From: Octopus sinensis
Lineage: Eukaryota
Direction of reading: 5' to 3'
Length of the DNA stretch: 64,000 nt
Assembly: GCF_006345805.1 (NCBI RefSeq)
Contig: NW_021835993.1
Coordinates: forward strand, 295,759-359,758
The translations under genes and the position numbers were made by a program. Within the stretch, counting starts at the first letter, position 1. Each line of letters begins with the position of its first letter. The notes beneath the pieces were generated by a model, which saw nothing but the letters and a program-made list of their open reading frames with translations, was not told where the DNA came from and searched no databases. Positions 1 through 64,000 of this stretch are shown here, piece by piece.

Positions 1-154
1 TAAGGAGTGGTGAGGATCTGGACGAGCTGAGGAAACTCGCTCACGACAGAGGAGGTTGGAGGAGGCTGGTTCAAAGGATTGTTTTTAATGCTGCACGAGT
101 AAAATTATAACTAATATGATTCTACGTATGTTGCAAATAATAATAATAATAATA
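1..154 (+). mobile_element. 3' end of an RTE-like non-LTR retrotransposon with (TAA)n tail
   Basis: Translates ...RSGEDLDELRKLAHDRGGWRRLVQRIVFNAARVKL*, similar to the C-terminus of the RTE at 15205-18182 (LKSADDLYELRYLARNRGAWIRLTERI). A short 3' UTR (tgattc..cg..ttgc) is followed by a (TAA)5-6 tail. Confidence 0.8.
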
Positions 155-852
155 AGATTTACTCAGGGGTTATAGCCCAGCCGAACGGATTGCTTGTGCG
201 TTCCCGTGCACGATTGCGAGCGAATTCCGTTTAACAGCTACTGCCCTGCTATCTTTCTTCCACCTTGCCTTCTATGAATTCCGTTTGCTTAGTTCTACTT
301 AATGAGCTCCGAAATAATCCTCTGCCTCAACCAAGAGGACTCGCGAGCATCCATCTTCTTCCGAGCAATGAGGATACCGAGGTCTTTTAAGAAGCATGAG
401 GTCAGCGGACCGGAAGCGCCTGATGTCTCAAAAGCCACCGGCACGAAGGAATTCCGAGTGGCCAGATTCTTGACTTTTCTACTTTACGGGCTTCCGCCAG
501 GGCCGCGACCGAGCAGATGACGGTAGAGCGGATGGGGACCACGTGTCTGCGCACGTGGCGTCCCAGATCAGGCAATTGCCATTCCGGAATGGGAAGGTGG
601 TCATCCCGTCCGGGCGTTTGCCGTCCCCTCTGTCCAATCCGGCTGGTTCAAGCACATTGGGGAAGCCAGCAGCGTTGAGAGCTCTTGAGATTACGTCGTT
701 GATTGCTCTATGGCGAGGCCAGCGGCCTGCGCTTCGGCGGCAGGAGAGGGGGTGAAGGCCTTTCACGTCCACCGTACCTCCGCATCGACAGGGATGAGGG
801 GCGCAGACATCGAGCCCCAGCCGAAGAGCGACCCCGATGCGCAGTGTTTCGT
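155..852 (-). mobile_element. 5'-truncated CRE-like non-LTR retrotransposon (zinc knuckle + restriction-like endonuclease), frameshifted
   Basis: [29 protein letters not shown] (CCHC), [25 protein letters not shown] (RLE PD..D motif), VAFETSG, and C-terminus ..SLAIVHGNAQAIRSAGL*. Interrupted by a ~90 bp insert near 230-316. Confidence 0.85.
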
Positions 853-1420
853 GAATTTATTTTTTATTATAATTACCAAATTTCTAAGAATAATATATCA
901 ATTAATGCTTCTGCTTTCAGTCAGTTCTCGTATTTTAAAAGTTTTTTATGTCAACTTTATCACTTTTTGAGTTTTATATCTGCGCTTTCCATAAACTTAA
1001 TTTCTTAACGAAGCTATTGATATATCCATAAATTTGGTAATTTAGCTTATTTCCCCCTTTAGTTCGACATTTAGGGCAGACAGATGCACCGATAGATCCA
1101 CATAAAATGCTAAATCTGCTACCCATCCATTCTCTTTCAATAATGCATTGTCCACTTTATTTTCAGTGAATAAAATAATTTCAGGAAGTTGATAAAATCT
1201 ATTTATAAAAATAAAAAAAATTAACCTTTTGAGACAAGAGTAACAGTTTCGTTACTTAGAGGTTACTTTTGTGCAATATCGAAAACAGCGGGCGAACAAC
1301 ATTCCGATAAAAATATTTCAATTGCCGTTTTGAAAAATAAAATATTTATAGAAACATAAGCCATTCGATTAAATCCTAGGGGCCACATGCGGCCCCAGGG
1401 GCTGCACTTGAGAATCACTG
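853..1420 (-). mobile_element. Internally deleted hAT (Buster/SPIN, GTF2IRD2-like) remnant with one intact end and a 27-nt intron
   Basis: Terminus cttgagaatcactg ends at 1420, flanked by GTCTAAAT. Minus strand gives PLSNETVT / SCLKR|FYQLPEIILF..ENGWVADLAFYVDLSVHLSALNVELKG. GT-AG intron at 1199-1225. Confidence 0.75.
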
Positions 1421-1444
1421 GTCTAAATGTAATAAAATTAAACT

Positions 1445-1772
1445 GCTTACTGATCGGATCCGTGGGCTTTGGCTTTTTCTTATTGAAGAATTTCCTAGAC
1501 TGACCAACAGTCTCAAGTCTTCCACGTGTTTCGTTGCAGCTGATTCTTTATCCAGGATCGACAATCTCGCCCACGAATCCTTAGTATTTTATCTTAATCG
1601 AGGATCTCTGGTGACGGTTTTCCCCGTGACACCCTACCTATACGTTTCGGATAGATCAAGATCCGCTCTTGTGCGGACCTAGCCCTGCCCTTCTATCTTT
1701 CTTCCACGTTGCCTACTAGGAATTCCGTTTGCTTAGTTCTACTTAATGAGCTCCGAAATAATCCTTTGCCTG
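1445..1772 (-). mobile_element. Degenerate retroelement-like fragment (possible RLE domain); donor of the insert at 243-327
   Basis: GC-balanced sequence reading VRTRADL..ATKHVEDL with stops. 1682-1772 is highly similar to 243-327. Confidence 0.35.
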
Positions 1773-1774
1773 CC

Positions 1775-2195
1775 GTGCTTACTTAGCCTCGATTTGTCAG
1801 CGATTCTTTCAGTCCAAAGAGTCTGGGACGAATAAATACTTTACGCAAATTTCGTTCAAAGTCGTACTAACGTGAGCTGGTCTTATAAACTGCGGTTGTC
1901 AGCCGCATGCGGGAGACTAGCTTAAAGCACTCCCTATCATCAGCACGGGATTACTACTGTACAATAAATCCTTATGGATTGGTATCTGCGTACGCTTGGA
2001 CTTTTACCCCTTGTTGTGTAAGAAGAGTTCAGGTAGAATTCCTCGTCACACTCAACTCAATGATGTTGTCAGGAGGGCTCTAGAATCGGTTGGTTTCCTT
2101 TTCACTCTAGAGCTGGTCGGCCTTTCCCGGAACGACAGCAAGCGTCCTTTCCTTTGAGGGAAGGCAAGCCCCTGGTTTGGAATAAACCTGTCGAC
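1775..2195 (+). mobile_element. Degenerate CRE-like retrotransposon fragment, related to 23027-24260
   Basis: NCGCQPHAGD*LKALP..IGICVRL..KKSSGRIPRHTQLNDVVRRALESVGF aligns by eye to NCACQPHTGDWLNALP..KKSAGRIPRHTHLNDVVKRALESAGF. Confidence 0.8.
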
Positions 2196-2420
2196 AATGC
2201 TGCATAAAACTTGCACCAACTCGGGCTGCATTTCTTATAAGAACTTTGCAAGTTACAAAGTTTGTTAGTGTTAAATGTTCAGTGGTCATTAAATTATATT
2301 CTTGATTTATATTTTAAGAGTAATCGTCTTTTAAACTATTTTAGATATTTAATAAATATTTAAATCTGTCTTCATGTCAATATCAAATTCAAAATATAAT
2401 TGTAGGCAAAGAGACGAGAA

Positions 2421-2961
2421 ATGAATAATATTTCCGAAATAACTTCTTTTCTCTACTTGGGAGGATTGGACTCTATTCATAAAATAGACCCTGCAAGATT
2501 TTCATTAGTAATAAATTGTGCATTGGAGCTTCGTGACCACATTCATCCTTCAATTCGAACAATCCATCTCAACCTCCAAGACACCCCATCTGCACTTGTC
2601 TCCAACTATTTCTTGGATTGCTGCAGAGAAATTGAAAATGTAGTCTATGAATACACCCAATGGTTTGTAGGTCAAAAAATCAGGGACTAGATGCCTAGTA
2701 CACTGCGTTCGAGGAATGAGTCGATCCGCGTCTATATGTATTGCTTACATTGTGTGGGAAAATCGACTTACTTTGAGAGAAACCTACTACTTTGTCAAGC
2801 AAAGACGTAACTGCATTTGCCCAAATTATGGCTTTTGGCAACAGATGATAGAATGGGAGAGACGTCTGCTCTTGCGTACCTCCGTCCGAATGTTGACCGT
2901 GGAATATGGAATAATTCCCGACGTGTACAGGGAAGAGTATTCCCGGCTAAAGTGGCACTAA
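2421..2961 (+). CDS. Atypical dual-specificity protein phosphatase (DUSP14/18/21-like), 2 exons (2421-2639, 2671-2961)
   Basis: N-terminus ISEITSFLYLGG. Removing a 31-nt GT-AG intron (2640-2670) restores VKKSGTRCLVHCVRGMSRSAS (HCx5R active site), followed by ICPNYGFWQQM and IPDVY. Confidence 0.92.
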
Positions 2962-3749
2962 TAATTTTATTTTATAACTATATTTATTTTGGTTTTCGTA
3001 ATGATTAAAAAAGTCAAAATGCGATACTGATCTAATTACTCGCCGAGTAAAAAGATATTTTGCCAAAAATTGTTTCCAATGTCCAACAAAATTTTTTGTT
3101 TGGATAAATTCTCAAAAATTTAAGATTTTAAATTTTGATAGTTGCATCAAATTAATTGATTCTATTTTTTGTTTATACTGTCATTTAGCGCCTTTTCAAA
3201 AAACAATATTTAATTAATGAAGAACTCGCGTTTTGTTAAAATTAATAAAGATATTTTTCAAGCTGACAAAAATTATAATACAAGTTTAATCTGTGAGGGT
3301 CCTGATCAAGGTAATTTTCAAGACAAAACGAGTAAATTATAAGACACGTGTTATAGACAGTATATATCTAGACTTTAGATGCCATTTTTGGCTTAGGTTT
3401 ACAACTATCTTGAGCTATATATACTGTTATAGTTCAGTGTCCGATGTATCGAAATTTTTCCAATTTATCGATACCAGAAAATCATATTCAAGACAAATCA
3501 AAAAATTTTTGGAAATTTCTCACAGCTACTCGACTCTTTTTCATATCATAATGGCACAATACTTGCTATTTTCTCGCAAAAAATTCATTTTAGTTTGCTG
3601 AAATTCATTATCAATCCGTACTAAGATAGGAGAAACTTAATAAGATTCCTTGAAATAACCGTCGTGATTAATCTAAAACCGACAGGGTTTGGCTAATTTT
3701 TTTGATGAAACTTTAAATTATTGATACGTAAAAACAGACAAAAATTATA

Positions 3750-3890
3750 TCAAATTGCCGGCGCATAAGATGGCCTGGCTGTTCCCCGGGCGACTCTTTG
3801 GAGAAGATGGCGAGTCTCATTGCGGTTTTTAGTTTTCTTAGCAATCTTCGTCCTCTCGGCTAAATATATTGACGATCACGGGCTGAACAA
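3750..3890 (-). mobile_element. Short degenerate 3' fragment of a CRE-like retrotransposon
   Basis: KIAKKTKNRNETRHLLQRV..GNSQAILCAGN resembles the CRE C-terminus RIAKKTNDRRVTSWLFQRI..RGN. Confidence 0.55.
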
Positions 3891-4127
3891 AACATAAAAT
3901 TTAACAATTTTACAATGAAAGACAAAAGTTCATATTTCTGTAAATGCTTAATGTAAATTAGAGTAAACAACGCTGCATTCTACCGAAATCTCAGTCTATT
4001 AAAAAGCGATATTTTAACAAAAATGTTAAATAAAATCATCATTTTCTCAAAAAAATATGCAAGGGAGAATTCTCAAAAATATTTTAAAATTTTCATAAAC
4101 ATTTTAGATTGATATAAAAATAATATG

Positions 4128-6078
4128 TCAACACATTCTGACGTGTCCGTGGGCAAAGCCAACTTTATTTAAAACACCCAATTTCTTTTCAATCATGGGC
4201 CTAGGAAATATCGACAGATCCACACCATATAAGCTCATCCGCAGTACCAATCGCAACCAAATACTCAATAACCACCTTCCTGACTTGCCCTATTCTGTGC
4301 ACTCGGTCTTCAGCCTGTGCCATAATCTGAAAAATCATTTAAAGGACCAACCCCCGGGGTCCACGACAATTCAGCAAATACCAGGTAATTAGACGAGGTT
4401 AGAGTTATTCCAGTATTGGCCGCGGTGAGGGACAGAATGGCAACCCGACAATCCAAACAATTTTGAAACTTGTCTACAAAAAGGAATCTGTTTTGAGGCG
4501 TGGTTGACCCATCAATCACGACAGTTGAGTACTAAACCATAACTTGTCATCACCAACATTTCGCAGTCCATCCCTCAGTCCGTTTATCATACAACGATGA
4601 TGTGCAAATACCACCACCTTGTCGACCGACTTTAACTTGTCCAGAAGGTATTGACTATTACTCATAATTATACTCCATACCATACATATCCTAATTTCAA
4701 ATTGGCACTCTGCTGATAAAGCTCAAGCAGAGCTCCTCTTTTATAATTCTTGTTATAATAAACCAGGTAAATACCTTCAGCTCTTCAGGAGGACTTCCAA
4801 CGTCCAAATCGACCTTGAACCTCTCCTTTGATGGCAACTGATCTAAAATTTCTGCCTTGAGTCGTCTACGTGTTAAATCACACCAACATGACCGAAGCAT
4901 AACAATTTCATTAAGGACAATCCTCAGTTCGGTCTCATTGGACAGTCCATCAAAGTCATGTCCCCACAATGTCTTTTTCCCGGCACAGTAGCGCATCCCA
5001 AACTCATAAAAACCCGAGAAAAGTGTGGGGAACAATGCGTAGATCTGAGGATACAACTCGACAGGTCTCGACAGTGCAGGGGTTCCACTCAACAAGAGCA
5101 CATATTTAGCACCCTTAGTGATACTGAGGACGCATTTAGAACGAGCAGTCGACATATTTTTGACGCAATGGGACTCATCCACAATGACGAACTCAAACTG
5201 AGTTGCTTCATTGACTCTCCTAATCAGCATTTCGTAATTCACGATGACAATATCAGCCCCATTCAACCGATCTGACTTGGAACTGACCACAGTAAGACTG
5301 AGGAAAGGAAGCCACTGACTCACGTGCTTTCCATGGCCACACAACAACAACCTGTACCCACGTGTGCTTCACGGTGGCAGGACAGACTATAATCGTCTTG
5401 ACGTTTTTGACGTGGTGAGCAAGAATGTAGATTGCCTGCAGTGTTTTGCCCAGGCCCATTTCGTCGGCAATGAGCAGTCGACCTCCCCGGGACTGAAACA
5501 CCCTTCCGTGGTAATCGCAACCATACTGCAGTGACTCCAACTGGAAGGGCATGAGGTGGTCGTGTAGAGGACGCTTCCAGTCTTCAAGCAGAGGCTCCTC
5601 CATTGACTTGGATTTTCTCGAAAGCAACAATTTCACGACTTGGAACGGAATTCCCTCCACGATGAATCCATTTTTGAGGGACGACACTTAAATATTTAAA
5701 ATTAAGATTTTACGGATCTCAAAGTATTGGAGGAGAGGGAATGTCCATCTCTTGGCCTTAGGATCTTTGATATAAAGGAATTAAAATCAAACCATAATTT
5801 TTGGAGGATTGCATTTTGAGTGCTTCGACGATGACGGGAGAATACTCAAAGTCTGCTCTGAAGGATTCCACAGACCAGAGTGAGAGACTTATTTTCAATT
5901 GGGGAATATTTCTGGGCACTCCAATTGTATTGATGGAGAGTTTATTGTTCAAAGGGTTTTGTTCAATTGCTGGTCTGGGAGGTTGCTTTCCCCTCGTTTC
6001 TTTTAATTTTTCGATTGCTCTGAGTCGGTTTAACTCGCATTTCTTTTTTTGTTCATTACTAAGTCCTGATGAAGACAT
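4128..6078 (-). CDS. SMARCAL1: SMARCAL1 (HARP) annealing helicase, multi-exon with ~24-28 nt introns
   Basis: RPA-binding-like N-terminus [17 protein letters not shown]; HARP KNY|DPKAKRWTF; SNF2 motifs [27 protein letters not shown]; [16 protein letters not shown]; GTADELIW|PMIEKKL. Introns include 4201-4225, 4866-4892 and 5503-5526. Confidence 0.93.
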
Positions 6079-6161
6079 AACAACAGGCGGGACTGATAAT
6101 TTATTTATGTCTATTAATACAAAATAAAAAACAAATATAAAAATTAAATCATTGAACACTC

Positions 6162-7148
6162 TCATCTGTTGCAGAATAGAACAAAACACTGCACTCTCCA
6201 TCGGGCTCCTCCACTACTCCATTGACCACCTTGACTAACGAAGTGACAGGCATCTCGCAAATGTCTGAAACCTTCTAAAACGAACATACTTTCAGGCACT
6301 ATGTTCTCTCTTCGTAAAAACTGACCGATCATTTTCCTCAAGGCAGCATTCTCAATGAGAGTTTGAGTGACTCTCCCATTCACAGACTCCCAGGAAATTC
6401 TGGCAAGTTCTTCGGTTTCCACCATTCAAATTCGATTGGTTTGACTGATCCCCACCTTTTGCGAGATCCAGGACCATCCCTTGTCGCACTCGCTACAAAT
6501 GTTTAAAACGTCTGACAAAATTGAATCGAAGACTTTTGTGGATTTGCCAGGACTTTGCTCACTCTTTCCCTCAACGAAAGCATCTCCAACTCCTTTTTGC
6601 GAGAGTCGTGTTTGTGGAGAGAAATAGCACGTGCGTGGAGACTCGACTGCTTCTGGAACTGCCATTTCAACACGGGACATTAAACTTTGTCTTTTTCTGC
6701 CACGTTTGCTGATCGGAGTTCAGATATTTTGATTTCAAGTGCCTTTCTCTGTTCCTTCCGAGCAAGCATTCCCTGGAGAGTTCTTCATTCTCTGTTTTGA
6801 GGCGAGAAATGACTGATCTGCTGTGATCCAGGTCAGACTGAAGTCGGGGGGCGAGGCTTTAATGTTTTGTTAAACACAACTCTATGTCCTCTTTCTCGAC
6901 CAGTTTTTGTTTGCTAATCCAAACACTCACACGGGAAAGGACATTCACCAATTTCTGTGGGTCAACTTTATCCTCTGTGAACATTGAAGGAATCGAAGAG
7001 GCAATCAAGAACTGCATTGATTGGAAATAAAACCGACCTTGTCCAATCTTCGTAGGTCCCTCATCATTGGCTGAGTGAACGTGACTGTCATACTGTCTGA
7101 GTTATTTGATTCTACGTTATCCGTCAGAACACTTCTGTCAGCCACCAT
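6162..7148 (-). CDS. SSX2IP/ADIP/Msd1-like coiled-coil centrosomal protein; two apparent 1-nt frame breaks
   Basis: Spliced translation RLQSDLDHSRSVISRLKTENEELSRE..EKDK|FQKQSSLHARAISLHKHDSRKKELE..QTLIENAALRKMI resembles SSX2IP (KLGSDMDH..EKDEVQK..HDMKRKE..ILMENAELKKVL). Several micro-introns. Confidence 0.65.
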
Positions 7149-7225
7149 ATAGAAATGTTTATTACTAAATTTGTTTAAATTATTTAAACAACTCTGGAAA
7201 AAAGATATTTATAAACAGAATAAAA

Positions 7226-9099
7226 TCACGAGTCAAAAACAGTTGAAAAACATTTGGCCATTCTCTCATGGACGTTGAAAAAGTCATTTCTCTGACCACC
7301 CATGCGCTCCAAAAATCCTAAGCTATCAAAAGACAAGTAGAATACCCTCGACGACCTTCCTGACCTCCTCTAAACTCCCCCCATGGATGCATAACCCCCC
7401 TTCGACTCTACTCCTCACCTGACAATCAAGTCAACTCGAACTTGTTTATCAGCGCATATTTCAATAATAATACAGTCCACCAGCTGTAGGACATACAATC
7501 CCTCCTCCAGCAATCCAAGTTCCTCCTCAGGACTGTCGCTCGTGTCTTGCTTGAGTGATGAAACTTTTTTGATGTACTCAAAGTGATATTCCAGCAAACG
7601 CTCGACCTGCCACTTAACAAAGAGATTACTTTTTCATAGTCATTTTCGACAAATTTGGCGAGTACTCTGTTCAACTGATCCCCACCACAACACCACAGCA
7701 AGGAGAGGACAACTGAGAGGACATGTTCTAACAAGTCGAAAGCACACACTCACCCACGACTTGTGCTTTGGAAGGACCAGATGAGGGGACGACCACATTC
7801 ATGAAGAATGGAAACAAGCAGCGCAAACCCAGAACTTGGACATATTGCTGGCAACACAGGACATCCTCATTCCAGACAGGAAGTAAAGGCATGGCATAAC
7901 TCAATGTCTTGATTGCACTAAATTTGGATTTCTTTTTCCCCCGAATAAGCAAATTCATTAGCTGAAGTCCTTCCTGTTCCACAAATCGAGCCCTGTTGGG
8001 AGGAAACATTAATCCACTGCATAGACAATCAAACACATTCTCCATATACTCACTCTCCTCCACCGACTCGGGGTCACGTTTTCGAAAAGGCTAAAAGTGA
8101 CCCCAATTGACACAACTGCTAATTGTCTCAGTAAAACATCCACTCCATTGATAGACCCAACCATTTCCCGCGCTTCTATCAATCAATTTGAATAACAACC
8201 ATCCTCTGACTGCATGAATATGGCCAATATCTCAGAACAGTACAACTTGTTGTCCTCAAACTCGACTTTCTTCCAGTCAGATGACAAGACAACCTGTAGT
8301 CTACCCACAATCCACTGAAGAAAACCAGTCTTGGAAAACTGGAGAATCAAGTCTTGGCGAATGTCCACCAAGTTCTCGACGATGCCTAAAATAAGTCCTG
8401 TTTCATAAACCGAGGACATTGTGGACTCCCTGAGCTTCCTCCGTCACAGACTCGTCTAGTCTGCCAAGTACGTCAACCAGGAGGGATATCAAATGTTCGG
8501 CCAACTTGAATATCACACAAATATGACAAGGGAGTCGATGAACTGGTTGATTATTTGACTGTGTTCTTCCAGGGAATCAAAGTCGGCAAATTCCTGAAGA
8601 AGATCAACAACGGCAACGACAATGTCTGAACTGGTCCAAGTAGAATACCAATGTTAGGATGTGACAGTAGTCCAAGTAGAGACTTTAAGGATTGCATTTG
8701 AATGAAGACCTCAAATAGATCTGGTCTGGTGGTAATCACGTTCAATTCCTGTATGACTTGGTTGAGTTGAATTTCGGAATCCATGAACCTGTTTACATCA
8801 ATTCACGGACCCCACTTTTCTGGGTGATTAGGGAACTTAATTCTCATTTCCTCATTTTTTGAAATTTTCTTTTCAAATTTAAGGATCATTCGTTGTAGGA
8901 CTGATTCATTGAAATCTTCAATCTACAAATACTCGTGATAATTATACAATCTGGGTAGGGTCGGTGAGAGTCACTTTTGGCTGTGTGTTTTCCAATGACA
9001 CGTGTTCGTCTGGGATATTCAATTTGATTCTTTTACTCTCCCCGGATGTGTAAGATTTCTATAATATTTAAAATATCAACTCACGTTCATGTCACACAT
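7226..9099 (-). CDS. CTNNBL1: Beta-catenin-like protein 1 (Prp19/CDC5L spliceosome complex), multi-exon
   Basis: MILKFEKKISKNEEMRIKFPNHPE|FMDSEIQLN, NKLYCSEILAI, EESEYMENVFDCLCS, EGLQLMNLLIR, AKFVENDYEK, GLYVLQLVD. Fragments are joined by ~24-30 nt GT-AG introns. Confidence 0.93.
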
Positions 9100-9184
9100 C
9101 GTTCGATTAATTTATTTAATTTTATGTTTTTATTAAAAAGAATTTTTTCGATTAATTTTAAATTTAAACACGAGACCTATCGGA

Positions 9185-9720
9185 ACAAGTATGAGATTTA
9201 ATTACCCGTGGAGCCATTGCAAGGTTGTGAGGTCTCTTCATCATTTTTCCTTGGATAATACCCAATTATTGTCCACCACAAAATACCCGATACTGGATAT
9301 GAAGGGAAAAATTGAGCAGTGGAGAACAAGGCTAGGCCATATCAAAAAGTATTTTGACTGAAAAAAGGCACTTGTTTGCCATGGATTATCCCTCCTTGGA
9401 TAAAAGAAAAACTCTGGAGAAAGAACAAGAATAACCTCCTGAATTAATGAAAAAAATCATGGTGATTAAAAAAGAGGTTATCTACGCACAACAAGATTCA
9501 GACTAGATGATCAAAAGCCTTTTACATAGGATTGAAGAGAGGCAAGACTACCTTATTCAAGTGGGTAGCGAAGAGTGTGGAAGATATTGGAAGAATATGT
9601 GGCGGGAAACACAGTTGAGTGGGCAGACTGTTGAGAATGAGAAGAGTAAGCCAAAAATTAACTTAATTGATGAAATTTATTATTTTGAACAATTTTTCAA
9701 AGAAAGGAAAAGTGATTAAT
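9185..9720 (+). mobile_element. Degenerate pre-RT fragment of an R4/Dong-like (RLE) non-LTR retrotransposon
   Basis: LLHRIEERQDYLIQVGSEECGRYWKNMW resembles the pre-RT FY..L..EEI..YW..MW segment of this group; multiple stops. Confidence 0.45.
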
Positions 9721-9819
9721 CGAAGGAAAGGCCAGCAGCCTGGCGGATCGTCAAACTGTTTCCCTGAATAACGCCAATCGAGAACCGCTGAAAATGATGA
9801 AAATTGATGAAATTAATTT

Positions 9820-10520
9820 TACTATTATTAGCAGATCACGAAGCCATAATATTTATACTCCCGCATGTGCAGCAAAAAATATTAGAGAACTTAGGTTGCT
9901 CCAAGCTATTCTGTTTTTAGCTAGATTCCTCAGAAGTTCAGATCGTCACCAGATGCATATGTTTTCTTCACGGTTTTGAGATTATTGTAATTGCCTCAAA
10001 ACATGGGGAAATCAGAGTCAGGTTCCAAACACACCTGGACTGTCTACCAATTGGCTAGACTTGACTTTATTCACCCCCGACTGTTGAAAGTTCAACGTCA
10101 GCCCGGATCTATATATACAACAAAAAAATTACCCGTCCTCAAACATTCCAGAATTTTTAAAGTCATCTTTCACCAATGCCTCTCTTTTTTCAGCATATTT
10201 ACTACACAGTTTAAGTCAAACTTAAACTAAACGTTCTAAAAGCCATATTGGGTCAATAGTTTGGTCAGGCCAAAGAAAGCTCACTAAACGTTTCTAAACA
10301 ATTATTTCGAACATCCCTGAATTTTACCAGCCCGTGCTGGTTTGGAATGTATGCCTTACGAGCTTGTAAAAACTCAAATGCCTCCAGAACGCTGGCCATT
10401 TACCGTCTCCATTTCCCGTCAGGCATCACTTAGAAATGCGAGGATTATAATTCCTTAATGAGATTCTGGACAGTCAGGACTCAAGAGTGTCAGCGACGAA
10501 TTCTCAACTATTCGTCTGCC
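9820..10520 (-). mobile_element. Degenerate 3' part of an RTE-like LINE
   Basis: ELLRNLAKNRIAWSNLSSLIFFAAHAGV* followed by a short 3' UTR and a taataatag tail, matching the C-termini of the RTE copies at 1-154 and 15205-18182. Confidence 0.6.
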
Positions 10521-10623
10521 TAAATTCTTGATACTGATTCATTAAAAATATTTAAAATTTAATTTGTTCAAATTACTCTTGAAATTAATGAAATTGTCTT
10601 TATTAGATTCAGAACAATTTTTA

Positions 10624-11935
10624 ATGCTTATCTGCAATGATTGTGGTGCCACTGATCCTGAATTTGCCTCAGTGAACTTTGCTGCAAATTTATGTGACGA
10701 ATGCTGCTCAATCCACATTGGTTTGGGTTTTCATTTTAGTAGGGTTTATAATTTTTAATTATTGTTTTAGATCAAGTCATTTAAAAAAGAAACCTGGCGC
10801 CGAGGCGAACGTTCTCTCTTTCTTAAACTCATAAAATCAAAGGCTAATCAATTTTTTGAGGAAGAACTGTTCTCAAATCCTACTTTTCGAAAACCACTGG
10901 CCAATGAAAACTTTAAAGAGAATTATATTCGTTTAAAGTATATCGAAAAATCATTCATTGGTCGACTTAAGAGTCTCCAATACTCATCAAAGTATATCGA
11001 CAGCTTAAAATGGCAGTTTTCGGCAAATAATGATTGTCTTGGCTTCAAAAGGAGATCTTGTTGGACTTTTCAAGATATTGCACGTGACAGAGGGAAATGA
11101 TTTGTTTGGCATGAATTCTGCACTCAAGGCTGCCGTGGAAAGGGGGAATTTGCTTATCATCGAGCTCTTGTTGTTATTTGGTGCTTTTTTAACCGATTAT
11201 CAACACTTCTTTATGTCTGCCGATACAAAAAGAATTCTTGTTGAAGCATACGAAGAGAATTTACTTTGGATGGGGGAATTCAACCGACCCAGTGAGAACA
11301 CTAGCTTATCAGGGGATTCTCTATCCCTTCTTCCGTCTTCCTCACTGCATAAATATTCTATAATGATCAACCATTCGAGAATCAGGAGACTATTGCCGTC
11401 GGATTTGGCTCATGGAACACCGGAAATATGCTTATTGTCCAATTTCTATGATCGAAAGGCATATGAAATGTTATGTCGGATGTCTGATGAAAATTTTTAT
11501 AATTTTGTTTACAGATTTTTGCAGGAATGTGAAAGTAGATCACAATTTATTGAAGCAAGTTCAAATGTGATCAAATGGAATAAAAATGGAGATTTGAACT
11601 TAACAAAATCTGAGACAATTCTAAAATTTCCCCTTTACAAAATCAAAAAATTGTGTAAAAAACTAAAGAAATTAATTTCTAACGAATTTATTGAATATAA
11701 CGATATAACTGCAATCATCCCCTGCTTAGACGAGCTTGTAACTGATAGTATTCTTGGTGGTTCAACCTTCACGACTCATCAATTTGAATTGATCAAAAAA
11801 CTACATTCAGACATGAATAGATTATCAGATAAAAAAATAACAAATAATTCAAGGAATATTATTATTAACGATATGAAGACTCTGCTTGCAGCTTTTACTG
11901 AATTGGTCGGGCGAAGAAATTTCACGTCAATTTAA
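10624..11935 (+). CDS. Reduced GIT-family ArfGAP (ArfGAP, ankyrin, SHD-like, paxillin-binding-like C-terminus), 3 exons, ~419 aa
   Basis: CNDC-x16-CDECCSIH zinc finger (GIT-type CDECCS); introns 10744-10770 (27 nt) and 10992-11016 (25 nt); ankyrin SALKAAVERGNLLIIELLLLFGA; SHD-like RKAYEMLCRMSDENFYNFVYRFLQECESR. Confidence 0.75.
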
Positions 11936-12819
11936 AATCAATTTCATTTTTTGACAGCTTTATTTATAAACAGCATTTTTTCCAAGTTAGAAACTATATT
12001 TTTTTAGTTTTTAAATTCAAAATTACATAAAGCAATAAGGATTAGAAATATTAACCTCAACTAGAGCACACAATATTCTGATAAAACTCAATTTCTTAAA
12101 TAAAATCAAAATTACCAAATAAGTCACAAAATGAGAGGCTGAACTTCTACAACAAATCTTATGCGATATACAGTTATAATAAAAACTTACCATGCATGGC
12201 AAAGATGAGAACCAATAAAAAAATAATGTTGCCTTGCTTTCTTTATTCGGGGTGGCAAAACTAAGCGGATAAGAAAGTGTGATTAAGTATTTTGGCCGTG
12301 TGATTAAGTTGATTTATCTGGGTTTTGGGATAATACTTTTTAAAGCTTTTGATGTTTTAGATGTTCTCAAACTGGCGTACATTCTCCTCCAAATTAGAGA
12401 TTTTTCTAACTTTGCAAATCAAACAAATAATAATGACACACATTTTTTCAACGTATTGAACAATATACGGGAAATTCATGTTCTAGTTGTACTTGTCAAC
12501 AACTATCGAGCTTAGATTATACATAGAAGATAATTCGAATGTGTATTGGCGATAACTGATTTAGAAAAATCAAAGAAACGACAAAGACCTAAGTGGCGTT
12601 AAATAGAAGAGATTGAAGAAAAATAGAAACCATGATCTTCTGACAATAAAAATTTATAGAAACGACATAATTTTATGGTTTTCGATGCAAATATCCATCT
12701 CGATATCACTTTGCTTTTATACAATATGTCACCGGTTTTATAGCCCACCGGGTTGAATAACCCACCATCAAAAAAACTACCAAAAAATATAAATATAATC
12801 CAAAAATAAAAATCCAGTA

Positions 12820-13205
12820 GGTTGGAAACCCACTATGTTCACTCAATGGCTGCGAATAGTTCTGTGGAGATCCGCGCCAACACGAGAATAAATACGGATA
12901 AGAAAGTCAAAAACAACAAGCCAAAAATCTTCGTACTCGACAAAGTAAAAAAAATCACGCTCATAGAGATTTGGATGACCTGTAACAAGTTAAGGTGGAA
13001 ATGCCCCATAAGTACGACCCGGCTGCCAGTGAACTGGGAATAATTCACAAAGCCAGGATAACTAGAATACCATTGATTAATAACATGGATCGGTGTTGTG
13101 AGTAAATTCTATAAACATCACTGCGACTCAATCGATCTCAAAGGACCCATACGAGATTACATTTAGTAGGTGGTTATTCGGAAAACATTGGAGAGTATCC
13201 GTGCA
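12820..13205 (+). mobile_element. R4/Dong-like retrotransposon RLE endonuclease remnant
   Basis: EIRANTRINTDKKVKNNKPKIFVLDKVKKITLIEI..PLIITWIGVVSKF..VVIRKTLESI (degenerate NxPD..D..E motif). Confidence 0.7.
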
Positions 13206-13899
13206 TAACAAGTTTGAAATGATCCGCCGGAACAGCCCCAAAAGACTCGGTTAACAAATGGAACAACGGAGGAGAGTTTGTTGAGCAAGGTCATTGAGTC
13301 AAACTTGAGAACGACCACAAACATGGACAGTGTCCCCATCAAAGAAATTGGCTCTGGCTTAAGTAGGAGAATCGACTGAGACCAGACGCTTGAATTAAAA
13401 ACTATATTTAATTTTTTTGTTTTGTGTTACACCATGTATAATCAAACACGGCTATTAATTTGATTAATAAATGAAGACTCCCGCTATCAACATAAAATTA
13501 GTTAAAAATGTCAAATGATACAGAAAATTGCCGATTGATTAATGAAACAACAACCATGTTAAAAATATGAACTTATTGCGGGTTCATATGACAATAAATG
13601 ATTTGTATCACCCAACTTGTATTCCCTGTGATTTGAATTCAGTTTTATCTGGATTTCAGTTTTAGGTGATTAAAATATTCTTTTATTTTAAGCATGTTAA
13701 GCATAAGTCTATCAAAAAAATAAAACAGACAAGGTTCTTTTGGTGGGGAAAATAGTGATGGGAGAATTGAACTGCTTTAACGAGAGTTTTTAGACCAATT
13801 TATACCATTTAAAACAAAGTTTACTTCAAAACATTCAGACAAAAGATTTGGTTATATGAGGCACTATCAGCTTTACTTTTTTATTTACTTTTTAATCTA

Positions 13900-15050
13900 T
13901 TTAATGATCTTTCTGCTGTAATAATAAAATTCCATCAAATAAAGTTTTAAATTAAATCACAAATCAAAGGGAGTCGATATCAAAGGTCCTCTAATTTTTG
14001 TGAAATTTAAATCTCTGGGCCTTGTAGGTTTTTTCAGTTCAGGAATATGATACGGTTTTTCAGCGTCAATTTTGATACGATTCATGACATTCTCTTCCAA
14101 ATAGCCATCAGCCTTTAACATAAAGTTAAATAAAAACAGAATCCAATAATTTAATAATTTTTGTTGTTCCAAAATCAGTCATTCTGATGAGTGATGACAT
14201 TTCCCTCAGTAGTGAGGCATATTCATGATCAATAAATGGAATCGTCATCTGAGGGAAATTTAGAATCAGATATGATTGATAAAAGTAGATCAAACACGAG
14301 TTGAGAATATCAAAATATCAAAAAACTCGATTTCCTTACTTTTCTGAAATTCCTCCTCTCTCATGTACTGGAGAGAATCAGTGCTGTGAAAAAAATTCTG
14401 GAGATCCTGAAAAATAATTATATGAGTAACTTGGTGGAGTGATAGTGTCGCATTCCTTAACATTGCTTTAGCATATGGTCGACTTAATGAGTGAATGTAG
14501 TTCACTGTCTTTTCGATTTCTCCGATTCTCTCGGTATAAATTTGCTTCACTTGAAAATTGTTTTGTATTACTCACTTAGATCTGAAAGCATCTGCATTCG
14601 TTCATTAATTAAAATTGCATTGGAAAAAAGAAAAATTAAAAGGAGCATCTAATGAAGAATTTGTGACACGTCAGCAAGATGAATATGCTTTTTTATTTGA
14701 AATAGGTACAATTTTTATTTGTAATAATTATTTTAATAATTCTTTCAAAAAATATGGTGAAACCGATGCAAGTGATATTCATGCACAGAGCCAATGCTCT
14801 CTCAAAGATTTTTCTACAAGGCTCGCCTTTTGAGATAATAGAAATTTTTACTCAAATGTGTCAAAATCTCGATTTTTCGCGGTAAGTTGTACATCTGACC
14901 GTATTCCAAGAGGTTTCGATACGTGTGGAGCAGTTGCAACTTCTTTTTTCATTGGTGACGAAAATACATGTTTAAAATTATTAAAACGCGTTTCGAGTTG
15001 TTTTAAAAATCTGTTAATTGCACACTCTATTCAAAGTCGGCAATCTGTTA
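13900..15050 (-). pseudogene. Unknown multi-exon gene with intact micro-introns but premature stops
   Basis: Splicing GT-AG introns (mostly ~22-26 nt) gives RFLKQLETRFNNFKH|KLQLLHTYRNLLEYGQMYNLPRKIEILTHL|SEPCRKIFERALALC..|MKQIYTERIGEIEKTV..HQ|DLQNFF..LDS|ADGYLEENV.., with in-frame TAA and TGA in the 14590-14740 exon. Confidence 0.5.
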
Positions 15051-15204
15051 ATTCCGCACTCTATCAAGGTCAAATTTAATAATAGCTTTAATTTTGATTC
15101 ATAGTCGATAATGATATTTGGCATTTAATTTTAAAGAGAAAATCTGGAAGGTTTTAGGGACTTAATCATGCGTGACAGAATATTCACTTTGTTCATTTTA
15201 ATTA

Positions 15205-18182
15205 TTATTAAAGCAATCTCGCGGAATCAAAAAGTTAATTAAGATTCCACTTTTGCCATCCGACTCAGGATACGCTCTGTTAGTCGTATCCACGCTCCCC
15301 TGTTACGTGCGAGGTATCTCAGTTCGTACAGATCATCGGCCGATTTCAGTTTCCTTCCAATCGACGTGAGATCATGGTCGAGCGTAGTCGGTAATGTTGT
15401 TCTTTGTCGGCCCCTATATGCCGTTTTATTTAATGAGCAGAAGTAGGATTCCATGTTCTGATTGGCCGGCGTCATTTCCGAGGCTCTTAGGACATGTCCA
15501 AAGAGCATCCACTTCATGGAAGTCACTTTCTTTGCAATCTCGGATGTATGGGTGATTCTGTAGAGTTCATTATTGGTCATCTTTTTTGGCCAGTGAATTC
15601 CCAGGAGTAGTCGTAGCTGTTTTCTGTGGAAAGAGTTGAGCTGCTCCAGTTCTTTAGCGGTTAGGCCCCAGGTCCCCGCGTTGTAAAGCAAGATTGGTTC
15701 GACAAAGGAGTTGTACAGCCGAATTCGAAGGCGGGTTCCTATGTACTTGCGCCTCATCCAGATCGTCCACATTTTTTTGAAGGATGCAACAGCCAGCACT
15801 TTTCTTCGGATAACGTCCTCCGAGTCCACAAGGAGAGATCCAACTTTCTTGCATGTTCTCCACTTCTCCTCGTTTCTCGTCCCCAGGCGGGATATGGTAG
15901 TTCTTTCCGTTTTGTCAGGGTTTATTACAAGGGACCAGTCCTTCAACGAATGAGGGATCACTTTTAATAAGTTTTCCAGTGAGTCCTGATCTCGGGAGAC
16001 GAAGTCAATATCGTCAGCGTAAATTACTTCCATCACGTTGGTAAAGCATTTATTTCTCCGAAGAGGTCTTAGGGCTGCCTCCAGGTAGATTATGAATAGA
16101 ACCGGAGATAACGAGTCGCCCTGAGGTACGCCAGTGTCGGTTTTAAACTTCATCGAGGTATAGTTTCCCACACGCACGGATAGCGATGTGTTGGCGAGTA
16201 AGAATCTGATCATACGTAATGCATCCCCATCTAGGATGCCTTCCAATACATGCATCAGCTTTTTGCGGTTGATTGCATCGAAAGCACGGGATAGATCAAT
16301 TCCAAGGATTGAGATTTCTTCTTTGTGTTTCTGGCACATTGCACACAGTCATCTCCATACTACGTCTGCTGTCGACCTTCCAGGTCTGAATCCACTTTGA
16401 CTCGGGTTTAGGAACTTATTTACTGGTCCTGAAATACGATCCAGCACAACAAGTGAGAGTATTTTCCTTAGCGTATTCATTAGCGTAACCGGGCGTAGGC
16501 TGTTTAGATTTCCTTTCTCCTTTCCAGGTTTCTGGATTGGGATTAAAGTGGCATTCCACGCATCAAATGGGCTGTGACATTTGAACGTCCTGATCAGGAC
16601 TGTGCAGATCAACTCAACCACTCTGTCCGGCGCGTATTTTAATAACTCTGCAGTCACGTTGTCTGGTCCCGAAGCTCTGCCATTTTTCAGCTTGCTCAAG
16701 GCTGAAAGGACTTCATAGCGGGTGATGTCTTTATTAAGTCCTCTGGGTGTTCCTTCAAACGGTTCCAGGTGGTCGTTGATATTTAGTCGTCCTTTGTAAA
16801 AGGCAGCAATTTTGTTTGCTGATTCTTGGTCATCGATTATGGTCTTTCCCGCATCATCGAAGATTACAATTCTCTCCGGTTTGGTATTCCGGGATAGTTT
16901 CTTGGCTGCAGCGAACATTTTTGCTCCATTTTTGTATCGGTCGATGTCCTTTGCCAGGTTATCTAGTGTAAGCCTAGCTAGCTCTTTGAACCTTTTCTTT
17001 ATTCTGTATTTAATTTCGTTGCGTTTTCTTTTAAGAAAATCAACGAGGCCGGTCGAGTTTGGCGATTCAATTAGGAGACGGAGTTTCCTTTGTTCTTTTG
17101 CAAGTTTGTCTATTTTTTTGTCAAAAGTCCCCTTGAATCCCTTTGGACGATTTCCCAGTACCGTCTGTGCGGCCTTCTTAACTCTGATCGAAATATGCTT
17201 CCATAGTAGTCCGGGAGGCGCATTCGAGTCGATATTGTCCAACAGTTTGAGTATTTTCTCGCCATACTTTATACGAGTATGGTCTGGAACACATAGGTCT
17301 CCACGGCAAAGTTCCTGCCCTGTGTGCGAGCTGCAAGTACTCCAGAGATTCCAAAGCGTCGCTTTAGAATGAGGCGTGCCACCAGCAGCCGGTGATCACT
17401 CGAGGTAATCATGCCGTTGTACGTACGGGAGTCCGTGAGTAACGCCTTCTGTGTTTGTCTGCATAGTATGTAGTCGATTTGGTTAAATATGTGAACAAGA
17501 TTTCCATAGCAGTCTCTCCTCTGGCCTGTCCACGTCGTAATATGTCGAGCTGAATGTCGGAATGCCGTGTTACAGAGGAACAGACCGAATGATTCACACA
17601 AGTGTATGAGTGCCTCCCCAGACAGATTTCTGAACCCTCGAGCGTGTCAACAATTCGATTCTTCAAGCTTTTTTCCCACTTTGGCATTCCAATCCCCAGC
17701 TATAAAGAGCATGTAGGAGCTGGACAGTGATGAATAAGCCGATGATAGGGAGGAGTAGAAATCGTCGAGTTCCTCTGCGTTGGCGGATACCCTCATTGTG
17801 GTCGGTGCATATACATTGATTATCGATACGGTTGTTTTGCGATTGTTTCCAAGGCGTAGTTGAAGGATGGCAATTCTGTCGTTGATTTTCCACGCTCTAT
17901 GAGTTACCACATCTGCGTCCGTGCGAACTGCGAAGGCCATCCCGTAATGTCGGCAGTCTGACGGCAGCAGCAGTCGGTACCCGTTAATCGTTTCATCAAG
18001 GCCATTGGGGACTTTGGTCTCCTGCAGACAACATACAGAGATTCCATATCGTTTTAAATAGGTTTTGTCTTTTTAATGCGGATGTTAGTCCTCTTACATT
18101 GAATGATCCAATGGAAAACAGGGAAGATTGAGTGCATGAATAAGACATGTGTGCAATAGAGGGACGTCACCACCTCAACCAC
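15205..18182 (-). mobile_element. Near-full-length RTE-like LINE (APE endonuclease + RT), disabled
   Basis: ATG at 18148 (MSYSC..IGSFNVRGL), LQETK, AGDWNAKVG, QIDYIL, SDHRL; RT motifs IDLSRAFD, GVPQGDSLSP, YADD; (TAA)3 tail; 13-bp TSD TTCATTTTAATTA at 15192-15204 and 18183-18195. Frameshifts and an in-frame TGA at 16349. Confidence 0.95.
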
Positions 18183-18207
18183 TTCATTTTAATTAAAATG
18201 CAGAAAA

Positions 18208-18395
18208 TTAGTTTTTTGGCTGGAAGGTTTAAAAGACCTCATCATGTGAGTCGACTACATGCTTGTTGTTTATTTTAACCAAAATTCGGAAAATATTTTT
18301 TTATTTTTTTAGCGGAAAGGTTTTAAAAGCCTCATCATTGAGGATATTTTTGATATGTTAGTTTTTTAGGTGGAAGATTTTTAGAGAATCATTTT
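18208..18395. repeat. Three degenerate copies of a ~40-nt motif (ttagtttttt..ggaaggttttaaaag.cctcatcat); fourth copy at 15146
   Basis: ggaag/ggaaag cores at 18222, 18314 and 18372, plus 15146 on the other side of the LINE. Confidence 0.55.
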
Positions 18396-18598
18396 CGGGG
18401 AAAAGGATTTTGACAATTTATCTGTATTTTGCCAATTTGAATACGCGCGCAGACACACATTACACTCCTCGACAAAAAAAATGATTCAAAATTCATATTT
18501 AGTTTTTCTTTGAAAATCTTATAAATATTCTAATTTCAAGAAACTGTATATCATTTTATTAAGATGTCTTAACGACGTCAAACCCGGGAACTCTATAA

Positions 18599-19727
18599 CA
18601 GAGGTTTCCAATGGGGAGGCGCGCCTCCTAGGAGGCGTTGACTCGTGTCAAGGGAGGCGCGAAAAGTATTTCAGAAACATTTTTTAGAAAATTATATCTA
18701 TGTAAAAACGTGACTATATTCCGATAATAAGAGTTATTAATTAAAATTATATTTTTTCAAAAATTTATTAATTTATTAGACAATTAAATAATTTTAACAC
18801 ATGAATAAATTCTTGAGTGTTGCAAAAGAAAATTCACGTTAATAAAGATTTTGACGATGGTTCAAAAAACAAATGATTGGAATATAATCAATACACTCCA
18901 AAGACAAGAAAATACTTCCATCTTACTTATTGTTGGATTCACACGTATCTTTGTGATTCTATGGAAAAACCCCTCTGTTTTGCTTTGCCTTCTAAACTCT
19001 TGCAGCAGATAGTATGAGGCCCATGCAAATTAAAAAACATTTTGAAACGATCATTCTGAACATGAAAAAATTGGTATTATGGAAATCAATATTACAAAAA
19101 ATATCTATGACATGTTTCCACTTTTAAACACCTTTTGCGCCATAGTGAACATTGAAGCAAACAAAGACATATTTGCTGAACATTTGGATTGTTTGTTGAA
19201 GCATTTTGCTCACTATTTTAAAGATCTCGACTGTAAATGTTCGAATGGATACAGAATCCATTTATTGATGAAGAAGATAATCATTTGCATTGACAACTTT
19301 TGAAAAGAAAATTGATAGAATTGTCATGCGATACATTATTGAAACAAAATTTGAGAGAGAACCGCTAATTTCTTTTTGGTTGAATGTAAGAACGGAATAT
19401 GAAATTTTGTCGAATAAAGCAATGAAAGTTTGTTGCCATTTGCTACTTCATATTTATGCGAACTGGATTTTCTGCACTAGCTGCAATAAATCTAAATATC
19501 GAACTCGTTTAGTAGTGACTAATGAGCTAAGAGTAGCACTCTCTGCGATGACACCAAGATTTGAAAAACTTTGCGCCAAGATGGAAAAAAAATTATCTCA
19601 TTAACTTTTTGTTTTAAAAATTGTTTTGATAAAATAATAATTGTATTATATTATGGAATATAAAGGGAGGCGCAAGATTGTACTTTTTCTCTAAGGGAGG
19701 CGCGTAAAAAAAGCTTGGAAACCTCTG
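18599..19727 (+). mobile_element. Non-autonomous hAT (Buster/ZBED5-like) internal-deletion derivative
   Basis: TIR CAGAGGTTTCCAA..TTGGAAACCTCTG; TSD CTCTATAA/CTCTATAG (7/8); subterminal gggaggcgc repeats; BED-like N-terminus joined to hATC dimerisation remnants (FWLNVRTEYEILS, KSKYRTRL..LSH). Confidence 0.9.
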
Positions 19728-19818
19728 CTCTATAGATCAATTCATCATAACACATTTAAAACAATTATATATTTTTAATGTCCCTAATTAATTAGTATGA
19801 ATCGTTAGTAAAGATTGA

Positions 19819-20707
19819 TTATTTTTTCGGACTAATAATTCCTTCAAGTTGAGCCTTTGAAGTAGATAATGGTATGTGCTACCTTAAGTTGAACGTTAGT
19901 TCTTTTTAAAAATTGGATTTCTTCCTGATGCTTTTTTTCTTCCACTTGCCGCTGCTCGCCAGCACGTTTTTCCGTTTGTTCACTGCGAGCCTTCAAATCG
20001 TTCACTAAACGCTCTAACTGTCGTTTTTGGCATTCTAAGTCCGTAATCTAAAAGTCTTAAATACAAATTCAACTTTTTGGTCGTTTTCTACTTTACCACT
20101 ATCGGCTTCCAATGTTTTTCGCATCCCGAAAGCAATACTACTTTCGTATAGTGTTTGATAGGCTGCCATCGTCATTTTAATTTCGTCCCGAACTCTTAAT
20201 AGAAGTAGCCCTCTTTCAGGACAGATTATTGTCCCCTGTCTTATTAATTCGTCTGTTAAATTCAAAATTTTTCTTAATAACCAAAAGTCTGAGAAAACAA
20301 TTCGCGCCGAATGGGGCAGATTCCAGTTTTACGACCTTGTCGTTCTTCCAGTCTTTGGTTAAGATCTTCTTGCAGATTGATAACGTCCAACCTGCTTGCT
20401 GCTTCATTCGAAACTTGTTGGATCCAAAGTTCGTTATTTTCTCTCCATTCTCTGAGTTTTATTTTCTCAATATCTATATACCGAGGAGGTAAAATTGAAT
20501 TCAAAATTTCTTCAGTTTGAAATATTTGTCTATCAGCTGCAGTTATTTTTTTGCTTATATCAGGAAATTCAACTCCAGAATTATTACTTTTACATTGTTT
20601 CGACTTGGTATTAACATTTTTGATACCTTTCCAGATATTTTCTCCGTTGATTTTATCACCACGTATGGACTATCGTATTTTAAAAGAGAGTAGTTAGATT
20701 CGATCAT
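19819..20707 (-). CDS. DNALI1: Axonemal inner-arm dynein light intermediate chain p28
   Basis: SLLKYDSP, EEILNSILPPR, ETGICP-like KTGICPIRRELFSQTF|DELIRQ..CPERGLLLLRVRDEI..YESSIAFGMRK, QLK|AQLEGIISPKK*; micro-introns. Confidence 0.95.
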
Positions 20708-21039
20708 TACGTTTCTAGGCAATAGTCTATTTTTATAACTGCCAAATAATATCTAATCTAACTGTAATTAATAGTTTAATAAATTATTCTCAAAGAGCAA
20801 ATAAGTATATTTCGTCAGAGCCCCCATAACTGGAATGGAAATCCGGACACTATTTACACTGTTGTATAACCCAAAGGGAAAATGTTAATTAATAAAACTG
20901 ATTTTTAACGCAAAAGTATTGGACAAGGTAGTTTTAAGCAACCGTCCACGTTGTGCGCCGCTTAATAGCCACCGGATTAATAGCAATTTTGGGATTTTTA
21001 TATCCCCTGAATCTATTGTCGCAACCGCGGAATGTAAAA

Positions 21040-21262
21040 GATGCGGAAGTACCTCACTTACGGAGAAGTTCCAATTCCTTCCATTCGCGGTTGAGACTTC
21101 CGGTTCCTTGGGCAGTAAGGCAATCAGCTTCGTTCAGGAGATCGGGTCCCGCATGTTGCTATCACAGGCGACGCCCACGAATCAAGATGGTTTTTCGAGC
21201 GGATATCCCTTGCGATAGTACGCTCTAATTCTTTCTCGATCGCGTCGGCTTCCTGTCCATGA
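21040..21262 (+). mobile_element. CRE-like retrotransposon 3' fragment
   Basis: FLPFAVETSGSLG..EIGSR..ERISLAIVRSNSFSI; a near-identical reverse copy lies at 32642-32800. Confidence 0.75.
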
Positions 21263-22461
21263 AGCTTGCAATTGTGTAATATTTAAATTTAATTTTACTA
21301 AGCAAAATAGCCAAATTTGGTCCAATTACCTTTATAGATTAAAAAAGATATTTCCAGATTAGTCATTTCTATCTATCACGCGATAAATGAATATTATAAA
21401 TTTCACTCTGGAGAAATAAAGAATGGGAAATCTAATAAAGAAATACAGTCAGCAAAAATAAAAACTGAACAAGCATTTTCTCACGAATTTACTATGAAAC
21501 AATATCTAAAAAATAACTTCTACTGATGTAAAACATTAAATAAAGTATTGTTTATTTTTTTGTTTTTCTAAAAAATATTTTATTTATACAGGTTTTTCAT
21601 TCATTGATAATTCAGAACCCAAAAAACTGAACAAATTTATTTAATATCTATTATGCCCTCTATTAGCTCTAATTACATCTAGTATTCGGCCTGGCATGCT
21701 ATTAATAAGACTTTTTGCTTATTCTATTTTAAGTTCATTCCAAATAGATGATATTTCTGCAAATAAATGTTTTTTTCACAAATTCTCTTCCTTTATTTTG
21801 TCTTTAATAGAGGCACAAAAATTATATATAGGGTTAAAATCTGGGCTTTGTGTAGGCCAGTGATTCTCAACTTTTTTTTTGGTGTACCAAAAAAAACGTC
21901 AGTGTACCAACCCAAGTTATTTCGTGTACCAAGGAAACTAAGACTTATTTAATTTTTTAATTAATTTTATTGACTTAAAATTTTTTTTTAACTATTTAAT
22001 GAGAGCCTTGATTTTCATGCATTTTAATTAGTTCCTGAATATCAGGATCCAAGCGTGTTAAAAATAATCTGACATCTCCTTGCGAGTGAATATCAAGCTG
22101 TTACGTTCATCGCTCAATATTCTGTTTATTACGCTGAATCCCGATTCCACAAGATATGCTGTTGGAAAACATAATAAAATTTTAATTATTTGTTCCCAAA
22201 TCTTTGAAAATTTGTCTTTAAATTCCATTTTTCGCCAAAAGGTAGTCAAACCCTGGTTTCAAACAAAATCTTGTAAGAATAAATATATTTAATTTCTATA
22301 AAAAATAATATGATAAAAAATACGAATAAATTCATCTTGCAAATCCATTTGCACCTCTTCAGTGCTAGTCAAAAAAGGATTTATCATCCATCTTGGTATT
22401 TCCATATTAATCACGTCTTCAAATCTGATTGTCATTTCCTTTTCCAAATTAATTAGATGGT

Positions 22462-22679
22462 TTACTATGAAACAATATCTAAAAAATAACTTCTACTGAT
22501 TTAAAACATTAAATAAAGTATTGTTTATTACGCTCCAAAGATCCTAGGGAATTTACATTCCTAATCCAAAGGATCCTGTTGGCCGTTGTGCGTGGGAACA
22601 GCTGTTCCATCCGGCTTGCTGGCCGATTAATTTCTGATTAATTTAACCTTAAAAATGGAATTGGATGCCAATATTTTCG
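22462..22679 (+). mobile_element. Chimeric insertion: ~69 bp copied from 21488-21556 plus a CRE 3' fragment, flanked by a 10-bp direct repeat
   Basis: ATTAGATGGT at 22452-22461 and 22680-22689; SKDPREFTFLIQRILLAVVRGNSCSIRLAG is a CRE C-terminus; removal restores hAT FVDHLINLEKEM. Confidence 0.75.
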
Positions 22680-23026
22680 ATTAGATGGTCAACAAAAATT
22701 TTTATATCAAATTGATTAAATGCTTTACATACTGGATATAGAAAATCGCATTTGCCTGATTCAAAGTTATGTCTATAATTCTTTAACTTTTCACAGAATG
22801 TAATTATTGTAACTCTGACGTCAAACATAGTTACAAAATCTCCCTGCAATTTCAAGGAAATTTCATTCAATTTAGCAAAAATCCAATTTAAATAATAAAT
22901 ATATTTTTTATTTTTGGAAATCGATCTTGCTAATTCATCTTCATTATGTCCCAACATATCTTGTAAAACAACTGCGAGAGAAGGTATTATTAACGATTCA
23001 CCCGAAACATGGGTAGCATTATTTTT

Positions 23027-24260
23027 TTTTTATTAAGTAATTACTTTAATTTTCTAATTAATGGGGAATAAGTTATACACGAATTAATAAAGAGCCTGGA
23101 GGTCAGCTCAAAGTCGCCGCACTGCGTATCGAGTGGCAGTTTCCGCGGAGCACTGCGACCGAGATTCGCTGGAAGAGCCAGCTCGTCACCCTCCGGTCGT
23201 TGGTCTTCTTGGCGATTCTCCTGGCAATGTCGGCAAGAAGGCGAGTCGCAGACCTGCCGACAATTCCAGATGTTTCGAAGGCGAGGGGGACAAACTCAGA
23301 TGTTTCGAAGTCCGAAATATTTCCATACTTCGACCTCTTAGCCTCCTCAGCCTGAGCACTGGCGGAACCCGGGTTACTGATGGACTTGAGTAACACCGAC
23401 GCGGAGAACGAGTCAACACAAGTTGCGTCCCAAATCAGGGACTTGCCTTCCCTGAAAGGGAAGGTAGTCATCCCGTCAGGACGCTTTCCATCACTCCGGC
23501 AGAGACCGACTGGCTCTAGAGTGGAGGGGAAACCTGCCGACTCTAGTGCCCTTTTCACGACGTCATTGAGGTGAGTGTGGCGAGGAATTCTGCCAGCACT
23601 CTTCTTGCACGAGAGGGCGTGCAAACCGTTCGGAGAGATCGTGGACCCGCACCGGCATGGGTGGGGCTGACAGATGTCCAGGCCCAAGCGTAAGCAGACA
23701 CCAATCCGTAAGGATTCGTCGTCCAAGAGATGTCCCGTACTAGGGGTAGGGAGTGCATTGAGCCAGTCTCCAGTATGCGGCTGGCAAGCGCAGTTGAGAG
23801 ATGCCAGTTGGACTTGGTCCAACTTTGACCGGAGTTTGCACAGAGTGTCTGAGCAAAAGACTTTGTCCCAGTTCTTTTGGACTGAAGGGATCGTCGGAAA
23901 AACCAGACCGAGTGACGACCAAATGCGCGAGGCTGATGAGAATTCGGAAAGCTCGTTGAGTTCGAGAGAGGGAAAAAGAACCGAGCAGACCGAATTCCTG
24001 GATGCTGAGGTCGAAGAGAGATAGCAAGGCAAGGCTAGGTCCTTGCAGAAGCGAATCCCGATCCCCCCGAAACGTATAGGTAGGCACGCACGGGTAAGAC
24101 CGACGCCAGTTAGTCTCGTGTTGAGATGGGATACCAGCGAGGTGAGGATAAGATTGTCGATTGCAAGTAAAGCATCGGGAGCCACGAAACAAGGCGAAGA
24201 ACGGAGGATGCATGTTAGCCTCGGGATAAAGAGGAAATTCCACAGCAAGAAAAAAGCCAT
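23027..24260 (-). mobile_element. 5'-truncated CRE-like retrotransposon with uninterrupted 385-aa ORF (RT C-terminus, CCHC, RLE)
   Basis: LPIRFGGIGI, CRCG..HALSC, DGKRPDG..WDATC, FETSG; poly(A) tail; 14-bp TSD GTAGCATTATTTTT (23013-23026, 24261-24274). Removal restores hAT KNNAT|HVSGESLIIP. Confidence 0.93.
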
Positions 24261-25071
24261 GTAGCATTATTTTTAGCAACAATATGGGCAATTTTGTAGG
24301 ATGCAAGTAACCCATCTATGAAATAGGTTAAAAGGAATACTTTTTCGCGCAAGAGCATGATGAGTATTAACTTTTGAAGAGTGGTAGGTTCATCAATCTT
24401 GTTTTTTATATTTTGAAAATATTCAAGCGAAGATCCGACTAGATTTGGATCTCTAGTCCTCAAATGGTGTATTAATCTTGATAATTTCATTGAACTATTG
24501 GCCAAAGAAATTTTGCAGATCATGCAAAAAGCCCTTGATTTGTTTCCACTGGAAGGGATAAATCCATATTTCAGATATTCTTTACGATAAATCCGAGGCG
24601 TACATGAATTACCACCAGACATGTGATTGACACGAGTATTTATAGGTATCAAATGATAATAATTAACCATCGTAATGTACTAATTACTGATAATAAAAAA
24701 ATATTAAAAAAAATAATACCATGTACCAATTTTTTTTTCCATGCACCATTCGAGTATTTTCCATGTACCAAAAATGGTGCACATGCACCACAGTTGAGAA
24801 TCACTGGTGTAGGCCATGGTAGCAATTCAATATTATTTACTTGAAAAAAGCGCCTTGCTATTGCCGAAGTATATTTCGGATCATTGTCTTGTTGGTAAAT
24901 ATGATCTTGATTTCGATTTTGTTCAGAAATGAGATAAGATTATGCATTAGTATGTTAACATACAAAGCTCCATCTATCTTCTCTTTTATCCAAACCAAAT
25001 TACTGAATCATTTATGTATATGGCACCCCATACGATAATATTTCCTTTACCGAATTTTTTTAATTAAATTA

Positions 25072-25145
25072 AAAAGTCGAGTGGTTTTTTATCTGCGATT
25101 AATCTCATTGGTCCTGGGTTCGATTCCAAGTGTCTGCCTCTGCCA
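25072..25145 (+). other. tRNA-derived (SINE-head-like) degenerate sequence
   Basis: A-box-like gtcgagtggtt and perfect B-box GGTTCGATTCC (25117-25127); no proper acceptor or anticodon stems. Confidence 0.35.
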
Positions 25146-25442
25146 CATTCCATGTAAAAAATAATACGAGAAACTGGGAATCTTATTTCTCTAAGACGTA
25201 TTCTTTGGATAACTCCTTGTACGGAAAATGACTGTTTCAAATATTTATTTATAGTCAAAAGGGACCTCGCCACATTTTTTTGCTTTTTATTTTTTTAAAT
25301 AAAAACTGGGTCCATTAAGCACTATGACATTTATTGTGGCTGGTTGTCAATTAGAGTTTTATGCTGTGGAATGACCTGCTTAGTCATATTATTGAAATCA
25401 CAGCATGAATTTTTGAACTTTAAAAAATATGATGGTTTAGAG

Positions 25443-26793
25443 CAGGGGTGTCAAACTCATTTCGCTTTGAGGGCCGCATTTTGTAACAATTTCGCTTCGA
25501 GGGCCGCATTTATAATAATTTCTCATTAAGGGAAGATTAGTTCTGATATTTATTATTAAGAGAAACTAAATTATTGAATTATCGCCCTTTAATTTTGGTG
25601 AGAGCTGCTTCCAGAGGATTGACATCTTTTTTTAGATACAATTTTTGATATGTCAGGCTGAACTATTCGTGTAGTTCCGACTTTTATTAAAGAGGATAAA
25701 TGTTCATCAGTTAGTCTTGTTCTTTGAGCAGTTTTTGTCATTTTCATAACTGAAAAAAGCTGATCACACACAAATGTCGAACCAAACATAGCAATGATTT
25801 TTGTCGCAAACTTTCGAAGATATGAAAAGAAAGCAGGTATTCCAACCTCCAAATATTTAGCTTTAAGTATAGAATCTGATTGTATTTCCAATAGTTCCAT
25901 TTGTAAACTTTCATCTACATTGGAAACATTAAAAGAGAATGGTGATGCGAATAATGAAAATTGTTGTTCAAAAGACGAAAAATCATTAAATCTTTCTTGA
26001 AATTCCTTTAACAACGATTCTAGTTGTTTTTCATACTGAGAAAAATTCATTACATTATTTGCATCAACAGTACTCCTGAGCTCTTTGCACGTAGGAAAAT
26101 AAGATAAATCTTCATTTAATAGCTGAAACTTTCATAATTTTATTTTCGAAATAAAAAACTTGATATGATCTGACAACTAAGTTATGAGCTTGTCTTTGCC
26201 CTGCAATTCTAAATTAAGGTCGTTCATATGTGTGGTAATATCCACTGCAAATGCCAAATGTTTGATCCAAGATTGACTTTTCATTTCGTCTGTGTTTTGC
26301 CCTTTCATCTCCATAAATAAAATTATTTAAATCTTTTAACAACTTTGTGAAGAGTTTGTAACGCAGATAAATTTTTCGCAATTCATTTAGCATTGAAACA
26401 CGCATTGGACCTTCTTGGTTAATAAGCAACTTAATACCTTCGAAATAATTGTATGATAGATGATTAGATTGATAATGCCTCTTTAGGTTGTATTCTTTCG
26501 GTATAGCGATAAACTTGTTACATATCAAACAATGTATTTTTCCATCAACCATTGTGCAAAAATAGAAAAGTTCCCATTTATCTTGAAACACTCTCCGTTC
26601 ATCTTTCAAAGAGCGTTTCTTTTTTATTCAAGAAGAAGCACGTGACATTAACAAACACGATTTAAAAATACAATTAAAAATTTTAATTAAATGTAAAAAA
26701 ATAAAAAATAATTTTTTGCATTTTATAGCCATTAAATCAGACCGCACTTATGTTTGGCAAAGTACGCTGAGGGCCGCATGTTTGACACCCCTG
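25443..26793 (-). mobile_element. Non-autonomous hAT (SPIN/GTF2IRD2-like) deletion derivative
   Basis: TIR CAGGGGTGTCAAAC..GTTTGACACCCCTG; perfect TSD GTTTAGAG; RVFQDKWELFYF..CLIC..KEYNLKRHY; MFGSTFVCDQLFSVMK..RTRLTDEHL. Confidence 0.93.
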
Positions 26794-26914
26794 GTTTAGA
26801 GAAACCAATCAGCAGTTTAATATGTCGTGATCCATCCTTCCGACCGGAGTGAATTCAATTTTTCTTGACGTGCCAATTTCATTAATTTGATGAAAGCTAA
26901 TAAAAATTAATATT

Positions 26915-27420
26915 TATTATAGCAATGTGGTTAACATTTAGCCACGCAATGCGGGAGTATTCTGTACAATGATTATACATGGAAGCATAACGAGGTGGTG
27001 AGGTCCCTCTATTTTTTTCTTTGTAATAAGTATGGGTTGAGGTGGTCCAGAAATCGGTTTGTGAGAACTCAAAGGTGTGTATTAAGGTGGATACCTCAAT
27101 ATCCACTTCGATTGTTGTCCAGCACAACAAACCCGATATCGTGCTTCACGATAAGGTCACCTGGGAGATTGTTTTCGTGGAGGTGGACATTACGCGCTTA
27201 TGAAGTTTGGAGACAATGGAAGGAAAGGATGAAATATAACTTTATTGCAAACGAGCCAGGGCTAATGCACCAGTTTAAAGTCCATGTCGTTCCGAATACC
27301 ACAAGGAGTAAATAAAATAGTTAGGTTTAGCTAAGTATTTACAGGCTTATATGCAGCCAACTGTTCTTAAGAGGACCAAGGAGAGTCTTTTTTGGCATTT
27401 AGTCAGCGAGAGGCGCTGAA
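26915..27420 (+). mobile_element. R4/Dong-like retrotransposon remnant (zinc knuckle + RLE)
   Basis: HLATQCGSILYNDYTWKHNEVVR..LCNKYG; QHNKPDIVLHDKVTWEIVFVEVDIT; QAYMQPTVLKRT. Confidence 0.8.
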
Positions 27421-27845
27421 CTACATTTAAAAAATCTAAAGAGTCAGAAAAGTGAGAGAGGTGTGGAATTCAATCTTTTGTTCACTTTGAAGGCTCGGAA
27501 ATTAGTTTTTTTATCAAACAAAAGTAAATTTAGAAAAAAAGAGCACGGTCAAAAGGCATTTCCAGTTGCATGCAGGATGAAGTATGCATTGCCGCAAACG
27601 ACAGCTATTCCAATTTGTTGGAACAACTGTAACACTTCCAAAAAACTTATAACAACAAAAACAATAAGCGCGATGCAAAATTAGAGGAACTTAGGTAACT
27701 GAGGTTTCGCGTGTGCCAGCCGCACAAAGAGAACCTTTCATTAGAAAACAAGAGCCGATACTAAACCACTCAGCTCCCGAGAACTTATTAGGCAAATAAT
27801 TAGTATCTTTTTATTAATAAAGTTAATTTTGTGATTTTTAAGAGT

Positions 27846-29461
27846 TTATAGCTCTGAAATTTGATTATCCTCGGGTTTTTGAATTGCCCATTCTTGAATT
27901 GTTGCACCTGCGTAAACAAGGTAAACAATCAATCCGACAAGATGTATTCCCAGCATTAATAAAAATACATTTTGCCATTCCCGTGGATTATGCTATAACG
28001 ATTTTATAAAAAAAATTGTCACTTACAGTATCTGAAACGAATTGATACGATGTCTGAATTGCAATGAGACCAGAAATTGCTCCCACAGTATTGCCGACTC
28101 CAGAAATGATGCCATAATATTGAGGAGCAATATCCCCAATATTACCCATCGTTACTGGAACAAAAGTCCCTGAGAAAAAACAAGCAAGGATAATCAGAAA
28201 GACTCCGTAATAGTATTTATTAGGATGAATAAGTGTTGCAAATAACAATAATATGCTCACGGGTAACAGGGCTGTGTCAATTGTATAAAATGCATCAAAC
28301 CAATAGTAGCAGCAATTTTTCTTGTTCTTAATTTAGAAATCGAATATTTTTTTTGAAAAAAGTCGGACATCATACAAGCAATAGTTCCTCCAATCCATGT
28401 TACCAAAGGAATCGTGAAAGTAATATAAGTTTGCTTTAATACAACAAAAATTAGTTACATTTTTGATACTAATGTAATACAAATCCTTCATCATTGAAGG
28501 GGCAATTGTCACAATAAGAAAGAAGCTCCAACCGAACGAAAAAGCAAAAAACATAAGTGCTATCAAAGGAATAGACTTTACCATCTTCATTACTGGTATT
28601 TTCTAGTTGTTTATAAATGATTTAGAAAACTTTGATGTTTGTGACCTGCTTTCTTTCGACATTTATTGCCAAAAAGAATTTTTCATCACTCGTGCTCCAT
28701 CTGTGGGTTTTAGGGTCATCGCTAGCAAATATTATCCATAAAATGATCCAGATAACTCCAATAATTCCTAAAATAAGCATTTTATTAACTCGCCTAATAT
28801 ATAAAAAGATATTCTCCACAATGCCACGTTTTTTGCAAGTCCGGAAGCAAGAAACAAAGAAAGAATAGTACCAAAATACGTCCCTACATAATTGAAAATC
28901 TATAACTGACCAGGAAACATTAGTCCTATAGCAGAAACTCTGTATTCTGGAGGAAACCAATTAGCAGCAATTATCAGAAAACAAGGAAAAAATACTCCCT
29001 GACATACTGTAATCTATTCAACCTGTACGGCTCCTGTTAATATTCTGATTACTACAAGAACATATGGTGATGCATCAAAGGCGGCTGGAGTTGCGAATGT
29101 CAAGGCAGAAGATACAGATATCGATAAAAGCAGAATGATTTTTGGACCGTATTTTTCTGCTGCGACACCGCCAATGATTTGTGTAAAACAATATCCGGCG
29201 TAAAATGACATTAAGACTACAGCTTTTTGAAAGTTAGTCCATTCAAATATCTAAATTGACCATGAATTTATTCAACATTTTTTTCAGATGCATTTATTGA
29301 CACTATTTGTGCGACAACAACGTTAATGTTTTGCCGTTGCATATACGTCACTGCAAGGCACCAGAATGTGCCAATTCCCATAATTATTCTTCCCCGGATG
29401 GATATCTTGTCTAAATGGATATTATTTACTTAATCATACTTTTTGACAATGATGATTCCAT
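27846..29461 (-). CDS. SLC17-family (sialin/VGLUT-like) MFS anion transporter, multi-exon
   Basis: YMQRQNINVVV, FEWTNFQKAVVLMSFYAGYCFTQIIGGVAAEKYGPK, WFPPE, DDPKTHRW, DIAPQYYGIISGVGNT, IQEWA. Micro-introns include one GC-AG (28768-28793). Confidence 0.9.
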
Positions 29462-29571
29462 TTGATTATTTTATGATTTCTTCGTTCTATTTAAATGCTC
29501 AATTGTGGTTTAATTGTTTAGCGTGGTTTCGAAAAATCAGCTTCATTAATTTCATTTTTCGTTTGTCAACT

Positions 29572-29690
29572 TTAAGGTGTATACCACAATACCCACTTTG
29601 ATTGTTGTCTAGCACAAGAAATCCGAGTGGTTTACGATAAGGTCACCGGGGAGATTATTATCTTGAAGTGAGCATCACATGGCCAGATTG
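29572..29690 (+). mobile_element. Small R4/Dong-like RLE fragment
   Basis: Nucleotide similarity to 27080-27190 (gataaggtcacc.gggagatt; DKVTGEIIILEVSITWPD). Confidence 0.55.
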
Positions 29691-29762
29691 TATAATCTCA
29701 TAGTAAATAAATTTATTTCTGCTAGATAATAGGTTAGTTTCTGGTATTAAAGTACACTAGAG

Positions 29763-30802
<1,040 letters not shown>

Positions 30803-32003
30803 CACTAGAGTGTAAAAAAAGGCTTCGTGGAATTTGAGATGTCTGGCGACGATTTTGGTTACCCTTCTTGGGAATAATTGTTAACTTATTTTCGGTTTAG
30901 CATAATTGCCTCTCAGAGAAATGAGCTTCGGGAATCATGGCTTTAGAAAAGAATTTTGATTGGAATTTTTTGCGAAAACAGCCAAACAATCCACTCTACA
31001 TGCAAATTTCATAATTTATTCTTCAAGAACAAGAGAGTAAGTAACTATTAATTCTAATTAATTCGAAACTGCCATTTCATACGCAGCGCTACGTCAAAGA
31101 GCTGACCCGTAGGCTCTTGACAAACACCTTTTAGTCGTAGTTAGTCGATTTTGAATATTGTATTTTGTTAATGTTAAAAAATTTGGATGTTCATTAATTT
31201 TAAAAAACCTTGCAGTTCTGTCAACTTGACTAAACCTTAAAAGCTTTAAATTCTTTAATTTACAAATTTCGCATAATTTCTCAAATCTTAATACACTCAA
31301 CCCTTAAAATTGACTACATTTTATTAGGTATATAATTCAAAATGAAAAGATTATTTGATTAGTTTTATTATTGGGAGATATCCAGAGCATTAATTCTGAA
31401 TATACCCAGGGAGACTCGCTCGGCCAGATACCATTGCTCGGATGGGTAATCATCTCCATAAGTGACCCCTTGTGTTGGAGCAGGCTTCAAGTGGAAGGTT
31501 CCTGTATTCCAGACGTCTTGACTGCCAGGAGGAGAAAAACTTCGCCATTCTCAACATCATCATATTTCCCAAATTTCTTCTCTCTGGCCCGTTCAGATGA
31601 GGGTCCAGGGTTTTTGAGTGATCACGTATGTTCTGGGCGGAAAAGGAGTTGACGTACGTGACTTCCCAAACCAGACACTTTTCCATTTGAATGAAACAAA
31701 TTATTGTCGAGAGGCAACCAGATATCTCACAATGGTAAGAGTTTAGCCAAGCACCGCTCAAGGACTGGCTACTCATTTTTAATCATGTTAGTTGCCTGGT
31801 TCCATGCGTTAATTCAATTCTTTGTACGGTTTGGTGTAGATTCGAGATGTCCATTGCGATTGCAGAATTGCATTCAATAGGCAGTCTTAGTTTTTCCCAA
31901 GTGGCAAAACAATCATTCATACCAAACGACAAAAATCTTCTAAGCTAATAATATGTATATTTCTTTGCTAAGCAGAGTAACATCTTTTCGGGAACATTTA
32001 GAT

Positions 32004-32220
32004 ATGTGGTTCTCAAACCGGGATACGTAAGATTCAGTAGAGGGTACCCAATAAAATTTGAAAATTTATATGATTAATAAACAACGTTGATTAACAAAAT
32101 GTCATCGATCTCATTAATTAAAAAACTTTTCTTCTTAATTGTTTAAAATTCAATAATGGTTACGAGAAAAATTATTTAGACGCCAGAAGTACGTGAAACA
32201 AAAAAGTTTGAGAACCACTT
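32004..32220. mobile_element. hAT-type MITE (~217 bp)
   Basis: Inverted termini gtggttctcaaac / gtttgagaaccac; TSD ATTTAGAT/ATTTAAAT (7/8). Confidence 0.8.
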
Positions 32221-32377
32221 ATTTAAATGGTAGATGCCTTGGAAATGTCCAAGTAATCGAATGACAAAGTTTCTTCGAAATCAATTGCCTTCTGAATTGT
32301 TGATTTTAGACTATAGACTACAGCTCCGTCCTATTCGAAAGTCTCATTGGTGATGCATAAACACATTTTCTCTTCTA

Positions 32378-33426
32378 TACCATTTACAAGTCAATTTTGC
32401 AGCTGAGAACATCATTTTTGCAATCTGGAAATTAAATTTGCAGTAAAGAATGTCAATTTCAGTCAAGAATTGCGGTTAGGAAAATCATTTTTGCAATCAA
32501 GAAATTAAATTTGCGGTCATGAAAACCAATTTTGCAAGTGAGAAATTCTATTTTGCAAGAAATTTTTATTACAAAAAAGAATGAAATGATTTATTAATGA
32601 ATACAAAAAAAAGAAGTCGGTCATGTGTTCGAAAGTCTCATGGGCGGGAAGCCGACGCGATCGAGAAAGAATTAGAGCGTACTATCGCAAGGGATATCCG
32701 CTCAAAAAACCATTTTGATTCGCGGGCGTCGCCTGTGATAGCAAACATGCGGGACCCGATCTCCTGAACGAAGCTGATTGCCTTACTCCCCAAGGAACCG
32801 AATAATTGAATTGTCAGTTAAATCTTCACATCGAATAATTGAGGGGTAATATCTCTCCATGGAATTAGTACTTCTTTTGCCTCAATTGCAATCCTCAATT
32901 GAAGTAATTCAATTTTTTTATTTTTAATCCAATAATATGCGGTCCTTTCTTTCACTCCCAGAGACCTGCATAAAGAGCGCCAATCTCTATCGTGTGTGTC
33001 TATGATCAATTTCCGTTTTTCCATTGAATATTTTCCGTAATGTCCTCTTCCTTGTCTGTTTATGCAAATGTCTTCTGTACCATTTTCTTGTGAATTTTCG
33101 AAGGCTTCTCAATTTTGTTTAATTTTAAACGCAAAAATACTTCATATATATTGTTTAAACGCATTAATGTTGCGTCAAGGTTATAAAAAATGAATTTGCA
33201 AAATTGAATTTCCTGCTAACTAAAGTAATATTCCTACTTGCAAAATTGATTTTCCTAGCCGCAAATTTAATTTCCCACTTGCAAAACCGATTTTCATGAC
33301 CGCAAATTAATTTTCTTGATTCCAAAATTGACTTTCTTAACCGCAAAAATCATTTCTTACTTGCATAAATGAGTTTACCTACCGCAAATTAAATTTCGTA
33401 TTTGCAAAATAGAGTTGTAAATGGTA
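32378..33426 (-). mobile_element. Tc1/IS630-like element with inverted subterminal ~21-bp repeat arrays
   Basis: TA|TACCATTTACAA..TTGTAAATGGTA|TA; degenerate ttttgc(a/g) 21-mers at 32390-32560 mirrored at 33195-33410; HTH-like GRGHYGKYSMEKRKLII..DWRSLCRSLGVKERTAYYWIK. Confidence 0.75.
32642..32800 (-). mobile_element. CRE-like 3' fragment nested in the Tc1-like element
   Basis: Reverse-complement near-identical to ~21101-21256. Confidence 0.8.
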
Positions 33427-33932
33427 TAGTTGATTCGTTTTGTCATAATTTTTTCTACAAGTCTCTAAATTACTGGCAACAGGATGGAAACTGCTGGGCA
33501 GAATAGGTTTTAAAGGTTCATTAATCATTCTAACTTCTAAGAAGTTTTAAAAATTTAGAGATAGCCGGAGGCTTTTCAAAAGAAGTGACCGAAGCTCAAG
33601 TTCATATTCTGCCAGGCTGTCTTTATCCGAACACTCGGGTAGGTTTATCTCGTGATTCGAAGGTGATCATCCGATAATGCCTGGATTGTGGAGTCAGACG
33701 TACTCTTTGAGAGCATCGACATCCACGGATTCATCAGAGAAAAATTCAACTTTATATATGTTACGCGATGTTTCTGTGAAACAATGACCATGTAGTATTC
33801 GTGATACTAAACTATAGTGGTATTTTATGAAAATTTGGATTTTGTGTTATATATCGATTAAATACTATTAATAAAAAAATTGTATTTATCAATAAAAAAA
33901 TTAAAATACATTTGTTTTGTTAGACCAAAATA

Positions 33933-34471
33933 ATGGATGAAAGCTCCCCAGCTGCGGTGAGATGATTAAGATCATTTAAAGAAACGATTATACAAGGAGT
34001 TGAGATCTCTCATGGATAATCCAATTGAGGGACTGGACTTGAACATTAATGAGATTTGGAACAACATCAACTGTTGGACTGTAAATATAACTGGATCCAT
34101 CAACACAATTTATGCCACTGAAAATTTTATTCTAAGATTAAATTTCAACGAGAGTTACCCGTTTAAACCACCACTGGTAATGTTTATTCCTCCACACGTG
34201 CCTGTTCATCCACACGTCTACAGCAACGGACATATTTGTCTCTCTATTCTGACAGAGGACTGGTCTCCGGCACTTACCGTGTCTTCGATTTGTCTGAGTA
34301 TTTTGTCAATGCTGAGTTCATGTCAAACTAAGGTCGTTGCCTTGTTTACTGATTCCAGGAAGCCCCATTCGACAACTCATTTTATGTCCGCTCTTGTAAC
34401 AGGGATCCCAGGGCTACCAGGTGGGACTTTCACGGTAAACTGTTTTCTAATCTTTAGACGACCGTGTTTGA
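33933..34471 (+). CDS. UBE2W: Ubiquitin-conjugating enzyme E2 W, 4 exons
   Basis: MDESSPAA|KRLYKEL..HPHVYSNGHICLSILTEDWSPALTVSSICLSILSMLSSCQTK|EAPFDNSFYVRSCNRDPRATRWDFH|DDRV*; introns 33957-33981 (25 nt), 34333-34358 (26 nt), 34435-34457 (23 nt). Confidence 0.96.
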
Positions 34472-34733
34472 GTCACGTTTTCAGTTTCTCTTACATTTTA
34501 ATATATTGATTCAGTTTTTCTTGTTACTGCTAGGTTTCACGTAATACTCAGGACAGATTGTAGTTCATTATATACTGAGCATTACTGTGGTGGCATGTAT
34601 CTGTTTTTACCACATCGGAAACTGAAGGCTCTTTTATGGTAGAAAACTTGCTGAATGTGGACTTTTGGGACCTTAAACAATACGATGCCTCTAAAACAGA
34701 GGAATTGATTGTATAAATCCAGAAACTTTAGAT

Positions 34734-36690
34734 CAGGGGTGCGCAAGCTTTTTGGGTTTGCGGCCGCATAGCATTTTTTTCCTTCTCTTCCACGGCCGCA
34801 CACTTATTTTTTCGATATTAATATAGTAATTTTTTTAATTATTAAAAGTGACCGCATAAGTTGCCCATTGTCATCGAGACCGAATGAGTTCTTGGACAGG
34901 AAATGCTCTCGTTCATCAGGGACATCATATTATTAAAATAAATAATTATTTCATGGACAAAAGATAAGAAAGAAGGAAAATTAATTAAAAGAAATGTATT
35001 ATACAAGTTATTCTAATGACGGCCAGGATCTTTGGTATTTTTTGCGAGCTTATTGAAATGCACTGGTAGGGTAGATATCATTATGCGCAAACATGACTCT
35101 AAGTTTGCATCCGTTATCCGAGATCTATATTGACTTTTTAGATATTTCATTTTGGAAAATGTAGACTCACATAAATATGTGAGTGCATTTAACTGATTCC
35201 ATGATACATCTTTTCACAAGTTCGCCGTCTGAAAAAGGTTTTCCAGCAGATCCAAGGATATGAGCAACTCGAAAGGATGCTTCAACTCTTGCATTTGCCA
35301 CATTGCATGCTATCGTTGTCTGTTTCGACTACGAAGTATTCACTTTCCCAGTTGATATTAAATTTTCTTTTTTCTTCATTCAAAGAACGTCGTCTTTTAA
35401 CAGGTAAAGAACGTCGCCTTTTAATGACATAAATCAGCGGTTCTCAACCTTTTTTTAGACTGGGGACCACTTTTGCACTATAAAATTTTGTGGGGACCAC
35501 CTTAAATAAAATAAACATTTTTTGGTATTAGTGCACAATTTTTGGCCTCGTCAGGGCCAGACATGTTCGAATATTTATTATAACAATAACATGAACATTA
35601 TGAAAATAACAGAAAATTTAATAGTAATTTAGTGAGATTTCTGATCTTGTTTGCTCAGAATAATTTTACTTATATCAGGCTCTATGTTCGACAAAGCTAC
35701 TCGCATATCATCTTGTACCCGTAGTCTATTTCTATATTTTGTTTTTAGAAAAGTCAGACACGACATCGCCATTTCACAGTGATAAGTAGTGGGGAATGCA
35801 AGTATTGATTCCAATGCAGTTTTACTCAAAATGGGGAATTCTTTCGCCATCTGACACCTAACAATAAAAAGTAATTATTAATGAGAATACCAAAAATCTA
35901 ATAATGAAGTACATTTGAAAATAATCTGAGCAGACTGATTACATTGAAGTTCAATCAAGCTCTGCTGAAAATTGAGTTCCTGATATTCTTTAAATGAGGT
36001 CAAGAAAGGTTGAACGATCCAGTTTGGAATTGGGTCTTCAACAGGAAAATAATCATCAAATTTTGTCTTGAGATTTTCCAGATGTTTGATTATCAGACTT
36101 AGAAGAACATTATCCGGTGGGTTGTGTCCGAGATGATATTCAAGCATTGGGAACATTGATGTTATTCCTTTTTTTATTTTCATTATCCACAATAATAACT
36201 TTTTTTAAAAGCCATTATTATTTGATTGACCTCGACAATTGATATATAAAGACCTTTAAATAAATTAATAAAAATTTTACCCTGCATCGAAAATTCCTGG
36301 GGACCACTAAAAATTTTCTGGGGACCACGATTGAGAACCGCTTGATTAATTTCAATGTTTTTGATTTATACTTAATTGTACAATTAGTTTTAACTTTAAT
36401 ATATTTTTATTTTTCGAAAATTCCTAGGGACCACTAAAAATTTTCTGGGGACCACGGTTGAGAACCGCTGACATAAATAAATTAAGCCGTTTATGATAAT
36501 TACTTTTAATAAAGGTTAACCATTATATAAAAATAGAATTGTATTTATTATGAATATTTTTAATTATTATTTAGGGTTTTTCTTGATTAATTAACACTAT
36601 GAGCATTATATTTAAGATTAGTTGCTCGATGACCTAATTGTGCCCACGGCCGCACATTCATCGACTCACGGCCGCACTTGCGCACCCCTG
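34734..36690 (-). mobile_element. Non-autonomous hAT (SPIN/GTF2IRD2-like), heavily deleted, hosting a nested hAT
   Basis: TIR CAGGGGTGCGCAAG..CTTGCGCACCCCTG; perfect TSD CTTTAGAT; KRKFNINWESEYF, ASFRVAHILGSAGKPFSDGELVKRC, TYLCESTFSKMKYLKSQYRSRITD. Confidence 0.92.
35435..36470 (-). mobile_element. Nested non-autonomous hAT (Buster/ZBED8-like) with duplicated terminus and two micro-introns
   Basis: TIR CAGCGGTTCTCAAC..GTTGAGAACCGCTG; perfect TSD ACATAAAT; LDFW|CQMAKEFPILSK..FPTTYHCE..KTKYRNRL..SH; introns 35858-35890 and 36254-36280. Confidence 0.92.
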
Positions 36691-37316
36691 CTTTAGATAA
36701 TTCCAATTTCATTTGAATTTTATAAGAATTTGAACTGTCAACAAAAAAGAAGATTTGCAGTCTCCATAATTGTTTACTTTAGTAAAGAAGATTCCTATAT
36801 ATAATTCTCGGGTGTTAAGTCAAGGTAAGTTTACAAAAAAAAATATTATTAAAAAATCTAAAATGATGGAGGATATCAATAAATATTTTATTATCTTGTG
36901 GCAAGTGCGGACCTATTTTAGAAATAAAAAATTCTTAGATGACTGATTATTAGTACAAGGAAATAAACAACACCACCAAGCGATTCTGTTTTGACGAAAT
37001 AGAAAAATTTTATCAGATATATCAATTGGCTGACGATAATTGCCGACTATCTAAAAAATTAATTTGGACTTGTATCAGTTACCTCTAAGGTGGAAAAATG
37101 TCGTTACATTTCTTAATCAAAAAGTAAATCTTATTAAGAAAACAGTAATTTTGTAGATCGAACAGAAGAGAAAAACCAACATGTACATAAACGAATAATT
37201 CATGCATTTTAAATATAGAGCAAGAACACTCGAAGAGATTAAGGACGGATCGTAATGACTCGTGACTATTAAAAGAGAGGGCGGGATTTTATTATTACCG
37301 ATGAACGATATTATAA

Positions 37317-37431
37317 ATGTCAAGTGTCGATATGTCAATGTGTGGTCCACCTGGAAAAAAAAACAATATAATCGACAATATACAAGGAATTACTAACCCT
37401 GCAATTAGAAGACTATGTCGAAGAAAAGGTG
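37317..37431 (+). pseudogene. Truncated, divergent histone H4-like gene
   Basis: MSSVDMSMCGPPGKKNNII-DNIQGITNPAIRRLCRRKG vs H4 DNIQGITKPAIRRLARRGG; homology stops at 37431 where LINE-like sequence begins. Confidence 0.8.
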
Positions 37432-37979
37432 ATTCAGGTAGCCCGTGTGGACGGCTGGGGTACCGTGGGGAAACCGAAACGTGTTCCTAGCAGTCCCGTC
37501 TCTAATATTCTAGGCACTGGGTATGTGTCTGCGGAGGTGGATGCAAACCCAGGACAGCGTTAGTCCTGCGGTGCAGTTATGTGTGCGCACACTAAAATTC
37601 TGTAGGGAGATGAGGTGCAGTGTAAAGGATATGCTACTCTTCTGAGAACAAGATGATTTTTGGGGAGGATCCATGTGAATTCCTCCAAGTGAAGATTCGC
37701 ATAGGTAACTTTACATTTTACCTAGTTGCGATGAATTCGAGAACTTTACGGCGTATTCCGGCACGTACGGGAGTTCTTTAGAAAACATCCGAAGGCGACG
37801 ATTGTTGGGGAGCTGAATGCCAAGCACCTATAGTTTGGTTTCAGTATTAGAGACTGGCTAGGGCTTGCTCTGGACAGCCATAGAATGCTAAATTGGGTTA
37901 GTAAAACAATTTTATTCCACGATATTGGGAGCGACCATTGTGTCTTGATCTGTGTGTGGAACCCAAGAAATCGGTATTC
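37432..37979 (+). mobile_element. LINE (jockey/I-like) APE endonuclease fragment abutting the satellite
   Basis: KATIVGELNAKH (GDxNAxH motif) and DIGSDHCVL (SDH motif); stops and deletions; 5' boundary approximate. Confidence 0.65.
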
Positions 37980-40900
37980 CTGAGTATGGATCTTTATAAT
38001 TACGCAAATCTTGTCGAAAATTTTAAAACGCAAGAATAGAGTAGATAAAAAGGTTTTAGACGAGCTGTAAAAAGCGCATATTATCGAGAAATATTTAAAA
38101 CTGATCCCCTGAAAAAACGAGCTCGATTGATATCACACACGTGGAGAACTGAGTAAGGATCTTTATAATTACGCAAATCTTGTTGAAAATTTTAAAACGC
38201 AAGAATAGAGTAATAAAAAGATTTTAGACGAGCTGTAAAAAGCGCATATTATCGAGAAATATTTAAAACTGATCCCCTGAAAAAACGAGCTCGATTGATA
38301 TCACACACGTGGAGAACTGAGTAAGGATCTTTATAATTACGCAAATCTTGTTGAAAATTTTAAAACGCAAGAATAGAGTAATAAAAAGGTTTTAGACGAG
38401 CTGTAAAAAGCGCATATTATCGAGAAATATTTAAAACTGATCCCCTGAAAAAACGAGCTCGATTGATATCACACACGTGGAGAACTGAGTAGGGATCTTT
38501 ATAATTACGCAAATCTTGTTGAAAATTTTAAAACGCAAGAATAGAGTAGATAAAAAGGTTTTAGACGAGCTGTAAAAAGCGCATATTATCGAGAAATATT
38601 TAAAACTGATCCCCTGAAAAAACGAGCTCGATTAATATCACACACGTGGAGAACTGAGTAAGGATCTTTATAATTACGCAAATCTTGTTGAAAATTTTAA
38701 AACGCAAGAATAGAGTAATAAAAAGGTTTTAGACGAGCTGTAAAAAGCGCATATTATCGAGAAATATTTCAAACTGATCCCCTGAAAAAATGAGCTCGAT
38801 TGATATCACACACGTGGAGAACTGAGTAAGGATCTTTATAATTACGCAAATCTTGCTGAAAATTTTAAAACGCAGAATAGAGTAGATAAAAAGGTTTTAG
38901 ACGAGCTGTAAAAAGCGCATATTATCGAGAAATATTTCAAACTGATCCCCTGAAAAAATGAGCTCGATTGATATCACACACGTGGAGAACTGAGTAGGAT
39001 CTTTATAATTACGCAAATCTTGCTGAAAATTTTAAAACGCCAGAATAGAGTAGATAAAAAGGTTTTAGACGAGCTGTAAAAAGCGCATATTATCCAGAAA
39101 TATTTCAAACTGATCCCCTGAAAAAATGAGCTCGATTGATATCACACACGTGGAGAACTGAGTAGGGATCTTTATAATTACGCAAATCTTGCTGAAAATT
39201 TTAAAACGCCAGAATAGAGTAGATAAAAAGGTTTTAGACGAGCTGTAAAAAGCGCATATTATCCAGAAATATTTCAAACTGATCCCCTGAAAAAATGAGC
39301 TCGATTGATATCACACACGTGGAGAACTGAGTAGGGATCTTTATAATTACGCAAATCTTGCTGAAAATTTTAAAACGCCAGAATAGAGTAGATAAAAAGG
39401 TTTTAGACGAGCTGTAAAAAGCGCATATTATCCAGAAATATTTCAAACTGATCCCCTGAAAAAATGAGCTCGATTGATATCACACACGTGGAGAACTGAG
39501 TAGGGATCTTTATAATTACGCAAATCTTGCTGAAAATTTTAAAACGCCAGAATAGAGTAGATAAAAAGGTTTTAGACGAGCTGTAAAAAGCGCATATTAT
39601 CCAGAAATATTTCAAACTGATCCCCTGAAAAAATGAGCTCGATTGATATCACACACGTGGAGAACTGAGTAGGGATCTTTATAATTACGCAAATCTTGCT
39701 GAAAATTTTAAAACGCCAGAATAGAGTAGATAAAAAGGTTTTAGACGAGCTGTAAAAAGCGCATATTATCCAGAAATATTTCAAACTGATCCCCTGAAAA
39801 AATGAGCTCGATTGATATCACACACGTGGAGAACTGAGTAGGGATCTTTATAATTACGCAAATCTTGCTGAAAATTTTAAAACGCCAGAATAGAGTAGAT
39901 AAAAAGGTTTTAGACGAGCTGTAAAAAGCGCATATTATCCAGAAATATTTCAAACTGATCCCCTGAAAAAATGAGCTCGATTGATATCACACACGTGGAG
40001 AACTGAGTAGGGATCTTTATAATTACGCAAATCTTGCTGAAAATTTTAAAACGCCAGAATAGAGTAGATAAAAAGGTTTTAGACGAGCTGTAAAAAGCGC
40101 ATATTATCCAGAAATATTTCAAACTGATCCCCTGAAAAAATGAGCTCGATTGATATCACACACGTGGAGAACTGAGTAGGGATCTTTATAATTACGCAAA
40201 TCTTGCTGAAAATTTTAAAACGCCAGAATAGAGTAGATAAAAAGGTTTTAGACGAGCTGTAAAAAGCGCATATATCCAGAAATATTTCAAACTGATCCCC
40301 TGAAAAAATGAGCTCGATTGATATCACACACGTGGAGAACTGAGTAGGGATCTTTATAATTACGCAAATCTTGCTGAAAATTTTAAAACGCCAGAATAGA
40401 GTAGATAAAAAGGTTTTAGACGAGCTGTAAAAAGCGCATATTCCAGAAATATTTCAAACTGATCCCCTGAAAAAATGAGCTCGATTGATATCACACACGT
40501 GGAGAACTGAGTAGGGATCTTTATAATTACGCAAATCTTGCTGAAAATTTTAAAACGCCAGAATAGAGTAGATAAAAAGGTTTTAGACGAGCTGTAAAAA
40601 GCGCATATTATCCAGAAATATTTCAAACTGATCCCCTGAAAAAATGAGCTCGATTGATATCACACACGTGGAGAACTGAGTAGGGATCTTTATAATTACG
40701 CAAATCTTGCTGAAAATTTTAAAACGCCAGAATAGAGTAGATAAAAAGGTTTTAGACGAGCTGTAAAAAGCGCATATTATCCAGAAATATTTCAAACTGA
40801 TCCCCTGAAAAAAAGCTCGATTGATATCACACACGTGGAGAACTGAGTAGGGATCTTTATAATTACGCAAATCTTGCTGAAAATTTTAAAACGCCAGAAT

Positions 40901-43900
40901 AGAGTAGATAAAAAGGTTTTAGACGAGCTGTAAAAAGCGCATATTATCCAGAAATATTTCAAACTGATCCCCTGAAAAAATGAGCTCGATTGATATCACA
41001 CACGTGGAGAACTGAGTAGGGATCTTTATAATTACGCAAATCTTGCTGAAAATTTTAAAACGCCAGAATAGAGTAGATAAAAAGGTTTTAGACGAGCTGT
41101 AAAAAGCGCATATTATCCAGAAATATTTCAAACTGATCCCCTGAAAAAATGAGCTCGATTGATATCACACACGTGGAGAACTGAGTAGGGATCTTTATAA
41201 TTACGCAAATCTTGCTGAAAATTTTAAAACGCCAGAATAGAGTAGATAAAAAGGTTTTAGACGAGCTGTAAAAAGCGCATATTATCCAGAAATATTTCAA
41301 ACTGATCCCCTGAAAAAATGAGCTCGATTGATATCACACACGTGGAGAACTGAGTAGGGATCTTTATAATTACGCAAATCTTGCTGAAAATTTTAAAACG
41401 CCAGAATAGAGTATATAAAAAGGTTTTAGACGAGCTGTAAAAAGCGCATATTATCCAGAAATATTTCAAACTGATCCCCTGAAAAAATGAGCTCGATTGA
41501 TATCACACACGTGGAGAACTGAGTAGGGATCTTTATAATTACGCAAATCTTGCTGAAAATTTTAAAACGCCAGAATAGAGTAGATAAAAAGGTTTTAGAC
41601 GAGCTGTAAAAAGCGCATATTATCCAGAAATATTTCAAACTGATCCCCTGAAAAAATGAGCTCGATTGATATCACACACGTGGAGAACTGAGTAGGGATC
41701 TTTATAATTACGCAAATCTTGCTGAAAATTTTAAAACGCCAGAATAGAGTAGATAAAAAGGTTTTAGACGAGCTGTAAAAAGCGCATATTATCCAGAAAT
41801 ATTTCAAACTGATCCCCTGAAAAAATGAGCTCGATTGATATCACACACGTGGAGAACTGAGTAGGGATCTTTATAATTACGCAAATCTTGCTGAAAATTT
41901 TAAAACGCCAGAATAGAGTAGATAAAAAGGTTTTAGACGAGCTGTAAAAAGCGCATATTATCCAGAAATATTTCAAACTGATCCCCTGAAAAAATGAGCT
42001 CGATTGATATCACACACGTGGAGAACTGAGTAGGGATCTTTATAATTACGCAAATCTTGCTGAAAATTTTAAAACGCCAGAATAGAGTAGATAAAAAGGT
42101 TTTAGACGAGCTGTAAAAAGCGCATATTATCCAGAAATATTTCAAACTGATCCCCTGAAAAAATGAGCTCGATTGATATCACACACGTGGAGAACTGAGT
42201 AGGGATCTTTATAATTACGCAAATCTTGCTGAAAATTTTAAAACGCCAGAATAGAGTAGATAAAAAGGTTTTAGACGAGCTGTAAAAAGCGCATATTATC
42301 CAGAAATATTTCAAACTGATCCCCTGAAAAAATGAGCTCGATTGATATCACACACGTGGAGAACTGAGTAGGGATCTTTATAATTACGCAAATCTTGCTG
42401 AAAATTTTAAAACGCCAGAATAGAGTAGATAAAAAGGTTTTAGACGAGCTGTAAAAAGCGCATATTATCCAGAAATATTTCAAACTGATCCCCTGAAAAA
42501 ATGAGCTCGATTGATATCACACACGTGGAGAACTGAGTAGGGATCTTTATAATTACGCAAATCTTGCTGAAAATTTTAAAACGCCAGAATAGAGTAGATA
42601 AAAAGGTTTTAGACGAGCTGTAAAAAGCGCATATTATCCAGAAATATTTCAAACTGATCCCCTGAAAAAATGAGCTCGATTGATATCACACACGTGGAGA
42701 ACTGAGTAGGGATCTTTATAATTACGCAAATCTTGCTGAAAATTTTAAAACGCCAGAATAGAGTAGATAAAAAGGTTTTAGACGAGCTGTAAAAAGCGCA
42801 TATTATCCAGAAATATTTCAAACTGATCCCCTGAAAAAATGAGCTCGATTGATATCACACACGTGGAGAACTGAGTAGGGATCTTTATAATTACGCAAAT
42901 CTTGCTGAAAATTTTAAAACGCCAGAATAGAGTAGATAAAAAGGTTTTAGACGAGCTGTAAAAAGCGCATATTATCCAGAAATATTTCAAACTGATCCCC
43001 TGAAAAAATGAGCTCGATTGATATCACACACGTGGAGAACTGAGTAGGGATCTTTATAATTACGCAAATCTTGCTGAAAATTTTAAAACGCCAGAATAGA
43101 GTAGATAAAAAGGTTTTAGACGAGCTGTAAAAAGCGCATATTATCCAGAAATATTTCAAACTGATCCCCTGAAAAAATGAGCTCGATTGATATCACACAC
43201 GTGGAGAACTGAGTAGGGATCTTTATAATTACGCAAATCTTGCTGAAAATTTTAAAACGCCAGAATAGAGTAGATAAAAAGGTTTTAGACGAGCTGTAAA
43301 AAGCGCATATTATCCAGAAATATTTCAAACTGATCCCCTGAAAAAATGAGCTCGATTGATATCACACACGTGGAGAACTGAGTAGGGATCTTTATAATTA
43401 CGCAAATCTTGCTGAAAATTTTAAAACGCCAGAATAGAGTAGATAAAAAGGTTTTAGACGAGCTGTAAAAAGCGCATATTATCCAGAAATATTTCAAACT
43501 GATCCCCTGAAAAAATGAGCTCGATTGATATCACACACGTGGAGAACTGAGTAGGGATCTTTATAATTACGCAAATCTTGCTGAAAATTTTAAAACGCCA
43601 GAATAGAGTAGATAAAAAGGTTTTAGACGAGCTGTAAAAAGCGCATATTATCCAGAAATATTTCAAACTGATCCCCTGAAAAAATGAGCTCGATTGATAT
43701 CACACACGTGGAGAACTGAGTAGGGATCTTTATAATTACGCAAATCTTGCTGAAAATTTTAAAACGCCAGAATAGAGTAGATAAAAAGGTTTTAGACGAG
43801 CTGTAAAAAGCGCATATTATCCAGAAATATTTCAAACTGATCCCCTGAAAAATGAGCTCGATTGATATCACACACGTGGAGAACTGAGTAGGGATCTTTA

Positions 43901-46900
43901 TAATTACGCAAATCTTGCTGAAAATTTTAAAACGCCAGAATAGAGTAGATAAAAAGGTTTTAGACGAGCTGTAAAAAGCGCATATTAATCCAGAAATATT
44001 TCAAACTGATCCCCTGAAAAATGAGCTCGATTGATATCACACACGTGGAGAACTGAGTAGGGATCTTTATATTACGCAAATCTTGCTGAAAATTTTAAAA
44101 CGCCAGAATAGAGTAGATAAAAAGGTTTTAGACGAGCTGTAAAAAGCGCATATTATCCAGAAATATTTCAAACTGATCCCCTGAAAAAATGAGCTCGATT
44201 GATATCACACACGTGGAGAACTGAGTAGGGATCTTTATAATTACGCAAATCTTGCTGAAAATTTTAAAACGCCAGAATAGAGTAGATAAAAAGGTTTTAG
44301 ACGAGCTGTAAAAAGCGCATATTATCCAGAAATATTTCAAACTGATCCCCTGAAAAATGAGCTCGATTGATATCACACACGTGGAGAACTGAGTAGGGAT
44401 CTTTATAATTACGCAAATCTTGCTGAAAATTTTAAAACGCCAGAATAGAGTAGATAAAAAGGTTTTAGACGAGCTGTAAAAAGCGCATATTATCCAGAAA
44501 TATTTCAAACTGATCCCCTGAAAAAATGAGCTCGATTGATATCACACACGTGGAGAACTGAGTAGGGATCTTTATAATTACGCAAATCTTGCTGAAAATT
44601 TTAAAACGCCAGAATAGAGTAGATAAAAAGGTTTAGACGAGCTGTAAAAAGCGCATATTATCCAGAAATATTTCAAACTGATCCCCTGAAAAAATGAGCT
44701 CGATTGATATCACACACGTGGAGAACTGAGTAGGGATCTTTATAATTACGCAAATCTTGCTGAAAATTTTAAAACGCCAGAATAGAGTAGATAAAAAGGT
44801 TTTAGACGAGCTGTAAAAAGCGCATATTATCCAGAAATATTTCAAACTGATCCCCTGAAAAAATGAGCTCGATTGATATCACACACGTGGAGAACTGAGT
44901 AGGGATCTTTATAATTACGCAAATCTTGCTGAAAATTTTAAAACGCCAGAATAGAGTATATAAAAAGGATTTAGACGAGCTGTAAAAAGCGCATATTATC
45001 CAGAAATATTTCAAACTGATCCCCTGAAAAAATGAGCTCGATTGATATCACACACGTGGAGAACTGAGTAGGGATCTTTATAATTACGCAAATCTTGCTG
45101 AAAATTTTAAAACGCCAGAATAGAGTAGATAAAAAGGTTTTAGACGAGCTGTAAAAAGCGCATATTATCCAGAAATATTTCAAACTGATCCCTGAAAAAA
45201 TGAGCTCGATTGATATCACACACGTGGAGAACTGAGTAGGGATCTTTATAATTACGCAAATCTTGCTGAAAATTTTAAAACGCCAGAATAGAGTATATAA
45301 AAAGGTTTTAGACGAGCTGTAAAAAGCGCATATTATCCAGAAATATTTCAAACTGATCCCCTGAAAAATGAGCTCGATTGATATCACACACGTGGAGAAC
45401 TGAGTAGGGATCTTTATAATTACGCAAATCTTGCTGAAAATTTTAAAACGCCAGAATAGAGTATATAAAAAGTTTTAGACGAGCTGTAAAAAGCGCATAT
45501 TATCCAGAAATATTTCAAACTGATCCCCTGAAAAAATGAGCTCGATTGATATCACACACGTGGAGAACTGAGTAGGGATCTTTATAATTACGCAAATCTT
45601 GCTGAAAATTTTAAAACGCCAGAATAGAGTAGATAAAAAGGTTTTAGACGAGCTGTAAAAAGCGCATATTATCCAGAAATATTTCAAACTGATCCCCTGA
45701 AAAAATGAGCTCGATTGATATCACACACGTGGAGAACTGAGTAGGGATCTTTATAATTACGCAAATCTTGCTGAAAATTTTAAAACGCCAGAATAGAGTA
45801 GATAAAAGGTTTTAGACGAGCTGTAAAAAGCGCATATTATCCAGAAATATTTCAAACTGATCCCCTGAAAAAATGAGCTCGATTGATATCACACACGTGG
45901 AGAACTGAGTAGGGATCTTTATAATTACGCAAATCTTGCTGAAAATTTTAAAACGCCAGAATAGAGTAGATAAAAAGGTTTTAGACGAGCTGTAAAAAGC
46001 GCATATTATCCAGAAATATTTCAAACTGATCCCCTGAAAAAATGAGCTCGATTGATATCACACACGTGAGAGAACTGAGTAGGGATCTTTATAATTACGC
46101 AAATCTTGCTGAAAATTTTAAAACGCCAGAATAGAGTAGATAAAAAGGTTTTAGACGAGCTGTAAAAAGCGCATATTATCCAGAAATATTTCAAACTGAT
46201 CCCCTGAAAAAATGAGCTCGATTGATATCACACACGTGGAGAACTGAGTAGGGATCTTTATAATTACGCAAATCTTGCTGAAAATTTTAAAACGCCAGAA
46301 TAGAGTAGATAAAAAGGTTTAGACGAGCTGTAAAAAGCGCATATTATCCAGAAATATTTCAAACTGATCCCCTGAAAAAATGAGCTCGATTGATATCACA
46401 CACGTGGAGAACTGAGTAGGGATCTTTATAATTACGCAAATCTTGCTGAAAATTTTAAAACGCCAGAATAGAGTAGATAAAAAGGTTTAGACGAGCTGTA
46501 AAAAGCGCATATTATCCAGAAATATTTCAAACTGATCCCCTGAAAAAATGAGCTCGATTGATATCACACACGTGGAGAACTGAGTAGGGATCTTTATAAT
46601 TACGCAAATCTTGCTGAAAATTTTAAAAAGCCAGAATAGAGTAGATAAAAAGGTTTTAGACGAGCTGTAAAAAGCGCATATTATCCAGAAATATTTCAAA
46701 CTGATCCCCTGAAAAAATGAGCTCGATTGATATCACACACGTGGAGAACTGAGTAGGGATCTTTATAATTACGCAAATCTTGCTGAAAATTTTAAAACGC
46801 CAGAATAGAGTAGATAAAAAGGTTTTAGACGAGCTGTAAAAAGCGCATATTATCCAGAAATATTTCAAACTGATCCCCTGAAAAAATGAGCTCGATTGAT

Positions 46901-49900
46901 ATCACACACGTGGAGAACTGAGTAGGGATCTTTATAATTACGCAAATCTTGCTGAAAATTTTAAAACGCCAGAATAGAGTAGATAAAAAGGTTTTAGACG
47001 AGCTGTAAAAAGCGCATATTATCCAGAAATATTTCAAACTGATCCCCTGAAAAAATGAGCTCGATTGATATCACACACGTGGAGAACTGAGTAGGGATCT
47101 TTATAATTACGCAAATCTTGCTGAAAATTTTAAAACGCCAGAATAGAGATAAAAAAGGTTTTAGACGAGCTGTAAAAAGCGCATATAATCCAGAAATATT
47201 TCAAACTGATCCCCTGAAAAAATGAGCTCGATTGATATCACACACGTGGAGAACTGAGTAGGGATCTTTATAATTACGCAAATCTTGCTGAAAATTTTAA
47301 AACGCCAGAATAGAGTAGATAAAAAGGTTTTAGACGAGCTGTAAAAAGCGCATATTATCCAGAAATATTTCAAACTGATCCCCTGAAAAAATGAGCTCGA
47401 TTGATATCACACACGTGGAGAACTGAGTAGGGATCTTTATAATTACGCAAATCTTGCTGAAAATTTTAAAACGCCAGAATAGAGTAGATAAAAAGGTTTT
47501 AGACGAGCTGTAAAAGCGCATATTATCCAGAAATATTTCAAACTGATCCCCTGAAAAAATGAGCTCGATTGATATCACACACGTGGAGAACTGAGTAGGG
47601 ATCTTTATAATTACGCAAATCTTGCTGAAAATTTTAAAACGCCAGAATAGAGTAGATAAAAAGGTTTTAGACGAGCTGTAAAAAGCGCATATTATCCAGA
47701 AATATTTCAAACTGATCCCCTGAAAAAATGAGCTCGATTGATATCACACACGTGGAGAACTGAGTAGGGATCTTTATAATTACGCAAATCTTGCTGAAAA
47801 TTTTAAAACGCCAGAATAGAGTAGATAAAAAGGTTTTAGACGAGCTGTAAAAGCGCATATTATCCAGAAATATTTCAAACTGATCCCCTGAAAAAATGAG
47901 CTCGATTGATATCACACACGTGGAGAACTGAGTAGGGATCTTTATAATTACGAAATCTTGCTGAAAATTTTAAAACGCCAGAATAGAGTAGATAAAAAGG
48001 TTTTAGACGAGCTGTAAAAAGCGCATATTATCCAGAAATATTTCAAACTGATCCCCTGAAAAAATGAGCTCGATTGATATCACACACGTGGAGAACTGAG
48101 TAGGGATCTTTATAATTACGCAAATCTTGCTGAAAATTTTAAAACGCAGAATAGAGTAGATAAAAAGGTTTTAGACGAGCTGTAAAAAGCGCATATTATC
48201 CAGAAATATTTCAAACTGATCCCCTGAAAAAATGAGCTCGATTGATATCACACACGTGGAGAACTGAGTAGGGATCTTTATAATTACGCAAATCTTGCTG
48301 AAAATTTTAAAACGCCAGAATAGAGTAGATAAAAGGTTTTAGACGAGCTGTAAAAAGCGCATATTATCCAGAATATTTCAAACTGATCCCCTGAAAAATG
48401 AGCTCGATTGATATCACACACGTGGAGAACTGAGTAGGGATCTTTATAATTACGCAAATCTTGCTGAAAATTTTAAAACGCCAGAATAGAGTAGATAAAA
48501 AGGATTTAGACGAGCTGTAAAAAGCGCATATTATCCAGAAATATTTCAAACTGATCCCCTGAAAAAATGAGCTCGATTGATATCACACACGTGGAGAACT
48601 GAGTAGGGATCTTTATAATTACGCAAATCTTGCTGAAAATTTTAAAACGCCAGAATAGAGTAGATAAAAGGATTTAGACGAGCTGTAAAAAGCGCATATT
48701 ATCCAGAAATATTTCAAACTGATCCACTGAAAAAATGAGCTCGATTGATATCACACACGTGGAGAACTGAGTAGGGATCTTTATAATAAGGCAAATCTTG
48801 CTGAAAATTTTAAAACGCCAGAATAGAGTAGATAAAAAGGATTTAGACGAGCTGTAAAAAGCGCATATTATCCAGAAATATTTCAAACTGATCCACTGAA
48901 AAAATGAGCTCGATTGATATCACACACGTGGAGAACTGAGTAGGGATCTTTATAATAAGGCAAATCTTGCTGAAAATTTTAAAACGCCAGAATAGAGTAG
49001 ATAAAAAGGATTTAGACGAGCTGTAAAAAGCGCATATTATCCAGAAATATTTCAAACTGATCCCCTGAAAAATGAGCTCGATTGATATCACACACGTGGA
49101 GAACTGAGTAGGGATCTTTATAATTACGCAAATCTTGCTGAAAATTTTAAAACGCCAGAATAGAGTAGATAAAAAGGTTTTAGACGAGCTGTAAAAAGCG
49201 CATATTATCCAGAAATATTTCAAACTGATCCCCTGAAAAAATGAGCTCGATTGATATCACACACGTGGAGAACTGAGTAGGGATCTTTATAATTACGCAA
49301 ATCTTGCTGAAAATTTTAAAACGCCAGAATAGAGTAGATAAAAAGGTTTTAGACGAGCTGTAAAAAGCGCATATTATCCAGAAATATTTCAAACTGATCC
49401 CCTGAAAAAATGAGCTCGATTGATATCACACACGTGGAGAACTGAGTAGGGATCTTTATAATTACGCAAATCTTGCTGAAAATTTTAAAACGCCAGAATA
49501 GAGTAGATAAAAGGTTTTAGACGAGCTGTAAAAAGCGCATATTATCCAGAAATATTTCAAACTGATCCCCTGAAAAAATGAGCTCGATTGATATCACACA
49601 CGTGGAGAACTGAGTAGGGATCTTTATAATTACGCAAATCTTGCTGAAATTTTAAAACGCCAGAATAGAGTAGATAAAAAGGTTTTAGACGAGCTGTAAA
49701 AAGCGCATATTATCCAGAAATATTTCAAACTGATCCCCTGAAAAAATGAGCTCGATTGATATCACACACGTGGAGAACTGAGTAGGGATCTTTATAATTA
49801 CGCAAATCTTGCTGAAAATTTTAAACGCCAGAATAGAGTAGATAAAAGGTTTTAGACGAGCTGTAAAAAGCGCATATATCCAGAAATATTTCAAACTGAT

Positions 49901-52900
49901 CCCCTGAAAAAATGAGCTCGATTGATATCACACACGTGGAGAACTGAGTAGGGATCTTTATAATTACGCAAATCTTGCTGAAAATTTTAAAACGCCAGAA
50001 TAGAGTAGATAAAAAGGTTTTAGACGAGCTGTAAAAAGCGCATATTATCCAGAAATATTTCAAACTGATCCCCTGAAAAATGAGCTCGATTGATATCACA
50101 CACGTGGAGAACTGAGTAGGGATCTTTATAATTACGCAAATCTTGCTGAAATTTTAAAACGCCAGAATAGAGTAGATAAAAAGGTTTTAGACGAGCTGTA
50201 AAAAGCGCATATTATCCAGAAATATTTCAAACTGATCCCCTGAAAAAATGAGCTCGATTGATATCACACACGTGGAGAACTGAGTAGGGATTTATAATTA
50301 CGCAAATCTTGCTGAAAATTTTAAAACGCCAGAATAGAGTAGATAAAAAGGTTTTAGACGAGCTGTAAAAAGCGCATATATCCAGAAATATTTCAAACTG
50401 ATCCCCTGAAAAAATGAGCTCGATTGATATCACACACGTGGAGAACTGAGTAGGGATCTTTATAATTACGCAAATCTTGCTGAAAATTTTAAAACGCCAG
50501 AATAGAGTAGATAAAAAGGTTTTAGACGAGCTGTAAAAAGCGCATATTATCCAGAAATATTTCAAACTGATCCCCTGAAAAAATGAGCTCGATTGATATC
50601 ACACACGTGGAGAACTGAGTAGGGATCTTTATAATTACGCAAATCTTGCTGAAAATTTTAAAACGCCAGAATAGAGTAGATAAAAAGGTTTTAGACGAGC
50701 TGTAAAAAGCGCATATTATCCAGAAATATTTCAAACTGATCCCCTGAAAAAATGAGCTCGATTGATATCACACACGTGGAGAACTGAGTAGGGATCTTTA
50801 TAATTACGCAAATCTTGCTGAAAATTTTAAAACGCCAGAATAGAGTAGATAAAAAGGTTTTAGACGAGCTGTAAAAGCGCATATAATCCAGAAATATTTC
50901 AAACTGATCCCCTGAAAAAATGAGCTCGATTGATATCACACACGTGGAGAACTGAGTAGGGATCTTTATAATTACGCAAATCTTGCTGAAAATTTTAAAA
51001 CGCCAGAATAGAGTAGATAAAAAGGTTTTAGACGAGCTGTAAAAAGCGCATATTATCCAGAAATATTTCAAACTGATCCCCTGAAAAATGAGCTCGATTG
51101 ATATCACACACGTGGAGAACTGAGTAGGGATCTTTATAATTACGCAAATCTTGCTGAAAATTTTAAAACGCCAGAATAGAGTAGATAAAAAGGTTTTAGA
51201 CGAGCTGTAAAAAGCGCATATTATCCAGAAATATTTCAAACTGATCCCCTGAAAAAATGAGCTCGATTGATATCACACACGTGGAGAACTGAGTAGGGAT
51301 CTTTATAATTACGCAAATCTTGCTGAAAATTTTAAAACGCCAGAATAGAGTAGATAAAAATTTTAGACGAGCTGTAAAAAGCGCATATTATCCAGAAATA
51401 TTTCAAACTGATCCCCTGAAAAAATGAGCTCGATTGATATCACACACGTGGAGAACTGAGTAGGGATCTTTATAATTACGCAAATCTTGCTGAAAATTTT
51501 AAAACGCCAGAATAGAGTATATAAAAAGGTTTAGACGAGCTGTAAAAGCGCATATTATCCAGAAATATTTCAAACTGATCCCCTGAAAAAATGAGCTCGA
51601 TTGATATCACACACGTGGAGAACTGAGTAGGGATCTTTATAATTACGCAAATCTTGCTGAAAATTTTAAAACGCCAGAATAGAGTAGATAAAAAGGTTTT
51701 AGACGAGCTGTAAAAAGCGCATATTATCCAGAAATATTTCAAACTGATCCCCTGAAAAAATGAGCTCGATTGATATCACACACGTGGAGAACTGAGTAGG
51801 GATCTTTATAATTACGCAAATCTTGCTGAAAATTTTAAAACGCCAGAATAGAGTAGATAAAAAGGTTTTAGACGAGCTGTAAAAAGCGCATATTATCCAG
51901 AAATATTTCAAACTGATCCCCTGAAAAAATGAGCTCGATTGATATCACACACGTGGAGAACTGAGTAGGGATCTTTATAATTACGCAAATCTTGCTGAAA
52001 ATTTTAAAACGCCAGAATAGAGTAGATAAAAAGGTTTTAGACGAGCTGTAAAAAGCGCATATTATCCAGAAATATTTCAAACTGATCCCCTGAAAAAATG
52101 AGCTCGATTGATATCACACACGTGGAGAACTGAGTAGGGATCTTTATAATTACGCAAATCTTGCTGAAAATTTTAAAACGCCAGAATTAGTAGATAAAAA
52201 GGTTTTAGACGAGCTGTAAAAAGCGCATATTATCCAGAAATATTTCAAACTGATCCCCTGAAAAAATGAGCTCGATTGATATCACACACGTGGAGAACTG
52301 AGTAGGGATCTTTATAATTACGCAAATCTTGCTGAAAATTTTAAAACGCCAGAATAGAGTAGATAAAAAGGTTTTAGACGAGCTGTAAAAAGCGCATATT
52401 ATCCAGAAATATTTCAAACTGATCCCCTGAAAAAATGAGCTCGATTGATATCACACACGTGGAGAACTGAGTAGGGATCTTTATAATTACGCAAATCTTG
52501 CTGAAAATTTTAAAACGCCAGAATAGAGTAGATAAAAAGGTTTTAGACGAGCTGTAAAAAGCGCATATTATCCAGAAATATTTCAAACTGATCCCCTGAA
52601 AAATGAGCTCGATTGATATCACACACGTGGAGAACTGAGTAGGGATCTTTATAATTACGCAAATCTTGCTGAAAATTTTAAAACGCCAGAATAGAGTAGA
52701 TAAAAAGGTTTTAGACGAGCTGTAAAAAGCGCATATTATCCAGAAATATTTCAAACTGATCCCCTGAAAAAATGAGCTCGATTGATATCACACACGTGGA
52801 GAACTGAGTAGGGATCTTTATAATTACGCAAATCTTGCTGAAAATTTTAAAACGCCAGAATAGAGTAGATAAAAAGGTTTTAGACGAGCTGTAAAAAGCG

Positions 52901-55900
52901 CATATTATCCAGAAATATTTCAAACTGATCCCCTGAAAAAATGAGCTCGATTGATATCACACACGTGGAGAACTGAGTAGGGATCTTTATAATTACGCAA
53001 ATCTTGCTGAAAATTTTAAAACGCCAGAATAGAGTAGATAAAAAGGTTTTAGACGAGCTGTAAAAAGCGCATATTATCCAGAAATATTTCAAACTGATCC
53101 CCTGAAAAATGAGCTCGATTGATATCACACACGTGGAGAACTGAGTAGGGATCTTTATAATTACGCAAATCTTGCTGAAAATTTTAAAACGCCAGAATAG
53201 AGTAGATAAAAAGGTTTTAGACGAGCTGTAAAAAGCGCATATTATCCAGAATATTTCAAACTGATCCCTGAAAAAATGAGCTCGATTGATATCACACACG
53301 TGGAGAACTGAGTAGGGATCTTTATAATTACGCAAATCTTGCTGAAAATTTTAAAACGCCAGAATAGAGTAGATAAAAAGGTTTTAGACGAGCTGTAAAA
53401 AGCGCATATTATCCAGAAATATTTCAAACTGATCCCCTGAAAAAATGAGCTCGATTGATATCACACACGTGGAGAACTGAGTAGGGATCTTTATAATTAC
53501 GCAAATCTTGCTGAAAATTTTAAAACGCCAGAATAGAATAGATAAAAAGGTTTTAGACGAGCTGTAAAAAGCGCATATTATCCAGAAATATTTCAAACTG
53601 ATCCCCTGAAAAAATGAGCTCGATTGATATCACACACGTGGAGAACTGAGTAGGGATCTTTATAATTACGCAAATCTTGCTGAAAATTTTAAAACGCCAG
53701 AATAGAGTAGATAAAAGGTTTTAGACGAGCTGTAAAAGCGCATATTATCCAGAAATATTTCAAACTGATCCCCTGAAAAAATGAGCTCGATTGATATCAC
53801 ACACGTGGAGAACTGAGTAGGGATCTTTATAATTACGCAAATCTTGCTGAAAATTTTAAAACGCCAGAATAGAGTAGATAAAAAGGTTTTAGACGAGCTG
53901 TAAAAAGCGCATATTATCCAGAAATATTTCAAACTGATCCCCTGAAAAAATGAGCTCGATTGATATCACACACGTGGAGAACTGAGTAGGGATCTTTATA
54001 ATTACGCAAATCTTGCTGAAATTTTAAAACGCCAGAATAGAGTAGATAAAAAGTTTTAGACGAGCTGTAAAAAGCGCATATTATCCAGAAATATTTCAAA
54101 CTGATCCCCTGAAAAAATGAGCTCGATTGATATCACACACGTGGAGAACTGAGTAGGGATCTTTATAATTACGCAAATCTTGCTGAAAATTTTAAAACGC
54201 CAGAATAGAGTAGATAAAAAGGTTTAGACGAGCTGTAAAAAGCGCATATTATCCAGAAATATTTCAACTGATCCCCTGAAAAAATGAGCTCGATTGATAT
54301 CACACACGTGGAGAACTGAGTAGGGATCTTTATAATTACGCAAATCTTGCTGAAAATTTTAAAAGCCAGAATAGAGTAGATAAAAAGGTTTTAGACGAGC
54401 TGTAAAAAGCGCATATAAATCCAGAAATATTTCAAACTGATCCCTGAAAAAATGAGCTCGATTGATATCACACACTGGAGAACTGAGTAGGGATCTTTAT
54501 AATTACGCAAATCTTGCTGAAAATTTTAAAACGCCAGAATAGAGTAGATAAAAAGGTTTTAGACGAGCTGTAAAAAGCGCATATTATCCAGAAATATTTC
54601 AAACTGATCCCCTGAAAAAATGAGCTCGATTGATATCACACACGTGGAGAACTGAGTAGGGATCTTTATAATTACGCAAATCTTGCTGAAAATTTTAAAA
54701 CGCCAGAATAGAGTAGATAAAAAGGTTTAGACGAGCTGTAAAAAGCGCATATTATCCAGAAATATTTCAAACTGATCCCCTGAAAAAATGAGCTCGATTG
54801 ATATCACACACGTGGAGAACTGAGTAGGGATCTTTATAATTACGCAAATCTTGCTGAAAATTTTAAAACGCCAGAATAGAGTAGATAAAAAGGTTTTAGA
54901 CGAGCTGTAAAAAGCGCATATTATCCTAAAATATTTCAAACTGATCCCCTGAAAAAATGAGCTCGATTGATATCACACACGTGGAGAACTGAGTAGGGAT
55001 CTTTATAATTACGCAAATCTTGCTGAAAATTTTAAAACGCCAGAATAGAGTAGATAAAAAGGTTTTAGACGAGCTGTAAAAAGCGCATATTATCCTAAAA
55101 TATTTCAAACTGATCCCCTGAAAAAAATGAGCTCGATTGATATCACACACGTGGAGAACTGAGTAGGGATCTTTATAATTACGCAAATCTTGCTGAAAAT
55201 TTTAAAACGCCAGAATAGAGTAGATAAAAAGGTTTTAGACGAGCTGTAAAAAGCGCATATTATCCAGAAATATTTCAAACTGATCCCCTGAAAAAATGAG
55301 CTCGATTGATATCACACACGTGGAGAACTGAGTAGGGATCTTTATAATTACGCAAATCTTGCTGAAAATTTTAAAACGCCAGAATAGAGTAGATAAAAAG
55401 GTTTTAGACGAGCTGTAAAAAGCGCATATTATCCAGAAATATTTCAAACTGATCCCCTGAAAAAATGAGCTCGATTGATATCACACACGTGGAGAACTGA
55501 GTAGGGATCTTTATAATTACGCAAATCTTGCTGAAAATTTTAAAACGCCAGAATAGAGTAGATAAAAGGTTTTAGACGAGCTGTAAAAAGCGCATATTAT
55601 CCAGAAATATTTCAAACTGATCCCCTGAAAAAATGAGCTCGATTGATATCACACACGTGGAGAACTGAGTAGGGATCTTTATAATTACGCAAATCTTGCT
55701 GAAAATTTTAAAACGCCAGAATAGAGTAGATAAAAAGGTTTTAGACGAGCTGTAAAAAGCGCATATTATCCAGAAATATTTCAAACTGATCCCCTGAAAA
55801 AATGAGCTCGATTGATATCACACACGTGGAGAACTGAGTAGGGATCTTTAAATTACGCAAATCTTGCTGAAAATTTTAAAACGCCAGAATAGTAGTATAA

Positions 55901-58900
55901 AAAGGTTTTAGACGAGCTGTAAAAAGCGCATATTATCCAGAAATATTTCAAACTGATCCCCTGAAAAAAGAGCTCGATTGATATCACACACGTGGAGAAC
56001 TGAGTAGGGATCTTTTAATTACGCAAATCTTGCTGAAAATTTTAAAACGCCAGAATAGAGTAGATAAAAAGGTTTTAGACGAGCTGTAAAAAGCGCATAT
56101 TATCCAGAAATATTTCAAACTGATCCCCTGAAAAAATGAGCTCGATTGATATCACACACGTGGAGAACTGAGTAGGGATCTTTTAATTACGCAAATCTTG
56201 CTGAAAATTTTAAACGCCAGAATAGAGTAGATAAAAAGGTTTTAGACGAGCTGTAAAAAGCGCATATTATCCAGAAATATTTCAAACTGATCCCCTGAAA
56301 AAATGAGCTCGATTGATATCACACACGTGGAGAACTGAGTAGGGATCTTTATAATTACGCAAATCTTGCTGAAAATTTTAAAACGCCAGAATAGAGTAGA
56401 TAAAAAGGTTTTAGACGAGCTGTAAAAAGCGCATATTATCCAGAAATATTTCAAACTGATCCCCTGAAAAAATGAGCTCGATTGATATCACACACGTGGA
56501 GAACTGAGTAGGGATCTTTATAATTACGCAAATCTTGCTGAAAATTTTAAAACGCCAGAATAGAGTAGATAAAAAGGTTTTAGACGAGCTGTAAAAAGCG
56601 CATATAATCCAGAAATATTTCAAACTGATCCCCTGAAAAATGAGCTCGATTGATATCACACACGTGGAGAACTGAGTAGGGATCTTTATAATTACGCAAA
56701 TCTTGCTGAAAATTTTAAAACGCCAGAATAGAGTAGATAAAAAGGTTTTACACGAGCTGAAAAAGCGCATATTATCCAGAAATATTTCAATCTGATCCCC
56801 TGGAAAAATGAGCTCGATTGATATCACACACGTGGAGAACAGTGTAGGGATCTTTAAAATTACACAAATTTTGCTGAAAATTTTAAAAAGCCAGAATTGA
56901 GTAGATAAAAAGGTTTTAGACGAGCTGTAAAAAGCGCATATAATCCAGAAATATTTCAAACTGATCCCCTGAAAAAATGAGCTCGATTGATATCACACAC
57001 GTGGAGAACTGAGTAGGGATCTTTATAATTACGCAAATCTTGCTGAAAATTTTAAAACGCCAGAATAGAGTAGATAAAAAGGTTTTAGACGAGCTGTAAA
57101 AAGCGCATATTATCCAGAAATATTTCAAACTGATCCCCTGAAAAAATGAGCTCGATTGATATCACACACGTGGAGAACTGAGTAGGGATCTTTATAATTA
57201 CGCAAATCTTGCTGAAAATTTTAAAACGCCAGAATAGAGTAGATAAAAAGGTTTTAGACGAGCTGTAAAAAGCGCATATTATCCAGAAATATTTCAAACT
57301 GATCCCCTGAAAAATGAGCTCGATTGATATCACACACGTGGAGAACTGAGTAGGGATCTTTATAATTACGCAAATCTTGCTGAAAATTTTAAAACGCCAG
57401 AATAGAGTAGATAAAAAGGTTTTAGACGAGCTGTAAAAAGCGCATATTATCCAGAAATATTTCAAACTGATCCCCTGAAAAAATGAGCTCGATTGATATC
57501 ACACACGTGGAGAACTGAGTAGGGATCTTTATAATTACGCAAATCTTGCTGAAAATTTTAAAACGCCAGAATAGGGTATATAAAAAGGATTTAGACGAGC
57601 TGTAAAAGCGCATATTATCCAGAAATATTTCAAACTGATCCCCTGAAAAAATGAGCTCGATTGATATCACACACGTGGAGAACTGAGAAGGGATCTTTTA
57701 ATTACGCAAATCTTGCTGAAAATTTTAAAACGCCAGAATAAGGTATATAAAAAGGATTTAGACGAGCTGTAAAAAGCGCATATTATCCAGAAATATTTCA
57801 AACTGATCCCCTGAAAAAATGAGCTCGATTGATATCACACACGTGGAGAACTGAGTAGGGATCTTTATAATTACGCAATCTTGCTGAAAATTTTAAAACG
57901 CCAGAATAAGGTATATAAAAAGGATTTAGACGAGCTGTAAAAAGCGCATATTATCCAGAAATATTTCAAACTGATCCCCTGAAAAAATGAGCTCGATTGA
58001 TATCACACACGTGGAGAACTGAGTAGGATCTTTATAATTACCAATCTTGCTGAAAATTTTAAAACGCCAGAATAGAGTAGATAAAAGGTTTTAGACGAGC
58101 TGTAAAAAGCGCATATTATCCAGAAATATTTCAAACTGATCCCCTGAAAAAATGAGCTCGATTGATATCACACACGTGGAGAACTGAGTAGGGATCTTTA
58201 TAATTACGCAAATCTTGCTGAAAATTTTAAAACGCCAGAATAGAGTAGATAAAAAGGTTTTAGACGAGCTGTAAAAAGCGCATATTATCCAAAATATTTA
58301 AACTGATCCCCTGAAAAAAATGAGCTCGATTGATATCACACACGTGGAGAACTGAGTAGGGATCTTTATAATTACGCAAATCTTGCTGAAAATTTTAAAA
58401 CGCCAGAATAGAGTAGATAAAAAGGTTTTAGACGAGCTGTAAAAAGCGCATATTATCCAGAAATATTTCAAACTGATCCCCTGAAAAAATGAGCTCGATT
58501 GATATCACACACGTGGAGAACTGAGTAGGGATCTTTATAATTACGAAAATCTTGCTGAAAATTTTAAAACGCCAGAATAGAGTAGATAAAAAGATTTTAG
58601 ACGAGCTGTAAAAAGCGCATATTATCCAGAAATATTTCAAACTGATCCCCTGAAAAAATGAGCTCGATTGATATCACACACGTGGAGAACTGAGTAGGGA
58701 TCTTTATAATTACGCAAATCTTGCTGAAAATTTTAAAACGCCAGAATAGAGTAGATAAAAAGGTTTTAGACGAGCTGTAAAAAGCGCATATTATCCAGAA
58801 ATATTTCAAACTGATCCCCTGAAAAAATGAGCTCGATTGATATCACACACGTGGAGAACTGAGTAGGGATCTTATAATTACGCAAATCTTGCTGAAAATT

Positions 58901-61900
58901 TTAAAACGCCAGAATAGAGTAGATAAAAAGGTTTTAGACGAGCTGTAAAAAGCGCATATTATCCAGAAATATTTCAAACTGATCCCCTGAAAAAATGAGC
59001 TCGATTGATATCACACACGTGGAGAACTGAGTAGGGATCTTTATAATTACGCAAATCTTGCTGAAAATTTTAAAACGCCAGAATAGAGTAGATAAAAAGG
59101 TTTTAGACGAGCTGTAAAAGCGCATATTATCCAGAAATATTTCAAACTGATCCCCTGAAAAAATGAGCTCGATTGATATCACACACGTGGAGAACTGAGT
59201 AGGGATCTTTATAATTACGCAAATCTTGCTGAAAATTTTAAAACGCCAGAATAGAGTAGATAAAAAGGTTTTAGACGAGCTGTAAAAGCGCATATTATCA
59301 GAATATTTCAACAAACTGATCCCCTGAAAAAATGAGCTCGATTGATATCACACACGTGGAGAACTGAGTAGGGATCTTTATAATTACGCAAATCTTGCTG
59401 AAAATTTTAAAACGCCAGAATAGAGTAGATAAAAATGTTTTAGACGAGCTGTAAAAAGCGCATATTATCCAGAAATATTTCAAACTGATCCCCTGAAAAA
59501 ATGAGCTCGATTGATATCACACACGTGGAGAACTGAGTAGGGATCTTTATAATTACGCAAATCTTGCTGAAAATTTTAAAAAGCCAGAATAGAGTAGATA
59601 AAAAGGTTTTAGACGAGCTGTAAAAAGCGCATATTATCCAGAAATATTTCAACTGATCCCCTGAAAAAAAAGCTCGATTGATATCACACACGTGGAGAAC
59701 TGAGTAGGGATCTTTATAATTACGCAAATCTTGCTGAAAATTTTAAAAACGCCAGAATAGAGTAGATAAAAAGGTTTTAGACGAGCTGTAAAAAGCGCAT
59801 ATTATCGAAAAATATTTAAACTGATCCCCTAAAAAAATGAGCTCGATTGATATCACACACGTGGAGAACTGAGTAGGGATCTTTATATTACGCAAATCTT
59901 GCTGAAAATTTTAAAACGCCAGAATAGAGTAGATAAAAAGGTTTTAGACGAGCTGTAAAAAGCGCATATTATCCAGAAATATTTCAAACTGATCCCCTGA
60001 AAAAATGAGCTCGATTGATATCACACACGTGGAGAACTGAGTAGGGATCTTTATAATTACGCAAATCTTGCTGAAAATTTTAAAACGCCAGAATAGAGTA
60101 GATAAAAAATGTTTTAGACGAGCTGTAAAAAGCGCATATTATCCAGAAATATTTCAAACTGATCCCCTGAAAAAATGAGCTCGATTGATATCACACACGT
60201 GGAGAACTGAGTAGGGATCTTTATAATTACGCAAATCTTGCTGAAAATTTTAAACGCCAGAATAGAGTAGATAAAAAGGTTTTAGACGAGCTGTAAAAAG
60301 CGCATATTATCCAGAAATATTTCAAACTGATCCCCTGAAAAAATGAGCTCGATTGATATCACACACGTGGAGAACTGAGTAGGGATCTTTATAATTACGC
60401 AAATCTTGCTGAAAATTTTAAAACGCCAGAATAGAGTAGATAAAAAGGTTTTAGACGAGCTGTAAAAAGCGCATATTATCCAGAAATATTTCAAACTGAT
60501 CCCCTGAAAAATGAGCTCGATTGATATCACACACGTGGAGAACTGAGTAGGGATCTTTATAATTACGCAAATCTTGCTGAAATTTTAAAACGCCAGAATA
60601 GAGTAGATAAAAAGGTTTTAGACGAGCTGTAAAAAGCGCATATTATCCAGAAATATTTCAAACTGATCCCCTGAAAAATGAGCTCGATTGATATCACACA
60701 CGTGGAGAACTGAGTAGGGATCTTTATAATTACGCAAATCTTGCTGAAAATTTTAAAACGCCAGAATAGAGTAGATAAAAAGGTTTTAGACGAGCTGTAA
60801 AAAGCGCATATTATCCAGAAATATTTCAAACTGATCCCCTGAAAAAATGAGCTCGATTGATATCACACACGTGGAGAACTGAGTAGGGATCTTTATAATT
60901 ACGCAAATCTTGCTGAAAATTTTAAAAACGCCAGAATAGAGTAGATAAAAGGTTTTTAGACGAGCTGTAAAAAGCGCATATTATCAGAATATTCAACTGA
61001 TCCCTCTGAAAACTGATCCCGAAAAATGAGCTTGATTGATATCACACACGTGGAGAACTGAGTAGGGATTCTTATAATTACGCAAATCTTGCTGAAAATT
61101 TTAAAACGCCAGAATAGAGTAGATAAAAAGGTTTTAGACGAGCTGTAAAAAGCGCATATTATTCAGAAATATTTCAAACTGATCCCCTGAAAAAATGAGC
61201 TCGATTGATATCACACACGTGGAGAACTGAGTAGGGAGTTTTATAATTACGCAAATCTTGCTGAAAATTTTAAAACGCCAGAATAGAGTAGATAAAAAGG
61301 TTTTAGACGAGCTGTAAAAAGCGCATATTATCCAGAAATATTTCAAACTGATCCCCTGAAAAAATGAGCTCGATTGATATCACACACGTGGAGAACAGTG
61401 TAGGGATCTTTAAAATTACACAAATTTTGCTGAAAATTTTAAAAAGCCAGAATTGAGTATATAAAAAGGTTTTAGACAAGCTGTAAAAAGCGCATATTAT
61501 CCAGAAATATTTCAAACTAATCCCCTGAAAAAAAGAGCTCGATTGATATCACACACGTGGAGAACTGAGTAGGGATCTTTATAATTACGCAAATCTTGCT
61601 GAAAATTTTAAAACGCCAGAATAGAGTAGATAAAAAGGTTTTAGACGAGCTGTAAAAAGCGCATATTATCGAAAAATATTTCAAACTGATCCCCTAAAAA
61701 ATGAGCTCGATTGATATCACACACGTGGAGAACTGAGTAGGGATCTTTATAATTACGCAAATCTTGCTGAAAATTTTAAAAACGCCAGAATAGAGTAGAT
61801 AAAAAGGTTTTAGACGAGCTGTAAAAAGCGCATATTATCCAGAAATATTTCAAACTGATCCCCTGAAAAAATGAGCTCGATTGATATCACACACGTGGAG

Positions 61901-64000
61901 AACTGAGTGGGATCTTTATAATTACGCAAATCTTGCTGAAAATTTAAAACGCCAGAATAGAGTAGATAAAAATGTTTTAGACGAGCTGTAAAAAGCGCAT
62001 ATTATCCAGAAATATTTCAAACTGATCCCCTGAAAAAATGAGCTCGATTGATATCACACACGTGGAGAACTGAGTAGGGATCTTTATAATTACGCAAATC
62101 TTGCTGAAAATTTTAAAACACCAGAATAGAGTAGATAAAAAGTTTTAGACGAGCTGTAAAAAGCGCATATTAACCAGAAATATTTCAAACTGATCCCCTG
62201 AAAAAATGAGCTCGATTGATATCACACACGTGGAGAACTGAGTAGGGATCTTTATAATTACGCAAATCTTGCTGAAAATTTTAAAACGCCAGAATAGAGT
62301 AGATAAAAAAGTTTTAGACGAGCTGTAAAAAGCGCATATTATCATCCAGAAATATTCAAACTGATCCCCTGAAAAAATGAGCTCGATTGATATCACACAC
62401 GTGGAGAACTGAGTAGGGATCTTTATAATTACGCAAATCTTGCTGAAAATTTTAAAACGCCAGAATAGAGTAGATAAAAAGGTTTTAGACGAGCTGTAAA
62501 AAGCGCATATTATCCAGAAATATTTCAAACTGATCCCCTGAAAAAATGAGCTCGATTGATATCACACACGTGGAGAACTGAGTAGGGATTTTATAATTAC
62601 GCAAATCTTGCTGAAAATTTTAAAACGCCAGAATAAAGTAGATAGAAGGTTTTAGACGAGCTGTAAAAAGCGCATATTATCCAGAATATTTCAAACTGAT
62701 CCCCTGAAAAATGAGCTCGATTGATATCACACACGTGGAGAACTGAGTAGGGATCTTTATAATTACGCAAATCTTGCTGAAAATTTTAAAAAGCCAGAAT
62801 AGAGTATATAAAAAGGTTTTAGACGAGCTGTAAAAAGCGCATATTATCCAGAAATATTTCAAACTGATCCCCTGAAAAAAAGAGCTCGATTGATATCACA
62901 CACGTGGAGAACTGAGTAGGGATCTTTATAATTACGCAAATCTTGCTGAAAATTTTAAAACGCCTGAATAGAGTAGATAAAAAGGTTTTAGACAAGCTGT
63001 AAAAAGCGCATATTATCGAAAAATATTTAAACTGATCCCCTAAAAAAATGAGCTCGATTGATATCACACACGTGGAGAACTGAGTAGGGATCTTTATAAT
63101 TACGCAAATCTTGCTGAAAATTTTAAAACGCCAGAATAGAGTAGATAAAAAGGTTTTAGACGAGCTGTAAAAAGCGCATATTATCCAGAAATATTTCAAA
63201 CTGATCCCCTGAAAAAATGAGCTCGATTGATATCACACACGTGGAGAACTGAGTAGGGATCTTTATAATTACGAAAATCTTGCTTAAAATTTTTTAAACG
63301 GCAGAATTTAGTAGATAAAAAGATTTTAGACGAGCTGTAAAATGCGCATATTATCCAGAAATATTTCAAACTGATCCCCTGAAAAAATGAGCTCGATTGA
63401 TATCACACACGTGGAGAACTGAGTAGGGATCTTTATAATTACGAAAATCTTGCTTAAAATTTTTTAAACGGCAGAATTTAGTAGATAAAAAGATTTTAGA
63501 CGAGCTGTAAAATGCGCATATTATCCAGAAATATTTCAAACTGATCCCCTGAAAAAATAAGCTCGATTGATATCACACACGTGGAGAACTGAGTAGGGAT
63601 CTTTATAATTACGCAAATCTTGCTGAAAATTTTAAAACGCCAGAATAGAGTAGATAAAAAAGGTTTTAGACGAGCTGTAAAAGCGCATATTATCCAGAAA
63701 TATTTCAAACTGATCCTGTCCCCTGAAAAATGAGCTCGATTGATATCACACACGTGGAGAACTGAGTAGGGATCTTTATAATTACGCAAATCTTGCTGAA
63801 AATTTAAAACGCCAGAATTGAGTAGATAAAAAGTTTAGACGAGCTGTAAAAGCGCATATTATCCAGAAATATTTCAACTGACCCCTGAAAAAATGAGCTC
63901 GATTGATATCACACACGTGGAGAACTGAGTAGGGATCTTTTATAATTACGAAAATCTTGCTTGAAAATTTTAAAACGCCAGCATGAGTAGATAAAAGATT
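37980..64000. repeat. 169-bp tandem satellite array, ~154 copies, continuing past the window end
   Basis: Monomer ctgagtagggatctttataattacgcaaatcttgctgaaaattttaaaacgccagaatagagtagataaaaaggttttagacgagctgtaaaaagcgcatattatccagaaatatttcaaactgatcccctgaaaaaatgagctcgattgatatcacacacgtggagaa; the ORF track repeats every 169 bp. Confidence 0.99.

Follow-up and report, generated by a model that had tools for sequence, protein, structure and literature searches.

Transposons and Host Genes in the Window

The window, a stretch of 64,000 nucleotides from an assembly labelled as Octopus sinensis, contains a series of hAT elements and two host genes (table 1). Five of the elements (A–E) carry short GT..AG segments and belong to the Buster/SPIN type: They have terminal inverted repeats (TIRs) and 8-bp duplications of the nnnTAnnn type, one end of A being lost, and their transposases fall with Buster/SPIN proteins in trees, among Buster and GTF2IRD2-like proteins. 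The translations of A and E display the D-D-E, CxxH, and RW motifs. Within the window, B–G each have 14-bp TIR matches at the two termini, as do full-length copies of A. Almost all distinct perfect 8-bp duplications (47 of 48) have a central TA at positions 4–5, and nnnTAnnn is the form described for Buster elements (PMC3499496). Searches with the hAT families of the window returned 40–85 matches per family. Full-length copies are about 2,080 bp long in family A and 2,346 bp in family E, each with three introns, and family B has at least five introns.

Table 1.— Positions of the Elements, Putative Introns, and Host Genes within the Window
Feature	Position	Strand	Remarks
SMARCAL1-like host gene	4158..6069	-	Nine homology-supported introns, 24–28 nt; size reference
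CTNNBL1 host gene, compact	7250..9100 (limits approximate)	-	Second version of ~20 kb on contig C3
Element A, SPIN-type hAT	972..1420	-	Internally deleted, 3'-truncated; TIR CAGTGATTCTCAAG at 1420
A intron 2	1199..1225	-	27 nt, phase 2, in-frame, stop-free
Element G, Buster-type hAT derivative	18599..19727	+	Family has intact intronless 585-aa transposase; contrast case
Element B, Buster-type hAT	21858..24806	-	Identical 8-bp flanks; interrupted by non-LTR retrotransposon fragment
B intron 5	22296..22323	-	28 nt, phase 1
Non-LTR retrotransposon fragment inside B	23024..24260	-	387-aa open frame, 11–13-bp duplication, no intron
B intron 1	24316..24340	-	25 nt, phase 1
Element C, SPIN-type hAT	25443..26793	-	Internally deleted; identical 8-bp flanks
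C intron	26411..26437	-	27 nt, phase 1, in-frame, stop-free; 6-nt direct repeat across ends
Element D, Buster-type hAT	29763..30802	-	Internally deleted; identical 8-bp flanks; family has two introns
D intron 1	30571..30594	-	24 nt, phase 0, in-frame stops
Element F, hAT derivative hosting E	34734..36690	-	TIR CAGGGGTGCGCAAG; identical 8-bp flanks
Element E, Buster-type hAT	35435..36470	-	Internally deleted; nested in element F
E intron 3	35858..35890	-	33 nt, phase 2, in-frame stops
E intron 2	36254..36280	-	27 nt, phase 1, in-frame, stop-free

Origin of the Contig

A second, compact-gened organism is present in the octopus-labelled assembly, the evidence including the source label on a 98% identical protein. 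CTNNBL1 occurs twice, as the compact gene of the window and as the longer version on the chromosome-scale contig C3. Two types of 18S gene were also found, one of 1,667 nt on a small contig versus those of about 2,600 nt on chromosomes. The GC content of the contigs is 0.36–0.37, and that of Dicyema japonicum is given as 36.7% (PMC6736024). Protein searches yielded no named dicyemid match, and a protein-based search for the host taxon returned only the contig's own gene model. The window is likely DNA of a dicyemid, a kidney parasite living with the octopus (hereafter the cobiont), the taxon being deduced from these features.

The earlier note on this DNA held that the segments are of host-intron size, which agrees with their range of 20–33 nt beside that of the SMARCAL1 introns (P = 0.08 for the difference in length). 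Dicyemid micro-introns are described with a median of 27 nt (PMC6543705) and a mean of 26.2 nt (PMC2222250). The transposon introns are more AT-rich than those of SMARCAL1 (0.81 vs. 0.65), and their exonic flanks match AG|GT more strongly. A public gene model of the contig (P0241) joins SNF2 and CTNNBL domains in one protein; the window has two separate genes.

Putative Introns of the Five Elements

All seven segments reported in that note begin with GT and end with AG on the minus strand, with the lengths and junction peptides given there. Four of them (both B introns, D intron 1, and E intron 3) break the frame or carry stops if left in. The remaining three preserve the frame and lack stops, and they are identified by homology: A profile made from outside transposases excises each one in copies of its family, the C intron (29 nt in one copy) being the weakest case by this approach. 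B intron 1, which had been listed as weaker, proved to be genuine: It belongs to the same element as B intron 5, has a modal length of 25 nt (11 of 15 distinct copies), and seemed to keep the frame only owing to the loss of a single upstream base in the window copy. D intron 1 lies in the unconserved N-terminal tail, so the argument for it is purely one of reading-frame logic: Its removal connects the conserved start with an ATG farther upstream that 18 of 19 distinct copies have, and GT..AG is kept in 18 of 19.

The segments are present in full-length copies of the families, which speaks against copy-specific insertions. A intron 2 measures 19–27 nt in 16 distinct copies, 12 of which have GT..AG. 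None of the full-length E copies examined is fully intact; four of the eight copies compared have in common an AG>AT substitution in the acceptor of intron 1, and the remaining copies have small deletions.

Putative Introns across hAT Families

An ORF-maximising parser that made no use of homology called too many introns and missed in-frame ones, so a profile-guided aligner was used instead. In about 1 Mb of sampled sequence, which contains 28 hAT clusters, it revealed 26 segments of 20–33 nt in 12 clusters, with conserved protein restored at the GT..AG point. This count sets aside two B calls at columns 375/376 (where a 90-nt insert lies) and sporadic single-copy calls in damaged copies, and it includes the 5' D intron, which was added by hand. 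DNA-level examination covered the families other than the sister of A and the SPIN-type copies without introns. Introns occur in 9 of the 13 cobiont clusters with at least 300 aa aligned.

Among all 256 possible pairs of intron ends, GT-AG produced the highest alignment gain (303.8; next 263.5; others 83.8 ± 57.1) on 28 cluster representatives picked regardless of intron presence, and it also ranks best in a host gene; taken by single family, it is only 19th of 256 for C, and likewise for I. The frame is broken or a stop is held by 21 of the 26 segments (B intron 1 taken at its modal length), among them A3, E1, E3, D1, D2, H1, I1, I2, and B1–B5, and base +3 is A or T in all 26. Five copies of family A and one of family I become lesion-free solely after the segments are removed. 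The selection test covered families H and A. In H, dN/dS is 0.057/0.306 = 0.19 (0.19–0.23 over three pairs) and low in all three exons, intron 1 being 26, 28, or 31 nt long. In A the signal is weaker, with 0.47–0.59 between subfamilies and a value above 1 in one close pair that has 2 synonymous differences.

Sequencing run X1 behaves as DNA, with a flat depth of about 40–50 at single-copy host genes and thousands at transposons, and carries no information on splicing. It runs across E intron 2, the segment included, and none of the 15 joints listed out of 67 lies at an intron. For the 26 introns, no precise junction of a processed (intron-lost) copy was detected among the copies found, many introns being represented by one copy only. 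Taken together, the sequence features suggest that the segments are likely spliceosomal introns, predicted to be removed by splicing.

Non-LTR retrotransposon frames contain no convincing intron, as had been proposed, although 31 kb of them is a weak test; four aligner calls there were taken as false. Eight of nine Tc1-like copies likewise lack a convincing intron. Intact, multi-copy, intronless hAT families with open frames of about 600 aa, such as G with its single uninterrupted transposase ORF, are found on the same contigs.

Insertion Sites

The positions had been described as non-homologous. This holds for the window, in which all seven differ, but not genome-wide, where five sites are common to families: one in E/K/D, two in H/J, one in B/Q, and one in A/R. 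Sister families at 47–49% identity keep GT..AG at the same codon, with interiors no more alike than shuffled sequences. One site was apparently hit twice (D vs. E/K); a chimeric origin of this site in D was rejected, the D N-terminus ranking E 77th of 122.

Exonic AG precedes 8 of 21 independent sites (P = 2e-6) and GT follows 9 of 21 (P = 7e-8), against a background of about 4% in each case. In intronless relatives, 8 of 17 sites already fall within the top tenth for AG|GT likeness (P = 4.5e-4). Target duplication past AG|GT was rejected: Of the 11 sites preceded by AG, 5 show a longer duplication, a number that does not clearly exceed chance for AT-rich DNA. Tandem duplication found no support either (adjacent-exon identity 0.37 and 0.35). 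Introners, transposons that generate introns, are known to give rise to new ones (PMC9860276, PMC12130899), but the many similar introns expected of them are not seen here: The best pair score among the 26 introns is 13 versus a shuffled mean maximum of 14.9, and 438 kb contained 1 outside match versus 1.0 for shuffles. A search for a source sequence or duplication that would mark repair filler found none.

Outside Relatives and Phylogeny

The segments are absent from outside relatives, with which the earlier note had proposed to compare intron positions. For 17 sites, 69–85 outside loci span each, and at least 18 extra bases occur at one locus at one site only. Among 80 metagenome loci, one Buster locus (L213) has a plausible intron, a GT-AG intron of 97 nt at a different site, and three calls are doubtful; none of ten octopus-chromosome loci has a plausible intron. 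The closest outside relatives are only about 36–51% identical, and both the tblastn ranking and ORF-based gene calls favor uninterrupted relatives.

On the tree, a quick search with SH-aLRT support only and fragments O, Q, and N left out, the nine intron-bearing families require six label changes, at least four of them forced by starred branches. The intron-bearing families form at least six separate lineages. Within a cobiont-only clade (I/B/Q/P), most intron positions are family-specific. The absence of the segments outside and the number of separate lineages make it likely that introns were gained repeatedly, with a bias to AG|GT sites, in line with the proposed gain inside this lineage.

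Comparison with Known Transposons

Buster hATs (TcBuster; AnBT, CrBT, HvBT, LcBT, LlBT; the SPIN/GTF2IRD2-like branch) resemble the present elements in their short TIRs and transposase of about 590 aa. The premise that characterised members have a single ORF agrees with the five active elements described (PMC12637253); a single ORF is a typical Buster trait but not strictly defining, and 12 clusters here have one to five micro-introns instead. BuT2 of Drosophila, likewise a mobile hAT, has a transposase gene predicted to consist of five exons (PMC3942097), but it belongs to another hAT group (Tip), has introns of about 58–154 nt by its exon coordinates, and is described there for one lineage and not for repeated gain. 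The bivalve Tc1-like element TLEWI also gained GT-AG introns in a normally intronless transposase, within one animal lineage; it is described as low-copy, without TIRs, and proposed to be domesticated (10.1101/656579). In contrast, the elements here retain their TIRs and fresh duplications, occur in multiple copies, and represent many lineages, showing neither the low copy number nor the TIR loss of a domesticated element. In plants, intron gain and loss have been described for mariner-like and CACTA transposases, including gain in grass mariners, CACTA being reported mostly for loss from a four-exon ancestor (PMC4158355); here, the ancestor was likely intronless, the introns are 20–33 nt, and the organism is an animal. 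Dicyemid host introns have conserved positions where examined, whereas the transposon introns have no outside counterpart. In the open-access literature, leaving aside the supplementary repeat tables of PMC6736024 and the supplement of PMC13644364, we found neither dicyemid transposase introns nor dicyemid contigs in an octopus assembly.

Proposed Origin of the Putative Introns

We consider it fairly probable that several Buster/SPIN-type hAT families on these contigs carry, in their transposase genes, AT-rich GT-AG introns of 20–33 nt which were gained repeatedly after intronless elements entered what is likely a dicyemid genome. The ordinary host spliceosome would remove them; splice signals in Dicyema are reduced to approximately GTa..AG (PMC13644364). 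An AT-rich insertion of about 25 nt, most plausibly double-strand-break repair filler, could become a spliceable intron at low cost, and AG|GT targets would be favored above all, both intron ends being supplied or strengthened by the target. Since DNA transposons move as DNA, a gained intron would be copied on and passed to daughter families. Gain would be near neutral, and build-up would track residence time with no requirement for introns.

Alternatively, the families may have arrived with longer introns that shrank alongside the dicyemid genome. Host introns of Dicyema are reported as shrunken at conserved positions (PMC2222250), the intron of L213 implies that Buster elements gain introns elsewhere too, and at the identity of the closest relatives a lost intron-bearing donor is possible. 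We regard this as unlikely: It requires at least six separate intron-bearing donors, the 17 sites are intronless outside bar one unexplained extra stretch, the L213 intron sits elsewhere, and positions within the I/B/Q/P clade are mostly family-specific. It is hardly probable either that the segments are no introns at all but AT-rich insertions, fixed in elements that are dead and copied only passively, that an aligner seeking GT-AG picked up. Five of the 26 are in-frame and stop-free, AT-rich end pairs also score well, and the aligner does make a few false calls; against this, GT-AG ranks first, purifying selection persists downstream of a frame-breaking segment, and sisters keep GT..AG around dissimilar interiors.

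The earlier note had also suggested a need of splicing for expression or for escape from silencing. In a related reading, gain is selected: The host would express unspliced transcripts poorly or silence them, and intron-bearing transposases would out-replicate others. Introns are far more frequent in the well-aligned cobiont clusters than at outside loci, the site shared by D and E/K was apparently hit twice, and intron-dependent protection is described in human cells (PMC8770142). Nevertheless, selected gain seems quite improbable. The coexistence of intact intronless hAT families indicates that splicing is unnecessary for survival, Tc1-like copies are mostly intronless, intronless host genes are reported in Dicyema (PMC2222250), and a single intron would suffice whereas B has at least five.

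Implications

To our knowledge, clear intron gains in animals are scarce, with the ancestral state usually uncertain, and dicyemids are known only for intron shrinkage. If the segments are repeatedly gained introns, they are a rare record of how new animal introns arise: With a likely intronless ancestor, many lineages in one genome, and family divergence as a relative clock, it becomes possible to measure the rate of gain, the preference for certain targets, gain in parallel, and the minimum size of a workable intron. In practice, neither these contigs nor the gene models derived from them are likely to be octopus, and standard annotation of genes or repeats misreads them.

The chances seem about even that dicyemids are an active factory of new introns, in which long-staying intronless DNA transposons acquire 20–33-nt introns at AG|GT and become locked in. 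By this reading, at least 21 events in at least six hAT lineages, plus one Tc1-like element, would have occurred in the 1 Mb sampled, sometimes at the same codon twice. Introns this short are presumably unspliceable in other animals, so that an element carrying them would be locked into the parasite and barred from transfer back to the octopus. A horizontally mobile element would have taken on splicing specific to its host, and its movement from one species to another may end with this.

Short Segments in hAT Elements of the Window

The seven segments described in the earlier note start with GT and end with AG on the minus strand, and its junction peptides were reproduced. They belong to five Buster/SPIN-type hAT families (A–E); the segments at 24316 and 22296 both lie in element B, whose halves are separated by a non-LTR retrotransposon. 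Since the window copies of the hAT elements are internally deleted derivatives, the segments were tested on longer copies elsewhere.

Elements and repeats in the window
Feature	Position	Flanks	Remarks
Element A	5' end at 1420		truncated; holds one of the seven segments
Element B	21858-24806	identical 8 bp	split by the retrotransposon
Element C	25443-26793	identical 8 bp	
Element D	29763-30802	identical 8 bp	
Element E	35435-36470	identical 8 bp	nested in element F
Element F		identical 8 bp	sixth hAT, host of E
Family E 5' end	36287-36469		duplicated as a 127-bp tandem repeat that includes a second TIR-like start
Inverted-arm element	32375-33429		long imperfect arms made of 41-bp repeats
Satellite	37980-63996		169 bp, 154 copies, 98% match, up to contig end

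Origin of the Contigs

The 2.72-Gb assembly is labelled as octopus; the source label Octopus sinensis also stands on a protein that shares 98% identity with family E. Among the listed DNA matches of families A–E (best 40 candidates scored per search), 316 of 317 fell on contigs numbered above 30; the sole listed exception was 73 bp long, at 78%. CTNNBL1 is present twice, spanning ~20 kb on contig C3 and ~1.4 kb in the window, and an 18S search found genes of ~2,600 nt on the chromosomes, whereas a small contig bears a single one of 1,667 nt. The SMARCAL1-like gene of the window has nine introns of 24–28 nt, with GT-AG top among 256 end pairs. Dicyemids live in cephalopod kidneys and have a median intron of 27 nt (PMC6543705) and a genome with 36.7% GC and 49% repeats (PMC6736024). 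Among 51 animal genomes, introns this short were found only in myxobolids and Dicyema (PMC13644364). The second organism, or cobiont, is thus very probably a dicyemid; no named dicyemid sequence came up among the matches.

A large set of small contigs in the octopus-labelled assembly, including C12464 (that of the window), C1794, and C8702, appears to be dicyemid, and public gene models on such contigs bear the octopus name. One of them, P0241, carries SNF2 and CTNNBL domains and is apparently a fusion of two window genes. At two host genes (27836-29535 and 33895-34510), contigs from a DNA-like sequencing run (X1) diverge from the window by ~9% and ~6%, but in element E (35876-36287) one of 412 bases differs. 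E may have spread recently from one related dicyemid to another, or the sample may be mixed.

Census of Probable Introns

DNA was aligned to profiles built from 96 Buster-type and 83 SPIN-type proteins from outside the assembly, permitting frameshifts, deletions, and short GT-AG introns (18–50 nt at first, then 18–45 nt). After the sample was widened by 400 kb of untargeted contig sequence and 30 protein-search loci, it comprised 34 hAT clusters, of which six lie on octopus chromosomes and 28 on cobiont contigs. Introns were found in 12 of the 28 (9/13 among those with at least 300 aa aligned); many of the other 16 are short fragments. The 26 introns measure 20–33 nt, with a mean AT content of 0.81 versus 0.68 in exons. 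Full-length copies of families A (~2,080 bp) and E (2,346 bp) have three introns each; the count is two for D, one for C, and at least five for B. Two B copies also share a 90-nt insert bordered by an 8-nt direct repeat (L034, minus strand, ~2897-2986), which could be a short element that inserted there or else an intron of greater length.

Intron-bearing transposases occur in other groups, among them Ac, P, and Tol2. They are also described for BuT2 (PMC3942097) and TLEWI (10.1101/656579), and in plants for mariners and CACTA elements (PMC4158355). Buster elements described so far carry a single ORF (PMC12637253), as the earlier note had stated, whereas 12 clusters here hold one to five of the 20–33-nt segments. 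The segments are a real feature of these hATs; in the open-access literature searched, we found no precedent for sub-35-nt introns gained repeatedly by many mobile Buster/SPIN lineages within a single animal, and no study of dicyemid transposase structure.

Evidence for Splicing

GT-AG gave the largest gain among 256 end pairs across all 28 cobiont cluster representatives, and was again top overall on 12 intron-bearing copies (rank 19 in both C and I taken alone). With B intron 1 taken at a modal length of 25 nt, 21/26 introns would disrupt the frame or introduce a stop if retained. Only once the introns are removed can five A copies (L116, L119, L121, L124, and L127, of 25 loci) and one I copy (L205) be read from start to finish free of lesions. 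In family H, two copies (L188 and L190) gave dS 0.306 and dN 0.057, with dN/dS of 0.15–0.22 in the three exons, while the length of intron 1 varies among three copies (26, 28, and 31 nt), showing that the spliced frame has been under selection. Evidence on the other side is weaker selection in family A and the state of the family E copies described below. From these sequence features, we consider it highly probable that the segments are truly spliced.

None of the full-length E copies examined is fully intact, and 4/8 compared share a changed acceptor. This change, from AG to AT at the end of intron 1, marks a subfamily of full-length copies (L003, L006, L008, and L013) that nevertheless spread, likely by being copied in trans.

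Gain or Inheritance

The earlier note had proposed comparison with hATs from other species, and the outside loci proved almost free of extra DNA at the same positions. Among 80 outside Buster loci found by DNA pattern, one plausible intron was detected, of 97 nt and at a different site, besides two or three doubtful calls that are not AT-rich. The 97-nt one is a clean GT-AG intron in a metagenomic transposase (L213), at a site of its own. None of ten octopus-chromosome hAT loci examined had introns. The 17 mapped sites were each spanned by 69–85 outside loci, with extra DNA in one locus at one site. In the tree, intron-bearing families occupy six places (C; A; I+B; H+J; E+K; D), each beside outside or octopus proteins. 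Inheritance from lost intron-bearing donors is therefore unlikely, but it keeps some weight because the nearest outside relatives are only ~36–51% identical and were found by methods favouring open frames.

Contrary to the earlier note, not all positions are non-homologous. Sites are common to H/J (two sites; 47% identical), E/K (49%), and B/Q, where sharing tracks kinship and some gains are thus old, and also to A and fragment R. One D intron lies at the E/K site, and D is unrelated to E/K in any protein part, so that parallel gain is likely. With shared sites collapsed, 21 events remain. Among the sampled sequences, the cobiont-only I/B/Q/P clade (L205, L034) lies closest to an intact intronless hAT family on octopus contig C5 (L192; 36–42% identity), a weakly sampled kinship that possibly reflects old host–parasite exchange.

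Possible Mechanism of Gain

Exonic AG precedes 8/21 sites and exonic GT follows 9/21, against a background of ~4%. In host introns, 17/26 of which came from frame-based parsing without homology, the figures are 2/26 and 1/26 (P = 0.03 and 0.003 versus transposon sites). In intronless relatives, 8/17 of the same sites fall in the top tenth for AG|GT likeness (P = 4.5e-4), and the doubly used D/E/K site is at the 99th percentile. These flanks match the proto-splice-site pattern known for new introns (PMC3151243). No resemblance was seen among the 26 introns, or between them and the neighbouring exon or any other sequence in 438 kb, which speaks against introners and tandem duplication as their source. 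Among the models left, the best is that short AT-rich repair filler would supply the new introns, and a host with minimal splice signals would remove it at once.

Is Splicing Required?

The suggestion that the elements need splicing is at odds with family G, whose 585-aa gene is intact and intronless in several copies, with additional SPIN-type matches on these contigs that have stop-free frames of 589–619 aa, and with Tc1-like copies, only one of nine having a convincing intron (27 nt, holding a stop). Judged from sequence, intron gain extends beyond hAT to this one Tc1-like element (L008:1872-3692, minus strand), where the GT-AG segment has an AAG|G context and is absent in the eight other copies. 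The 33 non-LTR retrotransposon copies (31 kb) gave four intron calls against a profile made from the same copies, none AT-rich, in keeping with the earlier note, which noticed no introns in the retrotransposon ORFs. Near-neutral accumulation is a simpler reading than required splicing: introns would build up in DNA elements during long residence.
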